64,000 nucleotides of DNA from the sequence record MZ475893.1; one strand, written 5' to 3'. This document shows, one piece after another, positions 1-64,000 of this stretch. A program made the position numbers and the translations under genes. Under the pieces are notes generated by a model. It worked only from the letters and a program-made list of their open reading frames with translations, was not told the DNA's origin and did not search any database. Numbering within the stretch: the first letter of the stretch is position 1; the number at the start of each line of letters is the position of its first letter.

Positions 1-576
1 GAGCAGGCGTCCTGCGATAGTGATCGCCACACCGTTAAGCGTAGTATCAGCAGTATCAGGCGCAACGATGCGAAGCTGATCACCAGATACGAGAATGATT
101 TCCTGATCTTGGTAAGCAGCAAGCGGAGCAAATACGCCAGATTTTGAACCAGCACCGAATGAGACGGTACCAAGCTGGATAACAGCCGCAGTTGCAGAGT
201 CATACGCGCTGATCTTAAAAGCAGAAGCAGCGGTAGCAGCAACGTCGGCAGTAGCCAGAGAACCTGCAAAGTTTTTAGTGATAGCTGTTGTGCGCACAGA
301 GAGGAAACGAGAAATCTCCTGGCCACCAGCGTAACGCTTGAGCACGTTCATGCCCAAGTCGTATGGGTTGTATGATTGTAGTTGATTAACCCACTTTGCT
401 CGCACTTGGCTATACACGTATAAGCCAGGCTGGTTAGCACCAGACACAGCAGTCAGGTTCCACACGCGGCCGTTAGTCGGGCTAGCAGGGAAAGTTGGGC
501 CAGAAGAATTGGGATCACCTGGGGCACGAACAATCTGAGAGTTCACACCTGCAAGCTGTAGACCGTAAGATAACAT
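1..576 (-). CDS. Virion/fibre-associated protein, partial (3' end runs off the window edge)
   Basis: Translated by hand (not in the ORF track): ATG at 576 with GGAG RBS, open to base 1: MLSYGLQLAG...FGAGSKSGVF...LVSGDQLRIVAPDTADTTLNGVAITIAGRLL. The C-terminal part resembles a beta-sandwich seen in phage tail proteins. Confidence 0.7.
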   Translation of the reverse strand, partial: MLSYGLQLAGVNSQIVRAPGDPNSSGPTFPASPTNGRVWNLTAVSGANQPGLYVYSQVRAKWVNQLQSYNPYDLGMNVLKRYAGGQEISRFLSVRTTAITKNFAGSLATADVAATAASAFKISAYDSATAAVIQLGTVSFGAGSKSGVFAPLAAYQDQEIILVSGDQLRIVAPDTADTTLNGVAITIAGRLL

Positions 577-587
577 CAGTATTCTCC

Positions 588-809
588 TTAGGCGATTCGC
601 ACTTCACCAGTCACCGCGTACGGGAAGGTAATCTTAACAGTGTCCGAGTCAACGATGACTACATCCAGCGGCAGCACTTGATGTAACTTACCATCAGGTT
701 GCATAGTGCAAGTAGTCACGGCGACAGGACGCCCGAAGTTGTGCAGAATCGTCCATTCAGAAGCAGGCGTGTCTTGCTTGAAGCTACGCCCCATCGAATA
801 GTTGAGCAT
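588..809 (-). CDS. Small structural protein consisting of one copy of a ~60-aa fibre-associated domain
   Basis: GAGG RBS; motif F.Q..P...W.I.HN.G.......G....P..V...D......F...V.G shared with 831..1427, 1491..3110 and 5638..6462. Confidence 0.75.
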   Translation of the reverse strand: MLNYSMGRSFKQDTPASEWTILHNFGRPVAVTTCTMQPDGKLHQVLPLDVVIVDSDTVKITFPYAVTGEVRIA

Positions 810-830
810 AAGAGCCTCGCGATTGTGGCG

Positions 831-1427
831 TTAGTACAGGATTACAGTGCCAGACTCAGGATTGTCGAAGGTAATCGTCAACTGGCTGGTGCTGTCATGC
901 ACGATAGACTTAGGCTGTACTTCGTTCGCACCTTGATAGATACGCACCGCAGGGTTATAACCGAGATTATGCACAACAACCCACGTAGCCAGATTCTCAT
1001 AAGATGCAGTGAATGCAACGGTAGGAGTAGGCAGACCTGACTCAACGCCAGACAACAGTACAGCAGTACCAGCCACGGCAGAAGGGAAGAGGACAACGAT
1101 GTTGTTAGCATCATCAGCGTGAATTGAAGATGGCTGCACCACGTCACCATTCTCATCGTAGCACTGTACGATAGGCGTAGCGGTATTCATCTTGTGGTTA
1201 ATCTCCCAACGAGACGAGGCAGTAGGTTGCGAGTAGCGAACCATAGTCATCTGTTGAGTTAATGGAACCCAGACAGGAACATCTTCGATAGACACGCAGA
1301 ACATCAGACGCTTGTCCATGAAGATAGCCATACCAGGCTTAGGGTTAAGAGGCCAGTCAGTCGCTACGTCAAACGCGAAGTTAGCAAGTGAGCCAAACTC
1401 TAAATCAAGAGTCCCTAGGACTTTCAT
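831..1427 (-). CDS. Structural protein with two tandem copies of the ~60-aa fibre-associated domain
   Basis: GGAG RBS; YSQPTASSRWEINHKMN... and YENLATWVVVHNLGYNP... are clear internal duplicates. Confidence 0.8.
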   Translation of the reverse strand: MKVLGTLDLEFGSLANFAFDVATDWPLNPKPGMAIFMDKRLMFCVSIEDVPVWVPLTQQMTMVRYSQPTASSRWEINHKMNTATPIVQCYDENGDVVQPSSIHADDANNIVVLFPSAVAGTAVLLSGVESGLPTPTVAFTASYENLATWVVVHNLGYNPAVRIYQGANEVQPKSIVHDSTSQLTITFDNPESGTVILY

Positions 1428-1447
1428 AAATCTTTCTCCTGAGAGGT

Positions 1448-1477
1448 AAAAGGGGCAGGCAGAAGCCCACCCCTTTT
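1448..1477 (-). terminator. Intrinsic terminator (possibly bidirectional)
   Basis: Minus strand GGGGTGGGC-TTCT-GCCTGCCCC-TTTT downstream of 1491..3110; T-runs on both sides. Confidence 0.75.
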
Positions 1478-1490
1478 GTTTGTGTCGTTA

Positions 1491-3110
1491 TTACTCAGCC
1501 GGAGTATAAGCGTTCGCACCAGTAACGAATGCGATTGCCACTTTCTTCTCGGTGGTCAGTTCAACACGCAGCGTGTTAGCGTCAACAAACACGACCTCAT
1601 CAGGGATGATCTGATAGCCGGTATCATCAACGACGGTAACGGTACCGTATTTGACGCCTGCATTGTGTGCGAAGGTGTGAGTGGTATTAGCCACGTCACC
1701 GCTTGCAGTTTTGTCGTACTGGTACAGCTTAGCAGCAGAACCGCTTGAGCCAGCAGCAATCGCATCGTCAACATATTTCTTGCTGACAACAGACTCATCA
1801 ACCAGCGCTTCGGTGCCGGTCAGAGTAAGGGCTTCGACAGCGCCGCCTTCACCAGCGATGAAACCAGCGCTTTTTAAGGCGTCTTGGTCCACGATGATTT
1901 TGCTGTTGGTAGTGTCCTGTTTCAGGCCAGTACCCAGAGCAGCGCCTGCGATCTGCGCATAACCAACGCCACCGTCAGTGATTGCCAGACCATCAGCAGT
2001 ACGTGACAGAGTAGCGCCGTCCAGCTTAACGCGAGTAGCACCAGCGTTATCCTCAAGGCCACCAGCAGCGTCCAGATTAGCAGTAACAGCGTTGCCTGTA
2101 ATTTCGATACCAGCACCAGTAACCACGTTAACGACGTTAGCAGCTTTCTCCAAACCGTTACCGGCGTTGAAGTCAGAAGCGCCGCCGAAGGTAGTCCACT
2201 GAGTAGCGTCGAAGCGACGGTATTCTTTGATGCTCTTAACCCACGTTACAGCACCACCAGCTTCGCTGTCGGCTGGGTTGAATACAACAACGAACGCAGT
2301 GCCATTGTAACGCACGATAGCGTTATCAACCAGGCCGCTGATAGTACCGAAGTTCGGGTTAACAGTGTCTGCATCGAGGATGATGTACTGCTTACCGTTC
2401 TCCAGCACAGGGTCGAGGGTGCCGTCAGTCTGAATGTCATCAGAATCGTGCAGCCAATCGATACCAGCGATAGCGTTGTCAATGTCGATCTTACGAGCGG
2501 CATCGTTCGCGTTTGCAGGCGCGGCCAGGTTGGTGATGGTGTTACCGTCAGCGTTCAGGTCACCAGTCAGAACACCAGCGCCTGCGTCCAGCTTACCTGC
2601 CAGAGCAGTTTCGTTGGCGTCAGATTTGTTCTTGACTGCGGTGATCTGAGTCTGGATAGAAGAGGTAGCACCCTTCAAATAACCCAGTTCAGTTGCAGTA
2701 ACATCGCTGGTTTCCAGAGTGCTGTCAGCGCCTGCAAACACAACGGCGTTTTCAGTCAGGCCAGACAGTTTATCCTGCTTACCACTGATAACGGTTTCAA
2801 CGTGCTTCTTACTAACAGCAGCGTTATCTTCTGACGCGCTCTGGTCTGGACCAGACAGCAGCAGATCGGCAGTCATGGCTACGGTACCGTCAGCGAGGAT
2901 AACACCCTCTACAGAACCACCGCCTTCACCCAGCTCTTTGATTGCCGTACCGTCGAAGTATTTATACTTCTTGTCTGTGGTGTTATACCACATGCGCCCT
3001 TCCTGTGCGGCAACCAAGTCACCTACAGCAGGGTCAGCGGCAAGTTGTTCCGGGCGGAAGTTCTTGAGCTGGGCACCTAACATCAGTTCAATATTACCAG
3101 TACGCATCAT
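1491..3110 (-). CDS. Fibre-like virion protein (Gly/Ala/Asp-rich, fibre knob repeats, C-terminal ~60-aa domain)
   Basis: 539 aa; KKHVETV, AARKIDID and SKKYVDDAI are typical fibre K.YVD-type motifs; the C-terminus carries the shared domain. Confidence 0.75.
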   Translation of the reverse strand: MMRTGNIELMLGAQLKNFRPEQLAADPAVGDLVAAQEGRMWYNTTDKKYKYFDGTAIKELGEGGGSVEGVILADGTVAMTADLLLSGPDQSASEDNAAVSKKHVETVISGKQDKLSGLTENAVVFAGADSTLETSDVTATELGYLKGATSSIQTQITAVKNKSDANETALAGKLDAGAGVLTGDLNADGNTITNLAAPANANDAARKIDIDNAIAGIDWLHDSDDIQTDGTLDPVLENGKQYIILDADTVNPNFGTISGLVDNAIVRYNGTAFVVVFNPADSEAGGAVTWVKSIKEYRRFDATQWTTFGGASDFNAGNGLEKAANVVNVVTGAGIEITGNAVTANLDAAGGLEDNAGATRVKLDGATLSRTADGLAITDGGVGYAQIAGAALGTGLKQDTTNSKIIVDQDALKSAGFIAGEGGAVEALTLTGTEALVDESVVSKKYVDDAIAAGSSGSAAKLYQYDKTASGDVANTTHTFAHNAGVKYGTVTVVDDTGYQIIPDEVVFVDANTLRVELTTEKKVAIAFVTGANAYTPAE

Positions 3111-3131
3111 GTTCTCCTAGTGCGTGGGGGA

Positions 3132-3875
3132 TTAGAAAAACTGACCGTCACATTCACCAAGACTGCAACGCAGTTCCTGGTATGCAGCGATCCGTTGTTC
3201 AATTACATTAATAAACTTGTCATCAATATCATACTTCACACGAAGCGGAGCATCATATCCTTCTAAGAGGCCGTGACGTCGATACGCATCTGCACGGAGC
3301 AGCGGTGCGCTAACGTGAGCACGTTCCATAATGCTTAAATCTATCTTATCGGCATAGATGAACGGCCGCTCTCGTTTACACAGAAGGTAATCGATCTCGT
3401 GTAAATTAAAGAGTGTGAAATTCATATAGCCAATAATGAACTCCGCAATCAAACGAAAACTATCTGCCATATCTGCACTCAGATTGTGAGCGAGTATGGG
3501 TTCTATGTGTGGTTGCAGTTCAGTACGCATGTCGTACCAAGCTTCACACAGAACAGCAGGGAAGTCTTCAGGGTGAGCGGCCATAAGACCCATCACCCCT
3601 TTCTCCATATCTGCGAATGAGCTTAAAAGATTAGCGGTATCTTCAGGTGTTTCAATACCGCGACCCGTTGAAATGAACTGGCATTCAATTTCTCTCAACC
3701 AAGACTCGGACGCAGATAGGTATTGGAGAAGTGTCTCCCGAGCGCCAGCCGAAAACTCATGTCGATCAGACTCAAGAGCCTGGTCCAACAAGAAGGCTTT
3801 AGCTTTGTAGAAGTCACTATAGCGTTCAGCGGTAAAGCGGCGGAACGCTATATTATTTCTCAAATAGCCTATCAT
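3132..3875 (-). CDS. Hypothetical all-alpha protein
   Basis: 247-aa ORF with a 4-nt overlap to the upstream gene; no recognised motif. Confidence 0.65.
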   Translation of the reverse strand: MIGYLRNNIAFRRFTAERYSDFYKAKAFLLDQALESDRHEFSAGARETLLQYLSASESWLREIECQFISTGRGIETPEDTANLLSSFADMEKGVMGLMAAHPEDFPAVLCEAWYDMRTELQPHIEPILAHNLSADMADSFRLIAEFIIGYMNFTLFNLHEIDYLLCKRERPFIYADKIDLSIMERAHVSAPLLRADAYRRHGLLEGYDAPLRVKYDIDDKFINVIEQRIAAYQELRCSLGECDGQFF

Positions 3876-4375
3876 CGCAATTTCCTCAGATCATTCGACT
3901 CCGAAGCGCCTAAGCCGGGCGGAGCCGTATACAACGAACTGGAGAGGCTCTGCAATCTTAGCCCTAGCTTCTCTAGCTCATGTTGATTACCATCAAGACG
4001 GCCTAACACTTCACGCATTAGGTCAACTGACTCCTGATGGTCACGGGACTGCTGTGATATAATCCGCTCAAACCGCTGAACTGCTCGAAGAACTGAGTTC
4101 AATCCCTCTTTAAGATCTATATTGTCGACCTGCGTGGTTTCCGAAAACTCATTAAGGGCTTTGAGGACCTGCGCTAGTTCTGCTTCTAGTGACTCACCAT
4201 CGAGCACTACGGGATTTGCTTCTAACTCGGCTAACTTCTCTTTGACCCGTTCATAGTCCTGCATGTCGGGAATGACTTTCCACCAGTAAAAGCCAGCTCC
4301 TGCAATGAGAAGAACTACTGACAGGACAGTTGCGAAGTTGGACGCAAGCACTTGTCCTAGTATTTCAGCCCACAT
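3872..4375 (-). CDS. Single-pass membrane protein with coiled-coil C-terminus (holin/lysis-accessory candidate)
   Basis: N-terminal hydrophobic helix FATVLSVVLLIAGAGFYWW followed by heptad-rich sequence. Confidence 0.6.
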   Translation of the reverse strand: MWAEILGQVLASNFATVLSVVLLIAGAGFYWWKVIPDMQDYERVKEKLAELEANPVVLDGESLEAELAQVLKALNEFSETTQVDNIDLKEGLNSVLRAVQRFERIISQQSRDHQESVDLMREVLGRLDGNQHELEKLGLRLQSLSSSLYTAPPGLGASESNDLRKLR

Positions 4376-4380
4376 TTCTT

Positions 4381-4665
4381 CTAACCCTTACAGGCTCGGT
4401 CATTGAGTTCGATAATAACTCGCTGTGCGCCTGGTTCGTTTACATCAGTGGTTTTATACGTGTGCGCCATCTTTGGCTTGAACTCTAAGCAGCTCTGTCC
4501 GTATCGTCCGTCAACGACGCAGATAGCAGACAGGCAGCTCACATCTTCCTTGAGGATTCTCGATTCAGGATCTGGGTTGACACTTCTAACGGCCGTGACA
4601 ATAAGCGACACAAAGGCCAAGGCAATGCCAACCAAAATCACAATCTTGATTTTCCCGGCGTTCAT
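4381..4665 (-). CDS. Small membrane-anchored periplasmic protein with four Cys
   Basis: KIKIVILVGIALAFVSLIVTAV anchor, then 4 Cys; preceded by a GCTAATTT motif. Confidence 0.65.
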   Translation of the reverse strand: MNAGKIKIVILVGIALAFVSLIVTAVRSVNPDPESRILKEDVSCLSAICVVDGRYGQSCLEFKPKMAHTYKTTDVNEPGAQRVIIELNDRACKG

Positions 4666-4696
4666 TTCGCTCTATCCAGTTGAATTTTGATAGGAG

Positions 4697-4704
4697 AAAT
4701 TAGC
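4697..4704 (-). promoter_or_regulatory. Candidate late promoter motif GCTAATTT
   Basis: Exact copy 32 nt upstream of the 4665 start; the motif recurs before other genes in the window. Confidence 0.5.
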
Positions 4705-4726
4705 GACCGCGCAGATCCTAAACGGG

Positions 4727-5764
4727 TTATTCATCCAATACTCCACTTATATCTTGGAACATGTTTTTATACACGAGGCTACCTCCAAGTTTGTCCAGTC
4801 GTTCAATCGAAACATACATGTGCGGTTCTGTATTCACCTGTGCCCACTTGTTGTCTGTGCTCAGGTTTTCCAAAGAAGGAATAAGAACGATGCTCAAGTT
4901 ATCAGAAGCCCTAACGAAAGCCACATCGATATGATTCTTATTGATTCGAATGATGTATCGGTTGATTGCGTCCAAACCAACCGTGCGATTGAACTCTACA
5001 TCACTGACTGTATTCACCAAACTAATAAGGAAGCCTTTCGGGCGACTGTTTATGTCGAACAGAGAACTCTTCAACTCAGAGAGGGTAGTAGCCGAAAAGT
5101 GTTGAACATCATGGCCCTTGCCTCTTAGACACTCACCCAAGATGCGACTCGATTCAATGTGCGCGGTGTTGTCATCACGCATGATATAAATCGGTGCACC
5201 TCTGTTGTATGTGCGCTCGGTAATCTGCTGTATCAGGTCGCACGTAGGCTCCGTAACAGTAGACAGGCCTTTATACGCAATAACAAACTTGTCCTTGTAC
5301 AGGTCGTAAATCTCAGGCGGCATGTACTTCATGTAATCGTCATCAAGGCTCAAGATCAATCGAGGCTTAACTAGAGGAATCACAAGCTGCACAGATCGCA
5401 GAGCGTCCTTGTACTCCGTGTCAGATAGCACACGGTTGATTGGCAGGTACTGCACAGTCACATACGGGTCAGAGCCTGTATCGACGATAGAGCGAACGGC
5501 TGTGCTGCCTACATTAGGACCTGCGGAGAACTGAGTGATAATCATCAAACTGTTTTGGCCTAAGCCACCGCCACCAGCAACTGTAGTAGCACTACCATCT
5601 GCATTCTGGACTGTCTTAGAGCGCGTCAGCGTTGGCGCTACTCGGTCGTCTCGTCCGTTATCGGCATATACATTAACTGCGCAACACCAGAGACAGCTTC
5701 CAAGAACGTAAGCAGCAATACGTTGTCGGGATCTGCGTCTGCCGGGTTGACGGTGTCCGGCCAT
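4727..5764 (-). CDS. Putative exported protein (alpha/beta, substrate-binding-like); start uncertain
   Basis: 345-aa ORF; the N-terminus looks like a signal peptide (RRRSRQR, hydrophobic stretch, VYA-D) but overlaps the upstream gene by 127 nt; alternative start at Met74 (5545). Confidence 0.6.
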   Translation of the reverse strand: MAGHRQPGRRRSRQRIAAYVLGSCLWCCAVNVYADNGRDDRVAPTLTRSKTVQNADGSATTVAGGGGLGQNSLMIITQFSAGPNVGSTAVRSIVDTGSDPYVTVQYLPINRVLSDTEYKDALRSVQLVIPLVKPRLILSLDDDYMKYMPPEIYDLYKDKFVIAYKGLSTVTEPTCDLIQQITERTYNRGAPIYIMRDDNTAHIESSRILGECLRGKGHDVQHFSATTLSELKSSLFDINSRPKGFLISLVNTVSDVEFNRTVGLDAINRYIIRINKNHIDVAFVRASDNLSIVLIPSLENLSTDNKWAQVNTEPHMYVSIERLDKLGGSLVYKNMFQDISGVLDE

Positions 5765-6462
5765 AATACTTCTCCTTTCTCGTCAGTGACATAAGGAATA
5801 CCGGCGCCTTTACCCAATCCATGACGTAAGGCCCATACGGTGTCGGCATTCTCTTGAACGAACACAAGACCATGCACCTGTGCTTTATCCCCTGTCTGCT
5901 CAAGCGCTGTCACACGACTATCGAGTAACTGCGTTTGCGATTGGAGAGCACGAATCGATGCAAGGTTGGAGTTAACACGCGTGTTCATATTGTTGAACAT
6001 GGTGAAGAAGCTGTTGTTCATCGCAGTACGGACGCTGTCCGTGTACGACTTAGGAATCAGCTCATTGCTGTCAAACGTTGTTGCGCCCGGTCGAACGAAT
6101 ACCTTACCTTGAAGTGTACCGCCGCTCGCACTGATAATCTGAGGTGCAGGCAGATCAGCTGCATCCCAAGTCTGAACAGTGTTCATCACAGTAGCGTAGT
6201 CCGTTTCCTCCTGCCACGTATTCTTGTACGGGCTGGTGGCTGTTTTAGACTTGCGGCGTAACACTTTCTTGTAGCTGGCGTTGGCACCATCAGCAATGAT
6301 CCAGAGACCGTTCAGAGGGAATGTATGCGTAACAGGTTCAGCAAACGCCAGTATGATAATGACGTCCGCTCCCACCTTATACACAATATCATTCGACGCC
6401 GAAAGTCCCTGCTGTTGCGCAAGGCTTACGAGCGTGTCCACATAGTTAGTCAACTGGCTCAT
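5638..6462 (-). CDS. Structural protein with coiled coil and C-terminal ~60-aa fibre-associated domain
   Basis: LDSRVTALE fibre-type coiled-coil motif; FVQENADTVWALRHGLG...WPDTV domain copy. Confidence 0.75.
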   Translation of the reverse strand: MSQLTNYVDTLVSLAQQQGLSASNDIVYKVGADVIIILAFAEPVTHTFPLNGLWIIADGANASYKKVLRRKSKTATSPYKNTWQEETDYATVMNTVQTWDAADLPAPQIISASGGTLQGKVFVRPGATTFDSNELIPKSYTDSVRTAMNNSFFTMFNNMNTRVNSNLASIRALQSQTQLLDSRVTALEQTGDKAQVHGLVFVQENADTVWALRHGLGKGAGIPYVTDEKGEVLWPDTVNPADADPDNVLLLTFLEAVSGVAQLMYMPITDETTE

Positions 6463-6922
6463 CCGAAACTCCTAAGGTTTTTAGAATTGAAGAACTTCTA
6501 TCGGAGAAGGCTTTTGCAATTGACTTAGCAGCAGCCTTATCGATAACGATTGTGCTGATAACGCCTTTGGTGTTGCATACGATTGTTTGAGGAGCGTAGT
6601 CAACACAAGCCAAGGCGAATAGCAGATGATTACCGAGTTCACCGCTGATACAAACGTCTACGTCGAGGTCAGGCACGTAAACGTTCTGGTTAATCTCAGA
6701 AATAAACTGCGCCAGCGCAACGGGATCAAACTTAGGAGGCGCTGTATCGTATTCCGCAATCAAGTCAATCTGTTTGGTTGCGGGATCGTATTCAAATGCG
6801 TTAATGTCCGAGATGATACGACCAAAGAGTTCGTTGCTTACTTCAATGCAATACTCATCAGACTTCTCACGGACGCGACCAACTACCTTGTTAGTCGCTG
6901 GGTTGATACGAATGATTGGCAT
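6446..6922 (-). CDS. Hypothetical protein, possibly a fibre assembly chaperone
   Basis: 158 aa, tightly coupled to a collagen fibre gene; function inferred from position only. Confidence 0.6.
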   Translation of the reverse strand: MPIIRINPATNKVVGRVREKSDEYCIEVSNELFGRIISDINAFEYDPATKQIDLIAEYDTAPPKFDPVALAQFISEINQNVYVPDLDVDVCISGELGNHLLFALACVDYAPQTIVCNTKGVISTIVIDKAAAKSIAKAFSDRSSSILKTLGVSDEPVD

Positions 6923-6924
6923 AA

Positions 6925-7746
6925 TTAGTCGCCCTCTGCACTATACCAGAAGTCCCAGCCGACAACGTTTGTGCCAGTAGACTTAATGGTGAAGCCCCCC
7001 AACAGGGCGTTCTCGTTCATCGCACTTGTACCGTCCAGATTATACAGCTGGAAGGTCCGAGATTGATTGGTTGCAGTATTGACGAACGTGATTTGCACAG
7101 ACACACAGCGGTTGATGAACGGGCTGTTGAAGATAACGTTAATCGTATCAGTAGTGGATGTATTCACCACACGACCAAAGTTCTTCGTGTAACCAGTGTT
7201 CAGATCGCGGTCGCTACCAATCCATGCGTTAGGAATAGGCTGACCTGTGATAGGGTCAAGCGCTTGTGCTACGAGATACTCATTGATAGCAGCATCACGT
7301 CCTGCATTACCAGTAGGACCAGTTGGGCCAGTAGGACCCACACCACCTGTGTTACCTGTAGCGCCGACAGGGCCTGTGTTACCAGTAGGACCTTGACGGC
7401 CACGCTGACCACGAGGGCCAGGGCAACCGTCTTCACCATCAGCACCATCACGACCATCAGCACCAGGCAGGCCACGTAGACCGTCTTTACCCTGCTTACC
7501 TTCCTTGCCTGACTTCAACTGGTCAGCAGTAGGCAGGCCAGGCACTGTGCTCTGACTGCCGTCTGGCCATACAATAGTAAGCGTACCACTCACTGGGTCG
7601 AACTGTACGCCTTGTGATCCCGGAATGTTAGCTGCCTCTGTAGGGTCAATAAACGCAACAGAGTTCAGCGTTTGTTTGCCGAGAACTTTACCGACAGGAA
7701 ATGCACCGCCATCGATTAGTCCCGGACTTATTTTCTGCAAAGACAT
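6925..7746 (-). CDS. Collagen-like fibre protein
   Basis: Long G-X-Y run (GKEGKQGKDGLRGLPGADGRDG...[10 protein letters not shown]) plus a C-terminal beta domain. Confidence 0.85.
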   Translation of the reverse strand: MSLQKISPGLIDGGAFPVGKVLGKQTLNSVAFIDPTEAANIPGSQGVQFDPVSGTLTIVWPDGSQSTVPGLPTADQLKSGKEGKQGKDGLRGLPGADGRDGADGEDGCPGPRGQRGRQGPTGNTGPVGATGNTGGVGPTGPTGPTGNAGRDAAINEYLVAQALDPITGQPIPNAWIGSDRDLNTGYTKNFGRVVNTSTTDTINVIFNSPFINRCVSVQITFVNTATNQSRTFQLYNLDGTSAMNENALLGGFTIKSTGTNVVGWDFWYSAEGD

Positions 7747-7756
7747 GGGCTAGCTC

Positions 7757-7960
7757 CTAACCAGTCAGTGTTGTCCAATCAGGTTGGCCTGATTGACCCG
7801 CTTCGGGATTCTTAACTTTCGTGTTGTTGATTGTCATACGAATCCAACGCACAGTACCGTCAGAATCCTGCCAGCGAATCTTCGTTCCACCGTATGCTAA
7901 ATTAGCTACCCATCTGTCTCTGCTAGGGTCTTTGAAAGCAAGACGTGCATAAGCAGGCAT
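7757..7960 (-). CDS. Small fibre-associated protein
   Basis: GGAG RBS; Trp-rich pattern resembles the N-terminus of 10887..12908. Confidence 0.65.
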   Translation of the reverse strand: MPAYARLAFKDPSRDRWVANLAYGGTKIRWQDSDGTVRWIRMTINNTKVKNPEAGQSGQPDWTTLTG

Positions 7961-7969
7961 AAGTTCTCC

Positions 7970-10843
7970 TTAGATTTCGTCAGGTTCCCAACACAGAATA
8001 GGACGGCGATACACTTGGAATACGCCAGTAGGTGCGTAGCTTGAGCTAAGGTATTCTTTAGCGTTTGTACTGAGGCTACGTTCTGACGTAAGCAACTGTT
8101 GCCTGTTGTGCGTCCACTGACAACGACCACAAGACTCTGCTTCTATACCTGCATCTGAGTCCCAACCAGGCACGTCGAATGTTTTGTTCCATCCGTTGAA
8201 GTGGTGAGTAGACACCGCTCCGTTGCCTGTTGCACACAGCACCATGTACTGATAGTCGGACTCGAAGTAGATAGGTACGTTACGTCCTGTAGGGATAGAA
8301 GGACCGTTAGCGTTATACGTCAACTGCCAACCAGTACGGTCTGCTGAGCCTGTAGACATGAACAACGGTCTACGGATAATCATCATGATACCGTTCTGCG
8401 TTCCGTTATCGCTAGTCTTGGTGCAATACGCATTGCAGCGCAGCGCACGGTCAACAGTGAACAACGTACTGTTGGAGAAGTCAGCATTGTACAGGTTAGC
8501 AGCCCACTGAGGTAAGTTAGCAGCTTCCGGTACAATGAAGTGACGCTCTGCCAGTTCAAGATCACCGTAGCGGTCATAAGCAAACACGATATACTCATAG
8601 CCTGCATCGATCTGAATGTTGTGACCTTGAGAACCCACACCAGTCCACTTCCAAACAATCTGCCAGTCGTTAGTATCACGTCCAGGCGTATCGTTTATCA
8701 GGCCGTACTTGCGTTCGTATATCTGCCACACACGGGAGCCGCCAGTCGCAGCAAAGTACAAGCTGCCTGGATTAGAGCGGTCACCACCACAACGAGTAAG
8801 ATGGTCGGGTCCTGCTTCGTTGTAAGCACTGGCTCCGCCTACGCCGTCAAACATTTCCCAGTTCATCATCAAGTGAGAGGTGCACAACTCATTTGGTCCG
8901 CTATCATCCGTTGTCGTAACAAGATATTCATACTGGTCAGCAAACGGGTAGTAGACAGTCTCTGTTCCTGCCATAGCGACACGCCGAACCCAATCGTGTG
9001 ACTGCACTTTAGGTACAGGGAAGCAAGGGTTAGTCACAGACACGACGAAACTTTTAGTCTCGTACATCGGCAGCTTTTTGAAGCGGTTATCACGAATCGT
9101 TACCGTGTGCTTCATGCCGTAAGTCTGTGCACCGTCCATACCGCCTAGCACTTTGTAGTAGCTGAGATGCGCACTCTTGGTGCTCTCATACAGACCAGTG
9201 ATACCTAAAGACATGGCACTGTTGCGGTCCGTACCACAGCAATACTGATTGCCGTAACTGTCATACGCGAAGCCCACAGAGAAGTAGCTATCAGGGTCAG
9301 ACGACTGAGGTCCGTAGTACATTTCAGTAGGCGCATTGCCCTCACCAACACCAGGCAGGCCAAAGCAGCAATAGCAACCACGATACTGATACTGTCCGCC
9401 TTCATACACGCGACGAGAAGCACCGATGCGATACATAGCACCAGCAAGTCCGCCTTGAGTACGGTTAACGTTCGCCGTGTCATAGGAAACGACATAGACA
9501 AAGTGGTCGGCACCAATCGAGTTCAGGAACGCAGCCATGTTGGCAGCATTCGTTGTTCCTGGCGCAGTACCTTCGGCAGAAACGTGAATGTCATACGCTC
9601 TGCGATCTACAAGCACTTGGTCGGACTTGCGAATCTTGTACACGTTGAAGCCGCGAGAATCTCGGTAGTACACGCCATTCACATACGTGTAACCAACATC
9701 GCCTGTGTCAAGCGTGCGCTGATAACCTACGATGTGGCTGAACACGCTACTACGCGCTTGCAGACTCGCACCGTTATCGTTCGACCAGTTGACAGATACA
9801 TCACCAGCAGCCATGCGTGCAGCCCAATCATCAGGCTTGTACGGGTAAGTGGTCACGTCAAAGTTAACGCCGTACGCACTGCCTATTTCTACGCAGCACG
9901 GGTCACGATAGATGATCTCTGGGTCGAGAATAACATCATCAGGAATATCGACTTGGCCACAGTACATCTGACGCCACACACCAGCTTGACCGCCGATAGA
10001 ACCAGGGCCAGCAGCACCTGCTCCAGAGTTGAACTGGTAAGCAGCAGACGCACGGTAGTTCTTTTGGTTGCTTAACTGTGGAACGTTCAGCCAGCCTACA
10101 TGGTCACCAAAAGCATTGATGGACTTAGAACGCGCAGCCTGAGTAGCGACAACGTTAGCAGCACCATTGCTTGTGATACCGAGCGGACTAAAGATAGCGT
10201 TGAAGTTAACGTTACCTTCATACGGGCCTTTCTGGAGTACAATCAAACTAACGCCGTTACGGTGTGCTTCACGCAAGGCATTGAGCATCGCAGTAGGCAT
10301 CGACTGACCGCTAGACGACAGCAGCAGCATAACGCAGGACCATTGCTGGAAATACTTGTAGGTTCCGTCGTAACCGTAAGCACCAGCATTGATTTCATCC
10401 CACGTATGAGACAGCATATCAAGAGGCATACGCTCAAGATAGTGAACAAGCTGTCCCCATGACTCCATTGCAGATTCATCATCCACAGAAGCACCATCAC
10501 TAATGACCAGCATCGTCGAGCCAGCAGTGATGTTAGAGTTATAGGCACGCTCGGTCAGGAACTGGCGCAGCGCACCCATGTTGTTAATTGTGGTATTGCG
10601 ATAGTTACCCATCCAGCCATAGCCGTCAGTAACCATTGGACTATCACTGCGAATGAAGCTACCGTTCATATACACAGAACCGTAACCGCAAACATACGCG
10701 AGAGCATGACCATCAACAACAAAGGATGTGTAGCGATTGCTATCAACGCCCATCGCATCAACAGCAGCTACGGAGCCATCACCTACACCGCCAGTAAAGA
10801 CAGGAGTAATGCCTCGTGCATACAAGCAACTTTGTTGCAGCAT
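7970..10843 (-). CDS. Large fibre-tip/receptor-binding candidate with an ILEI/PANDER-like domain and three C-terminal repeats
   Basis: 957 aa; RGFNV...YD...A.NMAAFLNSI...VVSYD...L.GAMYRIGAS...YRGCY..FG..G.GEG.A matches the ILEI/FAM3 pattern (~9320-9660). Confidence 0.75.
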   Translation of the reverse strand: MLQQSCLYARGITPVFTGGVGDGSVAAVDAMGVDSNRYTSFVVDGHALAYVCGYGSVYMNGSFIRSDSPMVTDGYGWMGNYRNTTINNMGALRQFLTERAYNSNITAGSTMLVISDGASVDDESAMESWGQLVHYLERMPLDMLSHTWDEINAGAYGYDGTYKYFQQWSCVMLLLSSSGQSMPTAMLNALREAHRNGVSLIVLQKGPYEGNVNFNAIFSPLGITSNGAANVVATQAARSKSINAFGDHVGWLNVPQLSNQKNYRASAAYQFNSGAGAAGPGSIGGQAGVWRQMYCGQVDIPDDVILDPEIIYRDPCCVEIGSAYGVNFDVTTYPYKPDDWAARMAAGDVSVNWSNDNGASLQARSSVFSHIVGYQRTLDTGDVGYTYVNGVYYRDSRGFNVYKIRKSDQVLVDRRAYDIHVSAEGTAPGTTNAANMAAFLNSIGADHFVYVVSYDTANVNRTQGGLAGAMYRIGASRRVYEGGQYQYRGCYCCFGLPGVGEGNAPTEMYYGPQSSDPDSYFSVGFAYDSYGNQYCCGTDRNSAMSLGITGLYESTKSAHLSYYKVLGGMDGAQTYGMKHTVTIRDNRFKKLPMYETKSFVVSVTNPCFPVPKVQSHDWVRRVAMAGTETVYYPFADQYEYLVTTTDDSGPNELCTSHLMMNWEMFDGVGGASAYNEAGPDHLTRCGGDRSNPGSLYFAATGGSRVWQIYERKYGLINDTPGRDTNDWQIVWKWTGVGSQGHNIQIDAGYEYIVFAYDRYGDLELAERHFIVPEAANLPQWAANLYNADFSNSTLFTVDRALRCNAYCTKTSDNGTQNGIMMIIRRPLFMSTGSADRTGWQLTYNANGPSIPTGRNVPIYFESDYQYMVLCATGNGAVSTHHFNGWNKTFDVPGWDSDAGIEAESCGRCQWTHNRQQLLTSERSLSTNAKEYLSSSYAPTGVFQVYRRPILCWEPDEI

Positions 10844-10862
10844 ATTATGTCCTTAGATCGGC

Positions 10863-10882
10863 AAGAGGGGCCGAAGCCCCTT
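10863..10882 (-). terminator. Intrinsic terminator hairpin (UUCG loop)
   Basis: Minus strand AAGGGGC-TTCG-GCCCCTCTT right after the 10887 stop; short U tract. Confidence 0.6.
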
Positions 10883-10886
10883 CCTG

Positions 10887-12908
10887 TTAGCCAAATACAA
10901 TCTCAGTGATTGCAAGATACGTCACATCGTTTGAGTCGCCACGGTCACCAGAACCGTAGGCCATCAACCAAATCTCTTCACCTGCAGGGATGTTAGTGTC
11001 GAATGTGATACGTTGCAGAACGTTAGCGCTTGAGTAAACACGCTGCGCTGCACCAGCACCTGCATAACGTTCGTAGATGGACATGTCGTGCCAGCTACCG
11101 TTATTACCATCAAACACCCAATCAAATGTGATTCGCTTGATAGGTCGAGTGAAGAAGTTATTCCACTTGAACCAACCATTCGAGCCACCCCAGAAGTTCA
11201 TATAGCTGCCGTCCCAAACTTTCAGGTTCTCAATGCCACCGCTGACTGTACGACCGCCAGTCTGTGTGAATGCATAGCAGTACCATGGGAATGGATCTGA
11301 ATCAGGCGGTTGTGAGTTACCACCAGCAACTGTGATGCAGCGATACGGAACTGTGAAGTCTCTGACGTTAATGTGCGGAGGCTGAATCGGACAGTACACA
11401 TAGTAAGACCAGTCACACCCGATAGGTCCTGTAACGCGCACTGTGATTTCAGAACGCAGGACATGCTCAGGGTATTTCCAGAACTCAAGTGTACCGACAG
11501 CGCCTGCTACGACAATAGACGTATCAAGCAGATTCATATCACGGTCAAACACCTCGAACTTGGTATCGAATGAGTTAGCAACGCATACGACCAGCTCTGC
11601 TCGGATATCTGTCTGTGTGCCTAACGCAAAATTATCTTCTGTGGTTGGATGACCGGCAGAGTAAACGCTGTAGCTCTGGCACGGATGCATGAACTCACGC
11701 GCACCACGCTCCGAAGGACAATAAAGGCTGTAGAAGAAGCTGTCAAGTGACTCAGCGTTTCCAAAGTCTTTAGATACCACGCGCACCATAATGTCACACG
11801 CGATGTTCTTAGGGTCAAAGTAGAAATACAGATAACCCTCAAGTGTCTTCGCATCAAGCGTTGTTGCAATACGTCTACCGTTTTGATACACCTCAATGAA
11901 GTCGAGCGTTTCCCATGAGGTATAATCAAGGTACATCCAGCCTGCTGTCCAGCCCACAAAGTGATAATACTCGAACGCATTAGCATTCTGAATACGCTCT
12001 GCAATAGGCCACACTGAGGCATGACACGGAGCTGGGAAGACTGGCGTGCCGATATAGTCAGGGTTGATAACGTCAGGGTAATTGATAACGTCATACGCGG
12101 CTTGACTGTCGAGCGCTAACCCACCACGGTCAGAAGGTGCAGAAAGCAGAGGAGGATAAACCATCATGCTCCAGCCGTAACCTTGAGTTGTGCGCACACG
12201 TATCATGATACGCATATCGGCAGCGTCAGGGTCAAACTGGAACTTGATGCGAGAACGTCCTGTTACTTTACCGCAAGATGAAGCTACGCGCACGCCCATG
12301 TGATAGACGTCAATGCTTGCACCAGCAGGAGCATACGAAGCAAAGTTAACCTCGACATAACCTTCAGTTGCAGGCAGAGCGTAGATCGTTTCAGTGATAA
12401 CAGCACCACGACCGTGAGTAGATGCATAAGGAACGTTGGGGTTAGCATACGTGCCCAGACCTGCTCTCGATGCTACGCCTACAGGGTCATAAGACTCAAG
12501 CGTCTTGATGCCTGGGCGATTGATACTGCGACCAGTTGGCGGTGCTGACGAGTTGACGACACCGAAGCCTGTACGACCCGCATCAGGCAAGTCAAAGCCT
12601 ATTGGATAGCCACCAAGAATCGTATAGCTCTCACGACCACCACTGCCTATACCGTTACCGGAGCCTTTGGTTGTTGACGTAGGGCCACCGCCACATGCAC
12701 CTGTTTCAAGATTCGAACAGGGATCATCATACGTAGGGTCAAACGTGTCATCGATTAAATGCCAGCGCTTGCCCCACTGATTACGCACGCTGAACTTCTC
12801 AGGGGTTAGAGGAGTCCAGTCACCTTCCTTGGTGCGAACGTACATGGGCGTATCGACACAATCAAGCCAACCGTTATTCGCAGCATTACGAACGCGAAAA
12901 CGTGACAT
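10887..12908 (-). CDS. Fibre-associated structural protein with three tandem beta-sandwich repeats
   Basis: Three ~100-aa units of pattern G.V...Y.SY....I.VY..G.R.A........F..DP....I.VRV.....W...YCP. Confidence 0.75.
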   Translation of the reverse strand: MSRFRVRNAANNGWLDCVDTPMYVRTKEGDWTPLTPEKFSVRNQWGKRWHLIDDTFDPTYDDPCSNLETGACGGGPTSTTKGSGNGIGSGGRESYTILGGYPIGFDLPDAGRTGFGVVNSSAPPTGRSINRPGIKTLESYDPVGVASRAGLGTYANPNVPYASTHGRGAVITETIYALPATEGYVEVNFASYAPAGASIDVYHMGVRVASSCGKVTGRSRIKFQFDPDAADMRIMIRVRTTQGYGWSMMVYPPLLSAPSDRGGLALDSQAAYDVINYPDVINPDYIGTPVFPAPCHASVWPIAERIQNANAFEYYHFVGWTAGWMYLDYTSWETLDFIEVYQNGRRIATTLDAKTLEGYLYFYFDPKNIACDIMVRVVSKDFGNAESLDSFFYSLYCPSERGAREFMHPCQSYSVYSAGHPTTEDNFALGTQTDIRAELVVCVANSFDTKFEVFDRDMNLLDTSIVVAGAVGTLEFWKYPEHVLRSEITVRVTGPIGCDWSYYVYCPIQPPHINVRDFTVPYRCITVAGGNSQPPDSDPFPWYCYAFTQTGGRTVSGGIENLKVWDGSYMNFWGGSNGWFKWNNFFTRPIKRITFDWVFDGNNGSWHDMSIYERYAGAGAAQRVYSSANVLQRITFDTNIPAGEEIWLMAYGSGDRGDSNDVTYLAITEIVFG

Positions 12909-12919
12909 GTACTATCTCC

Positions 12920-13411
12920 TTACGGTCTTACCCAGATAGCGCCTGCTGGAACTTCTTGGTCTTGAGCAGGGTCAGTATCTTGTACGAAGACAGCCACAAC
13001 ACCTGGGTTTCCAGGAGCACCAGTAGGGCCTGTAGCGCCAGTAGGACCTGCTGGACCACGAATACCTACATAGCCTTGCTTGCCTGGTAGACCATCGATA
13101 CCACGAGGACCAACACAGCCGTCAGTACCGCGTTTACCGTCAGAACCCATCAGGCCGTCGATACCATCACGACCAGAAGCACCAACGCCACCTTCAGGGC
13201 CGTAGCCGATGCTGTAGATAGTAGGCAGGCCAGAGATAGCGAGCTTTCCGATACTCGGAATATTGATAGACAGCACACCTGTCAGTTGATCGAAGGCGCC
13301 TTGTAGCGTTGTTTCATCTTCGGCAACATCAACAGACACACCGCCTTGAGTTGCTACTACCTTACCAGACGCATTCGTCTTGAGTAGCGATATATCAACC
13401 TTTTCTACCAC
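12920..13411 (-). CDS. Collagen-like fibre protein
   Basis: G-X-Y run; GTG start with GGAG RBS; C-terminal VFVQDTDP...GAIWVRP. Confidence 0.8.
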   Translation of the reverse strand: MVEKVDISLLKTNASGKVVATQGGVSVDVAEDETTLQGAFDQLTGVLSINIPSIGKLAISGLPTIYSIGYGPEGGVGASGRDGIDGLMGSDGKRGTDGCVGPRGIDGLPGKQGYVGIRGPAGPTGATGPTGAPGNPGVVAVFVQDTDPAQDQEVPAGAIWVRP

Positions 13412-13420
13412 GAGAACTCC

Positions 13421-14053
13421 TTATGGCCATGTGGTGCCTTGATCTTTAGTAGGGTCGACCCAGAGCGTGCCGGCGGCTACAGCTCCTGGCTGGGTAGCGC
13501 TAACGATAATTGCAAGACGACCGGAAGGACCTGCAGGACCAGTTGGGCCAGTAGGACCAGTACCACCAGTAGAGCCAGTAGGACCAGTACCACCGCGAGC
13601 ACCAGTAGGTCCAGTCGGCCCCATAGGTCCTTCACGGCCTTCTCTGCCCGTAGGCCCAACATTACCGTCACGGCCATCACGACCATCCGGGCCTGGTATG
13701 CCTTGCTCGCCATCTGGACCAACAGGGCCTGTACAGCCTGGACCGCCCGTTGCACCATCACGACCATCACGACCGTCTTTTCCGTCTGCACCTGTTTCAC
13801 CTTTCTGACCTGTACGACCTGCTGGAATATCAGACGCAGTTGGGAAACCTGAGACTTTGAGACTACTGCCGTTAGCAAAGCGCAGAGTTAACACGCCCGC
13901 AGTAGCGTCATACGAGGAATCTGACGTGACTTCTGATGGAGCTTCGGACTCCGCGCTGTTAACAACAAGTGTACCGCCAGATGCTCGGACAGGTGTCGCA
14001 ACAGAGCTTACGCCCGCAGCGATTAAACTTGTTTTTACCTTTATCAAACTCAT
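13421..14053 (-). CDS. Collagen-like fibre protein
   Basis: G-X-Y run of ~100 aa; C-terminal VSATQPG...GTLWVDP. Confidence 0.85.
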
Positions 14054-15489
14054 TACGTCTTCTCCGCCTGAGCAGTCATATCCGTGTTATGAGCCAGAAC
14101 ATCCCCAACGAAATAGCAGTCGAAAGGTTCAACGTCTATGTCTACGGTATTAACGAGTTGGTCTATACGACGACATTCGTATACAGACACAGGACCTTTA
14201 CGTCCTCTGACTTGCATTCCTTGCTTAACTTCACGAGCAGGAACATAGCGCCATTGCTTATCATCGTAGATCAGCACAGGATGTTCGTGCGTAAACTTCT
14301 GTCCGTTAATGACGAAGTAGTGATCTTCCTGACCGTATTTGAGTGCTCGAACAGCAGCATAGACATTCTTACCTTTCAGACTTGGTGAGGACCATTTACG
14401 GAACTCTTTAGGCTGATTGGAGAACGATGCAAGCATATCACCTACAGACAAACGCTCAACAGGCACAGAGCCTGCGATTGTATGCACAGTAGAGCCGAAC
14501 ACGATACAGCCAGATGTTTTACTCACAGGGTTACGTGCAACTACGGTCAGAGCAGACTTCACTGTGACTGTAGGTCTGGATGGCTGCCCCATGTCTGTTA
14601 CTAAACAACTGATGGTGCCTCTGATTGTACGATCAGCACCGAGACCAAGACGCAGATAGAAGTTAACTATGCAGGTGTTAGTCTCTATGGCGTCAAGGTT
14701 AACGCCCTCAGTTGTTGTGATTGTCCACTTGTACTTGTATGGACCCACACCGCCACGCGCATTGACAGGCAGATAAGCAAGCGAGGTGAATACGTCAGAC
14801 CCTTGTACTGTGCGCGTGCCTACCATGTACAGACTAGACACAGAAGCAACAAGTGGGCTGATAGTAGGAAGAGGAGGTGCTGGCGATACGTTAGCAGTCG
14901 GGTACAGCCACACGAACACGTTAGATGCAGTGGGTTGCACATTAGACAGCACAGCAGTTTCGATAGGCGCAGGACCTGTAGGACCCGTTGCACCTGCAAT
15001 ACAGCTTGGACCGTCATTGCCTCGTGGGCCGAGTATGCCAGTAGGACCCGTTGGACCGATTGGTCCTGTAGGTCCGTCTTTACCGTCAGGACCCGTGTCA
15101 CCGTCAGGACCAGTAGCGCCGTCACGACCAGGTTCACCCGCAGTGCCGTTAAGACCTCTAGCACCAGGGAGACCACCACAGCCGTCAGCACCAGTAGAGC
15201 CATCACGTCCATCACGACCGTCACGACCAGCAGCGCCTGGCGCACCTCTCTTACCTTGCTTACCTGAACCAAACATTGCACTCGTAGGCAGGCCGGGGAT
15301 ATTAACTAAATCCCCATTCTGTTTGATGAGTACGAGCACGCCGTTCTTACTGTCAAACTTTACGCTTGCGATCTGTGTCGTTGTCAACACATCGGAGGAT
15401 TCGAATTGAATACCACCAGCAACAGCAACAACGGATTTACCTTCATCGTTGCCTGTTGTCTCGATTTGCGAAAGTTTTAAGTCTGTCAT
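14053..15489 (-). CDS. Collagen-like fibre protein with C-terminal Hint (intein-like) domain
   Basis: G-X-Y run, Ig-like beta domain, then CIVFGSTV...FTHEHP...[11 protein letters not shown]. Confidence 0.85.
14086..14508 (-). other. Hint autoprocessing domain (mini-intein or BIL type), 141 aa
   Basis: Block A starts at Cys (G|CIVFGSTV); block B TxxH (THEH); block [19 protein letters not shown] with +1 Thr; no endonuclease insert. Confidence 0.8.
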
Positions 15490-17825
15490 TTAGGCTCGAC
15501 CTTAATGCACAAGTTACCAATCAGCTTCGAACCGTAGCTCGTGATTTGGGCATTACTGATACGCACCTTAGCGACAATATCAATAAAGCCTTGAGGTTGG
15601 TTCTCGGCTAACACAACAAGCATCTGGGTGATACTGACATTCGAATATGCGATGATCTCGGTCAGGTTTTCTGTAGAATCAACAACGTTGAAACCACTGC
15701 TACCCGTACCTTTAAGACCACGACCATATTCAGCCTCAGCAAGGCCAGGCGTCTTGTACGATAGAACGTACTCGATATGCTCTTTGCCGCTGGTGGCCTT
15801 GAAGCCAGGACCCAATTGACACTGGAAGTCTGCAACACAGGTAAGCATAACACCTTTCTTGAACTCGATGCGCTGCGTAATCGTCAGCTCCTCTGAGTCC
15901 TCAACATCTTGGTGGATGTTGTACATGTTCTTAGGGTCAGCTTCTTCTGCGAGCGCTTGCGTGTTGCTGATGGTGATGTTCGGCCACTCACCACTGATCT
16001 TAATGCCTTCACCCTGAATGATTTCAGGAACGAACATAGGCACATCAATCGGCGAGAGTCCCTGACGCTTGAACATGAAGCCTGTTGGCGTAGGGATAAC
16101 ATCAATGATAACGCCATCAACAGAACTGTCTTTCGAGCCTACAGCCATCACGTTTTCGAAGATGGTGATTTCCACCAGCGTGTCTGCTGGGATAGGCGAT
16201 ACAGTCTGCAACGAGTTACCAACAACGGTGAAGTCAGAAGGATGAATCGTCAGACCACCCATCGTTGCAACAACGTGCGCTTTGTTCAGTGGGCTAGTCG
16301 GAAGAATGTATGTATCAGCATCATAAGGAAGGCGATACTGAGAAACACGCATACGAGTAGACCAGTTGGCGCGTTCTTCATAGCGGGCAACATAGAAAGA
16401 ATATTTCTGGCCAGAAGGAATTGCCTGCGTTAGCGTAATCTTATTGCCGTTGTTGATCTTGTAGACTGTGGAGGGCTGCCACGTTGAGCCTACAACACAG
16501 AAGACCATATCAGCGCTTTCGATTACTTGACTACCCAGAGAGAACTGAGTTGTCTGACCGTCACCTACACCTTCGTACAGCTCAAACAGAACGACATGGC
16601 CTTGAGATGGTTCGATACGGAACTGTCTCAGGTCAAGCAGCATCTGTTGTTCAGGGTATGACGAGAGCAGCAACTGATCTTCCTGAACGGAGTATGCAGT
16701 ACGCGGCTGGAGAACGCCTGACGTGCCTACAAACAAATCAGTAGAGCTATCAAGAATTTCGGTCAGTTGGTAACGCAGAGCATCAGGAGTAGCTGTGGTC
16801 ACAACAGAACTAAACAGCATCTTGCCTGGAGGTACAAACAGGCTTGCAGTCGTCTGACGTGAACCACCAACAGGACCCCAATACGGTTCGTTGTCTGCAC
16901 CACGCATCAATCCCCAAGTGCTTGGCACATCGTTGTTAGCAGGCCACGGGATGCCAGCGCTCGGCGTAGTTGGGTTAGTGATTCGACGCCACACAGCGAT
17001 AGACGTTTGCGCAGATACGAATGGGATAGCGCTGTCCAAGTTGACAAGCTGCTGGTTGGTGTATTTGAAGTGACGACAAGCGCCTGCACCAGTACCTGCA
17101 ATAGTCTGCACGAGGACGGTCTCACCTTCTTTGAGAGAAGTAAGACTTGGAATCTTAAACGTGTTAGCGTTAATGAAACCAGTAGAGGTAATCTGGCCGC
17201 TGAACACACGGTCGTGCTCGCTGAAAGCCCAATAGTAAGAGCCGGCACCGTAGCGCGAAGCCTGACCAGGAGACTTAGAGCCATCGCTATTGATATGCAT
17301 GTCCAGCACAGACACAACGTTGAACACGTTATCGTTCAAGCTAGGCAGATTCTCCAGCGTTGCTACACTCGGGATGGACGTGTAATCCGCCATCTCAACA
17401 GCAAGAATCTTCTGGACGTCCTGCGTCAAATGGATGAGCAAGCTAACGCGAGACACAGAATTTGGAACTGCAATGATAGGCTCTTGCAGAACAACGTGAC
17501 CGAAAGGACGGTTGTCTTTGAGCATGATCATCAACTCACCCACACGCTTCAATTGCTCACCAGCGGCGTAGGTCAGTTTTATATCAAAGATAAAGCGTGC
17601 GCTATTCTCAGAGAGAACCTGTACATAGGACAGGGCGCCGGAAGCAAGCTCGTTGCCAAGTAACTGCTCTGGAACCTCAGATGGGTTAGAGCCGATATAG
17701 TCACCTGCTTTGAACGAAACTGGCTGCACAGCAATGCCGCCTGCGTTAGCGTTCGCAACGGCCTGTTCTCCCTGAGGCGTTAAACGCAGAGCGTCAACGT
17801 AGATAGATTCATCAGCGGCCATCAA
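15486..17825 (-). CDS. Baseplate-attached tail fibre / tail-collar fibre protein
   Basis: N-terminal [12 protein letters not shown]...FKAGD resembles the tail-collar fibre N-terminal domain (DUF3751-like); repeated GDG.TT.F.L and V.Q.P..Y motifs. Confidence 0.7.
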
Positions 17826-17852
17826 AAGAACTCCTTGAATATTTACGTTCTT

Positions 17853-17860
17853 AAATTAGC
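17853..17860 (-). promoter_or_regulatory. Candidate late promoter motif GCTAATTT
   Basis: Between a terminator and the 17825 start (28 nt upstream). Confidence 0.55.
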
Positions 17861-17867
17861 AATAAAC

Positions 17868-17906
17868 AAAAAGGGAGCCAGGAACACGCAGCTCCAAGCT
17901 CCCTTT
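17868..17906 (-). terminator. Intrinsic terminator
   Basis: AAAGGGAGC...GCTCCCTTT stem followed by TTTGTTT on the minus strand, after the 17912 stop. Confidence 0.7.
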
Positions 17907-17911
17907 ATTTT

Positions 17912-20900
17912 CTACTGGTATCTGACGGTCAGCACAGAACTGCCGAAAGCACGCGCATTGGTACGATAGATACAGACAATATCTGTCAGGTTATCGTAGA
18001 CTCTGCGACCAACAATCGGTCCTGTTTTACCATCTGATCCCGTTACTGGCCACTGAGCACCATCAAAGCCTAACCACGCACGATTCACGTTACCTGTAGC
18101 ATCAGCAGCAGCGCTGAACACAGGCGTACCGTAATCTTGGCGCACAACAAAGTAACCATATTCCTCTGTCTTAGTTGACAGTACGAACTGGCCACCAGTG
18201 TTAGAGCGCAAGCGCGTAGGCAATTGATCAAGTGCAATGCTTATCGTTGTCAAACCGAAAGGCGCAACACCGAAACGAGGATAGGACGAATACGCTGTCA
18301 TGAAGTGGGTTTGCGTCAAACGCTGTTGCCCTTCAATGTACAGTGCTTTCACACCAAACTTGGTATCGTTGAGCAACGTACCGATAACCAGCTTACCTGT
18401 CTGAGCGTTAATGCTGATACCTTGCACGTCTACAACGTCACCCTTCTCGTTTGTTATTTGCCACAAACATTTGGCGCTAACATCTTCCTTGTCAAACGTA
18501 CCAGTACGGCCGAGCAATGCGCTGATCTGCATCGCGCTATCATCGCGCACGTTAGTATAACCACCCACAGATAAATCTTGAGGGAAGCCTACACCTGGAC
18601 AAACGATTGTCTGTGTCAGGCTTATCGTGGTGCGTTGTTCCGTGATGATACATTCCACTTGAACAGTTTGTGGGTCCTTCGAAGCAGCAAAACTAAACGT
18701 ACCGTCTTGCGCTAAGGTGAATCCAGTAGACGACTTAACAACGTTCCATTGGAATGACACAGAGTTAGCATCAGGCAGAACAGACGAGCCTGTCGCACCA
18801 GAACGCCGTTCATAGTATGCGATAAACTTGTAGTCTTTATTCGGCTCGATGTTTGAAGCAGGGTTCTCGATGGCACCACTAAGGATTGTGTTCAACGTTT
18901 GCAGATTAACAGTACGACTGCTGGTAATCGTTTCATCCACCAGCGAATACGGGTTCTGCTTGGTGAACGTGGCGTTGATTGTAATCAGGCCATCCGACAA
19001 CTGAGACTGACCGATATACAGATGACCGTTAAGCTGATCAATCGATACGCCATCAACGTTGGTGCTTTCTCCAATAGACCACAGTGCGTCTGTTGTTGTC
19101 AGTTCATCATCGGGGTCGATAATGATACGCAGCGAGAACGGAACGAACCAGCGTCCATTCTCGTACCCAACATCAGGGTTACGATCAGACACATCCCACA
19201 CAATATCAGGACCAACGATACCCATCTGACGCAGATACGTGTTAGCCTGTACGAGGAATACAGTCAGCGTCTTTTCAATCTGATATTGGTCGCAGGTATA
19301 ACGCGCACGCAACGTCACAGCACCATTAACGTTCTGGTTAGGTGTGATGTTACCTTCATCGTCGATCACTGCGATTATATCGTCGGTCGGCACAAGCACT
19401 GTCGTATTGTTAGGACCTGCCTGTGTGTAATACTGACCAATGATAGCCCACTCAGCATACTGCTCAAGTTCGAACGTGGTAGGCTTCTCTTCCAGATATG
19501 AACCATCAATCGTTCGCGCTACGCCTCCTGTTTGATACGTGAGTACAAGCGCATAAGACTCGGACAGCACGCCAGCAGAAATCTGAGTAGCACCTTCAAT
19601 GCGACTGTTGATCACATTGTTGATACTCTCTTTAGGCTTAGGCGAAACGATTAGATCAATCTTGTTGCTCACACGGAAGAACGAAGCAATCACCTGAGTG
19701 TACGTCGGATAGAGACACTTACCCGCTTGCAGTATCGCACCATCGTAGAACGTATTCTCCAAATCAGTCAGACTCGCAATGGAGTTGAACATAGGCAGCT
19801 TGGAGACTTTCATCGCACGGAAGTCTTTGTACGACGCAGGCGTTGAGCCTTCTACGATTTCAACAACAGCCATACCGCTATAACGACCAGGCGAGAACTG
19901 TAGGACTTTGTAATCATCTGTGTCTTTATCCGGCCAGTTGCCAGACCACTGTGCGGCAGTAACGTATTCCTGAGTACCATCTGCATAGGTTGCGAGCAAA
20001 CGCACAAAGGTACGTGTGTTCGAGTACAGGGTGTCAGGACATTCGATAGTGATTGAATCCACCAGCGCACGTAACGGGATAAGCTGAATGTCTCGGTAGT
20101 TTACCAGCTCAGTGCCTTCGTATTCATAGTGCATCGTAATGCGTGCAGCACCATGCAAGTCACCTTGGAAGTAAAGCGAGTATTCATCCGACTGACGTTC
20201 CATAATCGGGTCATACACACTGTTGGATGAGGCCGATACGTTCAGCGTTACCCAGCGAGCATAATCAGGATTGTCGGGGTCATACTGCGTTGGGTCCTGA
20301 CCTTGCTCGACAGCTTCCTGTTGCAGCTTGATGGTACGCTCACGCGCTTCTTCCTTGGCGCTCGCACTCGGTACGTACTCTACGCTAACCGATGCAGCGG
20401 CCGCATACACTTGACCGTCGTTCCACAAACATACAGTAGGCAGCATCAACGTGTTACCGTTACCGATAGACGAGGAGCTACGCAGATCCACCTGCTTAGG
20501 AATCATGATGGTGTCATTGATCAAGAACAGGTTCTGGTATGTCTGTGTCGTACCTTCTGTGTAAGCAAAGCACAGAGCATAACGCACAGCATCACCATCA
20601 ACCAGAGGCGCAGTGAACTCACCGCTCTTCGGGTCAACATACGTGAGGGCATGTGTATCGGTCGCTGTGTCTGCACGACTGAACCAGACGCCTTGAACCT
20701 CTGTGTACGCTACCACGATCGAGGGATCACGCGCAGCAATCTGCTCAGGCGTTGCAGCAGCTAACACATACAGTGCCATAGCCTTAGGACGAATGATTGT
20801 GCGCTCGACGATGGTGTCTGGAATAACGAGATCAACAGTCGCAAGCGCAATCTCAGGCGCCTTCATCTTGATCTGACGCACAGCCTGAATAGGAGTGACG

Positions 20901-22438
20901 TCACCGAACTCAGCATACAGCGAGGTCATGTAGTCCTGACGCATCACCTTAGACTTGAGTGTGGACTCTACAATGTCAGTCCATTCAGAGGTAGAGCGGC
21001 ACTGTGCAGAGGAGACCTTAGACGTACCATCGTTGTATGTAACGACATACTTGATAGCTTGGTCCTGCCCTTGAGCAATCTCGTCATCAACAAGAATCTC
21101 CAGATTAACAGGCACAAGGTCTTTGACGCTACGGTTGACAGCAAACTCTTTCGTCTGCGTCATATCAAACTGACCCTGGAAGTCTACCGTGATATCCAGA
21201 GTGGTGTCAGCGTCAACACTAGGCAGTACCAGCGTCGAACCGTTGAACGTACCCAGAGTAGAACTCAGTTTGACCATGCCGCTATCAGTCAGGTCCTTTG
21301 TCTGGCCCGTAGTTTTATACAGACCGTACACTTTGACCTTAGCGCTTGAGTTACCGTACAGGCTGGACGTTTCGATTGCCAGCTCATCTGGGTCAGGCTC
21401 AACGCCAATAGGATAGATGCGACTCTCCAGCACTTGGCTGGTGGTGTTATAGCGCAAAGTAAGGCTAATCGATGTGATAGCAAGAGGCTCATTGAAACGC
21501 ACAGCATTACCATCACGCTCTGCAATCCACGAACTGTCTTCTACCCACACTTCGACTGTTTGTTCTGTGTTGTCGCTATAGCTGATAACAGCACCGAACG
21601 TCATCCACTCACCACCACGAATAAACTCAGGCTGAATGAATGAGATAGCAGACTGCAAAGGACTGCCTACAGTGAAGCGACGAATAGGCTCAATCACTGT
21701 GTGCGCACCGATATAAATCTGCGCTGTCATGTTGATTGCAGCGTACACGCCTTCCAGAACTTCTTCGATAGGCGCCCACTGGTAGAACAGCTCGGAGATG
21801 CGACGATAGAACATTGCACTACGCGCCGTGTACTGCTCAACATCGTTGTTCACAGGGTCAAAGCCAATGTGGTTGTTGAACCAGTCTTCGGCTTCTGTCT
21901 GCGTCAACCCTACTTGCTGTAGCGCATTCACAACATCGGTCTGCGCGTCTTTTGTGATCGTCAGGTCAAGGCCACCGTCAATCAGATGCGCATCGACTTC
22001 AAGATTGACTTTGTTCGTCTTATACCACTGGCCACCATCTTGAATCAAAGCACCAAGAGGCGTAGGCAGGAATGTCTGATAGTCCGCTGTGTACAGACGG
22101 TTAGTATCAAACTGGCCACCCAGCAACAGACCAACAAATTTGTTCCACTGTGTTGTTCCACTGACTTGCTGCCAATCAGGCAGACAATCGATAACACGCT
22201 TTAACGTAGGCAGACGCGCACTCATCAGGTCACGCGTCAAGTTGATGCCTAACTGGCGAATAGATGCAGCCGCCAGTTCATCGTTAGAGTCAGCATTGAT
22301 GCGACGAAGGTCTAACAGTTGTTGAATAGCTGATAGGTTTTGTTCGTCGTTGTGATCATCAAAGATTTGGAACAACTCAGCCCATGCTTCATTCGACTCA
22401 ACAAAGTCGATGTTAAAGGCTATTGAGTTAGTCTTCAC
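17912..22438 (-). CDS. Large baseplate wedge protein (gp7/gpI-like N-terminus, multiple Ig-like domains)
   Basis: 1508 aa directly after the gp6-like gene; repeated A.W.I...GV.I...G.L Ig-type units. Confidence 0.65.
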   Translation of the reverse strand: MKTNSIAFNIDFVESNEAWAELFQIFDDHNDEQNLSAIQQLLDLRRINADSNDELAAASIRQLGINLTRDLMSARLPTLKRVIDCLPDWQQVSGTTQWNKFVGLLLGGQFDTNRLYTADYQTFLPTPLGALIQDGGQWYKTNKVNLEVDAHLIDGGLDLTITKDAQTDVVNALQQVGLTQTEAEDWFNNHIGFDPVNNDVEQYTARSAMFYRRISELFYQWAPIEEVLEGVYAAINMTAQIYIGAHTVIEPIRRFTVGSPLQSAISFIQPEFIRGGEWMTFGAVISYSDNTEQTVEVWVEDSSWIAERDGNAVRFNEPLAITSISLTLRYNTTSQVLESRIYPIGVEPDPDELAIETSSLYGNSSAKVKVYGLYKTTGQTKDLTDSGMVKLSSTLGTFNGSTLVLPSVDADTTLDITVDFQGQFDMTQTKEFAVNRSVKDLVPVNLEILVDDEIAQGQDQAIKYVVTYNDGTSKVSSAQCRSTSEWTDIVESTLKSKVMRQDYMTSLYAEFGDVTPIQAVRQIKMKAPEIALATVDLVIPDTIVERTIIRPKAMALYVLAAATPEQIAARDPSIVVAYTEVQGVWFSRADTATDTHALTYVDPKSGEFTAPLVDGDAVRYALCFAYTEGTTQTYQNLFLINDTIMIPKQVDLRSSSSIGNGNTLMLPTVCLWNDGQVYAAAASVSVEYVPSASAKEEARERTIKLQQEAVEQGQDPTQYDPDNPDYARWVTLNVSASSNSVYDPIMERQSDEYSLYFQGDLHGAARITMHYEYEGTELVNYRDIQLIPLRALVDSITIECPDTLYSNTRTFVRLLATYADGTQEYVTAAQWSGNWPDKDTDDYKVLQFSPGRYSGMAVVEIVEGSTPASYKDFRAMKVSKLPMFNSIASLTDLENTFYDGAILQAGKCLYPTYTQVIASFFRVSNKIDLIVSPKPKESINNVINSRIEGATQISAGVLSESYALVLTYQTGGVARTIDGSYLEEKPTTFELEQYAEWAIIGQYYTQAGPNNTTVLVPTDDIIAVIDDEGNITPNQNVNGAVTLRARYTCDQYQIEKTLTVFLVQANTYLRQMGIVGPDIVWDVSDRNPDVGYENGRWFVPFSLRIIIDPDDELTTTDALWSIGESTNVDGVSIDQLNGHLYIGQSQLSDGLITINATFTKQNPYSLVDETITSSRTVNLQTLNTILSGAIENPASNIEPNKDYKFIAYYERRSGATGSSVLPDANSVSFQWNVVKSSTGFTLAQDGTFSFAASKDPQTVQVECIITEQRTTISLTQTIVCPGVGFPQDLSVGGYTNVRDDSAMQISALLGRTGTFDKEDVSAKCLWQITNEKGDVVDVQGISINAQTGKLVIGTLLNDTKFGVKALYIEGQQRLTQTHFMTAYSSYPRFGVAPFGLTTISIALDQLPTRLRSNTGGQFVLSTKTEEYGYFVVRQDYGTPVFSAAADATGNVNRAWLGFDGAQWPVTGSDGKTGPIVGRRVYDNLTDIVCIYRTNARAFGSSVLTVRYQ

Positions 22439-23898
22439 TGATTCATCTTCCTTTCGCTATAAAGGATATTGACTCGCAGGTTACGCAGCGCAACATACTC
22501 AAGCACGGTGTTAGGAATGATATCCTGAACAGGGCTTGGGATATTGCAGTAGTCCACTTCTGGACGACGCACTGGCTTGTCTGGGTCTGTCCAGTCGTAC
22601 AGCACACGGTCAGTAATGTCAGACAGCGCAAGACGTTTACCCAACATGCCAGGGCGGCGCTCAAACAACTTGAGAACAGACGCTTCCAGCACAGACTGAT
22701 TAGACTCACGCGTACCAGGTGCATCAGCATAAAGCGACACGTCCAGCACACAGTCAATCTGCAACTTGTCTGGGTTCCATGATTGAATATCGAGCGGGCT
22801 GCTGTACTGTGAAAGCCAGTTGAGGAACTTAGTCCACTGTGCAGACGAAGGGTTCGGGTTGATGCCACCCCACGAGCTGGTGTTACGAGGCAGCACACAG
22901 ATACGCACAACGCCTTGCCACTCTTTATCGTTAGGTGCTATCTCTGCTTGTCCCTGAACAACAACGTCAGCAACGTCTGGATAGAGCGCACACGCTGCCT
23001 TCCATTCATCACGACGAATCAGTTTCTTGCGGCTACGACCAACAATCGGGCTGTAGTTGCGATAATACTCAGGAGGAGTTTCATCAGAGCCACCAAGCGC
23101 GGCAGTAGTAGTCTTGCCTTGAAGCTGAGGGTTATCTAAGCACTGCACTTTCAGGCCCATGCTGTCAGTATTACCAGCAGCGCCTACAGCCTTGATGCCC
23201 TGAACTTTCATCGTATAGCCAGCTGGTGGTTTGATTCCCCACTGCTCACCACCAAACTGAATCTCAACGTCACCGCTATCTGTCGTCACATCGAGGAAGA
23301 TCTGTTGTCCAGCATACGCTTCAAACAAACACTTCTCATAGCGCTGATACTCAGTCTTGGTACCAGTAGGATGTTCGAACCAGACACGCAGGTCAGACGT
23401 AAGCTCGAAGTTCTCGGTGCCTAGCGCGACAGTCATGTAGTCATACGGGTTAGTGATCACTTGGCTGAACGTGAACATGCTACCGATAATCAAATCAACT
23501 GTCTTGACTTCGCCTGGTGCCCATTGAGTTACTTCGGACAGGAGAGCCGAGCTATCGCCTACAGTGAATGCCGTATACTTGTCATAACTGACTTTCACAG
23601 CGCTCAGGTTAGCGATGGTGGCACTAACAGTAGACGTTGACTTGCGTCCAATGTCCACACCAAGATAACGGGCGTTGGCTAGGAGGCTTGTATTACGACG
23701 AGCAAGACGACTGAACGCTTCACGCGCTGCAATCAGTGTAGCCCATGAGTTAGACACACCGATATCGCCTAGAGCATCGGCAAGGAGTGCAGTCAATGAA
23801 CTGACTTGACTATCAGTCCAATAAGAAGATTCGTTGATACGCTTGAGGAAGTCTTGTGCAAACTCCTCGTGCGTAGTGTACGTGTTAAGCATGGACAT
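22435..23898 (-). CDS. Baseplate wedge protein (T4 gp6 / baseplate J-like)
   Basis: Motifs SWTDSQVSSL..LLAD, EIQFGG..WGIKP, GGSDET...YR, LIRRDEW (the T..DY-equivalent region). Confidence 0.8.
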   Translation of the reverse strand: MSMLNTYTTHEEFAQDFLKRINESSYWTDSQVSSLTALLADALGDIGVSNSWATLIAAREAFSRLARRNTSLLANARYLGVDIGRKSTSTVSATIANLSAVKVSYDKYTAFTVGDSSALLSEVTQWAPGEVKTVDLIIGSMFTFSQVITNPYDYMTVALGTENFELTSDLRVWFEHPTGTKTEYQRYEKCLFEAYAGQQIFLDVTTDSGDVEIQFGGEQWGIKPPAGYTMKVQGIKAVGAAGNTDSMGLKVQCLDNPQLQGKTTTAALGGSDETPPEYYRNYSPIVGRSRKKLIRRDEWKAACALYPDVADVVVQGQAEIAPNDKEWQGVVRICVLPRNTSSWGGINPNPSSAQWTKFLNWLSQYSSPLDIQSWNPDKLQIDCVLDVSLYADAPGTRESNQSVLEASVLKLFERRPGMLGKRLALSDITDRVLYDWTDPDKPVRRPEVDYCNIPSPVQDIIPNTVLEYVALRNLRVNILYSERKMNQ

Positions 23899-24317
23899 TA
23901 TTGGGCCCTCATGGCAAACGTAACTGACTGCGTGTTTTCCAGTTTAGGACAACGCCAGTTGATGGTACACACATAGGTCTGATCGTACTGAGCGCTCATA
24001 CCACACGTTGTCCGTACATCGGTAACGTCATCAGTCAACCCGTTCGCTGGGTCTTCTAGTGCGATACGCATGTAGGTTGCAATCCACTGCGCGGTCTTAT
24101 CATCAAACGGTTCGAACAGGTATTGATAGACGTCAGCACCAAACGCTTCACGCCATTTACGTGAACGCTTTCTCGTACCAACAACCATCAGAATCTTTTG
24201 GACGATGCTGTCCATGTTCTGAACGTTATCGCGAGGCTCAAGATGAACCCATACGTTAACGTCACAGTAAACACGCTCGGAGACAGGCACGTCAATCAAA
24301 CGAATAGCGATAGCCAT
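23898..24317 (-). CDS. Baseplate protein, gp25/gpW-like
   Basis: SIVQKILMVVGTRKRSR.W...FGADVYQYLFEPFD is the gp25 family signature. Confidence 0.8.
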   Translation of the reverse strand: MAIAIRLIDVPVSERVYCDVNVWVHLEPRDNVQNMDSIVQKILMVVGTRKRSRKWREAFGADVYQYLFEPFDDKTAQWIATYMRIALEDPANGLTDDVTDVRTTCGMSAQYDQTYVCTINWRCPKLENTQSVTFAMRAQ

Positions 24318-24607
24318 TAGCCAAATCTCACGTTGTTGCTGCCATTGGATGCGGTGTCATTGCAAGTATTAGGGTCACCGTTGCGTTGAGCAGGCTTACC
24401 GTTAACACGCACAGTAGAACTGGAGATAGCGTAGCCCACATGCGGTGGTTTCTTAGGTGCGGAGTGTGGTTGATACGCATCACCCTGACGCACGCTTCCC
24501 TTACCGTTGATCATGACATTAGCTGAGGCTTGTACTGCGACAACAGGATAAAACCCGTTATGCCCTGTAGACAGGTCTGCGCCTAACCGAATTGCTTTCT
24601 GGCCCAT
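24317..24607 (-). CDS. PAAR-domain spike tip protein
   Basis: AIRLGADLSTGH...NVMINGKGSVRQGD..H...SSTVRVNGKPAQRNGD...C...GSNNVRFG. Confidence 0.9.
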   Translation of the reverse strand: MGQKAIRLGADLSTGHNGFYPVVAVQASANVMINGKGSVRQGDAYQPHSAPKKPPHVGYAISSSTVRVNGKPAQRNGDPNTCNDTASNGSNNVRFG

Positions 24608-24630
24608 TGTTATTCTCCTCTGTTAGGCAC

Positions 24631-24638
24631 AAATTAGC
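24631..24638 (-). promoter_or_regulatory. Candidate late promoter motif GCTAATTT
   Basis: Between a terminator and the PAAR start (24 nt upstream). Confidence 0.55.
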
Positions 24639-24655
24639 TTTATACGCGACAGAAA

Positions 24656-24688
24656 CAAAAACGGGCAGCCTAATGGCCACCCGGTTCT
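24656..24688 (-). terminator. Intrinsic terminator
   Basis: Minus strand CGGGTGGCC-ATTA-GGCTGCCCG-TTTTTGTTT; same GGGTGGC..GCTGCCC stem family as 44468 and 62513. Confidence 0.75.
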
Positions 24689-24706
24689 TGCGCTTGGATT
24701 TTGTCG

Positions 24707-24868
24707 CTATTCCCACATCCCTCGAACGTGTGCCACTGTGCCCTCAAGCACGTAGCCGGAATGAATAGAGGAAGGATAGACTGCCTGAGGTCCTTCCTGT
24801 AACGATAACAACCGACCAAGCATTGCGATTGCTATCAGCGACAATATGAGCAGTATAATCGTCATCAT
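24707..24868 (-). CDS. Putative 53-aa membrane peptide
   Basis: Translated by hand (below the ORF-track cutoff): MMTIILLILSLIAIAMLGRLLSLQEGPQAVYPSSIHSGYVLEGTVAHVRGMWE; purine-rich upstream (AAGAAGAG); followed by a terminator. Confidence 0.5.
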   Translation of the reverse strand: MMTIILLILSLIAIAMLGRLLSLQEGPQAVYPSSIHSGYVLEGTVAHVRGMWE

Positions 24869-24979
24869 ATCGTCGTTACTCTTCTTTTGGCCGAACGGTA
24901 TTGCATGGTTTGATCAGATTACTCCGCTGCCTATCGTCCACGATCACTTAGGTTTCAGTTTCTTCATCTCTTTACCGCC

Positions 24980-25905
24980 TGCGCTGCGGTCAAGCCGCAC
25001 ACCCTGCACACGAGTCTAACACAAAGGGGCGGAAGAACCTTTATGCTCGAAACATGCACCTGGCGAAGGAGGCCACGCATCGGTGATCTGCTGGTGTTAA
25101 CACACTTTTAAGGCCTTTCTTTTGTGCACCATTCAAGAGACAGGGCCACCAGCTAGTGATCTCTTTAAGGTATTGCACTGACTTGTGAACAAGTCACGGG
25201 TTGAAAACTATACACTTCCATATGCGCATCGGGAGAAACGCATAAGGCTGATGCACAGCTTTGACTAAGAAGGATTGTGCCCGTCGCCCGACTTCACTTG
25301 GGTATCGACAATCGGTCTCTCTTACTCCCTTGAGTACAGCGCAAGGAACACTGAGTCAATGAGTAGTCTGCGGGTGTTTCTCACTAGAGGGTGAAAGCCT
25401 CTTAGATTCTTTATTCTGTACAGCACCTTAGTGGACTGAATCGCCCGCTGGAGCATCCAATAAGGCCCTCTCGGTTAGGCACCTCACTGTACAGAAAACC
25501 CGGGGAGTACGTTACCATATAAAACGACTCTCCCCAATGCATACCAGAGCGACTTGATATGCATCAGGCAGTGAACGTTTGCAGAAGTTCAACTGCTTTG
25601 CTTCCCGCCGAACTAGAGCCACACCGTTGAGTCTACGGTCCACAGTAGTTACATGCCTAGAGGATATTGCCTTGGAGTTTATGTCCTATGGAATAACCGG
25701 GCTCGTCGCGTCGGTGCCACAGCAATATTCTATCATGTGGTGCTGGGGTTGTTCCCCACATTATGCGATTGCTCGCAACCAGCTGGAGGTCTGCGTCCGA
25801 TGAAAAGAATAACTAAGACGCAGATGAGCTTTTCAGAAAAAACGGCACACCAAGAAAATTGGCTAAACTCAGTGTGCGTATAGATATTACTATCTACAAT
25901 TTTTA
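24980..25905 (+). ncRNA. Candidate large structured non-coding RNA (~0.9 kb); boundaries approximate
   Basis: The only long gene-free gap in the window; at least 15 hairpins found by eye, several nested; wobble pairs are almost all G-U on +; GAAA tetraloop at 25393-25396; hairpin plus T-rich tail at 25881-25908. Confidence 0.6.
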
Positions 25906-25924
25906 TTTACAGATTTTTCTGAGA

Positions 25925-27688
25925 TTAGAATGCCTTACGTTCAACATTCGAATAGTACGTTTCGTACGGCTCAGAATACAACTCAGGACCGCGCTGCGCA
26001 CGCACAGTAACATAGCCTGTATGGCGATTCACTGCGGTGATTTCGATAGTAGGCTGTTTAGGCTTAATCGTGCTGTAGATAGGCGCGTTCATCGTTGGTG
26101 GGTCTGTCTGAATCTTGTTTACAGATTGCAGTGCAGCACCAGACAGCGTAGGGAACTTAAAGCGCAATTCAGCACGCGTGCGGCCTGTAGCGATCTTGAT
26201 ACTACCAGCAGGCAGTTCAACGCCGCTCTGTTTCAGGTACGCTGCGATGCGACGACCAATACCCGCCAATTGGTTCTTAGCTACAGGGTCCATCAGACCA
26301 TCGAAGCTAATGGCAGCCGGCGGTTGATTCACTGACAGATGCATACCAGTGTTGAAGTAGCCTTCTGCGAGGAAGCGATACAACTGACGAACAATCTCAG
26401 GAGTGTTCTGTGCGATCACAGGCGTCAACAACTCAGGTGGATTGGTCTTCATCGGGTCGCGGTATTCAACCTGACCTTGTGAGTAACCCATACTGATATG
26501 CTTAACACGCGGATAAGCAGACTGCAACGAACCAGTAGAGCGAATCAGGATAGAGCCAGACTTCGCTTGATCATACAGTTCATCGCTGGTGGTTGTTGAG
26601 AACAGGAAGTAGTCGGTAGGCACAGCCATACGACCGATAGCTTCGATTGCTTTCGTCTGTACTTCTTTGATCGTCGAGCCGAACACTACACGACTGCGAT
26701 TAGGCTGAGCAGTAGACACAGCAAAGAATGCGCCGTACACTACCTTCTGATCTTTGACGATAGGCGAAGCAGACTTAACCTTTTGACCGCCAGGCAGTGG
26801 AGGTAGCTTAACGCCCACCAGCTTGCCTTTAGTGATTGCTTTGTTCGCAACAACAGGCTTCAAGGAAGACAGCAGCTTGTTCAACTCAGACCCGTCAAGA
26901 ATCTTCTCCAGCGGAACAACGAGGTTCTGCGGCAGATAGTGTTTCTTGCGCAACGTATAGATAACGGTGTCTTTCTTGATCTGTAACGGAGTAGCCATGT
27001 TACGACCAGCTTGACCAACAGGCTGGAACGTATTCGCTTTGTCCTGACCAACAGAGCCGAACTCTTTGTCAAACACAGACTGACCGATGATGTTCGCTGC
27101 ACGCAGATGGCCACGCACGTTGAACACAATCTTAGGTTCATCTTTCATGCGCAACTCATAGCGGTCACGCGTCAGATAGACCATGCTGAACTTGTCGCCT
27201 TTTTCCAGCTCAAGGTCATACTCATCGTTAGCGTCATCGATAACAACTTTCTTACCCTGATAGGTAGCGTACACGCGAGCGGCAGCAGATTCCGAAGCAA
27301 TCTTCAACGCTACGCCGCAGTTAGACAGCGCGGCAGCATAGTTGGTTGCGTGGAACAGCGCGTCATTCGATTCCGTGATAGCGACTTCTTTACCGCGTAC
27401 GCCCAGCGCAAGGTGGATAGCGCTAGAGCTGGACATGAACACAGTGTGGCCTGTATCTTCATGCTTACCAGCAAAGGACATACCACTAACACGCGACACA
27501 GACAGCGCATTCAGGTGCGGAGTAGTGAACGTATCACCCGCAGCAAAGTCAAAGATTTCACCTTGACGCCACGCGTAACCGATGTTGTTTGAACTCAAGC
27601 CAACAAACGCATCACCCACCTGTCGAATCGTAGTAGGGATAATGCTGAGATCGCGAACGATCTGATTTTGTTTCTGAATGATGGTCAT
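25925..27688 (-). CDS. Hypothetical protein, probable internal head protein (paralog-domain family)
   Basis: 587 aa; IASESAA motif followed by the ~65-aa domain shared with 40442, 49047 and 56286. Confidence 0.75.
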   Translation of the reverse strand: MTIIQKQNQIVRDLSIIPTTIRQVGDAFVGLSSNNIGYAWRQGEIFDFAAGDTFTTPHLNALSVSRVSGMSFAGKHEDTGHTVFMSSSSAIHLALGVRGKEVAITESNDALFHATNYAAALSNCGVALKIASESAAARVYATYQGKKVVIDDANDEYDLELEKGDKFSMVYLTRDRYELRMKDEPKIVFNVRGHLRAANIIGQSVFDKEFGSVGQDKANTFQPVGQAGRNMATPLQIKKDTVIYTLRKKHYLPQNLVVPLEKILDGSELNKLLSSLKPVVANKAITKGKLVGVKLPPLPGGQKVKSASPIVKDQKVVYGAFFAVSTAQPNRSRVVFGSTIKEVQTKAIEAIGRMAVPTDYFLFSTTTSDELYDQAKSGSILIRSTGSLQSAYPRVKHISMGYSQGQVEYRDPMKTNPPELLTPVIAQNTPEIVRQLYRFLAEGYFNTGMHLSVNQPPAAISFDGLMDPVAKNQLAGIGRRIAAYLKQSGVELPAGSIKIATGRTRAELRFKFPTLSGAALQSVNKIQTDPPTMNAPIYSTIKPKQPTIEITAVNRHTGYVTVRAQRGPELYSEPYETYYSNVERKAF

Positions 27689-27696
27689 ATTGATCC

Positions 27697-28131
27697 CTAA
27701 TACGAAACAAGGCGGAAGGCATTCTTCTTGAGAAGATTCAAATTGCCTAACATGAGACTGTAGGCCATTGTGCCGTGCTCTTTAATAAGCTCGTCAGGCA
27801 CAAGTGAACCGAAATAAATTGAGCGGTCTGGACGTGAGTTAATCTCTACGCCACTGGACTTCATTGCATTCGGTACGATGAAGCACCAAGGCTCTGCAAC
27901 GTACTTACCTTTCACATACTGAACTCTATAGCCAACGGCAACGCGCTGGCCTTTCGGCGGGCTGTATGAAAAGACATCCGTCTGCAATTCGAGGGCTTTC
28001 GATACGGAGAAAAGCGCCATAGTCAGAAAGCGTTGCTCGAATTGTGGAATGAATGCGTTGTCTTCGCATATCTTTTTCAGTACAGCCTCTTGCCGTGCTC
28101 GTGGGAACGAAGCGAAGAGGCTCAGGTTCAT
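27697..28131 (-). CDS. Hypothetical protein
   Basis: 144 aa, 4-nt overlap with tmk. Confidence 0.65.
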   Translation of the reverse strand: MNLSLFASFPRARQEAVLKKICEDNAFIPQFEQRFLTMALFSVSKALELQTDVFSYSPPKGQRVAVGYRVQYVKGKYVAEPWCFIVPNAMKSSGVEINSRPDRSIYFGSLVPDELIKEHGTMAYSLMLGNLNLLKKNAFRLVSY

Positions 28132-28742
28132 CCGAGACGCGCCAGAATCTGTCGAACTACCTCAGACACAGATGCCGTTTCAGTATCGATAACAAGATCG
28201 AAACCACCAGGCACTTGCTTGTAGCGTTCGCTGTATTGCTCGAACACTTCTTTGGTCTGACGTTGTTCTATGCGGTCTTCACCACCAACGCGATGTTTAC
28301 GGCGCTCTACCGAAGTCTCATAAGAAACATTCAGCAGCACAGTAAGGCGCTTCTCAGGTGCGAGCACTTCCCACGTATGACGATAGATGCGATCATTGAT
28401 ATCCGAATCACCCGCTTGATAAACGAAGGTGGACGGATAACCACGATCAGCAATAATCATCGTGTTCGGTTCGTTAGCGAGAATACGCTCGTAGGAATTC
28501 ATGGTCGATGAACGCGCGGCCAAGAACAGCAGCATTTCGGTGCGACTGTCCATATCTGTTGCGAGGCCGCCTCTGTCGTTAAGCAGAATATCACGCAGAT
28601 GTTCTGACAAAGGAGTACCACCAGGCTCGCGCAGTCTCAGGACCTGAGAACCACGTTGTTGCAAAATTTCGGAGATTGCTGTGCAAACGGTAGATTTGCC
28701 AGAACCTTCGGGACCTTCTACTAAAAGATAAACAGAGTTCAT
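28128..28742 (-). CDS. tmk: Thymidylate (dTMP) kinase
   Basis: VEGPEGSGKST P-loop, LREPGGT, EMLLFLAAR, IIADR motifs. Confidence 0.92.
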   Translation of the reverse strand: MNSVYLLVEGPEGSGKSTVCTAISEILQQRGSQVLRLREPGGTPLSEHLRDILLNDRGGLATDMDSRTEMLLFLAARSSTMNSYERILANEPNTMIIADRGYPSTFVYQAGDSDINDRIYRHTWEVLAPEKRLTVLLNVSYETSVERRKHRVGGEDRIEQRQTKEVFEQYSERYKQVPGGFDLVIDTETASVSEVVRQILARLG

Positions 28743-28751
28743 AGGGATTCC

Positions 28752-29243
28752 TTAGGCAAATCGCCCACCACGCCATGCGGCCTTGATGAGCAACTTAGCC
28801 ACGATTTCGTTCTTCATTGTCTTTCGCTTTGCATTGCTACGGACAAATGCAGAGCCGAACTTATTCACGACAATCAAACCAACACCGCTCACGCGTATGC
28901 GTTCGATTATTCTATCGCCGTGAGATTCAAACAGAGCCTCGTCTATGGCAAAGTACATACGCATACAAAACGGTAGATACTTGTGCCACTTCTTATCGGT
29001 ATTGAAATCAGCCCAGCAACTCTTAACCTCAGTGATAATCATATCGCATTTGGTATTAAGGCAGAACACATCTGCTCTTAGATTGCCGTGCTTAATCAAA
29101 CCCAGCTCAACATGACAGGAATAACGTTTGTCAATCCAATAACGCTGAGCTGCCTCAGTGATAAACATAGTCCTATCAGGACGACTCATTGAGGCAAAGA
29201 CTGCCTGTGTTTGACGTTCAGCTTTGCGGCGCTTAAAGGCCAT
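28752..29243 (-). CDS. MmcB-like (DUF1052) PD-(D/E)xK nuclease / DNA repair protein
   Basis: E..L..G.LRADVFCL...IITEVKSCWADFNTDKKWHKYLPFCMRMYFA is the MmcB-family pattern. Confidence 0.8.
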   Translation of the reverse strand: MAFKRRKAERQTQAVFASMSRPDRTMFITEAAQRYWIDKRYSCHVELGLIKHGNLRADVFCLNTKCDMIITEVKSCWADFNTDKKWHKYLPFCMRMYFAIDEALFESHGDRIIERIRVSGVGLIVVNKFGSAFVRSNAKRKTMKNEIVAKLLIKAAWRGGRFA

Positions 29244-29688
29244 ACGAGTCGATAATGTCCAGCGCCTGAGCTAAAATTGGGCGGAGTTTCTTGTCCACCT
29301 TCTTTAGAGCTTTATCAGCACTGAACCACTTACGCTCACGCATGCCTGCTTCATCGTATTCAGTCAGTTCCTGCTTGACCTTCATGATGAACCATTCAAC
29401 GTTCTGGGCGCGGCCGGTCTTGCCTTTAACATACTTCATAATGTCAATGAAGTCTTTAGGCTTACCGAGAATGCCGCCTTCTTCCATGGCTTCTTTAAGC
29501 GCGGAATCCAGTGGCGTCATACCTTTCTCAACGCCACCTTTAGGGAATCCCCAATTGTTTCCGTGTGTGGTGCGAATCAACAAGATCTGCACTTCACCTT
29601 TTTTCTTTTTGTATGGGACAACGCCTGACTGCTTACGCGCTTTCTTTTCAGAAGGCAGCTTAGCAGAGAGTGACACATTCAGCATCAT
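29233..29688 (-). CDS. Nudix hydrolase
   Basis: Nudix box WGFPKGGVEKGMTPLDSALKEAMEEGG; N-terminal SGVVPY..ILLI resembles the diadenosine-polyphosphate/DIPP subtype. Confidence 0.9.
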   Translation of the reverse strand: MMLNVSLSAKLPSEKKARKQSGVVPYKKKKGEVQILLIRTTHGNNWGFPKGGVEKGMTPLDSALKEAMEEGGILGKPKDFIDIMKYVKGKTGRAQNVEWFIMKVKQELTEYDEAGMRERKWFSADKALKKVDKKLRPILAQALDIIDSYGL

Positions 29689-30185
29689 AGATAATCACTT
29701 CCACGAGGCATGTTCACTTCCCAGCGTCCAGAGTTGTCTACCCACAGACCGTTATCTTGCAGGCGCTTGTACGCATCATACAGAGAGCATGAGGCGAGCA
29801 CTTGCAGTTCAGTGCCGAAGTCCGACATTGAATAGCTGTAGATAGATTCAGGCAGGTATGACAGGCGCTGGCCTTCATACGAGTCGTGAACAATACAGCC
29901 ATCAGCATCAGTAACAACAGCGTGAGATGCAACGAGGGTAGGCCCCAGAACAACGATACGATAGTCTGGGTGCTTGTTGTAGTTGCGCTGAATGAACAAC
30001 GCAGCTTCTGCAAACGGACGTGCGACTTGCGCAGCGCGTGTGCAGTTTTGCTCAAACGCAGATTCAGACAAAGAGCGTGCACCAGTCAAATTCATGGCCG
30101 ATGCAAAAATCATTGTTGTCAGATCGTTTGGTGCGATAGCTGTGGGGAAGAACTTCGTGCCCCACGCTTGATCTAAAGAAAGCAT
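29685..30185 (-). CDS. Hypothetical protein
   Basis: GGAG RBS, 166 aa; first gene after a GCTAATTT motif. Confidence 0.65.
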   Translation of the reverse strand: MLSLDQAWGTKFFPTAIAPNDLTTMIFASAMNLTGARSLSESAFEQNCTRAAQVARPFAEAALFIQRNYNKHPDYRIVVLGPTLVASHAVVTDADGCIVHDSYEGQRLSYLPESIYSYSMSDFGTELQVLASCSLYDAYKRLQDNGLWVDNSGRWEVNMPRGSDYL

Positions 30186-30215
30186 GGACCGTCTCCTTAT
30201 TCGATAGTCTAAACT

Positions 30216-30223
30216 AAATTAGC
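30216..30223 (-). promoter_or_regulatory. Candidate late promoter motif GCTAATTT
   Basis: 31 nt upstream of the 30185 start, in a short intergenic gap. Confidence 0.55.
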
Positions 30224-30224
30224 G

Positions 30225-30515
30225 TTAATCAGCAGGACAGATAAGGACTTGTCTGCGATTCTGCATAAAAGACTTTGGAGCAGGGCCACCTATCACGATA
30301 GCGTATTTTAACAGGAAGCCAGGCTTCTTTGTCGCTACGTTACAGCCACCGTGTGAAAGAGCTGCTAGAGCTTGACTGCGAAAAGGACCGGTCAAGCAGA
30401 GTGTATGAGCGAAGAAGGGTTTGCTCACCTTCTTCATTGTTCTGCTCATCAGAGCGCGGATAGCTTCGCATTGTTCCGCAGTAGGCTCAGCACCGCAATA
30501 AACATCGAAATGCAT
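30225..30515 (-). CDS. Hypothetical protein
   Basis: 96 aa, stop/start overlap with the upstream gene. Confidence 0.5.
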   Translation of the reverse strand: MHFDVYCGAEPTAEQCEAIRALMSRTMKKVSKPFFAHTLCLTGPFRSQALAALSHGGCNVATKKPGFLLKYAIVIGGPAPKSFMQNRRQVLICPAD

Positions 30516-31216
30516 TATGCGCCCTTAATAGTCATCAGGCTCTTGTACAGGCCGAATCGTTTAGAGAAATCAGCAAGCGCATGGCTAGCCATATCTGCGG
30601 AATCAATCTGCTTAGTGATCAGCTTGCAGTTAGATGCGCTCAGGTTGTTTGCATTGTCTTCGTACAGTACAAGCGTGTGACCATCATAGCGCTTATCGTC
30701 CGTGAAGAACACACCAAACTCTTTCCACGAGCGAGTGCCGTACTCAAGGACGAACACCGATGCTTCATAGAAGCCAGTGCCCATCTCCTGACTGTTGTCA
30801 TTGAGGAAGTGCTGGTCAACGTGGTCAGCAGCAACAACGTCAATCGTAATGAACTCACACACCTCAGGACAGTTGCGCAACCACGCACGCATACTGCGGT
30901 CAAAATACGCAGCCAGTGCGCAGCAGATGCAGCTACGATTGTTCGGGTCTTTATCGACGCGAGGGATAGCTGTCAACAAACGATCATACACAGCCCACGA
31001 GATGAAATCTGTGTCCAGACGTCCATCCGAGTACTCGTATTCTTCGTCGTTGATAACAAACAGATTGTGGCGCTGCATGTTGATGTTGCCTAACACATGC
31101 TTAACGCGGTTCATCTGCCCGTAAGGGAATTGGAATAGAACCTCGGTATTGATAACACGAGGTACGCCATTTTCTAAGTAGGCAAACTCCATAGGGTGCC
31201 GTAATACAGAACGCAT
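30515..31216 (-). CDS. Hypothetical protein
   Basis: 233 aa, AAGGA RBS; acidic and Cys-containing. Confidence 0.65.
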   Translation of the reverse strand: MRSVLRHPMEFAYLENGVPRVINTEVLFQFPYGQMNRVKHVLGNINMQRHNLFVINDEEYEYSDGRLDTDFISWAVYDRLLTAIPRVDKDPNNRSCICCALAAYFDRSMRAWLRNCPEVCEFITIDVVAADHVDQHFLNDNSQEMGTGFYEASVFVLEYGTRSWKEFGVFFTDDKRYDGHTLVLYEDNANNLSASNCKLITKQIDSADMASHALADFSKRFGLYKSLMTIKGA

Positions 31217-31226
31217 TGTCTTTCCT

Positions 31227-32015
31227 TTAGTTCAGGTGGATTATCTGGCCATTAGCTGTAATGTCTTGACCTGCTTCAATTCCGACGCGGCCTTTGACGT
31301 CCAGAGTATCATCGCCCTTTATTGTGGTCTTGCGATTACCTTCAATCACAACTGTCTGATTGCCTGTAATCTTCGTGTACTGATTACCACCATCACCTTT
31401 CGCAACACCAGCAAACTTGATGCGCTTCTTAGGGTCTGGCTTGAGAGCTTTAGGCGTCATCGTCGGGTCATTCAAGATATAATCAGGAATGTCGTTCTTG
31501 CTGCCTGTGACGATAAGCTGTTGGTTGCCTACGATTGTCTGATTCACGTCACCCATGATCGTCATATTGAAATCACCAGACGTCACAAGGAAGTGTTCGT
31601 TAGTCAGACGGTCAATAATCAACTGCGTGCCTGTAGACAGACGAACGCCCACGCGATGCGGATAGTTAATCAAGAACTCGGGCAGCTTATCAGCTTCTGT
31701 CATGCGCACGTTGGTGCTGTATACGCCTTCATGCAACTGACCAGTAGGGAATCTGACAGATACCTTAGCGCCCATCATAGGAACGAACTGTGCACCGAAT
31801 ACAGTTCCAGTAGAGCCACCTTTGAGTCCTTCAAGATGACCGATGCCTGGACGAATCCACGGAATCATTTCATCAGGAATATCATCGGTGAGTCCCATGA
31901 TGCGTGCGCGTATCATCTGAATCTTCTTGGGGTCGGAGCTATCGATAACAATAGCTTCGTACTCCATTTGCGGGTCAATCCCTTTCTTTGAGTTTACAGC
32001 ATTTAGAGGAATCAT
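31227..32015 (-). CDS. Baseplate central spike (gp5/gpV-like: OB fold plus beta-helix)
   Basis: DPKKIQMIRARIMGL..W..P OB-fold pattern; C-terminal GNQT.VI.GN..T.I.GDD repeats. Confidence 0.85.
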   Translation of the reverse strand: MIPLNAVNSKKGIDPQMEYEAIVIDSSDPKKIQMIRARIMGLTDDIPDEMIPWIRPGIGHLEGLKGGSTGTVFGAQFVPMMGAKVSVRFPTGQLHEGVYSTNVRMTEADKLPEFLINYPHRVGVRLSTGTQLIIDRLTNEHFLVTSGDFNMTIMGDVNQTIVGNQQLIVTGSKNDIPDYILNDPTMTPKALKPDPKKRIKFAGVAKGDGGNQYTKITGNQTVVIEGNRKTTIKGDDTLDVKGRVGIEAGQDITANGQIIHLN

Positions 32016-33910
32016 TGTTTTACTCGCGGTAGGTACATCTCAAGTTTCTCACCGTCTGGTGTGCCTGTTTTATTAGAGCCATCAACAGTGCCGTCACCAA
32101 GAGAACACAGGAAGTTACGCAGGTCTTCTTCTGCCTGTCTGATCAACTGGCTCAAGTTAGTGCTCGGTCCCATCAGCTTACTGATAGAGGAAGCATCGAG
32201 ACACTTGTCAGGCAGAGAGTTGTCCAGCATCTTCTGCATATCATCAAGTTTGTTTGAGACGCAGCGCTGGTTGATCTGAGGACCATCAAGATACTCAGCA
32301 GGGATATCACCGTTAGCGATAAGACCGTTAATGTCACCGGTCATTCCGCCAAGCATATTCTCCATGCTGTCCAGACGACCAGCAAGTCCATCAAGTATGC
32401 CTGTCTTATAGTTGATGGACAGGTCAACGCTCATCTTCTGGAGTTTGTTAAGCGCAGCACACATACCAGTAAGCAGCTTGGCTAGGCTGAACTCCTGCAT
32501 AAGACTGTTTAGGTAGTCAGCACCTTCACCATACTTAGCAGCCAGCTCTGGGAACTTGAACGCTTCGCTGTCTACTTGGAACTGGTTAAGCATCACATCG
32601 AGTTTAAGGCTGTGTTGCTGTGCAATCCAATCGAGCGGGCTAGCACCATCAAGCGCCTGTTTGATGTTCGCGTTAATCTGCATAGGGCGCAGAATGTTAG
32701 CGACAGTATCGAGAGGAGTAAGGATGATGTTCTTACCACCACCGATATTCGACGTGCCTTCAACAGGAGTGAAGTTACGGGCCAACAGGAATGCTTCGCT
32801 GTACATGTGCCCTGAATAAACGCGAGTACGACCGATGATAATCCACTTGCCTGACAGCTTCTCATCGAGAATCAGTTCACGGTTAGAAGACACCATACCG
32901 GCAGTCACTTCGACAATATCAAACAGGTCAACCTCAGGACAGCCGCCCATGATTAGTGCGCGTGCAGTCTCGGTATACGTCATTGCCTGACGCTTGTTTG
33001 AATAGAACGCCTGCATGTATTTATCGTGCAGGTTAATGTCGTTCGAAGGTCTGGCGTAGGCTTTGCGTGCACCAACAATATCACCACGCGTATCGCTGTT
33101 GATGTTGAGAGGGTCACGGCCTTTAACAGTCACTGTGGACATTTCGTTGACAGCGCCTTTGCTATCAGCCCACAGCAGCTTGTCACCATAGTTCGACATA
33201 CCGTTGAAGATACCGCTAAGTGATTTCGGTCGGAACTCATGCACGTTGTACTCAGGACTGCGACCTGTTGGCGTGTGGTTGAATGTCCAATAAGCTACAG
33301 GGTCTTTGTCGAACTGCGCATTGAGGTCACGCACTATCATGCGCTTGTCTGCGCTGATAATCATCTTAGGTGCAGCTTCTTCCGATATCCAGATGTGCTG
33401 CTCAATCTCCGACGCAAACTTCTTAGGCGAACACGCAGCAGACACCCAGCTCATAATGTCTTTGGTCTGCATATCACCTGCATCGAGCGTAAGCCCACAC
33501 GACTGTGCGACTGTGCGTAGCGCCTCAAGGCTGGTGGATCGCATTGCATAAGAGCGAGAGTCAAAGAGGAACTTGGGTGCGTCTATGGCACACAGCACGT
33601 TCATCATATGGAATCCACCCTCGTCGTACTCACGCACGGCGAACACACTGAACGTCAGAGTGGTAGCTCTGTCAATAGAGGGTCCAGTGGTTATCGTGAT
33701 CTTTGTACCATCAACGATAGCATGAGAGCTACGCAGGATATTCGTGCGGTCAGCTAATACGAGAAGACAGGCAGGAACAGCGAAGGTGTTTTCATACGTG
33801 TGAACGTTGCGAACAAGATTCGGTGCATCCGGAGGAGCTTTACCGTCAAGCAACAGACCAAAGTAGCCCTGATTCTTGACGCCACCAGCGGAAGGATTTT
33901 CCATCGCCAT
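32012..33910 (-). CDS. Baseplate hub protein (gp27/gpD-like) with helical C-terminal extension
   Basis: Position immediately upstream of the spike; L.GKW.I...T..Y hub C-terminal pattern. Confidence 0.65.
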   Translation of the reverse strand: MAMENPSAGGVKNQGYFGLLLDGKAPPDAPNLVRNVHTYENTFAVPACLLVLADRTNILRSSHAIVDGTKITITTGPSIDRATTLTFSVFAVREYDEGGFHMMNVLCAIDAPKFLFDSRSYAMRSTSLEALRTVAQSCGLTLDAGDMQTKDIMSWVSAACSPKKFASEIEQHIWISEEAAPKMIISADKRMIVRDLNAQFDKDPVAYWTFNHTPTGRSPEYNVHEFRPKSLSGIFNGMSNYGDKLLWADSKGAVNEMSTVTVKGRDPLNINSDTRGDIVGARKAYARPSNDINLHDKYMQAFYSNKRQAMTYTETARALIMGGCPEVDLFDIVEVTAGMVSSNRELILDEKLSGKWIIIGRTRVYSGHMYSEAFLLARNFTPVEGTSNIGGGKNIILTPLDTVANILRPMQINANIKQALDGASPLDWIAQQHSLKLDVMLNQFQVDSEAFKFPELAAKYGEGADYLNSLMQEFSLAKLLTGMCAALNKLQKMSVDLSINYKTGILDGLAGRLDSMENMLGGMTGDINGLIANGDIPAEYLDGPQINQRCVSNKLDDMQKMLDNSLPDKCLDASSISKLMGPSTNLSQLIRQAEEDLRNFLCSLGDGTVDGSNKTGTPDGEKLEMYLPRVKQ

Positions 33911-33913
33911 ATT

Positions 33914-34126
33914 TTACTCCAGAATGCGAAAAGGCCCGCTAACAAAGCGGATAGCTATGTTACTCAGGCCATGTTGTTTCAACAGTTTTGCACAGCAGTT
34001 GCAGCAAAGTCTTTTGTCAGTTGGATTAATTACGGACGAGGCGTATTCGCTTATCACGTAATTGTCGTACGGTTCATCGCAGAACTGACACAGCTCCTGC
34101 TTTTCGAGTGATACTCGGATGCGCAT
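33914..34126 (-). CDS. Small zinc-finger protein
   Basis: CQFC...CCNCC. Confidence 0.55.
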   Translation of the reverse strand: MRIRVSLEKQELCQFCDEPYDNYVISEYASSVINPTDKRLCCNCCAKLLKQHGLSNIAIRFVSGPFRILE

Positions 34127-34128
34127 TG

Positions 34129-34596
34129 TTAGCCCTCGGCGTCAAGCTCCAGCGCAATGGCTTTCAGTTTCGCAGCAAGCAACTTAATCTCAGAAGACTT
34201 GGCTTGCATGTTAAAGCCACCACGCCCTGGTTTTATTTCAGAGTCTTTCTTCGTGTTGTACCACTTGCGCACTTCTACGACACGGTCACCGGCATCATCG
34301 TTAGCGAGATCAACAGACAGGAAGGTGTTAGGTCCGATTGCAATGCGAAACAGCTCTGGCTCAGAAGTCTCTTTGCGAGTCTTCTTTGCTTTCTCTTTCA
34401 CAGGCTCAGACTTTTTAGTCTTCTTAGCAGTCTTCGCTAACTCTCCCTTAAACTCATCCCAGCCTTCTTGGACAGGATGCTTCTTCTTCTTCTTAGCGGG
34501 CTTCTCTGCCTCACGTTCGACAGGCTTGACCTTGCTCAGGGTCTTCTTGATCTTCTTCGCTTTCGCGCCAACGATTTTGCCGTTAACCATTGCCAT
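34129..34596 (-). CDS. Lys-rich protein with C-terminal PC4/YdbC-like ssDNA-binding domain
   Basis: FLSVD...RVVEVRKWY...KPGRGGFNM...E matches the PC4 pattern; N-terminal half is histone-like K/E-rich. Confidence 0.65.
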   Translation of the reverse strand: MAMVNGKIVGAKAKKIKKTLSKVKPVEREAEKPAKKKKKHPVQEGWDEFKGELAKTAKKTKKSEPVKEKAKKTRKETSEPELFRIAIGPNTFLSVDLANDDAGDRVVEVRKWYNTKKDSEIKPGRGGFNMQAKSSEIKLLAAKLKAIALELDAEG

Positions 34597-34886
34597 TAGA
34601 TTTGCGTCCTCTTAACTTGCTTTATTGCAGCACTAGGACGAGGCTGGGGAATAGCAACGAGTGCGCCTGCCAGCATCTCGGATGAGTGAACCCACCCGTT
34701 AGCTATCAGAATATTCCGCCAGTATGCGTTAGTGCTGAGTTCTTTGTACGACAGCAACTGAGGATTTCCCTCCATGGATGCGTCAATACGTTTGGTAGTG
34801 AACAGCGATCTGTCCACGTCATCGAATACAGAAACAGACAGCGGGTCAATTCCCCACTTGTCTATGTTAGCGATAGTTTCAGCCAT
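34596..34886 (-). CDS. Baseplate wedge small subunit (gp53/LysM-like)
   Basis: LLSYKELSTNAYWRNILIANG...L.AG..V.IP is a LysM-like pattern. Confidence 0.7.
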   Translation of the reverse strand: MAETIANIDKWGIDPLSVSVFDDVDRSLFTTKRIDASMEGNPQLLSYKELSTNAYWRNILIANGWVHSSEMLAGALVAIPQPRPSAAIKQVKRTQI

Positions 34887-35605
34887 TTTTTCAGATCCTC
34901 ACGAGTCACGGCAAAGTAACTGCTTACCTGCAGGACGAAGTCAACGGAGATTGGATTCCCTGTACCATCTTCCCACACGTTGTCAAAGTTAGCACTGACG
35001 CTATCAACAACGCAGGGTGTCATAGAGAAGAAATTACCAATATCAACTGAGAACGCCTCGTCATCAGAAAACTCTATGTTCTGTCCAGCTTGAGCAGCAG
35101 CCGCATTAGCGATTGCTTTAGCAGGGCTTGGGCCTGGCGCAACAAGTATCCCGCCTACCTCAGACGGAGCACACAGGCTCAACAGATTATAGGTTGTCTC
35201 GACAACTTCGCTGCGTGTATCATCGTAAGCATCAACGAAGATAGGGAGGTCAAGCGTAAAGTAACTTGGTCCTCCCCACATCTTGAAGCTGGCCAACTTG
35301 TGAATGGAGCTGGCACCACCTAGCTTTAACGCTGAGTCAGCAGTGCCTGCGAGTCTACCCAACATACCGCCAGACCTATCAGAAATCCCCTGACCGATTG
35401 AAGTGTCCCCGAAAGGAGCACTCCAACCGCTTGACAGAGAGAACGTAAAGTCAGGTGGCACGAATCCGGTAAACTTGATGGTGCCGCTTTTGTTGTAGAT
35501 CTGAACACGGTACATGTTATCGACGCTTATCACGTCACCACGTTGTCGTGCAGTACCCACAGCAGTGGCGGTATTACCATCAGCAGGGATCAGATAGTTA
35601 GCCAC
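34862..35605 (-). CDS. Baseplate tail-tube cap/initiator (gp48-like)
   Basis: WGGPSYFTLDLPI, PCVVDSVSANFD, PISVDF.LQV; located next to the tape measure gene. Confidence 0.6.
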   Translation of the reverse strand: MANYLIPADGNTATAVGTARQRGDVISVDNMYRVQIYNKSGTIKFTGFVPPDFTFSLSSGWSAPFGDTSIGQGISDRSGGMLGRLAGTADSALKLGGASSIHKLASFKMWGGPSYFTLDLPIFVDAYDDTRSEVVETTYNLLSLCAPSEVGGILVAPGPSPAKAIANAAAAQAGQNIEFSDDEAFSVDIGNFFSMTPCVVDSVSANFDNVWEDGTGNPISVDFVLQVSSYFAVTREDLKKWLKLSLT

Positions 35606-35616
35606 AAATAGTCCTC

Positions 35617-38397
35617 TTACATATAATCCATAGTAATCATGTTCGTCATAGGGTCGTTCATGAATACTGGGATACCATCCAATGAATGTGCATTGCCTGG
35701 GCGACCTTGAGCAGGAACAGGACCTTGCTGAGGAGTAGCAGCACCTGTAACTTTAGCCGTATCTGTCGGTGCAGGAGGCGGCGCTACAGGCTCAGGCACT
35801 TCGGTACGAGCAACATCGCCTACAGATACTAGAGGCTGGTGATCGACTTCGGGCTGAGGTTGCTGCTTAGGCTCAATGCGTGATACTTGGTCCTGTACTT
35901 CTTTAGGCTGTAGCCCACCAGCTTGCTCATCGTTGACACGCTTACGCGCAGCAGGCAGTTCCTGGCTGTTAATGTCTTTACCTTGACCAGAAGCAACGAG
36001 GTCTTGCATCTTACGGTCGTAGTCTGCTTGAGACTGCTTAGGCGTGACAGCACCTTTGCCAGTCAAGTCTGGGACGTTTTTGTTTGCATCCACTTGCGTG
36101 TTCGCATAGTCCTCAGGCTTACCGGTGCCTTTCTTCAACTCAGGGAACTTCTCGGCAATGCGACGATCTTCATCGGACATATCTGTCAGCTTAGGCATCT
36201 TTACAGACTTATTTAGGTCTGCCTCAGATACTTTGAGCAACACGTCCTTTTCGTTTTGAGCACGGTTCGCTACTGATTGTTGCGTCTGTGCGGAACTCGA
36301 TTTGAAGTAACGATCGGTTGTCGCGGCTTTGTAGTCCTGAATGGTCTTAATCATATCCGCATCGGACATAGAGTTAACGTCTTTGCCTTTAAGAGCATTG
36401 GCAATAACGCTAGTACCAGCACCATACTGAACTGCCGTACTGTACATCAGCTCCTTGACACCAGCACCACGCTTCGTCAAGTCCACACCAACATCGTTCT
36501 GCACTTTAGCAGCAAGCGGTGCGTAGTGAGTACGCGTAATGTAATCACCCTGTGCTTTATCGAACTCTTCTCCTTGAGTGTTAGCAACGTCCTTATACAC
36601 AGAGTTGAACTGTGCTGTGCCAGGCGCAAGGCCACCGAAACGAGCAAGGAATGGTTTGCCTTCAGGACTGTTCAGGAAGTTAGTCATACTGCCTGTGTTG
36701 GTAGCAAGCTGGTGCTTACCGTAGCTTACACCACCAGCATCACCTGCGCCTGTAGACACAGTACCAACACCACGACCGCCTGATTCGAATTGCTCTGACA
36801 CTGAACCAAGACCGCCCTCAGCAATAGCCTTGTTAGCGATATCGGTTACTTGCTTGCTGTCCATACGACGAGAAGGCTGTGCACGGAACGGACCCTGATA
36901 CTGACCAGCACCAGAGCCAGGCATACCACCAGCAAGAGCACCTAAGTTAAACGGTACAACAACGGGCGCAGGAGTCTTAGACTTGTCCAAGTTCTCAAGC
37001 GTTGTGTCGTTGTATTCATCCATCTTCTCTTGGCGATCTTTCTCCCCATCAGCAATCATCTTGTCAGAGGTATCGGTAATCTTGTCAGACACGTACTCAC
37101 CAACAGAGCTACCGAAGTAGTCACCGAGGATGCCACCAATGGTTGCACCAAGAGCAGCGCCAGCAGCAGTTCCCGCTACAGGTACGACAGACCCCAATAT
37201 GCCACCAATCCAACCGCCAGCCACTGCGCCGATAGAGCCACCAGCAGTGCCACCAATGGCCGAGCCAGCAGCCTTCTTTTTAGCTCCAGCTTTCTCAGCA
37301 TCTGTCATGTCCTGATCAGCATCGATGTGTTGAACATCATTTGCGTATGAAAGGCCATTACCTAACGCTGGACCGATTACAGGGATGCGCTTAGAAGCAC
37401 CCATAAGCAGTGCGCTGGTTCCCGCAACTGCAACGTCCTGAACAGCGGAAGGTGCAGTCGGTGTCTTAGCAGCGACAGTCTGTGCAGCACTATCATCAGC
37501 TTGTGTTGTGTCTTGTTGTGCAACGGATGGATTAACAGCAGCAGGAACAATGTCAGGCTTGCCTGCACCTTCGTTGCTTGCGTTGTCATCAACAGAATCC
37601 GTGTCAGTCTTATCCTTGAGCCAGTTACCTACACCCAGACCAGCAGCGGCAGTAAGCGCAACAGCAGCAAACGATCCCCACTTACCGAGCTTACCCAGAC
37701 GAGGGAAGCGTTCACGCAGAGGTCTACGACGATTAGGCAAGTCACGACCAGGGCCACGACGTTCACCACGATTGCGGCCGTAGCGTCTGCCACGTCTGCG
37801 TCCTCTTCTGCGGTCTGGCCCATCAAGATCTATGCCTGGGCCGTCATCCGCTGGTGGTGGTCCATCGTCATTAGCAGACTTACCACCTTCGCCATTCTGT
37901 TGTCCATACGGGTCGGACTTGGCTTTGTTCTTAGCGCGGAATGCTTCTGACTTCTCCCACGCTAACCATTCTTCCAGTGCTTTCTGCGTCTTCTGATTGA
38001 CTAACGTACCGTCACGAATAGCATCAACGATTTCATCACTGGAGCGCTCGCCTGAGATGAACAGGTCTTCAAGCGCAGACTCAACCTGTTTAGGATTCGG
38101 CACGGTAGCACGCGGCGATGGGTCCTGACTCAGATTGATATTGATTGCACGTTCTTTCTCACGGGCAGCTTTACGCTCACGCACAGCACGGTTCTTAGCA
38201 CGCGAACCAGGTCCAACATAATACTCGTCTTCATCATCCACGAGATCATCGTCGTGCATGTTAAACGAGAAGTCAGGACCTTTCTTCCGCGCTTTGCGTC
38301 CTTTAGGCATACCCGCTACAAAGGAGCCTAAGCCATCAGCGTGCTCGATCATTAGTTCGAGTGCAGACAGCTCTTTCTCTTGAGGCTTAGCCATCAT
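35617..38397 (-). CDS. Tape measure protein with glycine zipper and VgrG3-like muramidase domain
   Basis: LGSVSEQFESGGRGVGTVSTGAGDAGGVSYGKHQL matches the VgrG3-C type peptidoglycan hydrolase pattern; AGSAIGG..GG glycine zipper; position after the tube genes. Confidence 0.75.
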   Translation of the reverse strand: MMAKPQEKELSALELMIEHADGLGSFVAGMPKGRKARKKGPDFSFNMHDDDLVDDEDEYYVGPGSRAKNRAVRERKAAREKERAININLSQDPSPRATVPNPKQVESALEDLFISGERSSDEIVDAIRDGTLVNQKTQKALEEWLAWEKSEAFRAKNKAKSDPYGQQNGEGGKSANDDGPPPADDGPGIDLDGPDRRRGRRRGRRYGRNRGERRGPGRDLPNRRRPLRERFPRLGKLGKWGSFAAVALTAAAGLGVGNWLKDKTDTDSVDDNASNEGAGKPDIVPAAVNPSVAQQDTTQADDSAAQTVAAKTPTAPSAVQDVAVAGTSALLMGASKRIPVIGPALGNGLSYANDVQHIDADQDMTDAEKAGAKKKAAGSAIGGTAGGSIGAVAGGWIGGILGSVVPVAGTAAGAALGATIGGILGDYFGSSVGEYVSDKITDTSDKMIADGEKDRQEKMDEYNDTTLENLDKSKTPAPVVVPFNLGALAGGMPGSGAGQYQGPFRAQPSRRMDSKQVTDIANKAIAEGGLGSVSEQFESGGRGVGTVSTGAGDAGGVSYGKHQLATNTGSMTNFLNSPEGKPFLARFGGLAPGTAQFNSVYKDVANTQGEEFDKAQGDYITRTHYAPLAAKVQNDVGVDLTKRGAGVKELMYSTAVQYGAGTSVIANALKGKDVNSMSDADMIKTIQDYKAATTDRYFKSSSAQTQQSVANRAQNEKDVLLKVSEADLNKSVKMPKLTDMSDEDRRIAEKFPELKKGTGKPEDYANTQVDANKNVPDLTGKGAVTPKQSQADYDRKMQDLVASGQGKDINSQELPAARKRVNDEQAGGLQPKEVQDQVSRIEPKQQPQPEVDHQPLVSVGDVARTEVPEPVAPPPAPTDTAKVTGAATPQQGPVPAQGRPGNAHSLDGIPVFMNDPMTNMITMDYM

Positions 38398-39233
38398 TTA
38401 CTCCTATTGCGCTTCGATTTCTCCAGCGCTCGGGCTTCTTCTGCTTTGTTCTTATCGTGAACGTAAGCACTATGCCAGTAGAGCAGTTTGTTTATATTGA
38501 TGTTGTCTGGCACGTAAATGTTCTTGGCCGAGGCAAGGTCCAACGTCATGTTGTTCATTGACGTATCGGAGTACACACGCAAGTAACCCAAGATATTGAT
38601 AGGGCTTTTGTGTTTGTACGTGCGGAAGCAGCGGTTACACTTGTGGGTTGTTTCCAACTCGCAGCTAATGTACTCGTAGCTTCCTGCGTTAAGCAGCTCG
38701 GCAGGGTCCGTGTACAGGATGGTGTCTTCCAGTGACAAATCGCTGTCCACATAAAGCGCATTCATTACCTGTGTGCGTTCATGCGTCTCTGCCAACAACT
38801 CGGCTTCAATCCAACGTTGCACTGTAGGGTGTCGAACACCAGCAGGTACATCATACCACTTGTGCTCGATGATGCGTTGCTTACTCACTTCCTCTGTGTT
38901 AAGCATATCACAAGGCACTTCAACAAACTTGCGGCCGCGTGGTCTATCGTAATGACGTTCACCACGCATATCGACAAAGAACGACTGCACACAGCGCCAC
39001 TCATACAGACGATGAGACTGAGGCCAACTGTTTCTGTCGAACATCGCAAGCATATAGCGGAAGTCTTCCAAATACATATCGCGGACACGCACGTTGGTGA
39101 AACGTTGCAGCGTATCGACAAAGAGGTCAGGCAGTTTATACTTCTGCGCGTTGTACAGGCTAGACATAGCATCAGCCGTCACCTGTTGAATACGCACATC
39201 GGTCCTGCCTGAGGGCAGATATATCTCTAACAT
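38394..39233 (-). CDS. Baseplate hub assembly / tail chaperone (T4 gp26/gp51-like), paralog 2
   Basis: Start reassigned to MLEIYLPSG (TAATG overlap at 39233); C-terminal CNRC; similar to the upstream paralog. Confidence 0.6.
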   Translation of the reverse strand: MLEIYLPSGRTDVRIQQVTADAMSSLYNAQKYKLPDLFVDTLQRFTNVRVRDMYLEDFRYMLAMFDRNSWPQSHRLYEWRCVQSFFVDMRGERHYDRPRGRKFVEVPCDMLNTEEVSKQRIIEHKWYDVPAGVRHPTVQRWIEAELLAETHERTQVMNALYVDSDLSLEDTILYTDPAELLNAGSYEYISCELETTHKCNRCFRTYKHKSPINILGYLRVYSDTSMNNMTLDLASAKNIYVPDNININKLLYWHSAYVHDKNKAEEARALEKSKRNRSK

Positions 39234-39916
39234 TAGCTGATAAAGATCTGAGGTGTCATTTCCCAGCGACGAGTCGAGTGACGGCCACAGGAAGGACACA
39301 GGAGTTCAATATCATTGAGCACACCATGACGAGAAGCAAGCACCCACTCGGACAATTCAGTCCACAGCTTGAGGTCTTGTTGATCTTCTAAGCGTGCCAT
39401 GTTGCGATCAAAGTTAGGACCAAGATGCGCTACGTGCCAGTTGAAAATATCTTCTGACGCGCGTTCGTAATCACGCATACGAGGCAGGTCGAAATGTTCA
39501 TGCTCAGCAGTCAGCACCGCGATTGTCATAGACGAATCATCGATGATACCCACGTTACGGCTGGCGCACGGGAAGGTGTTGATAACGCCTGCGTCCGTAC
39601 GTAATTCGTTGACGATACCATCAGAATATTCAAACAGGGGTTTCTTACACTGCCAGTATGTACGCAGCGGTACAACAGGCGACATGAACATGCGTTGCTG
39701 GAATACAAGTGCGTGCGCATCAGGTATTGTCAGCTCATCCAGACTGACGTTCAGGCAAGGAGCCAGAGCATCAAGCAGGATGTAGCGCATATCTTTTGTT
39801 TCAACTGCTTTAGCGATAGCACGGTTTTGTCTGCCGCTAAAGTGTGTCATCTCAAACGACTCAGGCAGGTTAGCCTTATAGCCGTGTGACGGTAAGCTCG
39901 CTGTTTGAATTTCCAT
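39233..39916 (-). CDS. Baseplate hub assembly / tail chaperone (T4 gp26/gp51-like), paralog 1
   Basis: Start reassigned to MEIQTASLPSHG (39916); LPS.G motif; C-terminal CPSCG. Confidence 0.6.
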   Translation of the reverse strand: MEIQTASLPSHGYKANLPESFEMTHFSGRQNRAIAKAVETKDMRYILLDALAPCLNVSLDELTIPDAHALVFQQRMFMSPVVPLRTYWQCKKPLFEYSDGIVNELRTDAGVINTFPCASRNVGIIDDSSMTIAVLTAEHEHFDLPRMRDYERASEDIFNWHVAHLGPNFDRNMARLEDQQDLKLWTELSEWVLASRHGVLNDIELLCPSCGRHSTRRWEMTPQIFIS

Positions 39917-39923
39917 AATGATC

Positions 39924-40439
39924 TCAACTAAATTCAGGGATTTGGGCATCAAGCTGCATTTGCACTGACCATACACCACGGCCGCCTGTGCCGTTAAGTT
40001 GTATGCCTTGCCCACCCACTGGCCAACAGTTACGAAGCTGCATAGCGGCAACCATTTTTCCTTGGTTGTCGTACAGTTCAATGAACATATTCTTTTTATA
40101 AGCGGACGGTAAACGCATACCGCCTGTGTACGGATTCTGAATCAGGTTCTGCCACGCTGTGAAATATTTCATTACAGCAAGACGTTGGTCGACACCGAAC
40201 ATCAGATTGAATCCGTCAATGCTGGAACCATGTGGCCAGTTGATTGCTACAGAGGCCACTTCTTTTGATTTAGACTGAAAGACAGAGAACGGCAAATCGA
40301 CTTCTTCACACGCAAAAGGACTGAGTGACACACCGCCCATTGTAGGAAACTCACGGATGCGCCACTTGTCCAGCATGAAGGGATCGTCTAAGCCAGGTGC
40401 AGATGTGTCTTGCAGGTCAGCAAGCGTCGGCAGCGGCAT
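39924..40439 (-). CDS. Tail tube-like protein (gp19/gp54 fold)
   Basis: YFTAWQNLI...YKKNMFIELYD..G.......L.NCWP is a tube-family signature. Confidence 0.75.
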   Translation of the reverse strand: MPLPTLADLQDTSAPGLDDPFMLDKWRIREFPTMGGVSLSPFACEEVDLPFSVFQSKSKEVASVAINWPHGSSIDGFNLMFGVDQRLAVMKYFTAWQNLIQNPYTGGMRLPSAYKKNMFIELYDNQGKMVAAMQLRNCWPVGGQGIQLNGTGGRGVWSVQMQLDAQIPEFS

Positions 40440-40441
40440 GA

Positions 40442-41119
40442 TCAGTCCTCTACAATAATAAGCACAGGTCTAACAGCATCATCGAACTTGATGAACGCAG
40501 CGCCAACAAGATAGCCACCCTTCTCTACTTGTTTCACGACAGCCTTTTCAAGATCTGTTTCCCACTTATCGCGCTGTGCGGGTTTGTAAGAAGCAAACGT
40601 CTCAGAAGCATCGTAGTAGTTATAGGTACCACCAGTAGGCATTGGGATACGTGCAAGGAACTCTAAGCGACTACAGTTCTTGAACGGGGTCTTGCGTAGC
40701 TCTTGCGTCAGCTTGGTGTTCTCTGATTTAGAGCCAGGCACAGCGGTGAATACTTTCTTAGGCTGAGGCTCACGAGGAGCAGCAGGCATCTTCTCACGCG
40801 CTGGCGTATTCTTGTCGCTGGCTTTCTTAACACGAATACCAGAAACAGTCCCTGTGAATGGACGACTGCGACCAAGCAACGAACGTGCGGCCGTAGCGTC
40901 AACAACAAACACAACAGACGGGTCATCGCGATGCAGCACATAGAACTTGTTACGTGCAGCGGCCTTGATACCGAATACGTCTTTGTCCTCAATATCCGCT
41001 TCGTGTTCTTTGTTCTCGATACTGACCTTGCGCTTACCTTCAAAGCGATACCAGTCGCAGTCATTGATAGACACGATAGGTGTTTTGCGTGAAGCACTCT
41101 CGCTCAGAAAAATAAGCAT
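40442..41119 (-). CDS. Probable head protein of the paralog-domain family
   Basis: GGAG RBS; N-terminal FLSESAS then the shared ~65-aa domain. Confidence 0.7.
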   Translation of the reverse strand: MLIFLSESASRKTPIVSINDCDWYRFEGKRKVSIENKEHEADIEDKDVFGIKAAARNKFYVLHRDDPSVVFVVDATAARSLLGRSRPFTGTVSGIRVKKASDKNTPAREKMPAAPREPQPKKVFTAVPGSKSENTKLTQELRKTPFKNCSRLEFLARIPMPTGGTYNYYDASETFASYKPAQRDKWETDLEKAVVKQVEKGGYLVGAAFIKFDDAVRPVLIIVED

Positions 41120-41139
41120 GGTATCTCCAGGAAACGAGA

Positions 41140-41162
41140 AAGGGCCAAAACATCTGGCCCTT
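41140..41162 (-). terminator. Hairpin after the tail tube gene
   Basis: AAGGGCCA-7 nt-TGGCCCTT followed by TCTCGTTT. Confidence 0.6.
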
Positions 41163-41167
41163 AGTTG

Positions 41168-41680
41168 TTACGATGCGAGTTCAACGTAGTCGAAGGACCA
41201 TTCGATTGAGATCGGTACAGCCTGTGCAGCGCCAGAGAAGCTCAGGTCAGGAACCTGCTTCGGCCACACACCGAACACGTTGTATTCTGCAACCACAGAA
41301 CCATCCATATCAAAGATACGGAAGATAGCTTTGGTTGAGTAGTCCGCTTTCTTCGCGCCCAACTGAGTCTGCGTAGCACGAACGAGTTCATGCCATGCTT
41401 CCAGTTGTTTGTACACAGCCATCTCTGAGTTCTCATTGTACTCAGTGGAGATTGTGTGCGAGAAGGTTTTACGACCCGCGTAGTTAAGCTGGTGGCCGAA
41501 CGCTTCTTTCAATACTTCTTCCAGCGTTGAACCAGGCTTAACGCCAGTCTTACAGAAGATACGCAGAGTACGCGCATAGTCTGTACCACCAACTGGCGGG
41601 TTCGGAATCAGGAACTCGAAGTTGTCATCGAGTAACGGATCGAGCGTAGACGAAAATTCGTCAAGAGTTACCTTTGGCAT
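41168..41680 (-). CDS. Major tail tube protein (T4 gp19-like)
   Basis: Follows the sheath; YAGRKTF...E.....YKQLEAWHE...K.DY......FDMDG.....Y...GVWP..V. Confidence 0.85.
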   Translation of the reverse strand: MPKVTLDEFSSTLDPLLDDNFEFLIPNPPVGGTDYARTLRIFCKTGVKPGSTLEEVLKEAFGHQLNYAGRKTFSHTISTEYNENSEMAVYKQLEAWHELVRATQTQLGAKKADYSTKAIFRIFDMDGSVVAEYNVFGVWPKQVPDLSFSGAAQAVPISIEWSFDYVELAS

Positions 41681-41690
41681 CTAAAGCTCC

Positions 41691-43376
41691 TTAGATTGCG
41701 CCAGACTGGATGAGTTGCAGCGCGTACTGGATATCGCCAACAGGTGGCACGATAGCAGTTACGTGAATGCGTTTAGTGTAGCGAGTCGGGTCAAGGAAAA
41801 TATCGATGATCAGATCGCCACGCGCTTCGTCTTCTGCGGTGTTGTTGGTATAGTCACAAGTAACTGCATACCAGCGCAAACCACGACCGGTCTTAATCGG
41901 TTCGAGGATTGCTTCCATCGCAGACTTCTGGCGCTGCTTCAGGATGTCATCGTTCGGCTCAAACACGGCGCTAAGGTTGTTAGCACGCGCAGATGCATGA
42001 AGCATCGCAAGCAGACGACGTACACCGATATCCTGAAGAGGAGACTTCGTGGTGTAAGTGGTATCAGCACCCCACATGAAGATGCCTTCACCTTCGAAGA
42101 TAGCAATCGGGTTGATTTGGTTCTCAACCAGAATATCGCGATCCCCGAGTTTGAAGCGATAGCGCACGTCAGTAGCGAAGTCCAGTTTACCACGTTGCAG
42201 ACCGCCAGGAGCAAGCCATGAAGCAACTTGGTCAGCAGTCAACATGCAGTAAGCAGAACACACAGACGCAGGCACATAGAAGTCGCGTGCGTTGTCGTTG
42301 TCGCGTGCTTTAACATCGGAGTTAGCCAGAGAAGACCAAGAACCCGTGATAGAGAACTCAGCGTTCTGGTACTCTTTGTTACCACGACGATACGCAACAG
42401 CGTTGTCACGACCTTGCAGCAGCACAGGGATGCCGTGCGTTGCAATACAGTCCATGCGAGACTCGGCCAGAGTGTCAATCTTGTTGGCAATCACTGGATG
42501 CTCAAGACCACCGGAGCACAGGATGCCAGCTTGAATGTCTTCCCAATCGCGGTAGTTATCCCACGCACTGACAACAGCAGACAGACTCTGGTTCGCTATA
42601 GTTGCATCGGAGTGATCGACGTCAATAACAGCACCATCAGAACCGCCAGTAAACTGACCGTTAACTGCATCAGGGTCCGTAGGATCAGCTGGCCCACCAC
42701 CGATAGCATTGATGACCACATAGTTTGGGTCCTCCAGCAATTTGTAGTGATCGGTATTCAGCTTGACACGGATATATTTGGACGCTGTGTTGATAACGTC
42801 TTCAATATAGAACTGATTGCCAGCTTCGTCTTTGTAGTAACGAGTAGTCACCACGTGGGTTTCGAGTGCTGTCAGGTAACCTGTCTGATACACTTTGATG
42901 ATGGACTTAATGCCCAGTGCATCAGTCACGTCAGGTTCAAACGTGATGTACAGGTTGTTCGCCGCTGCATACTGAGACAAGGAATAAATCAGGCAAATGT
43001 CGCGGGTAGAGAAAGCGACTTGCTCTGGGTCATCTAATCCAGCATCACCCAGAGGGCGGCAGGTGGCGAAGTTGTTATAAGTTGTGAGGAACACACCTGC
43101 GTACTTAACAGAGAGAGCAACACGCGTAATGTTCAGCTTGGTCGCCTTCGTCATCAGAATCTTAGCGATCTGAACGTTGTTGGCATACTGACCGGTCGCT
43201 GGACCAAACAGGGCATCAATCTCGTCTTTGCTTGTCACAGTTGTGTTAACGCCAACAGGACCTCGTGGGAACGGCAGCACAAGAGTACACATGCCAAAAG
43301 TGACAAGTGACGCTTGGTTACTGCGGTCGTTCTCCATCGAGTAAACCCCAGGAGAGGGGTGATTCGGAATTAACAT
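41691..43376 (-). CDS. Tail sheath protein
   Basis: PSPGVYSME, WLAPGG..RG, NQINPI..F.GEGI..WG..T, VRRLL, FEPND...R sheath motifs. Confidence 0.93.
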   Translation of the reverse strand: MLIPNHPSPGVYSMENDRSNQASLVTFGMCTLVLPFPRGPVGVNTTVTSKDEIDALFGPATGQYANNVQIAKILMTKATKLNITRVALSVKYAGVFLTTYNNFATCRPLGDAGLDDPEQVAFSTRDICLIYSLSQYAAANNLYITFEPDVTDALGIKSIIKVYQTGYLTALETHVVTTRYYKDEAGNQFYIEDVINTASKYIRVKLNTDHYKLLEDPNYVVINAIGGGPADPTDPDAVNGQFTGGSDGAVIDVDHSDATIANQSLSAVVSAWDNYRDWEDIQAGILCSGGLEHPVIANKIDTLAESRMDCIATHGIPVLLQGRDNAVAYRRGNKEYQNAEFSITGSWSSLANSDVKARDNDNARDFYVPASVCSAYCMLTADQVASWLAPGGLQRGKLDFATDVRYRFKLGDRDILVENQINPIAIFEGEGIFMWGADTTYTTKSPLQDIGVRRLLAMLHASARANNLSAVFEPNDDILKQRQKSAMEAILEPIKTGRGLRWYAVTCDYTNNTAEDEARGDLIIDIFLDPTRYTKRIHVTAIVPPVGDIQYALQLIQSGAI

Positions 43377-43418
43377 CGTGAATCTCCATAAGAGAGGGTA
43401 TCGTGCAACGACTGGTGT

Positions 43419-43426
43419 AAATTAGC
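43419..43426 (-). promoter_or_regulatory. Candidate late promoter motif GCTAATTT
   Basis: 43 nt upstream of the sheath start. Confidence 0.55.
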
Positions 43427-43432
43427 GTGTTG

Positions 43433-43777
43433 TCAGTAGCAAATCACATTAACACGCTGATCAACGTCACTTACCAGAACACTTTTATCCATAGAGCCAG
43501 TAAGAGTAAACTGACCTTCGATAATCATCTGGCCACCAGCGAATTGCAGAATAATAGGCTCGGCAGTATCGATATACAACAGGCCTACGATAGCAGGCAG
43601 TTGATATCCAGTAGGTCCTACGATAACAGACTGCATCTGATACAATCCATCGAGAGGTACGCCCACAGCATGAGACTGACGCTTGAGCACTTCGTTCTGA
43701 TTAGAAGTAACTGAACGCACACGGCTGTCAACGACTAGCGTACGGTCGAGCTTACGATACTTTTGGCGCGTATACAT
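43433..43777 (-). CDS. Hypothetical structural protein
   Basis: 114 aa, TAATG coupling to the upstream gene. Confidence 0.6.
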   Translation of the reverse strand: MYTRQKYRKLDRTLVVDSRVRSVTSNQNEVLKRQSHAVGVPLDGLYQMQSVIVGPTGYQLPAIVGLLYIDTAEPIILQFAGGQMIIEGQFTLTGSMDKSVLVSDVDQRVNVICY

Positions 43778-44448
43778 TACTCTTCCTCTTCGTCGTCAGG
43801 CAATCCCAAGTCCATATCGATCTCAACGTTCTCGGAGACTTCACCGTAGTTGTTGATTTTCGCTTGTTCGAGGTTAAAGCCAATCTTTGTTTTAATCGAG
43901 AACGGGATCTCAAGTTCAAAGCTGCCCGGCGTTGAGCCTTCATCAAGGTTATCGATGGTGGGCATTGGGATGCTGTCACCGTCAAGCAACACACGCACAG
44001 TCCATGCTGACGTAGGCATCTCAATCTTAAAGCTGAGCAGTTCGGTGATGGATGCGATCAACAGTTGCTGCGTGAACAACAGCGCTTGGTCGATATCCAT
44101 GAACTTGACATAGAAGCTACCACTAAGCGTAACAGGAAAGTAGTAGTTAGTGACGACGATGGCATTGGTATCGTCTTGACCCATTGCCCAACCAGAACCA
44201 AAGCGAGCAACAGTCTTAGGGTTGGCCATCAGTTCACGGTCGAATGTGATGTTGGACAACTTGAACCAACCGTAAGGATATTCTGTACTCTGATTGTTGT
44301 TAGCACGAATACCTTGCTTAGGGTTGTTGTGTACAGACCACACAAAGCGCTTTAGACCAAAGCCTCGGCATAGTTGTCGTTGTACTCCGAAAATCGAGGT
44401 GCGCAATGAAGTAGAGTTCTTCATCAGACCTGTAATGTTTACCGTCAT
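43777..44448 (-). CDS. Putative tail terminator / neck protein
   Basis: Position between the capsid and sheath genes; beta-rich with YP.GW..L motif; function inferred from synteny. Confidence 0.55.
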   Translation of the reverse strand: MTVNITGLMKNSTSLRTSIFGVQRQLCRGFGLKRFVWSVHNNPKQGIRANNNQSTEYPYGWFKLSNITFDRELMANPKTVARFGSGWAMGQDDTNAIVVTNYYFPVTLSGSFYVKFMDIDQALLFTQQLLIASITELLSFKIEMPTSAWTVRVLLDGDSIPMPTIDNLDEGSTPGSFELEIPFSIKTKIGFNLEQAKINNYGEVSENVEIDMDLGLPDDEEEE

Positions 44449-44467
44449 TTGTGGTACCCCAGATACG

Positions 44468-44494
44468 AAAAAGGGCAGCCGAAGCCACCCTTTT
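44468..44494 (-). terminator. Intrinsic terminator ending the capsid operon
   Basis: Minus strand AAAAGGGTGGC-TTCG-GCTGCCCTTTTT. Confidence 0.85.
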
Positions 44495-44513
44495 GGTTAC
44501 CCGTAATCGGGTG

Positions 44514-44918
44514 CTAGTCGAGACGCAAGCGAATCAGCGAGCTAGACTCAGAATCAACAACGGTAACGTCATCTTCATCGTCCAGGTCTTCTTCGTCTTC
44601 AACATCATCCGCAGAATCATCTTCGGAGGTATTGAGACTAACTACTTCATCGTCATACAACGACTCGGCTCTTTCTTCCTCGGCAGTAAGCGCTAAGGCC
44701 GCAGACAGAGCAGTAACCGAATCAGCCATGCTTGACGCACTACTCACGGAGTTAACGAGGCAGTTAGCTTCGAAGTTATCAGTGAGTTCGCATTCAAGGA
44801 ACTGATCAGCATCTGGCGCAACAGCAGCTTGAGTTAACAAGCGTGCTACGTCCAACCACTGTCCGTCACGCGCGGCGACAATTGCCAGTGCAGCTAAGGA
44901 ACCAGATAAGGTCTTCAT
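44514..44918 (-). CDS. Small acidic head-associated protein
   Basis: GAGGA RBS; D/E-rich C-terminus ending VDSESSSLIRLRLD. Confidence 0.7.
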   Translation of the reverse strand: MKTLSGSLAALAIVAARDGQWLDVARLLTQAAVAPDADQFLECELTDNFEANCLVNSVSSASSMADSVTALSAALALTAEEERAESLYDDEVVSLNTSEDDSADDVEDEEDLDDEDDVTVVDSESSSLIRLRLD

Positions 44919-44973
44919 GTTTGGTCCTCAGTGAAGAGGGCAGCTTATGCCACCCTCAGATTGCACAACAATG

Positions 44974-46074
44974 TTAGCCGCGAACTGCTTTGGCAACGGA
45001 ACGCACGTTCGCCAGAGTGAAGGAGAAGGTGCTTGACAGCAACCAGCCGCGGTCAGTGTTGCCCTGGTTAGCACCAGAGGTAGGAGTAGACTGCGTACCG
45101 CCACGAGTGGTGTACACTGCATGGTAGTCCTGGTCAGCCAGAACATACAGCTCGCCCTGTTTCAGAACGATGTGCTCTGGAGCACGCATACCATCGGTAA
45201 CCAGCTCCATACCCAGCAGGGTACCCAGACGACCGGTGATCAGCAAATCATACTTAGACACTGGGTCCAGAGCAGAAGAGAACTGATCGTTACCGATAAT
45301 GTCGTTCCAGTAGTCCCACGCCATCACGGCGGTAGAGGTCGGCAGCGGCCATGAAGCAACGCTGTTTTTCAGGGTAGACAGCAGACGCGGAGTCAGGTCA
45401 CCGTGAACGTAGGTGATCGGGTTAGCGATACCAACAGCTTCGTCACACGCTTGTTTCCACAGACGGTCTTCTGCAACCATGATAGAAGACAGGCCGTCTT
45501 GCTGCGCACGGTCCAGCAGGTCGCCGTTGATCTGGTCCAGATCCATTTTGCTTACGCGGATGTTGGATTTCAGTTCGAACTCAGCCGGCTGGTAGGTACG
45601 GCCGCGGAACTGGCGGTAACCGAAATCGGTAGGACCAGTTGCGATGATTGCTTCTGCCTGGTGAATTTTCAGTTCGATACGAGCAATGTCGCCCTGACGA
45701 ACGGTAGCACCCTTACAGACTTTGCGCAGCAGACCAGCACGCTCAGCACGGTCTTCGATAGATGCAACGATAGAAGCACCCAGCGAGTCCCACTTAGCGC
45801 CAGAGGTATCAGCAGCAGCTTCGGCGAACAGCTCAATCTTCTCAGCTTCTGACAGACCGTTAGAAGCGTTAGACTGTGAATGAACCAGCTCACCATTTTG
45901 GAACGCGTTAGCCAGACGGCTGATCTGAGAGATCAGGTCTTTCTGGCTTGATGCGTTAATCTCACCAGTGCTTTGGCTCAGAGCTAATTCATTGCTCTTG
46001 CCGAAACGCAGGTCTTCAATCGGGGCGCCATTACGCAGAGTTACTTTCGCGCCGCGCATTAAGGAATTAGTCAT
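44974..46074 (-). CDS. Major capsid protein (HK97 fold)
   Basis: 366 aa, highly biased codons, AGGAG RBS, after scaffold and decoration genes; MVAEDRLW, GRLGTLLGMELVTD pattern. Confidence 0.75.
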   Translation of the reverse strand: MTNSLMRGAKVTLRNGAPIEDLRFGKSNELALSQSTGEINASSQKDLISQISRLANAFQNGELVHSQSNASNGLSEAEKIELFAEAAADTSGAKWDSLGASIVASIEDRAERAGLLRKVCKGATVRQGDIARIELKIHQAEAIIATGPTDFGYRQFRGRTYQPAEFELKSNIRVSKMDLDQINGDLLDRAQQDGLSSIMVAEDRLWKQACDEAVGIANPITYVHGDLTPRLLSTLKNSVASWPLPTSTAVMAWDYWNDIIGNDQFSSALDPVSKYDLLITGRLGTLLGMELVTDGMRAPEHIVLKQGELYVLADQDYHAVYTTRGGTQSTPTSGANQGNTDRGWLLSSTFSFTLANVRSVAKAVRG

Positions 46075-46137
46075 TGCTTTGCTCCTGAGATTTTAATCTC
46101 GTAGTTTCAGTTTCTAACAGTTACGGTGCGCGACGAA

Positions 46138-46860
46138 TTAGGCGCCGTAAGAGGAAGACATTTCGATGATCAGGTAACCTTTATCAGAGGTCGGCGAGTG
46201 CTTGATGATGCAGCCAGTCAGCTCAGTACCGGTACCGCCGATAGTCAGCATACCGTTCGGGCCCAGGGTAGGATGCAGCACATTGTCAGCAGACCAGTCA
46301 ACAGACGGGTCGAACATTGACGTTGCGATGTTACCCAGCTTGATATAGCCGATACGGCCAACAACGTTTGATGCCAGACCACCGATAGGAGCATCAGCAG
46401 TGTAAGAACGCGCTTCGGTAACGGTCAGCTCGTATGCGTACTGAACGTATACGGTTTTGCCAACGTCATCAGCATGGAAGTACAGGTCAGCGCCATCAAC
46501 GCCAACGATACCTTTAGCAGACGCTTCGGTATCAGCTTCCTGGTCAGCTTTTTTGCCGTCGATTTTAACGAACAGCTTACCAGCATCAGGTACGCGAGAA
46601 GCAGTGAACTTTTTGGTAGCGTCGATAGTGAAGGTTTCAACGCGGTTCATGTGCGCAGGCGGCATGTTACGAGCCAGAGCGAAACCAGCGAACACTTCGT
46701 TAGCAGCACCAGTAGACAGACGCAGGAATGATTGACCGTTTTCACGGGCCCATACCAGCGCAACGCCTTCTTCGTGGATTACTTCGCCCGGCAGCAGGTC
46801 AGCTTCCTGGGTCTGTACAATGTCAGTAGCATTCTGATACAACATAATTGGAATCTCCAA
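46138..46860 (-). CDS. Head decoration / structural protein; start uncertain
   Basis: Between scaffold and MCP, strong codon bias; the ORF track starts at a TTG and the real start may be the ATG a few codons downstream (MLYQNAT). Confidence 0.6.
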   Translation of the reverse strand: MEIPIMLYQNATDIVQTQEADLLPGEVIHEEGVALVWARENGQSFLRLSTGAANEVFAGFALARNMPPAHMNRVETFTIDATKKFTASRVPDAGKLFVKIDGKKADQEADTEASAKGIVGVDGADLYFHADDVGKTVYVQYAYELTVTEARSYTADAPIGGLASNVVGRIGYIKLGNIATSMFDPSVDWSADNVLHPTLGPNGMLTIGGTGTELTGCIIKHSPTSDKGYLIIEMSSSYGA

Positions 46861-46895
46861 TAAGAGAGTAAAGTTTAACTAGCGTAAGGCCGCTC

Positions 46896-48968
46896 TTATG
46901 AGCAGCGCAGACGGGCCAGTTTATCTTCGAACGAGTCAGTGGAAGCTGAACTCTGTGATTGAATAGGTGCACTATCTTCGTCACCCAGAAGCTGCGCTGC
47001 AACGCTTGGTTGCTGCGGCTTAACAGGTGCGGTGACCTGCTGTTGAACTACAGGCTGAGCCTGCTGCACGGTACCGGCTGCGGCTTCGATTGACTGTGCA
47101 ACTTCGTTCTGTGCAGTTTCAGACATAGACATAAGAGTCTGTGCTTTTGCCAGAGAAGTTGTCAGGAAATCTTTACCATGCGCGATAAACGCGTTTTGAA
47201 TCAGCGCGTTCGGGTCTTTGATGCCTGCGGCAGACAGAGAGCGAACGAGAGAATCAACGATCGGGTTACGCACTTCACCCCAGTAGTTTTTGGTGATACC
47301 CAGCTGAGCAGAAGACAGGGCAGCAATCAAACGTTCCTGATGGGAAGCAACAGTGTCGTTGATGGTAGACGATACGCTGGTAGTGGCTTCGTTGATGCGA
47401 GCATCAGATTCAGCAACCAGCAACTTGTCTACAGGCATTTCGATTTGATACGGCATAAAGCCATACGCTTCGACTGTACCTACAACACCGCTTTGAACCA
47501 GGCTGTGTGAAACGGCACGGATGAAATTATCAGTTGCGAAAGATTTACGCGCAACTTCTTCACCAACAACGTTAGACACAGAGTTGAACGTGGCGCGAGC
47601 AACTGGCTGGCCGTCGTAGTACATGTGTACCGATTCGACTTTACCGCCGTTAGAACGGCTGAGGCTTACCAGGGTCGGGTCCAGTTCGCCGTACTGAGCT
47701 TGTACGGTAGACAGGCTGTCGAAGGTGCGATTAACGACTTTAGATTCAGAATCGAAGTCTTCATCGTCGAGGTCGAGATCATCTTCTTCCAGATCTTCGT
47801 CCTCGTCGAGGTCTTCGTCTTCATCAGCGCCAGACTCAGAATCGAAATCTTCGTCTTCGTCTTCGCCTTCGAGGTCCAGATCGTCTTCATCCAGATCTTC
47901 GTCGTCGTCGCCTGCACCAGATTCGGAGTCGAAGTCTTCGTCATCTTCGAGGTCTTCCTCGTCTTCGTCGTCCAGATCATCTTCATCCAGATCTTCGTCG
48001 TCGAGGTCATCCTCTTCGTCTTCGTCTTCCTCTTCGTCTTCGTCGAAGTCATCTTCATCGAAGTCGTCTTCATCTTCATCACCATCAGATGATTCAGAAT
48101 CAAAGTCGTCGTCAGAATCTTCGTCTTCGTCGTCGAGGTCCAGATCGTCTTCGTCCAGGATATCAATGTCGCTGTCGCTATCATCGTCACCGGAGTTAGA
48201 TTCAATCGGCTCGTCGACCAGCGCCGCAGAGCAATGCGCACAGAAGACAGGCTCTTCATCGGAGCTTACAGTAAACGGCTGTTCGCATTTAGCGGAGCAG
48301 CTATAGATGTGAGCTTCGACGGTACCGTCAGCGGCAGCAGAAGACAGAGCAGTAACAGCTTCAGGAGCGTCCTGAGCATCACAGCTATCAACAGCCTGGC
48401 CGGTGTACGGGTCGAATTTGGCAACAGTAGCAGCGTTGAAGCTACCAGTGTTGGACAGCGCTGTGAACGTTTGAGCACCAGACAGGGCCTGCGCGAAGTT
48501 GCGTTGAGCTTCTTCGGCAGTCTCGCCAGTAGCGATCAGGCTCGCGTGTTCAATCTGTTCATCAGCGTTTGCGCTCTCAGCAAGGAACTGTGATACGCGT
48601 TCATCAGTGATTTCTGACAGGTCAGCAGAGCACGACGGGCAGCAGCCCTGAACGAGCGAAGCACTGTCGCTGATAACGTGGCTACCACAACCATCCAGAC
48701 AGATAGTGTAATGCGCCTTCACGTCACCAGCAGAAGACTGAGACTGAACTTCGGCTTTCTCAACCAAATCAGGATGCTCATCCAGCAGTTCGTTACCGCC
48801 GGTTGGGTTGTAGAGGTCAGCGCCACTTTGCGAAGCAAAGCCCACACCGTCAGAAGAACCATAAATCATTAAGTTCTGGCCTAACGCAGTGCGACGAAAG
48901 TTCTCTACTGCCTGATTATGGTTTTTACCGACACACAGGATACCCGCGAGTTGGGTAATCTTTGGCAT
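46896..48968 (-). CDS. Putative scaffold / prohead core protein (acidic tract, two Cys4 ribbons)
   Basis: Start reassigned to MPKIT (GAGG RBS); ~130-aa D/E tract; CLDGC..CPSC and CSAKC..CAHC; upstream of the MCP. Confidence 0.65.
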   Translation of the reverse strand: MPKITQLAGILCVGKNHNQAVENFRRTALGQNLMIYGSSDGVGFASQSGADLYNPTGGNELLDEHPDLVEKAEVQSQSSAGDVKAHYTICLDGCGSHVISDSASLVQGCCPSCSADLSEITDERVSQFLAESANADEQIEHASLIATGETAEEAQRNFAQALSGAQTFTALSNTGSFNAATVAKFDPYTGQAVDSCDAQDAPEAVTALSSAAADGTVEAHIYSCSAKCEQPFTVSSDEEPVFCAHCSAALVDEPIESNSGDDDSDSDIDILDEDDLDLDDEDEDSDDDFDSESSDGDEDEDDFDEDDFDEDEEEDEDEEDDLDDEDLDEDDLDDEDEEDLEDDEDFDSESGAGDDDEDLDEDDLDLEGEDEDEDFDSESGADEDEDLDEDEDLEEDDLDLDDEDFDSESKVVNRTFDSLSTVQAQYGELDPTLVSLSRSNGGKVESVHMYYDGQPVARATFNSVSNVVGEEVARKSFATDNFIRAVSHSLVQSGVVGTVEAYGFMPYQIEMPVDKLLVAESDARINEATTSVSSTINDTVASHQERLIAALSSAQLGITKNYWGEVRNPIVDSLVRSLSAAGIKDPNALIQNAFIAHGKDFLTTSLAKAQTLMSMSETAQNEVAQSIEAAAGTVQQAQPVVQQQVTAPVKPQQPSVAAQLLGDEDSAPIQSQSSASTDSFEDKLARLRCS

Positions 48969-49013
48969 GGTTAAAACCCTCATAAGGAATGAAGTCGTTG
49001 AATCGACAGGTTG

Positions 49014-49021
49014 AAATTAAC
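49014..49021 (-). promoter_or_regulatory. Variant late promoter motif GTTAATTT
   Basis: One mismatch; intergenic, 46 nt upstream of the scaffold start. Confidence 0.4.
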
Positions 49022-49046
49022 GAAAGCAGAAAAATTTAAGGTATTT

Positions 49047-50183
49047 TTAGACTTTTCTGCTATCAATATCTGACTGAGGAATATAGCGATTTTCGAAGTA
49101 TTTATTCACTACTTCGACACCGTTTAGCGTATAAACGTTACGCAAACTATCTCCCCATACCATTAGTTCTGCCAGCGTTGCAAAGTGCTCCGTAGGCACG
49201 GATTTAATGGTCAGTGCATTGTTCGAATCAGGATGGATTCGCTTACCACGAATGGCCTGATCAAACTTCATACGGTCTACGTTACGCAGCATAGTATGGT
49301 CCACAAAGTGAGCCAATTCATGCGTCATAACGTGGGCCATACTTTTGCTGTTATATCCACCCAGCAGACGAACAAGCTGTTGTGGACTAATAGCGATAAC
49401 ACCGTACATAAAGCCACGAATCATGTACGTGCTAATGTGAGAACCGCCTACATCGTTACCTTCCTGCCCGCCCAGAATAGAAACGTACAGGCGCTTAAAC
49501 GGCAGATTAACGTTCAGCCCTACGGCAGGCATTACGTTGTCCTGGATATCCTTTAGCACGAATGCCGGTGGACTAACACCGTTGACTGAGATGTTTAGAC
49601 CAGGGATATTCAGTTCATCTGCACCACGCACTTCGAGATGTACCGTACCACATTTAGGCAGCGGTTGAATTGCGTAGTTGTTTGGCGTACCACCAGCATA
49701 AGCAATATCAGAGTATTGCAGAGGCGTGAATTTACCGAACTGAGGCCTGTCAAGTTCTCGACGTTGACGCGCTTCTTTGGACGCACGATCATCATCGATA
49801 GGAGTATCAACAGGAGGTTTTGGCTCAGGTTCAGGCGGTGGGATTGGCACTTCGGCAGCGGCAGGTTTTGGAACTTTCGCAGGCTTAGGCACTTTGACAG
49901 GCTTAGGCTTAGGCTTAGCAGACTTCTCCTCGTACGGAGTAAAGTCAAAGCTATCGAACAACGCATCAGGCTGAGCAGCAAAAGGTCTGCTATTAGCCAG
50001 TATCATTCCAGCGCTCTCCCCGCTGATTGCAACAGCTTGAGGGTACTTAGGGTGAGCGATGTAATAGAGGTCATCGTTAACTTGATGGAGACCTACGACC
50101 TCGCGGGGCTGCATACGCACACCATTTGAAATCATAGTATCTCCACCTAAGTAACGGACGAATTTGTAGTCCGTTATATCCAT
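49047..50183 (-). CDS. Zincin-like metallopeptidase with N-terminal paralog domain and Pro/Lys linker
   Basis: HVMTHELAHFVDH (HExxH) with downstream EHFA; start reassigned to MDITDY via a TAATG overlap. Confidence 0.7.
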   Translation of the reverse strand: MDITDYKFVRYLGGDTMISNGVRMQPREVVGLHQVNDDLYYIAHPKYPQAVAISGESAGMILANSRPFAAQPDALFDSFDFTPYEEKSAKPKPKPVKVPKPAKVPKPAAAEVPIPPPEPEPKPPVDTPIDDDRASKEARQRRELDRPQFGKFTPLQYSDIAYAGGTPNNYAIQPLPKCGTVHLEVRGADELNIPGLNISVNGVSPPAFVLKDIQDNVMPAVGLNVNLPFKRLYVSILGGQEGNDVGGSHISTYMIRGFMYGVIAISPQQLVRLLGGYNSKSMAHVMTHELAHFVDHTMLRNVDRMKFDQAIRGKRIHPDSNNALTIKSVPTEHFATLAELMVWGDSLRNVYTLNGVEVVNKYFENRYIPQSDIDSRKV

Positions 50184-50962
50184 TAACGCATCCGCAGCAG
50201 GTGTTCTTTGTACGTTGCAGCACAAGCAAACGCTGGGTCATCCACAGAGCTACACTCGAAACCAGTGAGGCCCTTACAGTCACGATACACCAGGCGACCT
50301 GTACGTGCATCCAAATACGTAGGCTTGTTGAACGCTGTGTGCGAACAGAAGTTACGATTCTTCGGCGTTACCATCTGACCACAGATACTGCATTTATAAG
50401 CACGGTAAGTTGTGCCTTTGCTGTATGTGTTCAGTTCACCGCTGAGAATACGATCACAACGCTCCTTACAGCGCGTGCGGTCAAACGCCAGTAACAGAGT
50501 CAGACGCGCATGATTGCCGCGGAAGTTTTTCAGCTTAGACAGGTTCGAGTCAAAGATCATGCCCATTGCTTGGCGATAGTCTTTGTTGTTGTGCTCGATA
50601 AACGTCGGCTTACCAATGAACGTCTGATATGCAAGGCGTCCTTGATCAGGGTTAAACGTCAACCATTCCTGCAAGCTGAATGCATCACCGTTAGTGTTCG
50701 GCAGCTCCGTGATGTTTACCACAACAGGCGCAATGATATAGTCACGGATATCACGCGAGGTGTTGTACATCTCAGCAGCTTTAGGCAGCCACACGTTAAC
50801 GTCGAGGTTAAAAGATCCCGTCTCAATACCGAAACGCGAAGCATCAACACGAATAGACTTAGCGTTTCGGCTAACATCTTCTTTGTGCATATCAATCGCG
50901 TTCAGTCCGACGAGGCCCATGTCTGAGGTATCAAACGACTCAGACTTGATGAGCTGGGTCAT
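50183..50962 (-). CDS. Prohead (capsid maturation) protease
   Basis: PNTNGDAFS, FIEHN (His), ELNTYSKG (Ser), C-terminal CSICG...CSH; upstream of scaffold and MCP. Confidence 0.75.
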   Translation of the reverse strand: MTQLIKSESFDTSDMGLVGLNAIDMHKEDVSRNAKSIRVDASRFGIETGSFNLDVNVWLPKAAEMYNTSRDIRDYIIAPVVVNITELPNTNGDAFSLQEWLTFNPDQGRLAYQTFIGKPTFIEHNNKDYRQAMGMIFDSNLSKLKNFRGNHARLTLLLAFDRTRCKERCDRILSGELNTYSKGTTYRAYKCSICGQMVTPKNRNFCSHTAFNKPTYLDARTGRLVYRDCKGLTGFECSSVDDPAFACAATYKEHLLRMR

Positions 50963-50972
50963 CGTGTTCTCC

Positions 50973-51389
50973 CTATTGGAAATTGTTTATGTTATCAAGG
51001 CCGCAATTGGCTAGACGCACATGCGACTCAGGCACCTCGAAGATTTGAGAGCAACCCAAGTCGGTCAGTTGATATATCAATCGTCCATTAGAAATTATTG
51101 CGTTTTCAACATAGGCAGCAACTTCTGTACCATCTTCTTGCTTGACCATAACTTCAACGCCAGGATAGAATACGTCGAAACTCTTGGAGCTAAAGATAGG
51201 TCGAACAATGTCGGTCTCTGCAACAGGATGCTGGGCATAGCGCGTTTGAATCATATACAGCGCACAGTCACCGCTGATCAGGATAGTATTGATTGTGCCA
51301 CGCAGATTGTACGGAGCACCCTGGGCAGTAGTGCCAGCAACGAACGTGACAATATCACCGATGTTATACGCAAACGAGAACTGAGCCAT
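50973..51389 (-). CDS. Hypothetical protein with tandem SH3/Tudor-like units
   Basis: Start reassigned to MAQFSF (GAGG RBS); YNIGDIV and FYPGVEV repeats. Confidence 0.6.
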   Translation of the reverse strand: MAQFSFAYNIGDIVTFVAGTTAQGAPYNLRGTINTILISGDCALYMIQTRYAQHPVAETDIVRPIFSSKSFDVFYPGVEVMVKQEDGTEVAAYVENAIISNGRLIYQLTDLGCSQIFEVPESHVRLANCGLDNINNFQ

Positions 51390-51390
51390 G

Positions 51391-52245
51391 TTAACCTCGA
51401 AGTGCACCACGCGCCCAAGACTTAGCGAGAGCCAGAGTCATGCGGCTAGGGTTCTGGAGTTTGACTTCACCCCGATGAACAGCAGTGAACGGTTCATTAG
51501 GGTTCTCGCTGCGTCCAGAACGATACGCAGATTCATTGAAGCCATCAAACAAAGTAACCAGCCATCCAGTTGACTTGTCAGAGCATTCGCCGCACTTGTT
51601 GTCCCAGCTAATCTTACCGCATGTACGGCCACCAGCATTGATAGCGTATGACACACGGTCTTTGTCAGAGTAAACGTCCTTAGCACGAATGGTCTTGAAC
51701 GTCACACGAGACGAGGATTCGGAGCGCGGCATCATGCGTGCTTTAATCGCTTCTGCATCAATCGAGGACCAGAATGATTCAAACAGCATACCCAGCTTCT
51801 GATCGATAGGCAGTTTGAGTCCATTGATTTGCGCAATGGTACTGGAGCTGTCATTGATAACGCGATTCAGGAAGTAGCCGCCAATGATTATCGGCAGCTG
51901 TGTTCCCTGTGAGCCTACAGTGATACCAGATTGCTTGCAGTAGATCTCAGACAGACCGATAGCGAGACGCGCAAGAACCTTGAACGTCTCTTTCTCTGTC
52001 GTGTTTGCGATTTCAGTATACAGACGTGCTGCAATGTTCGGCACGACTGTACGCTTGGCAACGCTGGCAATATCTTCGGCTGTGATAGTCTGACCAAGTT
52101 TCTTCTTGGCCGCTAACGCAAAGGCGTTATACAGGCTGGCTTTGTTCTCCGACGTCAGGGCTTCGTTTAGCTTGCTGATCGTCGTCTCCGCGCTGCTTCT
52201 CAGACTCGGAGTTTGAACTGTTTTGAGTCTCGCAACTTTCGGCAT
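51391..52245 (-). CDS. Hypothetical protein
   Basis: 284 aa, strong AGGAG RBS. Confidence 0.7.
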   Translation of the reverse strand: MPKVARLKTVQTPSLRSSAETTISKLNEALTSENKASLYNAFALAAKKKLGQTITAEDIASVAKRTVVPNIAARLYTEIANTTEKETFKVLARLAIGLSEIYCKQSGITVGSQGTQLPIIIGGYFLNRVINDSSSTIAQINGLKLPIDQKLGMLFESFWSSIDAEAIKARMMPRSESSSRVTFKTIRAKDVYSDKDRVSYAINAGGRTCGKISWDNKCGECSDKSTGWLVTLFDGFNESAYRSGRSENPNEPFTAVHRGEVKLQNPSRMTLALAKSWARGALRG

Positions 52246-53359
52246 TGGAGTTTTTCTCCTGGTTGAGGGCTTGCTTCGCTAAAATCCCAAGCAGGCCAGA
52301 GGCTTTGATTTCTGTCTCAACGTCAAGCCCACGATGCAGACTGAGTTGAGCTAAATAGTTCAATGCAGGTTCGACCATATTAAGATTACGACAACCCCAA
52401 TAGGCGCATTCGTAACATAAGTCTAAATTAACAGAGGTCTGGTCAAACAAGAAACTTTTTGGATTCTGTTGCGCAACAGACAGTCCCTGGATAGCCATAC
52501 CCACAGAGTTGATCATATCATCACGGCGATAGAAAATATCAGACAGCATCGCGTAGCATTCAATACGATCAGAGCGGGCTGCAATAGCACGATAGCAGCA
52601 GTTAACGGCTTCCTGAATAAAGCCCTGCTTGAACGTTGCTTTTGACAGTTCCAGATTCGCCACAGCAACATAGTCAGACCACGTTGCTAGTTTGGTCAGG
52701 CGTGCTACTTCGGCGCGTGCATCATCGAGCAGGTCAGCACGGTCATAGTAAGCAACCGAGTAGCACAGCTCACGCGCATAGTAGAACGAGCAGCGCTGGT
52801 CACGAGGCCAATCGCCCGCATCACGCGCCAGCTCCATGAGATAACCACGAGGCTTAGTGTGATCTGGGAAATGGTCAGTAGCGAACTCAGCACGCACAGT
52901 ATGCGGTGGGTTACCTTCACGGATACGCATCAACACTTCATGCGCACGGTAACGCCACGTATACGCTCGGCTCTTGTATGCTTTCATCTGGTCATACTGG
53001 CTATCGCCGTTACGCATCAGAATCCAAACACCATCAGCCTGTTCAATGTCAGGCATCTGACGTAACTTCTCAACCCAATCCGGATCGTCGAAGCGTTCAT
53101 CAATGTCCAGCCAAACGATTAAATCATCTTCATGGAATGGCGCAGCGGCCAGGTCGCGACTAGCACCCAGATTGCGTTCTTCGGAGATGTCCGTAGAGTG
53201 ATACAGCGCTGGGTGCGCGAACTCGGAAACAATCTGAGTCGTTGCATCAATGCTGCCTGTGTCCACGATACTGATAGCATCAGCAGCAGACACATGCTTC
53301 AACCACTCGGCCATATTCTTTTCTTCATCACGGCAGATAGCCGCTACGCAAATTCTCAT
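52127..53359 (-). CDS. GT2 glycosyltransferase with TPR-like C-terminal region
   Basis: ICRDEEKN, IVDTGSIDAT, WLDIDE (DxD), YRAHE; helical repeats YYAREL.. and A..C.RAI; tail overlaps the next gene by 119 nt. Confidence 0.88.
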   Translation of the reverse strand: MRICVAAICRDEEKNMAEWLKHVSAADAISIVDTGSIDATTQIVSEFAHPALYHSTDISEERNLGASRDLAAAPFHEDDLIVWLDIDERFDDPDWVEKLRQMPDIEQADGVWILMRNGDSQYDQMKAYKSRAYTWRYRAHEVLMRIREGNPPHTVRAEFATDHFPDHTKPRGYLMELARDAGDWPRDQRCSFYYARELCYSVAYYDRADLLDDARAEVARLTKLATWSDYVAVANLELSKATFKQGFIQEAVNCCYRAIAARSDRIECYAMLSDIFYRRDDMINSVGMAIQGLSVAQQNPKSFLFDQTSVNLDLCYECAYWGCRNLNMVEPALNYLAQLSLHRGLDVETEIKASGLLGILAKQALNQEKNSNAESCETQNSSNSESEKQRGDDDQQAKRSPDVGEQSQPV

Positions 53360-53370
53360 GAGTGCCTCTT

Positions 53371-54279
53371 TTATACAAGAACGTTACCGCTATCCCACCA
53401 CTTCTTGCCATAGATTTCAGACAGGCGGTAGTCAAGCACGATTGGTTGGTCAAGATCGACCTGAAGGATATCGCGACCTAGTGCAGCGCTATAAACTGTT
53501 TTCTCCTCAGTGTATACGCGTATCTCTAATTCCATGTCGCCTTGCGAATACTTGGGAACGAACGGCACATTCAGATCGCCGTTGAACCCCTGACCGAGCG
53601 TATCGTCAAAGTAAGTAGACATACGAATCTCGGTGCCCTGATTGATAATGGTGGGTGCATACACCATGCGATTGTTATACGCCGTGTAGTCGGCCACCGT
53701 GGACTGTTGAATCAGGCGGCGCTTATAGATGCGCGTTACGCCTTTGTCGTCCACTACCGTACGATACTGATTGTAGAACCAGTTGATCTCATAGAACTTA
53801 ACTGGCTTGAGGCCAGCAGATGAAACCAATGTCGCAGTCATACGGTGATAGGTCTTCTCCGTATTCAGACGGTAGAGCAGAATCTTAAACGCGTACCATT
53901 GGTAAACGTCTAACGTGATTGAGCCTGCATCTGATTGCTGAGTACCGTTAGTGAGGATATACGAGAAGCAATCGCCACCAACGTAACCGCTACGGGGATC
54001 GTAAATGAACGCATCACTAAAGCTATTCAGTTCGACAGTACCCAACAGTGGGTCGCTCACTTTGATTGCAGCAAGGCGCCAACCACGCTGGGCTGGAACC
54101 TTGTCGAGAACGCCTTCTGTGGGACTGTGACCTGTTAGCTCGTCGCGTGCGCCTTGCAGAATTTGATCGATAGTGATTTCAGTTTTACCTGAGTTCTTCA
54201 CACGTATCGTTCTGTTTGGTGCTATTGGCTTATAGTTGCGCCAGTAGTCAAACGTACAAGGCAAAGAGAGCATAGTCAC
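53371..54279 (-). CDS. Virion protein with an Ig/cadherin-like (Big_9-type) domain
   Basis: FIYDPRSGYVGGDCFSYILTNG..QSD.G.ITLDV pattern. Confidence 0.6.
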   Translation of the reverse strand: MTMLSLPCTFDYWRNYKPIAPNRTIRVKNSGKTEITIDQILQGARDELTGHSPTEGVLDKVPAQRGWRLAAIKVSDPLLGTVELNSFSDAFIYDPRSGYVGGDCFSYILTNGTQQSDAGSITLDVYQWYAFKILLYRLNTEKTYHRMTATLVSSAGLKPVKFYEINWFYNQYRTVVDDKGVTRIYKRRLIQQSTVADYTAYNNRMVYAPTIINQGTEIRMSTYFDDTLGQGFNGDLNVPFVPKYSQGDMELEIRVYTEEKTVYSAALGRDILQVDLDQPIVLDYRLSEIYGKKWWDSGNVLV

Positions 54280-56246
54280 TCCAACTTATATTTACGTCGG
54301 AACTCTGCTAGACCCATGACAGGAATGCCTTTGTCCATGGCCTTCTGGAGTTTCGCAGAACCCGAGCCTGGGTCTTTGGCGATAAGAATGGTTGTATCTG
54401 CTTTCATGCTATCTGAGGCAGTACCACCAAGCTCAACGATACGCTGCATCAGTTCACGATCACGAATGCCCGTGAATGCAACGTTAACGCCTTTCAGCTT
54501 AGAACTCGTCACCTGAACGCGTTTCGGTGCCACCAGCTTGACACCGATTTCATTCGCAAGCTGATACGCAGAGACACACGCAAGAGCAATGTCAGGTGAT
54601 TTCGTTTTGATGCCGTGAATGTCCGAGATAGCTTTAGCGAGCGCCAGAGGATTCTGTTTACGCACTAGCTTGTCAAGGTCAGGCACGCTATCGACCACTT
54701 TATCAAACGTAGTGTTAGCGCCGCGCATGAAGTAAGGCGAGCACGCTTTAAGCCACGTATTGACAGCAACGCCTGAGCGTAATGCTTTGAGGTCTTTCGC
54801 AAGCTGAGCGCCACGCGAGTCACCAACCACTTCACGCAGCACACCGATAGACGCAGCGAACAAACGGGCAGGTGTATCAATGCCGGACTCTACGAGCAGC
54901 TTCGACGTACTTGGTCCTGTGTTAGCAACGTCCAATCCTTTGAGGAATGAACTGAGCAGTCGAGTAGTGCCTACCTCAGTCTTGGTATTGATAACAAACT
55001 CAACGCCATTGACTTTGTAAGGCACGTCAGGCAGCTTTGGCTTCTTCGCAGGCTTGAGAATCTCCATGATGTATGGGATTACCTTACCACTACGAATCAG
55101 CTTAACGGTTGCACCCGGGCCAAGAGGTTTCTTAGCGTGAGGTGCAGTCGCTTTGCCTTTAGGCTTGAGGTAGCCGTGCTCAACATAGAATCCATTGTGG
55201 CCATTAGCACGCTGCACAGTGACGCCACCAGTCATCAACGTTGGTGGGAAGATGATAACAGGCTGCAAGATACCGTACTTGGTTTCTTGGTAGATAACAT
55301 CCTCTACCTTAACGATCACTGTGTCAGCTTCTGCATTCATTTTGAACTTGAATGCGTGCTTTGGATTAGATGCAGTCGCTTTAGGGCTGGGTACATCTTC
55401 CGTGAGTACAACACCATCCAGCTCGTAGATAGCTTTAGACAGACGGCGCTCCAAGAACGCGATCAACTCATCTTCTGAATTGAAGCGCTTTGGTGGCGTA
55501 TGCCTAACGACTTCGAATCCCCAGCGCTCTAGCAGGGCGAACTGCTTAGACTGTTTGAGCGTAGCACCGTCACCGCCGATGATAGAGAAGCACACCATGC
55601 GGACGTACTTGAACTCGGACGCTGTTTCGAAGTTACGCACAAGTCCAGACGCAGCATTACGAGCGGCCTTGAAGCGACCACCAGCAGACTCATGCATCTT
55701 GGCCATGAATGTCTTTTGAGGAATGAGTGCCTCGAAGCGCAACACCGTCTGACCTCTGACTGGAATCTTTTTAGGGATTTTCATCGCAGGGATATGATGG
55801 GATACGTCTTTACCGTGAGTAGCATCACCACGGGTATAAGCCTTTACAGGCACACCGTCTTGATACACAATCTCAAGGCTCAAGCCATCGAGCTTGTCCG
55901 TTGCAACGTAGTCCACATCTTTCGACAGTGCTTTGGCAATCTGCTTCGAGCCAGCCTGAAACTGATTGAGACTTGCCATAGGCACAGGCAGCTTAACATC
56001 AGCATCATCACGCTGGCCAATCTTACGAGCCAGCTTAGACTTGGGCCATTTAGCGTCGATGTAGTTACGGATTGAATCGTACACTGCATCGCTCACTAGA
56101 CCTTCATCATCCGTATGATATGCGTTGTCCAGAGCGGTTATTAAGTTACGCACTTGCGTCTGGTTCAAGGTGTCCAAGACCTTTTGAGGGTTCTTGGACA
56201 GTTGCTTGAGACTAACAGAGGCAGAAATAGAAAGCCTTACTTTCAT
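54276..56246 (-). CDS. ligA: NAD+-dependent DNA ligase (Ia, adenylation, OB, HhH and BRCT; no zinc finger)
   Basis: YH...VSDAVYD (domain Ia), DKLDGLS (KxDG), YTRGD, RNAASG, LDGVV, IRSGKVIPYI, VAFTG BRCT. Confidence 0.92.
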   Translation of the reverse strand: MKVRLSISASVSLKQLSKNPQKVLDTLNQTQVRNLITALDNAYHTDDEGLVSDAVYDSIRNYIDAKWPKSKLARKIGQRDDADVKLPVPMASLNQFQAGSKQIAKALSKDVDYVATDKLDGLSLEIVYQDGVPVKAYTRGDATHGKDVSHHIPAMKIPKKIPVRGQTVLRFEALIPQKTFMAKMHESAGGRFKAARNAASGLVRNFETASEFKYVRMVCFSIIGGDGATLKQSKQFALLERWGFEVVRHTPPKRFNSEDELIAFLERRLSKAIYELDGVVLTEDVPSPKATASNPKHAFKFKMNAEADTVIVKVEDVIYQETKYGILQPVIIFPPTLMTGGVTVQRANGHNGFYVEHGYLKPKGKATAPHAKKPLGPGATVKLIRSGKVIPYIMEILKPAKKPKLPDVPYKVNGVEFVINTKTEVGTTRLLSSFLKGLDVANTGPSTSKLLVESGIDTPARLFAASIGVLREVVGDSRGAQLAKDLKALRSGVAVNTWLKACSPYFMRGANTTFDKVVDSVPDLDKLVRKQNPLALAKAISDIHGIKTKSPDIALACVSAYQLANEIGVKLVAPKRVQVTSSKLKGVNVAFTGIRDRELMQRIVELGGTASDSMKADTTILIAKDPGSGSAKLQKAMDKGIPVMGLAEFRRKYKLE

Positions 56247-56285
56247 GCTTTTCTCCGATCGACATTAACACTCTTGTTTACAGTG

Positions 56286-58232
56286 TTATGATGCGATAGG
56301 GTCCTTGTTGACCTCGTAATCTTCCGCCATGTCGTACACGCGATTGAACAGCTTAGGCGCCATATCTTTCACATGCTCGGCATAGTCGAACAGGTTCTGC
56401 TTACGCGCACGATTGACACGCACCTGACGTACTTCGTCTGGGCTATTCGTAATGTCGTACAGCGTATACACAACGATGTTATCAGAGGAGTTATGGGTGC
56501 TTACCTTGAGGACTACCCAATCGCGTTGCAGCTTAGCATCAGCCTTGAATCGGAGGACGTCGCCCTCTTCGGCTTCATCTGCACGCGCATCAGGAGTAGA
56601 CTTGTTAGTTGCGGCAATCTTCTTCGCAGTCTCGGCAGCTTCTTTCTCTGCCTCAGCCACATCAGAATCTTGGTCTTCATCCGCTTCTGTTTCGTCTACG
56701 GCGTCAGAGGTATCGTCATCGGAGTCGTCGGCTTCTTCGTCGTCATCTCCAGACGTATCTTCCTCGTCATCTCCTCCGTCGTCGGCATCATCAGATTCCA
56801 CATCGGAGTCGTCATCTGAATCGTCGGAGCTATCATCCCCATCCTCATCATCAGACTCTGAATCGCTATCGTCAGCATCTTCTTCTGCATCTGGATCGTC
56901 CTCTTCCGTTTCGTCGTCTGGGTCAACGTCACCGCCTTCAGGGTCATCCTCTTCCAGCTCGGAGTCATCGTCGAGATTATCCTCTTCGGAGTCGTCAGGC
57001 TCATCGTCCTTGGTTGAGTTCTTGGCAGAGCCGCCTTTCTTGCGAACTTTAGACTTAGGAGCAGCTTCCTCTTCGTCATCATCTGGCTCATCAATATCAG
57101 ACAGGTCAAGCTCTGAATCGACTTCATTGTCCGCGCTGTCGTCTCCACCAAACAAGGAGCTAACGGTGTCCTCAAGACTGAATACATCACCTGCAAACGG
57201 GCTACGTTGCAGAATGTCTTCAAGGCGTTGCTCGTCGAGGTCCTGCTCAAGATCCAGATGTTCTTCGATAGCATCATCGAGGTTTTCATGCTCAATGACT
57301 TTAGGCAGACGACGACGATCATTCAGGCCAGGGTCATCAGAGTAGATGGTACGCTGTGGTCCTGTAGGCGCTTCAATCTCACCGTCACGCACTTTGCGTC
57401 TGAGGTCACGCATCTCTGCGCTACGCTCACGCGCTTTCTTACGTGCTTCCTGTGCGAGTTCCTTGCGCTGTTGTTTACGCTCAAGGGAAGATGCCTCACG
57501 CCCTAAACGTTCAGCTTCCTCAAGTTCACGGCCTTCGCGATGGCGAGCGCGACGAACCATACGACGATACTGTTTGATAGTATCAACATCAACACTACCA
57601 ACAGGCCAGTCATTAAGAGGCAGAATGTTTGTGTCATGCACAATCAGATCGTACTGAGCATCATCAACTTTCAGGAACAGGCCTTCTGTGTTGATAACGA
57701 TGCCGCCTTTACCTTGACGCAAGAAACGCACGCCAATCATATCGTTGCGGTACATCTTATAAATACCCTTGGTAGTCTTCACAGGATATTCATTGCCAGG
57801 CACCATGCGCCATTGATAGTTGGCAAAGTCAACGCCATACACAGCTTCTGACTTAACCGATTTTGGCATAAAGCGAGGAGCATCAAACAGGGTGCGATTG
57901 ATCTTACGCTCAAGGCTCTTAGCGCCAGCAACGCGTGCAGTAGTACCAGCCTCACGTTTAACCACAGCTGGTGGCTTACGCAACTTAGAGCTACGTTCAA
58001 TGAGGAACAGACCTGTCGTTTTGTCGAGAGGGAAATCGACGTGCGGCATGTCTGGGAAAATCAGTGTATAACGACCACCATTCCTGAGTGGCAGAATACC
58101 AAAAGTGTCGCCATTACGAATCATACGTTTGTGTGATCGCTGCGTCACCTCTCGTCCACGTGAACCAGTAAACTGCATCCACGCGTACTTCGATACGGCA
58201 TCTTCATATGATGCGGATTCGGAGAGTACCAT
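56286..58232 (-). CDS. Acidic probable internal head protein (two paralog-domain copies, coiled coil, D/E tract)
   Basis: N-terminal VLSESAS; two copies of the shared domain; ~170-aa D/E-rich tract. Confidence 0.75.
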   Translation of the reverse strand: MVLSESASYEDAVSKYAWMQFTGSRGREVTQRSHKRMIRNGDTFGILPLRNGGRYTLIFPDMPHVDFPLDKTTGLFLIERSSKLRKPPAVVKREAGTTARVAGAKSLERKINRTLFDAPRFMPKSVKSEAVYGVDFANYQWRMVPGNEYPVKTTKGIYKMYRNDMIGVRFLRQGKGGIVINTEGLFLKVDDAQYDLIVHDTNILPLNDWPVGSVDVDTIKQYRRMVRRARHREGRELEEAERLGREASSLERKQQRKELAQEARKKARERSAEMRDLRRKVRDGEIEAPTGPQRTIYSDDPGLNDRRRLPKVIEHENLDDAIEEHLDLEQDLDEQRLEDILQRSPFAGDVFSLEDTVSSLFGGDDSADNEVDSELDLSDIDEPDDDEEEAAPKSKVRKKGGSAKNSTKDDEPDDSEEDNLDDDSELEEDDPEGGDVDPDDETEEDDPDAEEDADDSDSESDDEDGDDSSDDSDDDSDVESDDADDGGDDEEDTSGDDDEEADDSDDDTSDAVDETEADEDQDSDVAEAEKEAAETAKKIAATNKSTPDARADEAEEGDVLRFKADAKLQRDWVVLKVSTHNSSDNIVVYTLYDITNSPDEVRQVRVNRARKQNLFDYAEHVKDMAPKLFNRVYDMAEDYEVNKDPIAS

Positions 58233-58265
58233 GTTATTGTCTCTTTGTTATACGAACGCTCATTG

Positions 58266-58273
58266 AAATTAGC
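58266..58273 (-). promoter_or_regulatory. Candidate late promoter motif GCTAATTT
   Basis: Between a hairpin and the 58232 start (34 nt upstream). Confidence 0.55.
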
Positions 58274-58283
58274 TTTTTGAGGG

Positions 58284-58305
58284 AAAGCGGGGATTATCCC
58301 CCGCT
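58284..58305 (-). terminator. Hairpin at the stop of the 1397-aa gene
   Basis: AGCGGGGA-TTA-TCCCCCGCT stem with one bulge; short U tract. Confidence 0.45.
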
Positions 58306-61300
58306 CATATAACCTCGTGCGGAACAAGACATAGAACCACATGCAGAATCACATACGGTTACCTGTGCCCACGTCCATGCACCATTAGGCTGCTCGATAG
58401 CGTACACAGCAGACGCATCGAATCCCCAAACCTGAGTAGCATTTTGCAGCGCCTCCAGCTCGGTGGCGAAGTAACCCTCTTTGAGAGGTTCATCTCGCGT
58501 GCCGTGATTAGGAGTTGCAGTCCACGTTTCAAACACAGGACCTTTGACACGCACAGCACTGTTGGACGTAGCTTTACGCGCAGTAGGCACTTTAGCACGA
58601 ACAACAGGACGAGCGGTAGTCTTAGGCGCACTTACCTTAGCACGAACAGCATTAGCACTCACGACCTTGATAGGCGGTGCTGCTTCTGGATGCCCGATAG
58701 CCGCAGTAGGAACGTGTTTGATTCCCTCGTTTGAAGCCAGATACGCAGGCGCGGTAGCTTTGAACGCAATGCTATGCGGAACTACTGAATCAGCCACCAG
58801 CTTCAATTGATAGAACTGAGGACGTGATGGGTCAATAAGATATTTCTGCGGAGCTTTCTGCCAATCAGACGCAGCAGGGCCTACGTGGTAGTAGACAGGG
58901 TTCGTGTGGAAACGAACGAACGGTATCTCAGGCATAAAGATTACTGCCGGATGATATACCGGATCCACATACTTACCTACGACAGCCTTGACCTGATACG
59001 TCACTACCGAAGGCAGCCACTGAGGACGTGCTGGGTCGATGTGATACGTTGTCGATGTGGCCACATACACAGGCAATGCAGTATCAGCAGCATACAGTCC
59101 AGGCTGTTTGACATACTGAGGTCGTGCACCTTCAACGACGACATAAGAGTGATCGACTTTGCGACCAGGCGCAGCAGGAACATGATGCAGGCCTGGCTCA
59201 GGACGATACTTACCTTCTGTCTTAGGTGCTACAGCCAGAGTCTGCTTAACGTAACGCGGCGCAGCAATCTCGAATGAATCCCATGCAGCTTCGAGGCTAA
59301 AGTGCGCATCGAACTCAGGAACAAACGCATCAGCTACTGCCTTACTGCCTTGCGTCATCTCAAACAGCGGGAACTCTGCAACAGAGTCCTTTTGTCCGAG
59401 TGTTGCTTCGAACAGCGGCATGTCCGTTACTGTGTGTTCTGTACCTTGAGTCAGTTCAAACAGCGGCAGGTCCGTTACTGCGTGCTCGATGCCCTGAGTC
59501 ATTTCAAACAGATCGAACTCAGTTACACCATTAGAGCCTACAACCGCTTCCGGTTTCATCAAAGGAGTTGTTTCGACAACATCCTTCTTACCTTCCACCA
59601 GCTCAAACAGAGGCATGTCCGTTGCTGCTTTCTCTGTGCCTTCCACAAGTTCGAACAGGTCGAAATCGGTAACAACAATATCCGAACGAGCAATAAGATC
59701 TGCCATGCGGAAGTTATCAACGAAGTCTTTTTGCCCTGTATCGAATGCAGGACCCGCAACAGTTTCCGCATCAAACTCAGGCGCTACGAAGTTACGAACA
59801 AGAGGCTCTGCGAGAACAACAGACGCGTCTTCGAACTCAAACAGGTCAATGTAGTTAGCACTGTCTGTTTTAGTCTCGTACTCAACCTCGATCGAGGTAA
59901 CGTTCTCCGTATGTGCTGCGACAAAGTGTTGGTCAACGAACTGCGCTGTTTGCTCTCCCCACTCATAGGTAGGGTCAACCGTCATGTCGTACAGCCAAGG
60001 CAGCGGAGCATTACCCAGCATCAACGTATGCGGTTGATCGTGCGACGGCAAGCCGTAGATTTTCAGCATCGTGTCTGCGCATTCGAATGGACCTACAACG
60101 AGTCCTTGATTCTTATACACACCACGTACGTCCAGCTCTTGGACAACACGATTGCCGTCAACATCAAGCAGCAGACCTGCAGGCACTGTGATATACGTCC
60201 AGAAGTTATCTGGGATGTTATCAAAGAAAATGTCACCGCTATCTGCCATGACGTAACGTTCGGCACGCTTCGTCTGTGGTACATCACCTAGCCACACCTT
60301 GTCGGCCCACACATACCATTCGTAGTTGTGCTGCTCTGTGCTGAACTTGACAGTGTACTGAATGTTCTCTGTAGGCGTGAACTCAATCTGAGCCGTACCA
60401 TTAGCAGGAACAGTTACTGTCTTACCGCCTGACACAAACTTAGCATCGGTGTCAGTGATTGTCAGAACAAGAGCACTGGTGCCTGTGTTGCGAATAACAT
60501 CAGAACGTACAGGCTTACCGATAGGTGCGTATGCCCAGTGACGTCCTACATCCAGCACAGGTTCGACTATGGTGTACACACCCAACGAGGAGCTTGTCTT
60601 GCCTACCTCAACGCTAATCTTTGTCGTGTTGTTTTGTTGCAGCACTTCGAAGCCAAGCGTCTGACCGTTACGAATAACAGCAGGCTGGGCAGTCTCTACG
60701 CCATCAACAAAGATCTTGACGCGCTCATCAGTTGCTTCTTCACCGTCCACCAGCACTGTGATAGGAACGGTAACGTTGATGCCGCTGATTGTCACGTCTT
60801 CGGTGCGTGTCCACGTATCGTTCTCAACACCGACGATGTTCTCCCACTTGAAAGCATTAGGAGTATCATCGATTTTGGTTTCGAACTGATAAACGGTGCG
60901 ACCAATCGCTACAGGGAAAGATGTTCCTGTGATGTAAGCATGAGACAGCGTTACAGTAACTTCATCACCGTTGAACACATGCGTTACAGGCTTACCGCCG
61001 ACAGTTGCAGACACAGACACGCCAGCAGGAGCTGAGATAGCGAGCGGCATGTCTGGGTCTTCTGCCTGAACGGTTAACGTGAAGCTAACAGTAGGACCTA
61101 GCTCAACATCAGCCAAGTTAGGCCAGACAGTGTTGTAGTTGCGATAGTCGATGTGTTTCAGGTTGTTCGTAGGACGTGCTGCGTAATAGAACAGGCGGTC
61201 ATACTGATCTGCATCTGTGTATGGCGCATTGAACAAAGACAGCACAGGCCAGCCGTTACGCGTAGGCGTAGCAACATCAGAGCCACGAAGCGAACTGACA

Positions 61301-62487
61301 AGAGCATCCGTACCATCAGTACACATACCCTTAGACATATAACCAGCATCAGTCCAAGCACCGTCAGACCAGTAGAACAGTCTGTCACCATTATTGCTGT
61401 TACGGCTGCCGGTACCTGCAAACGACCAACGTATTTCTAATGCACGGGCACTGTCCGGGAATGACTCCGAGCGTGCAACATCATAACCAACAACAGCAGT
61501 CGAACCAGTAGGAAACTGGAACCACAAGACGTCGGCGGGCGGTACATAGCTACCGTTATCAGACACGAACCCGATAAGCTCACCAGATGCAGTGGCGAGC
61601 ATGTCTGTACCATCAGAGGCGTTGACGTAGAACTTATCCGTCAATACCTTAGTCTGATTGAAAGACGCGTCGAGGTAATGTGCAGCACCGTCGCGGTCAA
61701 ACACCACATAGCTGTCCGCAGTACCGTTAAGCGCGAAGTTAGCGCGACGATACACAACACGGTTGACCTTATACCCGAGTTCGATAGGGTCTGCCGTAGA
61801 CGTCAGGGCTTCATCGAGAATATCGATATGACCATCACGGTGGATCAGCACCAGACCTGTACGCTTACCAGTAGAGTCAAACGTCACATGATAGTGTGCG
61901 AGGTCAACGTCAGTCAGTGCGCTAAAGATCTTCGTGTTAGCCACAGCACCGTTGGTATACAAACAGTACAGAGTTTTGGCTTGGCGATCATACACGAACG
62001 ACACACGCTTGGTAAGGTCAAACGGTGCGTATGCGAGGTCACTGATTTTAACTACAGGCGATTGCTGCAATTCAGCCTGAGTAGGATTGCGTACACCACC
62101 ACCAATAACAAGACCGTTGTACGTCGGATTTAGGGACGCACCAAGCGGCATTGCATCAACGCCTTGCGTGAAGAAGCGATAGTCCAGCGTCTTCTTGCGA
62201 GGTACGGTGAAGATACGAGAAGCTGAATGAACCAGCATCCAGTTGTCACCGTCTTTGTAATAGACGACTACAGGCTGGGTTGTTGTCTCATCAACAGTGA
62301 TAGTTGCCTTGAGCGATACTGCATACACAGAACCAGTAGGCGTAATGTCCATCTGAGATGTGTTGTCGCTAAACGTACCACCAGCAACACGAAACGTCAG
62401 GACGTCGGTATGACCAGAAATCGTTACGCTATCTGACCACGTAACTGGACCGCTGGCCTGCTCGACTACAGGAATCAATTCAGCCAT
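58294..62487 (-). CDS. Very large virion structural protein with Ig-like and low-complexity repeats
   Basis: 1397 aa, GAGGA RBS; DDTPNAFKW...TEDVTISGIN Ig-type unit; 16-aa repeats; Pro/Tyr/Val-rich tail. Confidence 0.8.
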   Translation of the reverse strand: MAELIPVVEQASGPVTWSDSVTISGHTDVLTFRVAGGTFSDNTSQMDITPTGSVYAVSLKATITVDETTTQPVVVYYKDGDNWMLVHSASRIFTVPRKKTLDYRFFTQGVDAMPLGASLNPTYNGLVIGGGVRNPTQAELQQSPVVKISDLAYAPFDLTKRVSFVYDRQAKTLYCLYTNGAVANTKIFSALTDVDLAHYHVTFDSTGKRTGLVLIHRDGHIDILDEALTSTADPIELGYKVNRVVYRRANFALNGTADSYVVFDRDGAAHYLDASFNQTKVLTDKFYVNASDGTDMLATASGELIGFVSDNGSYVPPADVLWFQFPTGSTAVVGYDVARSESFPDSARALEIRWSFAGTGSRNSNNGDRLFYWSDGAWTDAGYMSKGMCTDGTDALVSSLRGSDVATPTRNGWPVLSLFNAPYTDADQYDRLFYYAARPTNNLKHIDYRNYNTVWPNLADVELGPTVSFTLTVQAEDPDMPLAISAPAGVSVSATVGGKPVTHVFNGDEVTVTLSHAYITGTSFPVAIGRTVYQFETKIDDTPNAFKWENIVGVENDTWTRTEDVTISGINVTVPITVLVDGEEATDERVKIFVDGVETAQPAVIRNGQTLGFEVLQQNNTTKISVEVGKTSSSLGVYTIVEPVLDVGRHWAYAPIGKPVRSDVIRNTGTSALVLTITDTDAKFVSGGKTVTVPANGTAQIEFTPTENIQYTVKFSTEQHNYEWYVWADKVWLGDVPQTKRAERYVMADSGDIFFDNIPDNFWTYITVPAGLLLDVDGNRVVQELDVRGVYKNQGLVVGPFECADTMLKIYGLPSHDQPHTLMLGNAPLPWLYDMTVDPTYEWGEQTAQFVDQHFVAAHTENVTSIEVEYETKTDSANYIDLFEFEDASVVLAEPLVRNFVAPEFDAETVAGPAFDTGQKDFVDNFRMADLIARSDIVVTDFDLFELVEGTEKAATDMPLFELVEGKKDVVETTPLMKPEAVVGSNGVTEFDLFEMTQGIEHAVTDLPLFELTQGTEHTVTDMPLFEATLGQKDSVAEFPLFEMTQGSKAVADAFVPEFDAHFSLEAAWDSFEIAAPRYVKQTLAVAPKTEGKYRPEPGLHHVPAAPGRKVDHSYVVVEGARPQYVKQPGLYAADTALPVYVATSTTYHIDPARPQWLPSVVTYQVKAVVGKYVDPVYHPAVIFMPEIPFVRFHTNPVYYHVGPAASDWQKAPQKYLIDPSRPQFYQLKLVADSVVPHSIAFKATAPAYLASNEGIKHVPTAAIGHPEAAPPIKVVSANAVRAKVSAPKTTARPVVRAKVPTARKATSNSAVRVKGPVFETWTATPNHGTRDEPLKEGYFATELEALQNATQVWGFDASAVYAIEQPNGAWTWAQVTVCDSACGSMSCSARGYMSGG
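59340..59673 (-). repeat. Tandem ~48-bp / 16-aa coding repeat (consensus TD.PLFE..QG.E..V), about 6 copies plus one spacer
   Basis: TDFDLFELVEG, TDMPLFELVEG, TEFDLFEMTQG, TDLPLFELTQG, TDMPLFEATLG, AEFPLFEMTQG. Confidence 0.8.
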
Positions 62488-62512
62488 TGCTTTTCCTCAC
62501 GATGTAGAAACT

Positions 62513-62536
62513 AAAAAGGGCGGCCGAAGCCACCCT
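62513..62536 (-). terminator. Intrinsic terminator
   Basis: Minus strand AGGGTGGC-TTCG-GCCGCCC-TTTTT. Confidence 0.85.
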
Positions 62537-62549
62537 GTGAGGAATAGGC

Positions 62550-63722
62550 TTAGGCGCCTGAAGTTGGAGCTGGGTCTGCCGCTTTGTAGCCACGCAGGAA
62601 GAAGACACGCATACCGGTGTTGTTCGGACTGTTAGCAGTCAGAGCTTTATAGGTACGCTTCTTCGGCGTAGTGCCATCGCTTTCCATCTCGTTGTACACC
62701 TGCACGTCGAGGTCGGTACCGTTCGATACAACGTCAGCAGACGCGTAACCAACAATGTCCATCTCATACGGGTAGCTGTAGCGCTGCGTGTTGAAGCCTG
62801 CAGGCAGACGGAAGTCGAAGTGGTTATCCTCAGAGAATGGAACCATCTGATATGGGTTGATAACCGCAGAACAGTCAGCACTGTGCAGATGCGCAGGAGC
62901 TGGAGCAGTCGGCGCATTCACGTCAGACTCACGCACGGTAAAGCGCATGAGCTGGTACGAACCTGGGCTGTACGTTATAGGACGCACTTCGGTGTTGTTA
63001 TCCGCAGCGCCGCCACCGTTAACGGTGAACATACAGAACAGAGGAGCTTTACCATCGACAACCACAGTACCATCGCTGTTGATAGCACGCTGAACAACGA
63101 ACCATGCAGCACGGCAGCCATCAGAGTCATGGCCTTCTGCCTGAATGTGAACAGCGAAGCCGTGCTCAGTCAGAGAGATGTGGTAAGTGAACGGCGTAGC
63201 TTCTGGGTCAGCGAAGATCAGACTGTCTGGGTTAGTCTGAGTTGGCGTGGTAACGTTCTGTGGGAACGCCATAGTGCCGCTGTAGTACACGCTGTTTTGG
63301 TTAGCACCAGCAATACCACGATGCCAGAAGCATACTTCGGTATCACCAGTTGCGCCCTGAGTACCAGTGAAGCGAGCACCAATCTGACCTGAATACTCAG
63401 GCATAGAGTTGGAGGTGGTACCAGTAGTGCCCGTCTTAGACACAGTACCCGTGTCAGAGATCTGAGTAGGCGAAGCAACATAAAGCTGCGTGCGCTTATC
63501 AGTTCCCTTCATGGCCACACGCCATTTCTGCGTAGCAGCCAGCGGGTCAATGGTATCAGTCGCTTCAATTACGAAGGATGACAGGTCGGTAGAAGGCACA
63601 GTGGTTGCTGCCGTACCGTTGAAGCTGATCAGCTTAAAGCCATTAGCCAACAAATCATTCAGAATGTCTTTCCACATCTTCAGGTTGTTGGTGTAGCCTG
63701 ATTTAACAATCAGTTTGTTCAT
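62550..63722 (-). CDS. Abundant structural protein (paralog of the upstream gene)
   Basis: Strong codon bias; NTQRY.Y..MD..GY.SADV..G...N...N.GMR shared with 63741..64000. Confidence 0.75.
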   Translation of the reverse strand: MNKLIVKSGYTNNLKMWKDILNDLLANGFKLISFNGTAATTVPSTDLSSFVIEATDTIDPLAATQKWRVAMKGTDKRTQLYVASPTQISDTGTVSKTGTTGTTSNSMPEYSGQIGARFTGTQGATGDTEVCFWHRGIAGANQNSVYYSGTMAFPQNVTTPTQTNPDSLIFADPEATPFTYHISLTEHGFAVHIQAEGHDSDGCRAAWFVVQRAINSDGTVVVDGKAPLFCMFTVNGGGAADNNTEVRPITYSPGSYQLMRFTVRESDVNAPTAPAPAHLHSADCSAVINPYQMVPFSEDNHFDFRLPAGFNTQRYSYPYEMDIVGYASADVVSNGTDLDVQVYNEMESDGTTPKKRTYKALTANSPNNTGMRVFFLRGYKAADPAPTSGA

Positions 63723-63740
63723 GTTTCAAATCCCCTAAGA

Positions 63741-64000
63741 TTAAGCTGAATCGCCGGCAGCAACAGGAAGCATCAGACGCATACCACGGTTGTCTTTACC
63801 GTTAGCGTTCATACCCTGATACACGGTCTTATCAGCAGCTTTCAGCGGGTTCAGTTGCACCTGAGAGCCAGAAGACAGCACGTCGGCAGAGGTGTAGCCC
63901 AGCATGTCCAGTGTAGCGAAGTACACGTAACGCTGAGTGTTAATCATCTGCGGGAACAGCACGATAGCGCGGTTACCTTCGGCAATCATAACCTGTTGCA
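63741..64000 (-). CDS. Structural protein, partial (5' end beyond the window), paralog of 62550..63722
   Basis: The frame stays open to the window edge (QQVMIAEG...); shares C-terminal motifs with the downstream gene. Confidence 0.7.
   Translation of the reverse strand, partial: QQVMIAEGNRAIVLFPQMINTQRYVYFATLDMLGYTSADVLSSGSQVQLNPLKAADKTVYQGMNANGKDNRGMRLMLPVAAGDSA

Follow-up and report, generated by a model that had tools for sequence, protein, structure and literature searches.

We find that a collagen-like fibre protein of the Erwinia jumbo phage pEa_SNUABM_45 ends in a Hint domain whose nearest relatives are bacterial intein-like (BIL) domains, with only ten residues following it. The DNA analysed (the window) is a stretch of 64,000 nucleotides from record MZ475893.1. 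The full proposal, which we hold with moderate confidence from sequence evidence, is that the last 151 residues of the protein are a fixed, BIL A-type/PT-HINT-like Hint with a short putative acceptor tail, and not a mobile intein. The same order of fibre, terminal Hint and tail recurs on at least about 100 unrelated phage fibre proteins. As judged from the alignments, the conserved feature of the C-flank is a lysine in the tail, which an initial annotation of this DNA had missed, rather than the threonine at the +1 position.

Four parts make up the protein: N-terminal domain, collagen run, Ig-like sandwich and the 141-aa Hint (C328-N468), after which the ten residues remain (Table 1). The N-terminal domain, modelled as beta strands at residues 19-64 (pLDDT about 72 for residues 40-73), is presumed to be a virion-attachment module. 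The collagen run, which matches Pfam Collagen with an E of 1e-13, has a one-triplet break at C163 and contains an invariant cysteine, Cys104. In the full-length AlphaFold2 model the middle domain is structured from about residue 210 to 320 (pLDDT 80-92), with weak structure matches to Ig/cadherin folds and a weak Pfam match to SprB, and the model is uninformative for the collagen part and the tail (pLDDT below 50). The Cys328 codon occupies 14508-14506, the Asn468 codon ends at 14086 and the TAA stop lies at 14055-14053; in the ORF translation, the interval 14053-14508 that had been assigned to the domain holds exactly the Hint, the tail and the stop. Orthologues are annotated as 'virion structural protein', 'putative tail protein' or 'putative tail fiber protein', and the PHROGs match, phrog_38766 'virion structural protein', is to the same orthologue group and brings no functional gain.

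Table 1. Coordinates of the fibre gene, its parts and its neighbours in the window
Feature	Position	Strand	Remark
Whole gene, collagen-like fibre protein with C-terminal Hint	14053..15489	-	478 aa + TAA stop
N-terminal domain, residues 1-73	15271..15489	-	by alignment, common to two downstream collagen-like paralogues
Collagen-like G-X-Y region	14968..15264	-	residues 76-162 (29 triplets) and 166-174 (3 triplets)
Linker and middle beta-sandwich (Ig/cadherin-like) domain	14509..14967	-	last residue is the N-junction Gly327
N-terminal junction Gly327/Cys328	14506..14511	-	invariant in 21/21 orthologues
Hint domain C328-N468, 141 aa, BIL-A/PT-HINT-like, without endonuclease	14086..14508	-	profile and fold searches
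Block B, T400-H-E-H403	14281..14292	-	invariant in orthologues, as is P404
Terminal His467-Asn468 (block G)	14086..14091	-	invariant in orthologues and divergent relatives
Ten-residue C-flank, T469-T478	14056..14085	-	D470, E476 and K477 invariant in orthologues
GGAG Shine-Dalgarno (14062-14065) and TAATG stop/start overlap with next gene	14051..14065	-	within E476/K477 codons
Paralogue 1, 210 aa, without Hint	13421..14053	-	same N-domain and collagen run, ends soon after collagen
Paralogue 2, 163 aa, without Hint	12920..13411	-	same N-domain, shorter collagen run
Neighbour, 673 aa	10887..12908	-	first ~520 residues orthologous to NCTB (1304 aa) and L011 (961 aa) proteins
Upstream protein of the same tail module, 779 aa	15486..17825	-	weak Phage_tail_fib N-terminal match

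The AlphaFold2 model of the Hint (mean pLDDT 92.4) is all-beta and has the horseshoe Hint fold. Foldseek returned 43 PDB matches at E ≤ 1e-3, every one a BIL, a Hedgehog or an intein; the best were the BIL structure 2lwy (TM 0.71/0.78) and BIL2 (6y75/6tmm, 0.73), with Hedgehog and about 40 inteins ranking next. When a profile of the Hint only, built from 22 sequences, was compared with PDB, 2lwy (E 1e-18) and BIL2 (1e-14) again ranked first and second, with true inteins down to 1e-11. An HMM search, which the initial annotation had proposed as a check on the domain, came out divided: the window protein alone falls below the Pfam gathering score for both Hint_2 (21.5 vs 28.4 bits) and PT-HINT (16.9 vs 27.7), and single-sequence phmmer against PDB is borderline (E 0.017), whereas the family profile matches 2lwy as given above. 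Homology to Hint nevertheless holds, because of that profile match and because relatives match PT-HINT at E values down to 6.6e-34. Among the orthologues, Hint_2 is matched by 18 of 21 and PT-HINT by 12 of 21, and 32 of 59 distant relatives match PT-HINT. In HMMER alignments, on which the block assignments rest, C328, T400 and H403 align to the same blocks of 2lwy. The family HMM found no second Hint within the window. We conclude from the profile searches and the model that the domain belongs to the Hint superfamily with BIL domains as its nearest relatives. This agrees with the initial description of a C-terminal autoprocessing-type domain on a collagen-like fibre with a ten-residue C-flank.

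All residues named at the outset, G327/C328, T400-H-E-H403, H467-N468 and T469, are present in the 141-aa domain and at its borders. No substitution occurs at G327, C328, T400, H403, H467 or N468 in 21 orthologues whose overall identity goes down to 45%. With clustering at 50% identity and E ≤ 1e-3, the wider family has 232 representatives; 150 of them were listed, 100 with a terminal Hint and 44 with long flanks. Cys1 occurs in 52 of 52 distant relatives with an aligned junction, with Gly at -1 in 37 of them. Among the 100 listed terminal-Hint relatives the -1 Gly is often part of a poly-Gly stretch and Cys1 and His-Asn are essentially invariant, while His-Asn forms the only invariant columns in alignments of 59 and of 22 divergent family members.

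The domain is fixed in its host protein. Compared with pEa_SNUABM_7, the Hint has 9 nucleotide differences and 1 amino-acid difference (dN/dS 0.035), and we read these values as purifying selection on the Hint. Its mean pairwise identity is 0.68, the same as for the remainder of the protein. A search of 5.8 billion proteins returned no allele lacking the Hint: all 16 homologues of the middle domain carry the Hint, since each is 477-480 aa long. The absence of such an allele, the extreme C-terminal position and the varying +1 nucleophile argue against a mobile intein, and together with the purifying selection they bear out the earlier remark that this is not a typical phage intein.

It is still conceivable, if unlikely, that the domain is a domesticated or stranded class-1 mini-intein, which would splice through Thr469, join its C-extein by a peptide bond and, having lost its endonuclease, persist as a selfish remnant without further function. 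Class-1 phage mini-inteins (gp41-1; terminase and helicase inteins) have the same fold, catalytic residues and size, true inteins are significant matches in both the profile and fold searches, and the window protein has Cys1, T-x-x-H, His-Asn and a +1 Thr. The +1 residue is also Thr in 20 of 21 aligned orthologues. The weight that the initial annotation gave to a complete set of canonical splicing residues is nevertheless not supported as it stood: other orthologues have Ala (P0022 and P0023), Met (P0024), Ser (P0021) or Val (Yersinia phage fHe-Yen9-02), and Ser or Thr stands there in only 12 of the 100 listed distant relatives, so that this residue is not conserved. The Pfam scan of the window protein contained no endonuclease family and the 141-aa domain is continuous beta structure with neither room for an endonuclease nor a remnant of one, in line with what had been noted initially. 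A selfish element ten residues from the stop could be lost by one nonsense mutation, yet purifying selection has maintained this one. Furthermore, the Hint lies outside any conserved enzyme motif, in a variable fibre protein, the same subfamily terminates dozens of unrelated fibre proteins, and BILs match it better than inteins do.

The tail that follows the Asn is 1-19 residues long and contains a Lys in 97 of the 100 listed relatives, against 24.5 expected. Its 749 residues include 109 Lys vs 13 Arg (p 3e-32). A Lys within the last three residues is present in 67 of these 100, compared with 4 of 44 long-flank relatives and 9 of 60 window ORFs. Six listed members have one-residue tails, and the five inspected (P0042, P0057, P0084, P0127 and P0160) each consist of a lone Lys. 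K477 (14059-14061) is the sole Lys in the tail of the window protein. Invariance of E476-K477 is not clean protein-level evidence, because these codons overlap the GGAG of the next gene, and the TAATG and GGAG arrangement implies translational coupling with that gene. Elsewhere in the family the tail Lys is retained where a downstream ribosome site cannot overlap, and also inside tandem arrays. A by-product of the ribosome site or of a general C-terminal Lys bias was considered as a source of the tail Lys and rejected for the family, and it stands as a caveat for E476-K477 in the window.

We propose that the fibre protein processes itself in three steps. Cys328 would attack the carbonyl of Gly327 (an N-S acyl shift) to give a glycyl thioester, a step suggested by the fold, by the T-x-x-H block and by the invariance of Gly-Cys. 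The thioester would then be resolved in the same chain by a nucleophile of the ten-residue tail. In this phage it could be the hydroxyl of Thr469, by the classical route and with a normal peptide bond as the product, or the side-chain amine of Lys477, by the BIL2 route and with an isopeptide; most relatives would have only the Lys or the freed alpha-amine on offer. Cyclisation of Asn468 would finally release the 141-aa Hint, and the mature fibre would comprise residues 1-327 with the ten-residue peptide carried on Gly327. The Hint may serve as a transient C-terminal module during folding and assembly of the fibre's distal end, removing itself without ATP or a protease and paralleling in function the Peptidase_S74 intramolecular chaperones of other fibres, while a Lys tail would provide clean, irreversible resolution of the thioester. 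The last tail residues are modelled at pLDDT below 50, and at such low confidence the model geometry cannot be cited in favour of Lys477 being within reach of Cys328. A point against the proposal is that if removal were the sole purpose, a protein ending at the Hint together with simple hydrolysis might be enough. We found no precedent in the literature for a chaperone-like monomeric Hint on a trimeric collagen fibre, and no peptide-level virion proteomics or processing biochemistry for this or related phage proteins.

More tentatively, a BIL-type Hint could be a built-in, ATP-independent lysine ligase akin to ubiquitin conjugation, an idea that we regard as possible rather than probable. It would pass a C-terminal Gly thioester normally to the Lys of its own tail, yielding a branched, isopeptide-capped end, or else to a Lys carried by a different protein of the virion or the host surface, yielding covalent attachment, and would represent a new class of post-translational chemistry in virion assembly over hundreds of phage lineages. 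The outward variant by itself, in which the glycyl thioester is passed to a Lys or other nucleophile on another virion protein or a host-surface component so that the fibre is fixed covalently, and the tail Lys is only the default acceptor, seems to us improbable. BIL2 does, independently of ATP, couple the ubiquitin-like domain on its N-side to the Lys of several substrates (PMC8616854), -1 Gly or poly-Gly linkers are common in the family, and the lineage has unusually stable hair-like tail fibres, the 'hairy Myoviridae' (PMC6143709; PMC5259590). However, the Lys built into nearly all listed tails points to an acceptor in cis, the conserved Asn would be needless for pure transfer in trans, and no partner was identified. 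In addition, the N-domain shared with the paralogues has the look of the end that attaches to the virion, and the Hint would then lie at the distal tip. We also considered that the tail Lys might serve for head-to-tail polymerisation or for cross-links between chains, and rejected this on topology, by reasoning only: the transfer severs the N-part from its own tail, so that a polymer could not form.

We likewise give little credence to an analogue of S74 that only cleaves, where the thioester is hydrolysed, the Hint and tail are lost in one or two pieces, and the tail takes no part in the chemistry, its Lys stemming, for example, from the ribosome site or from C-terminal stability. Cleavage products outweigh splicing in type A BILs (PMC4031507). 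The overlap of the window's E-K codons with the GGAG site also fits, and phage C-termini are somewhat Lys-rich anyway, as in the window ORFs counted above and in 5 of 9 on L002. Such an explanation is difficult to square with a bias of Lys over Arg of about 8 to 1, with the Lys found where no downstream gene follows and in tandem arrays, or with an Asn and a tail of at least one residue that are universal in the listed relatives. Last, that the Hint does not process at all and stays at the virion fibre tip, for example as a receptor-binding or protein-binding knob, would suit the orthologue annotation 'virion structural protein' but is very improbable, as the strictly conserved residues are precisely the catalytic ones at the two junctions, whereas positions on the surface vary, and Hint folds that have lost activity usually lack Cys1 or Asn. 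That label is an annotation transfer and is no evidence for or against processing.

Self-processing through a terminal Hint, the reading we prefer, can be set against known systems. Type A BILs need no +1 nucleophile to splice or cleave (PMC4031507), and by definition they occupy variable regions of proteins that are not conserved and are mostly on the surface or secreted (PMC7765530). The type A BIL of Clostridium thermocellum, 2lwy, is the best match by sequence, end to end, as well as by fold, and the likeness extends to Cys1, block B, His-Asn, variable non-enzymatic surface proteins and a +1 nucleophile missing from most of the family (PMC4031507, PMC7765530). Collagen, Ig, PKD, BACON and tail-collar fibre proteins bear the Hint at their C-termini, and 88 of the 100 listed relatives and several orthologues have no +1 nucleophile; the window protein, with Thr469, does have one. 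The phage-fibre subfamily differs from 2lwy and its like in its place at the very end of the protein, where no more than 1-19 residues follow the Asn; it also has a ~20-residue aromatic/Trp-rich insert after block A, is longer (median domain length 150 aa vs 132) and has the near-universal tail Lys.

BIL2 of the polyubiquitin-like BUBL1 locus in Tetrahymena thermophila is the second-best match, and its thioester is resolved on a Lys side chain to give an isopeptide without ATP (PMC8616854). This is a concrete precedent for the initial suggestion that the phage domain may cap or link the fibre C-terminus. The phage family resembles it in having a conserved Lys in the C-flank and usually Gly at -1. 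It differs in that the flanks of BIL2, a eukaryotic domain, are ubiquitin-like, whereas the phage domain has an Ig-like N-flank on a collagen fibre and a ten-residue peptide as its C-flank; only the -1 Gly is common to the ubiquitin-like N-flank of the BIL2 type and the Ig/cadherin-like one of the phage. Across the relatives no Pfam family matches better than PT-HINT (PF07591); a classical example of it, an RHS protein on L007, aligns with our Hint family, and Lys is the commonest +1 residue in the long-flank relatives (24 of 44). A toxin domain follows in PT-HINT proteins, in contrast to the ten residues of the phage fibre. Hedgehog Hog is likewise a C-terminal Hint (fold TM 0.70) in which an incoming nucleophile resolves the thioester and caps the N-product, but it has a sterol-recognition region and no terminal Asn cleavage, where the phage Hint has His-Asn and then its short flank. 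Peptidase_S74 is a C-terminal self-removing module on trimeric phage fibres (PMC7824862), to which the putatively self-removing Hint may be likened; its fold and chemistry, those of a Ser-Lys dyad protease, are unrelated, and the window protein has no Pfam match to S74 at E ≤ 1.

Our literature search found nothing relevant on Hint or intein-like domains on tail fibres: an overview of jumbo phages (PMC7824862) covers S74 and does not include Hint on fibres, and in the PaBG paper terminase inteins are the only inteins mentioned. The recurring fibre-Hint arrangement suggests, on sequence grounds, an undescribed energy-free trimming or capping of fibre ends. To our knowledge, the self-cleaving C-terminal modules of phage fibres have so far been Peptidase_S74 chaperones only. 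If the proposal is true, a thioester-forming Hint would be a second, chemically distinct solution and would change the annotation of fibre and decoration proteins, since the mature fibre proteins would be about 150 residues shorter, possibly with a junction that is non-genomic. Should the tail Lys be the acceptor, isopeptide formation of the BIL2 type would have its first viral case, and protein ligation at the C-terminus, traceless or branched, would gain a compact natural tag of about 150 aa. The family of Hint fibres is large and readily testable.

The N-parts of the relatives include collagen (14 of 59), tail-collar fibre, Ig, PKD, BACON and Calx-beta domains, and their genes lie, for example, within a jumbo-phage tail module of conserved gene order and in a P2-like prophage at the place of the tail fibre. 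One relative, P0033, adjoins a fibre with a weak S74 match. Retention of the Hint extends from Erwinia to Yersinia, Alcaligenes and metagenomic phages, and the gene order with the 779-aa upstream gene is syntenic in all relatives. The 673-aa neighbour matches the protein of phage NCTB over window residues 71-520 and that of contig L011 over residues 2-516. Both of these orthologues end in a Hint with a Lys tail; the C-terminus of the window copy is a different one and has no Hint.

Over the 3 kb compared, the window matches the Erwinia amylovora jumbo phage pEa_SNUABM_45 (MZ475893) at 100% identity. The fibre gene is present in eight close relatives of this phage, whose lineage is Snuvirus, with Y3, Alexandra, AD1 and Yoloswag, within the 'hairy Myoviridae'.

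Layout of the fibre gene and its product (residues numbered on the 478-aa protein)
Feature	Position	Strand	Basis
Fibre protein ORF, 478 aa	14053..15489	minus	ORF reading
N-terminal domain	residues 1-73		
Collagen-like region	29 unbroken G-X-Y triplets, 76-162; one-triplet break; 3 triplets, 166-174		
Ig/cadherin-type beta-sandwich	folded part about residues 210-320		
Hint domain	141 residues, between beta-sandwich and 10-residue tail		
Cys328 codon	14508-14506	minus	
Asn468, last Hint residue	ends at 14086	minus	
Tail T469-T478, ten residues	14085-14056	minus	
TAA stop of fibre gene	14055-14053	minus	

The initial annotation had proposed a Hint domain free of any homing endonuclease at the C-terminus of this protein; both points were borne out and the coordinates proved exact. 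The suggested search for Hint families had a mixed outcome: alone against Pfam, the window protein stayed below threshold for Hint_2 (21.5 bits, threshold 28.4) and PT-HINT (16.9, threshold 27.7), but Hint_2 was matched by 18 of the 21 orthologues and PT-HINT by 12 of the 21, as well as by 32 of 59 distant relatives (best E 6.6e-34). An AlphaFold2 model of the domain, based on an alignment of 19 orthologues, was all-beta with a mean pLDDT of 92.4. At E ≤ 1e-3, Foldseek returned only Hint-superfamily structures from the PDB, led by the bacterial intein-like (BIL) domain of C. thermocellum (2lwy, TM 0.71/0.78) and followed by the BIL2 domain of Tetrahymena BUBL1 (0.73), Hedgehog (0.70) and about 40 inteins. 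A profile of the Hint only, from 22 diverse family members, matched 2lwy (E 1e-18), BIL2 (1e-14) and the Pho RadA intein (1.6e-11). Because model, Foldseek and profile are independent lines, we regard the identity as settled, and the C-terminal 141 residues as confirmed, by sequence and predicted fold, to be a Hint domain.

At the position following the Hint (+1), the window protein has Thr, as do 20 of the 21 aligned orthologues; it is Ser (P0021), Ala (P0022 and P0023) or Met (P0024) in relatives from our family search, and the cultured Yersinia phage fHe-Yen9-02 has Val. The interpretation in the initial annotation is partly supported: the placement at the end of a collagen fibre stood, and the +1 Thr is present in the window protein, but the stress on a canonical +1 residue was not supported, this residue being variable among orthologues. 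The domain has no endonuclease, and only ten residues separate it from the C-terminus of a structural protein that is itself variable; it lies outside any conserved enzyme motif. Such traits define type A BILs (PMC7765530; PMC4031507), and BILs are the nearest relatives of the window Hint by sequence and by fold. Judged from its sequence, it is not a typical intein; it is of a known kind, a BIL-type Hint.

Across 21 orthologues, all of 476-481 aa and with overall identity down to 45%, G327, C328, T400-H-E-H-P404, H467, N468, D470, E476 and K477 were invariant, and the mean pairwise identity of the Hint was 0.68 versus 0.59-0.70 for the remaining protein. Against phage pEa_SNUABM_7, the Hint showed nine nucleotide differences and one amino-acid difference (dN/dS 0.035). 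The adjoining Ig-like domain, used as a query, recovered 16 homologues, all of 477-480 aa, and none was a Hint-less allele. The window contains one Hint ORF only.

With a 152-residue piece as query, phmmer gave 232 proteins at E ≤ 1e-3 among 1.84 billion cluster representatives, and the best 150 of these were analysed, without the closest representatives P0021 and P0022. The Hint lay at the extreme C-terminus in 100 of these best 150, with 1-19 residues beyond the terminal His-Asn; the 100 include P0023 and P0024, which we regarded as remoter relatives of this fibre. Where the N-junction of terminal-Hint proteins was aligned, Cys1 was present in 52/52, the preceding (-1) residue was Gly in 37/52, and at least three of the six preceding residues were Gly in 30/52. 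Only 12 of the 100 had Ser or Thr at +1. The N-terminal parts of relatives were fibre- or decoration-like, with collagen in 14 of 59, and included phage tail-collar fibre N-domains and Ig, PKD, BACON, Calx-beta and fibronectin domains.

Each genomic context that was fetched proved to be a phage tail module: one from a jumbo phage, which is syntenic with the window and holds two Hint-ending proteins; a P2/HP1-like prophage tail-fibre slot right after Baseplate_J and Tail_P2_I genes; and a tail cluster where the gene ahead of the Hint protein encodes a fibre weakly matching Peptidase_S74. The P2/HP1-like prophage (L003:8001-10289, GCA_023284005.1) encodes a fibre with a Phage_tail_fib N-domain, then Hint and Lys tail, so the arrangement extends beyond jumbo phages. 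At L012:3541-6089, the weak-Peptidase_S74 fibre is directly followed by a Hint-ending 362-aa protein, so that two unrelated self-processing C-terminal modules adjoin in one tail cluster. Three Hint-ending proteins in the tail module of phage NCTB (LT598654) were labelled 'contains intein domain' by the depositors, so the mere occurrence of an intein-like domain there had already been recorded in annotation; our literature searches found no published analysis of Hint or intein-like domains on phage tail proteins. What is new in phage-fibre Hints is the systematic C-terminal placement, a Trp-rich insert and a short Lys-bearing putative acceptor tail.

NCTB also carries a free-standing 153-aa Hint-only ORF (L008:6483-6941), ending His-Asn-Lys-Val-Asp, directly after a fibre-Hint gene. 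Separately, the first 520 or so residues of a 673-aa window ORF (10887-12908) are orthologous, at 36% identity, to an NCTB protein (L008:8308-12219, 1304 aa; window residues 71-520, E 9e-75) and to one from a metagenomic jumbo phage (L011:5001-7883, 961 aa; residues 2-516, E 1e-98). Both end in a Hint and Lys tail, whereas the Erwinia protein terminates differently and lacks a Hint; by these alignments the set is a natural presence/absence case of the Hint module.

Terminal-class Hints are longer than those of long-flank relatives (median 150 versus 132 aa), and the difference is an aromatic- and Trp-rich insert following block A, missing from 2lwy and classical PT-HINT members. In the Hint-only alignment it comprises about 20 residues (window residues ~355-375) with conserved aromatic and Trp positions; Q359, P360, K361, F363 and R364 are invariant among window orthologues, and W366 nearly so. 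The insert could be a docking site for the tail.

The most striking regularity of the family, missed in the initial annotation, is a conserved tail lysine. Lys occurs in 97 of 100 short tails versus 24.5 expected from composition, and the 749 tail residues include 109 Lys versus 13 Arg (binomial p 3e-32). It is among the last three residues in 67/100 short tails versus 4/44 long-C-flank relatives (Fisher p 4e-11), and in 9/60 of the window's own ORFs. Six tails are a single residue, a lone Lys in the five read individually. K477, the sole Lys of the window tail, is invariant in all orthologues, although the invariance of E476-K477 in this group is not clean evidence because these codons contain the GGAG ribosome site of the next gene, whose start overlaps the fibre stop (TAATG). 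Tail Lys is kept where no such overlap is possible (a 36-nt gap, a 70-nt gap, a convergent neighbour) and also inside proteins, in tandem Hint arrays; Lys occupies +1 in 24 of 44 long-flank relatives and tandem arrays. A purine-rich ribosome site would not be expected to yield Lys eight times as often as Arg. In the arrays themselves (metagenomic proteins P0034, P0064, P0096, P0120, P0143 and P0156), between two and four Hint units follow one another with nothing but Lys-Gly(1-4) linkers between them, and excision of all units would yield a short Gly/Lys peptide chain.

In the Hint superfamily, the -1 carbonyl is captured by Cys1 as a thioester, which in inteins moves on to a +1 Cys, Ser or Thr and Asn cyclisation then releases the Hint, while type A BILs without a +1 nucleophile undergo cleavage, or ligation via an amine (PMC4031507). 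BIL2 joins a glycine-ended N-flank to Lys of its C-flank or of other proteins, ATP-free (PMC8616854). From the conserved -1 Gly, both catalytic junctions and an ever-present tail nearly always bearing Lys, we infer that the Hint excises itself and Gly327 is transferred onto the tail. In the window phage the transfer might proceed via Thr469, giving a normal peptide bond, or via Lys477, giving an isopeptide; in most relatives only Lys or the freed alpha-amine would serve.

Cleavage alone, with the tail irrelevant, fits in part, as cleavage is known to dominate in BILs, but it leaves the Lys statistics unexplained. A tail needed as acceptor would account for the retention of both tail and Asn: without an acceptor, release would hang on slow hydrolysis, and without Asn cyclisation the Hint would remain tethered via the tail. 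Conjugation in trans to another virion or host molecule has its precedent in BIL2, yet the built-in Lys and conserved Asn point to a reaction in cis. A functionless stranded mini-intein is disfavoured by the fixation of the Hint, its position, the variable +1 residue and its recurrence on unrelated fibres, and an unprocessed structural knob by the concentration of conservation on catalytic residues. We suggest that the Hint, if self-excising, may act as a transient C-terminal module while the distal fibre end folds and assembles, analogous in purpose to S74 chaperones.

The fibre gene is the first of three tandem collagen-like genes on the minus strand (12920-15489; 478, 210 and 163 aa), coupled by the TAATG overlap. 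All share the N-domain of about 73 aa and the collagen run, which has an invariant Cys (C104 in the long protein); the two downstream products end just past the collagen, and only the first has the Ig-like domain and Hint. The three could be separate fibre types or chains of a heterotrimer. Compared with pEa_SNUABM_7, the collagen run (14968-15264) has 29 synonymous and no non-synonymous differences (dS 0.45); the N-domain is identical in the two, and dS is about 0.09 in the middle domain and the Hint. Such silent-only divergence, patchy and limited to the collagen repeat, suggests recombination or unusual codon turnover.

Follow-up and report, generated by a model that had tools for sequence, protein, structure and literature searches.

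What occupies the one large stretch without genes in an otherwise closely packed part of a jumbo phage genome? The DNA analysed here (64 kb in all, referred to as the window) is part of Erwinia phage pEa_SNUABM_45 (MZ475893.1, 100% identity; the full record is 263.9 kb, and window position 24600 is record position 86600). The near-identical phage pEa_SNUABM_7 belongs to the genus Snuvirus. Every long ORF of the 64 kb lies on the minus strand, and positions 24869–25924 (1056 nt) constitute both the largest intergenic gap and the only large non-coding stretch, the runners-up being gaps of 223 and 218 nt that each contain a plausible small ORF. The original prediction had described this gap as by far the largest, devoid of a credible ORF, and set among genes all on one strand. 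This description is correct: there is no ORF longer than 76 aa in the gap, and Pfam searches with ten ORF pieces from it gave no match. Its G+C content is ordinary. In the RefSeq annotation of pEa_SNUABM_7, the 1317 nt from the PAAR gene to the 587-aa gene carry no feature. The region lies within the late structural gene block, among baseplate genes, and its two neighbours are as follows.

24317–24607, minus strand: PAAR spike-tip gene, 96 aa, the downstream neighbour (Pfam PAAR_motif, E 1.5e-9; annotated in relatives)
25925–27688, minus strand: 587-aa gene, the upstream neighbour of the RNA described below (Pfam KMPT-N, E 8e-20; phrog_32352, unknown function)

A degenerate self-splicing intron, another known ribozyme, or a decayed protein gene might be expected to leave a gap of this kind. 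Its size is within the range of ORF-less group II introns, and in the Alexandraviruses a 13-nt piece of a conserved motif at the edge of the gap (34 nt, described below) is repeated 203 nt upstream, inside the 587-aa gene. Nevertheless, we regard these origins as scarcely credible. The 587-aa and PAAR genes are both intact, and every relative has them annotated as two distinct genes, so that there is nothing which a putative intron interrupts; and models of group I introns, group II introns and ribozymes gave no match at E values up to 10 in eight genomes. As for a decayed gene, stop codons number 15–26 per frame in the window and 12–38 across the four genomes checked, the indels in the gap do not come in threes, and the ORF pieces are those that lack a Pfam match.

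The slot between the 587-aa gene and PAAR is 1267–1456 nt long in Snuvirus, Sasquatchvirus and Alexandravirus. Its carriers include Sasquatchvirus Y3, Dickeya phage AD1, Alexandra and a dozen pEa_SNUABM Alexandraviruses, together with two metagenomic lineages (L066, and L104 with L026). Scans that used a 15-bp hairpin of the gap (25530–25571) as the search pattern recovered all of the relatives; the metagenome scan gave 39 matches, three of them real and most of them due to chance, and two candidates (L105 and L079) were discarded as fortuitous. In GTDB genomes the pattern was matched 16 times, in each case by chance as judged by nhmmer, and BLAST of the RNA region against E. coli genomes found nothing. 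The gap is conserved to roughly the degree of the flanking genes (mean pairwise column identity of 0.60–0.88 and 0.70–0.93, respectively), but its alignment is rich in indels. The only ORF to keep its position across the relatives is one of 47–53 codons that immediately precedes PAAR. In Salmondvirus JA11 (1.74 kb) and Yersinia phage fHe-Yen9-02 (1.66 kb) the slot is longer and holds other content, which includes small protein genes; phage NCTB is without such a slot. When these three genomes were searched with nhmmer, using the 13-phage alignment, and with covariance model R1 (see below), only the terminator was found to be common with JA11; the 1-kb RNA is therefore undetectable in JA11, fHe-Yen9-02 and NCTB.

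The minus strands of 13 phages were aligned without any fitting to structure (alignment A3) and folded using RNAalifold. The resulting consensus contains 293 pairs, of which 123–125 have changes on both sides, with a covariation term of 28.2. By comparison, 1128 nt of neighbouring coding sequence from the same phages, taken through the same pipeline, gave 26 compensated pairs out of 195, a term of 2.5, and an energy of −125.6 kcal/mol. The 5′ core and the 3′ module were modelled with Infernal (models R1 and R3), with slid partners and shuffles as controls. In the 5′ core (25789–25603), 97.0% of cells are paired compared to 35–39% with slid partners, and 25 of the 52 pairs are compensated; in the 3′ module (24824–24690) the corresponding figures are 97.9%, 35–46%, and 19 of 35. 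None of 500 shuffles reached the observed value in either case. Model R1 scores 138–213 bits in 16 genomes and 107 bits in the metagenomic genome L104. The compensatory pairs thus go beyond the coding, sliding and shuffle controls, as expected of a structured non-coding RNA, and more than 120 of them come from just ~15 distinct genomes. The long-range helices of the fold reach up to ~380 nt. Local folding in 150-nt windows (mean z of −1.28 on the minus strand and −0.60 on the plus strand) is not significantly better than that of the flanking genes. The row of the window itself fits the consensus structure more poorly than the Alexandravirus rows do (33 G-U, 20 A-C, and 33 other combinations), a consequence of its being the most divergent member and of an alignment made without regard to structure.

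Searches of Rfam at E values up to 10, using the window region and seven relatives, produced no match beyond two or three chance-level ones to snoRNAs or leaders, and there was none at gathering score in the whole window. We therefore find strong support for the earlier proposal of an undescribed structured RNA of about 1 kb in these jumbo phages, since covariation extends across three genera and two metagenomic lineages and there is no Rfam match; the strand and the 3′ end that had been proposed have to be revised. Sequence comparison shows a new family of multi-domain RNAs of predicted structure, on the gene strand and closed by a terminator, in the three phage genera and the two metagenomic lineages.

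The strand deserves particular attention, because the RNA had been assigned to the plus strand on the basis of a count of G-U wobbles, as an antisense transcript of about 1 kb ending at a hairpin and T-rich tail at 25881–25908. The alignment has a folding energy of −257.8 kcal/mol on the minus strand and −158.4 kcal/mol on the plus strand, a penalty of 100 kcal/mol, with covariation terms of 28.2 and 13.2. In the consensus structure, the minus strand has G-U in 507 cells and A-C in 40; on the plus strand the 507 turn into A-C mismatches and only 40 G-U cells are left. Full-length folding does exceed dinucleotide shuffles, as had been anticipated, but on the minus strand (z = −3.4 for the window, and −2.8, −3.7 and −4.2 for three other phages) rather than on the plus strand (−0.8 for the window, and −1.5, −0.6 and −0.5). 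There are 17 cells with UNCG or GNRA tetraloops on the minus strand compared to 5 for the reverse reading. Together with the conserved intrinsic terminator described below, these comparisons indicate that the predicted RNA is read on the minus strand, in common with every gene, and hence that it is not antisense.

The evidence that had suggested the opposite can be explained. The G-U count holds true of the hairpins that were chosen for it, and these hairpins do fold slightly better on the plus strand (summed energies of −163 and −154 kcal/mol); however, several of them are not conserved helices. Helices are mirror-symmetric, and folding the alignment on the plus strand also produces 76 compensated pairs. 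Against this, the hairpin at 25881–25908 forms in the window only, and scans gave no conserved plus-strand terminator and no sigma-70-like promoter (0 sites in the gap). An antisense RNA from the plus strand is thus very improbable.

The hairpin at 25881–25908 lies within a near-invariant 34-nt motif at the 5′ edge of the minus-strand RNA, and the unit does not finish at 24869, where the left boundary had been placed: the covarying, terminator-closed region runs on to 24651 and includes a small ORF. The unit therefore comprises three parts, namely a multi-domain RNA of ~1.0 kb, a small membrane-protein ORF amid covarying hairpins, and a terminator. In the model, the ~1.0 kb part (25914 to ~24870) has at least four domains and more than 40 helices. 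Its elements, in 5′ to 3′ order, are listed here below the whole unit.

24651–25914, minus strand: whole unit, ~1.26 kb predicted structured RNA, spanning from the 5′ motif through the terminator U-run
25881–25914, minus strand: 34-nt motif, directly 3′ of the stop codon of the 587-aa gene; 32 of 34 columns invariant in 13 phages
25838–25877, minus strand: first hairpin in the minus-strand fold, 10 bp with a 13-nt loop
25790–25828, minus strand: hairpin of 8 pairs, 7 with compensatory change
25603–25789, minus strand: 5′ core domain, 52 pairs in 8 helices (model R1)
25530–25571, minus strand: 15-bp hairpin with invariant flanks (columns 377–392 with 408–423, two invariant G-U pairs)
25414–25496, minus strand: three-tier stem, with outer and middle helices of 10 bp each and a 6-bp tip with an invariant AGC triloop
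25263–25368, minus strand: domain 2, including copy 1 of a repeated module (25269–25318); 5/5, 3/3, 8/9 and 5/5 pairs compensated
25217–25247, minus strand: 13-bp hairpin, 6 compensated pairs
25092–25182, minus strand: domain 3, with helix 25171–25161 to 25139–25128 (10 pairs, 7 compensated)
24974–25084, minus strand: domain 4, with an 8-bp closing helix, an inner 7-bp helix and a 4-bp hairpin (2, 5 and 3 pairs compensated)
24926–24960, minus strand: copy 2 of the repeated module (6 + 6 pairs, 5 and 3 compensated)

The 34-nt motif occurs once per genome. Its potential hairpin is disrupted in L066, a divergent relative that nevertheless retains the letters on either side, from which it follows that 25914–25881 is a sequence motif and not a terminator hairpin. 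Possible roles are those of a dedicated promoter, of a site for processing or protein binding, or of the 5′ terminus of the RNA. We considered and dropped a T4-like late promoter, given that each genome has a single copy of the motif and that its core shows no enrichment. The first hairpin has a counterpart with different letters at the same place in every relative. A U-run comes after it in just two cases, the window and JA11; this run is absent from the Alexandraviruses and could stop part of the transcription arriving from upstream.

Within the 5′ core, a long-range helix of 20 bp joins 25738–25717 to 25675–25651, with 10 compensated pairs. In the three-tier stem, 9 of the 10 pairs of the middle helix (25466–25457 with 25434–25425) are compensated, and the outer helix still pairs in 13 of 14 genomes although its letters differ entirely. 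The 4-bp hairpin of domain 4 has a UUCG-type loop in some relatives. A module of ~60 nt is present twice, ~380 nt apart, the second copy being the weaker one (model R2, in most Alexandraviruses); secondary matches to R2 in relatives fall at the position homologous to copy 2, and in the relative L004 there is a direct repeat of 32 nt at 78% identity. The automatic structure of R2 is poor (28 pairs), and this model was therefore applied only to detect the internal repeat.

Many of the stems proposed from the single sequence agree with this comparative fold. Those at 25221–25244, 25273–25313, 25426–25430/25461–25465, 25537–25564, 25764–25777, 25789–25825 and 25845–25877 coincide with helices that are compensated in relatives, and the pairing of those at 25414–25423/25487–25496 and 25179–25196 survives changes of the letters in 13 of 14 and 14 of 14 genomes, respectively. 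The stems at 25661–25687 and 25714–25743 are superseded by the long-range 20-bp helix. Neither the stem at 25345–25380 nor the pair spanning 25090–25153 matches the comparative fold, and 25384–25405 is a hairpin in an insertion that is private to the lineage of the window.

Could such pairing instead reflect an element acting at the level of DNA, for example a packaging site, hairpins in single-stranded DNA, or a replication origin that uses a primer RNA like RNA II of ColE1? The region is the only large non-coding one of a very compact genome, and a structured primer RNA would also give strand-specific covariation. However, there is no change of GC skew and no switch of gene orientation at the gap; there are helices spanning up to ~380 nt, RNA-type UUCG loops and a transcription terminator at the end; and the unit lies inside the late structural gene block. 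We consider a DNA-level element to be most improbable, and prefer the reading as a transcribed, structured RNA.

The 3′ part of the unit differs from the rest in containing a conserved ORF, and its features, with the site that follows them, are as follows.

24840–24886, minus strand: predicted hairpin around the start codon of the small ORF and its ribosome-binding site (10 pairs, one of them compensated; 93% of cells paired)
24707–24868, minus strand: small ORF, 53 aa, with an N-terminal hydrophobic helix
24690–24824, minus strand: 3′ module, a long-range helix of 6–7 bp around covarying hairpins (model R3)
24651–24688, minus strand: intrinsic terminator from the terminator scan, a 13-bp G+C-rich stem followed by a U-run
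24631–24638, minus strand: GCTAATTT promoter-like site of PAAR, between the terminator and PAAR

The small ORF is open for 47–53 codons in 14 of 14 genomes and its hydrophobic N-terminus is conserved. An AGGAG-type ribosome-binding site precedes it in most of these genomes, its indels are multiples of three, and variation is lowest at codon position 2 (0.074, compared to 0.134 and 0.167). It is thus probably translated, judging by these signs of coding. It matches no family in Pfam or PHROG. The 3′ two-thirds of the ORF overlap the covarying hairpins of the 3′ module, and the compensatory RNA changes there alter the encoded amino acids. JA11 and fHe-Yen9-02 have ORFs with a similar hydrophobic start at the same place; R3 matches fHe-Yen9-02 (26.8 bits, E 6e-4), and JA11 has a 17-nt identical stretch and compensated hairpins, as judged by eye. 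The comparison shows the small-ORF module, as delimited by these sequence matches, to be older and more widespread than the 1-kb part. The terminator is conserved in five phage groups including JA11, with changes from G-U to G-C in its stem, and ends the unit 45 nt ahead of PAAR; it has the G+C-rich stem, the U-run and the conserved place of a Rho-independent terminator.

This arrangement raises the possibility that the whole fold is a cis-acting leader or 3′ UTR, which either controls the translation or stability of the small ORF, in the manner of hok, or sets the amount of transcription reaching PAAR. A predicted hairpin takes in the start codon and its ribosome-binding site, and the ORF is embedded in covarying structure; a strong terminator stands directly before PAAR, which has its own promoter-like site; and, the 34-nt motif being unique in the genome, a separate promoter for the RNA is only putative. 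On the other side, known cis-regulators are several-fold smaller, and the 1-kb part is conserved at least as well as the ORF and contains internal module repeats. The start-codon hairpin has one compensated pair, and since the window forms just 5 of its 10 pairs it is weakly supported there. The occurrence of the small-ORF module in fHe-Yen9-02 and JA11, both of which lack a detectable 1-kb RNA, argues against the 1-kb fold being a mere leader. On balance we judge a purely cis-acting role to be unlikely, and in what follows treat the 1-kb RNA as an entity in its own right.

Hok-type type I toxin mRNAs do have a small hydrophobic ORF in a highly folded mRNA, and are similar to the unit in that the translation start is predicted to be sequestered, but the jumbo-phage RNA is several times longer. 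Of the features of a hok-like system, the hydrophobic ORF of 47–53 aa is present; for the antisense gene, the plus strand has no promoter-like site and folds poorly.

Seven copies of the 8-nt sequence GCTAATTT are present in the window, and every one is on the minus strand, in an intergenic position ahead of a gene; 1.6 copies are expected, and no shuffle reaches seven. None of these copies is within the gap, and the unique 34-nt motif is not among these recurrent sites. The nearest copy upstream is at 30216–30223, and no strong minus-strand terminator was found between it and the RNA. We infer from this that the RNA originates either by read-through of the upstream gene block or from the 34-nt motif as a candidate promoter. 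The transcript, its ends and its timing are likewise deduced from these sequence signals; literature searches located neither a description of the RNA nor a transcriptome for any of these phages. We propose that the RNA would be made late, by one of these two routes, and that the terminator would insulate the baseplate genes downstream, with PAAR being served by its own GCTAATTT site.

An RNA unit closed by such a terminator resembles a moron-like accessory cassette. Phage morons, for example HK97 gp15, are autonomous cassettes of promoter, gene and terminator between late genes. Like them, the present unit would be an accessory insertion between conserved tail or baseplate genes, with its own terminator, in a slot whose cargo differs among related genera; unlike them, its main cargo is a 1-kb RNA rather than a protein, and its own promoter is only a candidate. 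We suggest that the unit may be a moron-like accessory cassette in a variable slot.

GOLLD and ROOL are multi-domain, strongly covarying non-coding RNAs of ~600–800 nt and unknown function, often found on phages and prophages, and the original prediction had drawn a comparison with them. The comparison holds as an analogy of size and setting, both being multi-domain covarying phage RNAs of this size class, but not as membership: the covariance models of GOLLD (RF01998) and ROOL (RF03087) gave no match at E values up to 10 in the window region or in seven related loci. The jumbo-phage RNA is longer, at ~1.0–1.26 kb, and carries a small ORF and a terminator. GOLLD-like association with tRNA genes is also absent, in that a tRNA/tmRNA scan of the 64-kb window found none; the phage setting is shared, but here it is the baseplate block of lytic Erwinia and Dickeya jumbo phages. 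OLE provides a second comparison. It is a large structured RNA directly upstream of the gene for a membrane protein (its partner OapA) in one transcription unit, and the jumbo-phage RNA similarly lies ahead of a membrane-protein ORF in one unit. It differs in host group and setting, in that the candidate partner is a 53-aa single-helix peptide, and in that this peptide also occurs without the 1-kb RNA in related phages. The OLE model (RF01071) gave no match, and the adjacent small ORF, having no Pfam or PHROG family, was not assigned as an oapA homologue. By cryo-EM, GOLLD and ROOL are reported to form RNA-only assemblies (bioRxiv 10.1101/2024.12.08.627333).

By analogy with these systems, our best guess is that the jumbo-phage RNA is a late RNA for which, as for GOLLD, ROOL or OLE, the fold may be the basis of its action, though it belongs to none of these families. 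It might function as a scaffold, as a ribonucleoprotein or as a self-assembling particle, possibly together with the co-transcribed membrane peptide, and would act neither by antisense pairing nor merely as a leader. Action through the three-dimensional fold is the least certain step of this scheme, and the case for it consists of the size, the domain complexity, the internal repeats and the conservation of the RNA. The joint reading, of a new family of large structured RNAs on the minus strand, made late, in a moron-like unit, and acting through their fold, seems to us to be likely. A bolder version, in which lytic jumbo phages possess here a new class of giant functional RNA that is produced late beside the baseplate genes and forms a self-assembling particle or a ribozyme-like machine, perhaps working with the peptide or even being carried in the virion, is tentative and rather doubtful. 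What is new is the family itself, which falls within the known kind of large ornate phage RNAs.

Apart from ribosomal and intron RNAs, very few structured non-coding RNAs are known to exceed ~600 nt. The discovery of each such class (GOLLD, ROOL, OLE) gave structural biology new ground, and the RNA described here is longer than any of these three. It is found in cultivable lytic phages of a host that is tractable in the laboratory, which makes its expression, structure and location directly accessible to study. The RNA further suggests that the late gene blocks of jumbo phages are able to carry RNA cargo in a variable accessory slot.

Two other comparisons were considered. The GGA motifs of a CsrB-like sponge, as judged by eye in the alignment, seemed no commoner than chance, and this candidate was dropped. 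An intergenic RNA, misc_4, has been reported from RNA-seq of phage phiR1-37 (PMC4848604); it is probably unrelated, because that phage is phiKZ-like and the RNA lies beside an RNA-polymerase subunit gene. Finally, we note that several database records place small ‘hypothetical proteins’, on either strand, within the region of this RNA, annotations that the present reading corrects.

Several GenBank and RefSeq records of related phages (L006, L008, L009, L011 and L013 among the sequences compared) carry annotated coding sequences inside the slot between the 587-aa gene and the PAAR gene, and the "hypothetical proteins" annotated in the region of the structured RNA are about 47–155 aa long and lie on either strand. 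With the exception of the small ORF adjoining PAAR (24707–24868, minus strand, 53 aa), these coding sequences lack conservation and are probably spurious. Between the terminator and PAAR, AD1 and pEa_SNUABM_3 have an additional insertion of about 120 nt (sequences L003, L007 and L010; columns 377–500 of alignment A1, displayed for L003 and L007), and at this site the annotations of pEa_SNUABM_3 and pEa_SNUABM_33 include an ORF of about 40 codons.

In the genera of JA11 and fHe-Yen9-02 the slot is 1.66–1.74 kb long and its content differs. It occupies positions 3465–5204 of L015 in JA11, and 1–997 of L031 together with 1–663 of L032 in fHe-Yen9-02, where the linearisation point of the record falls inside the slot and seven tiny ORFs are annotated. 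One small protein is common to the two slots, with lengths of 35 and 59 aa and an identity of 53%, and both also contain a hydrophobic small ORF; the slot of JA11 has an ORF of 103 aa as well. About 0.7 kb at the 5′ side of these slots is unexplained sequence.

Two hairpins listed in the original prediction, at 25384–25405 and about 25568–25596, lie within insertions private to the Snuvirus lineage, and are missing in the other 12 aligned phages.

The 587-aa protein encoded upstream of the RNA (25925–27688) contains the Pfam domain KMPT-N (PF20294, E 8e-20); its PHROG is of unknown function. A 13-nt part of the 5′ motif of the RNA occurs a second time 203 nt upstream, within the coding sequence of this gene (26115–26124, minus strand, with one mismatch in the window). 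The repeat is exact in the Alexandraviruses, near 2740 in L004, near 2743 in L012 and at the equivalent place in the others. An internal start or a processing site may lie here, or the match may be due to chance.

Many short intergenic gaps of the window contain a G+C-rich hairpin followed by a T-run. In several of them the stem letters are nearly those of the terminator at the 3′ end of the RNA. The gaps with such a hairpin include:

1428–1490, minus strand, hairpin and T-run
10844–10886, minus strand, same
17826–17911, minus strand, same
41120–41167, minus strand, same
44449–44513, minus strand, same
44919–44973, minus strand, same
62488–62549, minus strand, same

The second- and third-largest gaps, 7747–7969 and 33911–34128, each appear to hold one unlisted small ORF of about 65–70 codons with a ribosome-binding site, as judged by eye on the minus-strand sequence.

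The sequence GCTAATTT occurs seven times in the window, against 1.6 expected, and always on the gene strand:

4697–4704, minus strand, GCTAATTT
7899–7906, minus strand, same
17853–17860, minus strand, same
24631–24638, minus strand, same
30216–30223, minus strand, same
43419–43426, minus strand, same
58266–58273, minus strand, same

Every copy is located in intergenic DNA with a start codon 25–70 nt downstream, and GCTAATTT is probably the core of the phage's own promoter.

Follow-up and report, generated by a model that had tools for sequence, protein, structure and literature searches.

Results

The window analysed here, 64,000 nucleotides of sequence record MZ475893.1, derives from the Erwinia jumbo phage pEa_SNUABM_45 of the PaBG/Y3 group, and all of its genes lie on the minus strand. 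A preliminary description of this DNA had proposed that a recurrent hydrophobic-S-x-S(-A) motif is a prohead-protease site and head-packaging signal. Each string that it quoted is present in the sequence, the accompanying coordinates being those of ORF ends and not of the motifs themselves. The motif proved real and conserved in many proteins but uneven: one quoted instance (LSESAF) is not conserved and that on the DNA ligase is confined to a subclade.

The candidate protease (259 aa, 50183..50962, minus strand) was identified by its match to phrog_18299, head maturation protease (E 1e-125); sequence profiles linked it to neither Pfam S77 nor S78. Its AF2 model (pLDDT 84) matched T4 gp21 (5jbl) with Z 10.2 and an rmsd of 2.8 Å over 138 residues, and the next structural matches were herpesvirus proteases (HCMV, EBV and KSHV; Z ∼5). 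As modelled, the protease has the T4 gp21 fold. It bears a zinc-ribbon insertion, and H124, S181, C191, C194 and C206 are invariant in 35 homologues. The motif KSESF occupies residues 6-10, with S-E-S-F at residues 7-10 (window 50933-50944), inside a stretch (residues 1-19) that is disordered in the model, and S-x-S-F is the consensus at this N-terminus in the 35 homologues, down to ∼30% identity. In T4, gp21 itself contains a copy of its cleavage motif at residue 9 (PMC9026906). The gene immediately downstream of that for the protease, 49047..50225 (minus strand), encodes a protein with two KMPT-N domains (PF20294, two stretches) and an H-E-L-A-H zinc-peptidase motif; its true start is probably an internal ATG (M-D-I-T-D-Y), and it bears no S-x-S leader.

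The major capsid protein (366 aa, 44974..46074, minus strand; phrog_2522), which has the HK97 fold, contains two sites. Site 2, H-S-Q-S-N-A (residues 65-70, window 45865-45882), falls within the sole disordered internal linker of the AF2 model (pLDDT 83 overall, below 50 at residues 67-72), and HK97-fold matches to the model begin at residues 66-112. By computation, a cut after S68 would take off ∼18% of the mass, which fits the loss of ∼20% reported for the PaBG capsid protein. This site has the form S-x-S/T only in the Erwinia/Dickeya clade. Site 1, L-S-Q-S-T (residues 32-36, window 45967-45981), is in the N-terminal segment and reads L-[SD]-x-[SKRT]-T-G-E across ∼95 homologues. In many of these it is D-x-K-T with the adjoining T-G-E kept; a structural role for site 1 is therefore possible, as is a true cleavage site after the Glu.

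Between the protease and capsid genes lies an acidic scaffold-like protein of 695 aa (46896..48983, minus strand; 174 D+E versus 32 K+R). Here the many motif copies noted earlier in the scaffold were borne out: S-x-S occurs 22 times where 8.4 copies are expected (z 5.8, the second highest z-score in the genome), with a similar enrichment in 16 orthologues (z 4.4-6.3). When X.Y pairs were ranked de novo in this protein, S-x-S came second only to D.D. The sites are conserved and include four F-D-S-E-S repeats, the enrichment extends beyond the repeats, and a conserved x-S-Q-S-S-A-S is followed immediately by a C-terminal L-A-R-L-R tail. PHROG and RefSeq label this protein 'ATPase', an assignment that no Pfam match supports. 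Directly downstream of the capsid gene is a small acidic protein of 134 aa (44514..44918, minus strand; 34 D+E versus 6 K+R), in which a D-S-E-S-S-S cluster (residues 122-127, window 44538-44555) directly precedes a C-terminal L-I-R-L-R-L-D tail. Its orthologues keep both cluster and tail, and an L-x-R-L-R tail is common to the two acidic proteins.

Two of the best N-terminal examples and the internal IASESAA belong to paralogues sharing a KMPT-N domain, a relationship that the preliminary description overlooked. The 225-aa protein (40442..41119, minus strand; PF20294 E 6e-19, residues 21-85) has the leader M-L-I-F-L-S-E-S-A-S (residues 1-10, motif at window 41090-41107), and its orthologues start M-L-[IL]-[LF]-[LI]-S-[EAV]-S-A-[SR]. 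Its gene is flanked by two tail-tube paralogues, which counts against the prohead-protease reading. The 648-aa protein (56286..58232, minus strand; PF20294 E 3e-17, residues 16-81) begins M-V-L-S-E-S-A-S (residues 1-8, motif at window 58209-58226); orthologues have M-[VI]-L-S-[EVA]-S-A-S and, in the Yoloswag clade, M-H-S-L-S-A-T. In the 587-aa protein (25925..27688, minus strand), I-A-S-E-S-A-A is internal (residues 130-136, window 27281-27301), just N-terminal of the domain (PF20294 E 8e-20, residues 139-201), and I-A-S-[ETQ]-S-A is kept in 15 loci. Residues 1-129, which end at the motif, evolve faster than the domain (48-61% versus 72-93% identity), as would be expected for a propeptide.

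S-x-S-A is kept in these three proteins (two leaders, one internal), in the Nudix hydrolase and in a 1944-aa SNF2 helicase. The Nudix hydrolase (151 aa, 29233..29688, minus strand; PF00293 E 2e-14) starts MMLNVSLSAK, its start overlapping the upstream stop by 4 nt. V-S-L-S-A-K (window 29659-29676) sits in an N-terminal extension of ∼17 residues, and V-S-L-S-A-[KR] is retained in Y3 and Yoloswag despite diverging flanks. PaBG Nudix homologues have no extension and begin at the fold itself; the leader is modular, carried by the Nudix hydrolase of the Erwinia clade but not by that of PaBG. The NAD-dependent DNA ligase (656 aa, 54276..56246, minus strand; assigned by its ligase domains) starts MKVRLSISAS, with L-S-I-S-A-S-V-S at window 56217-56234. 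This motif, listed earlier as an example, is present in the window's clade and at loci L020 and L021 but missing from most relatives. Because the other relatives' ligases start M-Q-I-S-L-K or M-A-V-Q-L-S-L-K, the tag is a 6-residue serine-repeat insertion; the PaBG ligase has no leader, and the tag is a weak candidate for one.

The helicase carries S-x-S-A in a leader near its start. Its PaBG orthologue, gp202, forms a Coomassie-visible virion band (PMC7412058 Table 1) and has S-L-S-A at residues 9-12 despite ∼31% identity. The PaBG KMPT-N proteins are without the motif, and the PaBG acidic orthologue is not enriched in S-x-S. Outside the window, S-x-S-A is also conserved near the N-terminus of three proteins of unknown function.

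Tail, sheath and tube proteins start without the motif, in agreement with what had been said of the tail genes. LSESAF did not stand as an instance: in the 166-aa protein (29685..30185, minus strand) L-S-E-S-A-F is internal (residues 39-44, window 30054-30071), and several orthologues replace the serines (ALAESA). We regard it as a chance case and not as part of the system.

Matches to the loose pattern [LIVMFA]-S-x-S are frequent, 50 of them in the 20,696 aa that the window encodes, and the whole proteome holds ∼570 S-x-S. The stricter [LIVMF]-S-x-S-[AF], starting within the first 12 residues, was found 6 times against 0.7-0.9 expected, a count reached by 0/500 shuffles in this phage, Y3 and Yoloswag. 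This pattern was picked post hoc and ranked 2nd to 5th among ∼6,200 comparable patterns. The N-terminal enrichment is seen in three genomes (6 versus ∼0.8 expected), but P is roughly 0.2 after Bonferroni correction in one genome, and by itself the enrichment fails multiple testing in a single genome.

Conservation reads as the stronger evidence. Both serines are retained but x differs among orthologues of the 225-, 648- and 587-aa proteins, the Nudix hydrolase, the protease and at both capsid-protein sites, and altogether two serines are kept with a free x across eight protein families. Serines inside S-x-S are conserved in 45/68 cases (66%) versus 55/136 (40%) for other serines (Fisher p = 6e-4), and conservation of the x position is not above average. 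Six unrelated proteins (Nudix, helicase, protease and proteins of 219, 270 and 429 aa) retain S-x-S, with x free to vary, among orthologues that are 47-80% identical. The Yoloswag Nudix and one unrelated protein have an identical start, M-E-I-I-V-S-L-S. Serine codons vary from copy to copy, and the signal therefore acts at the peptide level.

Discussion

The motif is found at the disordered N-terminus of the protease, at the boundary between capsid propeptide and HK97 fold, in the acidic scaffold-like protein and in N-terminal leaders on unrelated enzymes. These positions are where maturation-protease sites are expected. Building on this placement, on the conservation and enrichment of the motif, on the protease fold and on the presence of the helicase in PaBG virions, we give a probability of about 0.5 to the reading that S-x-S is the recognition and cleavage site of this clade's gp21-fold prohead protease, with leaders resembling the T4 capsid targeting sequence (CTS). 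The S-x-S specificity suggested earlier is thus supported in part, by a conserved motif at the expected maturation sites and by the protease fold, whereas cleavage at the motif, the position of the scissile bond and the targeting of cargo by leaders are what we infer from them.

According to this model, a serine protease of the T4 gp21/herpesvirus-assemblin fold would recognise S-x-S, usually with a hydrophobic residue before and a small residue (A, S, G, T or N) after. Within the prohead it would trim its own N-terminus, shorten the capsid protein by ∼68 residues through a cut in the disordered linker that precedes the HK97 fold, and chop the acidic scaffold-like proteins, releasing their C-terminal L-x-R-L-R anchors. 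From cargo proteins it would take off leaders fitting M-x(1-8)-hydrophobic-S-x-S-A, which, by analogy with the 10-residue T4 CTS, may also steer cargo to the prohead core. As cargo we would count the SNF2 helicase, the Nudix hydrolase, the KMPT-N proteins and, with less certainty, the ligase; once packaged, these could reach the host along with the DNA. For packaging in the virion, the helicase is a plausible candidate, the Nudix hydrolase a possible one and the ligase a weak one.

Conservation and enrichment point to selection on the serines but are silent on what acts on them. The motif could serve only for binding or targeting, be a serine modification site or be a substrate of the KMPT-N zincin encoded at 49047-50225 beside the protease gene, and the acidic D-S-E-S context of many sites, together with a glycosyltransferase gene (52127-53359) in the same module, would suit such roles. 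We consider this unlikely: leaders 3-12 residues from the start, the protease N-terminus and the capsid propeptide/fold boundary match T4- and phiKZ-type maturation logic better than a modification site, and within the window we saw no kinase and no match to a known glycosylation sequon. It is similarly improbable that there is no single system, and that KMPT-N ancestry, serine-rich acidic low-complexity tracts, repeat insertions and chance together produced the pattern while the protease acts at other sites. Among the best cases, two or three are indeed paralogues, LSESAF is not conserved, the ligase tag resembles a TCT-NNT repeat expansion, most instances are missing in PaBG, and the pattern ranks no higher than 2nd to 5th among comparable ones. 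Yet the KMPT-N paralogues keep the motif although the domain is only ∼20-25% identical (estimated by eye), the unrelated proteins listed above retain it at 47-80% identity, the sites in the acidic protein are conserved and enriched beyond its repeats, and S-L-S-A is kept at the start of the PaBG helicase.

Far less probable is classical Glu-specific cleavage, in which L/A-S-E followed by S would be cut after Glu as by the T4 gp21, phiKZ and SPN3US proteases. Glu is frequent as x (L-S-E-S twice, A-S-E-S, K-S-E-S, F-D-S-E-S four times), T-G-E is strongly conserved in the capsid protein, and SPN3US gp245 cuts after A-x-E with Ser preferred at P1' (PMC10052503). Nevertheless, orthologues swap the Glu for V, A, T, Q, H, L or S while both serines stay, and Glu is absent from the leaders of the Nudix hydrolase, the ligase, the helicase and the 219- and 270-aa proteins.

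Cleavage at S-x-S by the prohead protease would parallel T4. Common to both are the protease fold, the protease's own motif ∼9 residues from the N-terminus and acidic core or scaffold proteins with many cut sites, those in this phage being predicted. T4 cargo (IPI-III, Alt) likewise bears short N-terminal leaders that end in the protease motif on otherwise unrelated proteins, and in both systems the leader-bearing cargo varies among related phages (PMC9026906). The motif differs, S-x-S plus a small residue here and L/I-x-E in T4, as does the protease, with its zinc-ribbon insertion and lack of sequence-level Pfam S77 similarity; the leaders, of 6-12 residues, are of other composition, and their cleavage and targeting roles are proposed by analogy. 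With phiKZ gp175 (S/A/G-x-E) and SPN3US gp245 the system would share a jumbo-myovirus setting, a small P3, a free P2 and N-terminal propeptides on many head and ejection proteins, along with Ser as the favoured P1' residue of SPN3US. A cut after the second serine would put Ser and not Glu at P1; the phage has an HK97-type capsid protein of 366 aa and is a member of the unrelated PaBG/Y3 ('Lupandier') group (PMC7412058). The literature searched yielded no comparable S-x-S protease signal, nor any results of N-terminal sequencing or semi-tryptic peptide analysis for the PaBG/Y3 group; if the reading is true, S-x-S is a previously undescribed specificity of a capsid-maturation protease.

Herpesvirus assemblin sites have the form (V/L)-x-A followed by S. 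Assemblin belongs to the same fold superfamily (Z ∼5), with small residues around the scissile bond and hydrophobic ones upstream, but is very distant, acts in another host and virion, and uses an A/S motif rather than S-x-S. In the staphylococcal phage 80alpha, the host's L27 protease, Prp, cuts N-terminal leaders of the capsid and scaffold proteins. There too, one dedicated protease serves a short common leader on unrelated proteins; Prp, however, is a host cysteine protease with another motif, restricted to Firmicutes, whereas the candidate here is a phage-encoded serine protease. Virion-packaged anti-host enzymes include the P1 helicase-methylase DarB, T4 Alt and MuF-fused or 'polyvalent' proteins. 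The giant SNF2 helicase in virions of the relative PaBG resembles these, although the address proposed here is a short leader and not a MuF or portal fusion. For Nudix proteins of myoviruses, packaging in the head has likewise been predicted (PMC9503650).

Genome context and head module

The window matches positions 62,001-126,000 of pEa_SNUABM_45 (MZ475893.1; 263,891 bp) with 100% identity. This phage is a jumbo myovirus whose relatives include Erwinia phages Y3, Alexandra and Yoloswag, the Dickeya AD1 and JA phages and Yersinia phage fHe-Yen9-02, with Pseudomonas phages PaBG, Lu11 and NCTB more distant. Hosts of this PaBG/Y3 lineage belong to Erwinia, Dickeya, Yersinia, Salmonella and Pseudomonas. 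The group including PaBG has been named 'Lupandier' (PMC7412058).

The minus strand carries all real genes of the window. In order of transcription, the head module runs from a protease gene (50183-50962, minus strand, as are all its genes) through those of a protein that combines two KMPT-N domains with an HExxH zinc-peptidase motif (the zincin, 49047-50225), a very acidic 695-aa protein (46896-48983), a 240-aa virion protein (46138-46860) and the 366-aa major capsid protein (44974-46074), to that of a 134-aa acidic protein (44514-44918). The location of the protease gene, in one module with scaffold-like and major capsid genes, is that expected of a prohead protease.

Frequency of the S-x-S motif

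The preliminary description had proposed that a recurring S-x-S motif is a candidate prohead-protease and head-packaging signal. Every string quoted in its support was found, the positions attached to them being ORF ends and not those of the motif. The loose pattern is common: [LIVMFA]-S-x-S occurs 50 times within the window (20,696 residues) and S-x-S about 570 times in the pEa_SNUABM_45 proteome, so that counts alone prove little. Outside the window, a 442-codon ORF (252089-253417 of the record, minus strand), likely a spurious or low-complexity frame, inflates the proteome-wide counts with its 157 serines.

Genome-wide counts were made on the genome rebuilt from MZ475893.1 with crude gene calls (longest ORF plus SD rule). 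On these calls, [LIVMF]-S-x-S-[AF] starting in the first 12 residues occurred six times against 0.7-0.9 expected, a number reached in 0 of 500 N-terminal shuffles, and a similar excess was present in Y3 and Yoloswag. This pattern was picked after the data had been seen; among about 6,200 comparable patterns it ranked 2nd, 5th and 2nd in the three genomes, which corresponds to roughly P = 0.2 after Bonferroni correction in one genome. The N-terminal enrichment is suggestive, not decisive. Enrichment numbers for PaBG are unreliable because crude gene calling performs poorly on its GC-rich genome.

Conservation of the two serines

Conservation, as judged from aligned orthologues, is a stronger argument for the motif than N-terminal counts. 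Among 35 related loci from IMG/VR and three whole relatives, the two serines are kept and the middle residue changes. Thus, orthologues of the 225-aa protein (40442-41119) begin M-L-[IL]-[LF]-[LI]-S-[EAV]-S-A, those of the 648-aa protein (56286-58232) have L-S-[EVA]-S-A-S or H-S-L-S-A-T, and those of the 587-aa protein (25925-27688) have I-A-S-[ETQ]-S-A. The Nudix hydrolase (29233-29688) retains V-S-L-S-A-[KR] within diverged flanks (55% identity), and the protease S-[EAHQTKRV]-S-F across 35 homologues, down to about 30% identity. The two capsid sites vary as L-S-[QES]-S-T (site 1) and H-S-[QTHEN]-S (site 2). One quoted case, LSESAF at 29685, had to be abandoned: it is not conserved, and orthologues have alanines for the serines.

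When six proteins were pooled and compared with the three most distant orthologue sets, 45 of 68 serines inside S-x-S were conserved, as against 55 of 136 elsewhere (Fisher p = 6e-4), and the middle position was no more conserved than an average residue. The serine codons vary from copy to copy (AGC/AGT, TCC/TCC, TCT/TCT, TCA/TCT among others), indicating selection on the peptide and not on the DNA; an accidentally translated DNA-level signal, whether promoter, RBS or downstream box, was ruled out on the same grounds.

A predicted gp21-like fold in the protease

Sequence searches with the protease were empty. Pfam gave no match at E up to 10, including Peptidase_S77, S78 and S80; phmmer and profile searches gave none to PDB sequences; and comparison of the family profile with T4 gp21 and HK97 gp4 by hhalign gave a probability below 1%. 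Membership of S77/S78 by sequence was therefore rejected, and it is fold comparison that makes the link. An AlphaFold2 model built with 35 homologues (pLDDT 84, pTM 0.82) aligned with T4 gp21 (5jbl_A) over 138 of 165 residues, at Z 10.2 and with an rmsd of 2.8 A (VIA-align), the next row having Z 5.6 and herpesvirus proteases following at Z about 5. The top three Foldseek matches were all 5jbl (prob 0.8), and the ESM-Atlas feature neighbours carry Peptidase_S78, S77 and S80. As modelled, the protease has a T4 gp21/assemblin-like fold. Candidate catalytic residues are H124 and S181 (in Y-S-x-G), 57 residues apart and invariant in the 35 homologues.

The model is disordered over residues 1-19, where S-E-S-F lies. 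The cleavage motif recognised by T4 gp21 is also present in gp21 itself, at residue 9 (PMC9026906), and the pEa_SNUABM_45 protease likewise has its candidate motif near the N-terminus (residues 7-10). The two proteins differ in an inserted Cys/His cluster (C191, C194, C206, H208 and C229, within residues about 186-230), invariant or nearly so in the 35 homologues, which looks like a zinc ribbon and has no counterpart in T4 gp21.

The gene encoded right after the protease specifies, in the zincin with its two KMPT-N domains and H-E-L-A-H motif, a second predicted peptidase of the head module. Its TTG start, which overlaps the protease gene, is probably wrong, orthologues backing an internal ATG (M-D-I-T-D-Y).

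Motif copies in scaffold-like and capsid proteins

Many copies had been claimed for the scaffold, and the 695-aa protein bears this out. It is encoded between the protease and capsid genes and contains 174 acidic versus 32 basic residues. Its own composition predicts 8.4 S-x-S, whereas 22 are present (z 5.8); in the genome, only a serine-rich, probably spurious ORF scores higher. De novo, S.S was its second most enriched X.Y pair after D.D, likewise in Y3 and Yoloswag, and the S-x-S enrichment extended to all of the 16 orthologues (z 4.4-6.3). Among the sites are four F-D-S-E-S repeats and, directly ahead of a C-terminal K-L-A-R-L-R tail, an invariant x-S-Q-S-S-A-S. The 134-aa protein ends with D-S-E-S-S-S followed by L-I-R-L-R-L-D, so that two otherwise unrelated acidic proteins have in common an L-x-R-L-R tail after serine clusters. 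Scaffold or core proteins from which a protease releases the coat-binding ends would be expected to have just such a shared basic tail preceded by S-x-S clusters; the tail may be a coat-binding or portal-binding anchor.

No ATPase domain was found in the 695-aa protein, despite its 'ATPase' label in PHROGs and RefSeq. Its N-terminal half has two CxxC...CxxC modules, and a poly-Asp/Glu tract of about 150 residues, within which the F-D-S-E-S repeats lie, precedes the basic tail.

In the capsid model (pLDDT 83), residues 67-72 form the single internal low-confidence stretch, and HK97-fold structures align from residues 66-112 on. Site 2 (H-S-Q-S-N-A, residues 65-70) places S66-Q-S68 exactly at this stretch and at the start of the HK97 fold, and a cut after S68 would take off a computed 18% or so of the mass. 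For PaBG, a loss of about 20% from the maturing capsid protein is reported, together with processing of several virion proteins (PMC7412058); a literature search found no other account of proteolysis in the PaBG/Y3 group. Only within the Erwinia/Dickeya/Yersinia clade does site 2 read S-x-S. Site 1 (L-S-Q-S-T, residues 32-36) is replaced by D-x-K-T in many homologues with the following T-G-E kept, and may therefore be structural.

Proposed explanation for the motif and its rivals

For T4 and for the phiKZ/SPN3US giants it is established that maturation proteases act at short consensus sites and that leaders direct the loading of proteins into capsids; to our knowledge, neither has been described in the PaBG/Y3 lineage. 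The most economical reading, to which we assign a probability of about 0.5, is that the gp21-fold prohead protease recognises S-x-S plus a small residue and that the short N-terminal leaders would act like the T4 capsid targeting sequence (CTS). Cleavage directed by Glu is highly improbable. The Glu-specific sites of giant phages (S/A/G-x-E) have an invariant P1 Glu, whereas orthologues show E, V, A, T, Q, H, L or S between the two serines and several leaders are without any Glu; a cut after Glu (L-S-E, then S) was rejected for want of Glu conservation.

Two further explanations are each unlikely, to an equal degree, though better placed than Glu-directed cleavage: the motif could be functional but of another kind, or the copies could be a heterogeneous mix with no common function. 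The KMPT-N proteins of PaBG are without the motif and the PaBG orthologue of the 695-aa acidic protein is not enriched in S-x-S, which means either that S-x-S specificity is clade-limited or that our interpretation is incomplete.

A candidate leader shared by unrelated proteins

The leader is common to the Nudix hydrolase, the NAD-dependent DNA ligase (54276-56246), two KMPT-N proteins and, outside the window, four proteins conserved in Y3 and/or Yoloswag. The latter are a 1944-aa SNF2-type helicase (148407-154241 of the record, minus strand), a 219-aa and a 270-aa protein encoded side by side (206529-208010) and a 429-aa protein (159925-161214). In Yoloswag, the Nudix hydrolase and the unrelated 219-aa homologue begin with eight identical residues, M-E-I-I-V-S-L-S. 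If S-x-S is the protease motif, these leaders would have the makings of a CTS, namely a short N-terminal peptide on unrelated proteins that ends in that motif. Signal peptides and lipoproteins were ruled out, the leaders being too short and having neither a hydrophobic core nor Cys.

The N-terminal extension that bears the motif on the Nudix hydrolase is found throughout the Erwinia clade but on neither PaBG Nudix homologue, which looks like gain of a portable tag. The tag on the ligase is confined to the window's clade and the related loci L020 and L021. Other relatives' ligases start M-Q-I-S-L-K or M-A-V-Q-L-S-L-K, so the tag is a six-residue insertion, I-S-A-S-V-S, encoded by a TCT-NNT-like repeat; the PaBG ligase also lacks it. 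The window-clade ligase is 80% identical to that of the Yoloswag-like loci L020/L021 versus 72% to nearer relatives, pointing to exchange of ligase alleles between lineages.

Possible packaging of leader-bearing enzymes

In the PaBG virion proteome, band 1 is the 221-kDa 'RuvB helicase-like' gp202 (PMC7412058, Table 1). This abundant virion protein and the 1944-aa helicase are orthologues (E 5e-161), and gp202 begins M-G-S-L-F-T-L-N-S-L-S-A-A, so that one leader-bearing enzyme is a virion component in a relative, recalling the packaged helicase-methylase DarB of phage P1. It is the only leader-bearing protein documented in virions; a literature search found no usable proteomics for AD1, Yoloswag, fHe-Yen9-02 or phage G. 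Head packaging of myovirus Nudix proteins has been predicted independently by comparative work (PMC9503650). We consider it somewhat more likely than not that the helicase is packaged, somewhat less than an even chance that the Nudix and KMPT-N proteins are, and doubtful that the ligase is, the tag itself being the basis in its case.

A wider proposal is clearly less likely than the protease reading: that PaBG/Y3 jumbo phages combine an undescribed Ser-x-Ser prohead-protease specificity with a portable N-terminal tag of 6-12 residues that loads a changeable set of nucleic-acid enzymes for injection. The cargo would comprise the 220-kDa SNF2 helicase, the Nudix hydrolase, KMPT-N proteins and, in some lineages, the NAD-dependent DNA ligase, and related phages would differ in which genes had gained or lost a tag. 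If true, both the specificity and the cargo set would be new, in an unstudied jumbo-phage lineage. Were S-x-S the site, mature capsid and cargo termini would be predictable from sequence across the lineage, the proteins injected by these phages would become identifiable, a short tag would be at hand for loading foreign proteins into a large capsid, and the P1 specificity of the gp21/assemblin fold would not be fixed on Glu among giant phages. A giant helicase may belong to the injected set, as may a Nudix enzyme with the potential to weaken host defences based on nucleotides; an injected DNA ligase, if real, would be a new kind of first-minute counter-defence.

KMPT-N proteins and their surroundings

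The 225-, 648- and 587-aa proteins are paralogues, a relationship missed by the preliminary description, and in each a KMPT-N domain (PF20294) directly follows the motif, which is internal in the 587-aa protein. In the whole 264-kb genome the domain occurs five times, in four proteins that are all encoded within the window, and four of the five copies score above the curated cut-off of 28.9 bits (Pfam HMM). The fourth protein, the zincin, is without the motif. No literature on KMPT-N was found, and the 225-aa protein had no match in the ESM Atlas. About 1 kb (24869-25924) between a PAAR-like gene and the 587-aa gene is without a convincing coding-strand ORF.

The 225-aa gene is flanked by two tail-tube paralogues (39924-40439 and 41168-41680, minus strand), both phrog_45, a setting that counts against the protease and packaging reading. 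Together with the pair of sheath genes known from the PaBG/Y3 group, these paralogues suggest duplication of tail structural genes.
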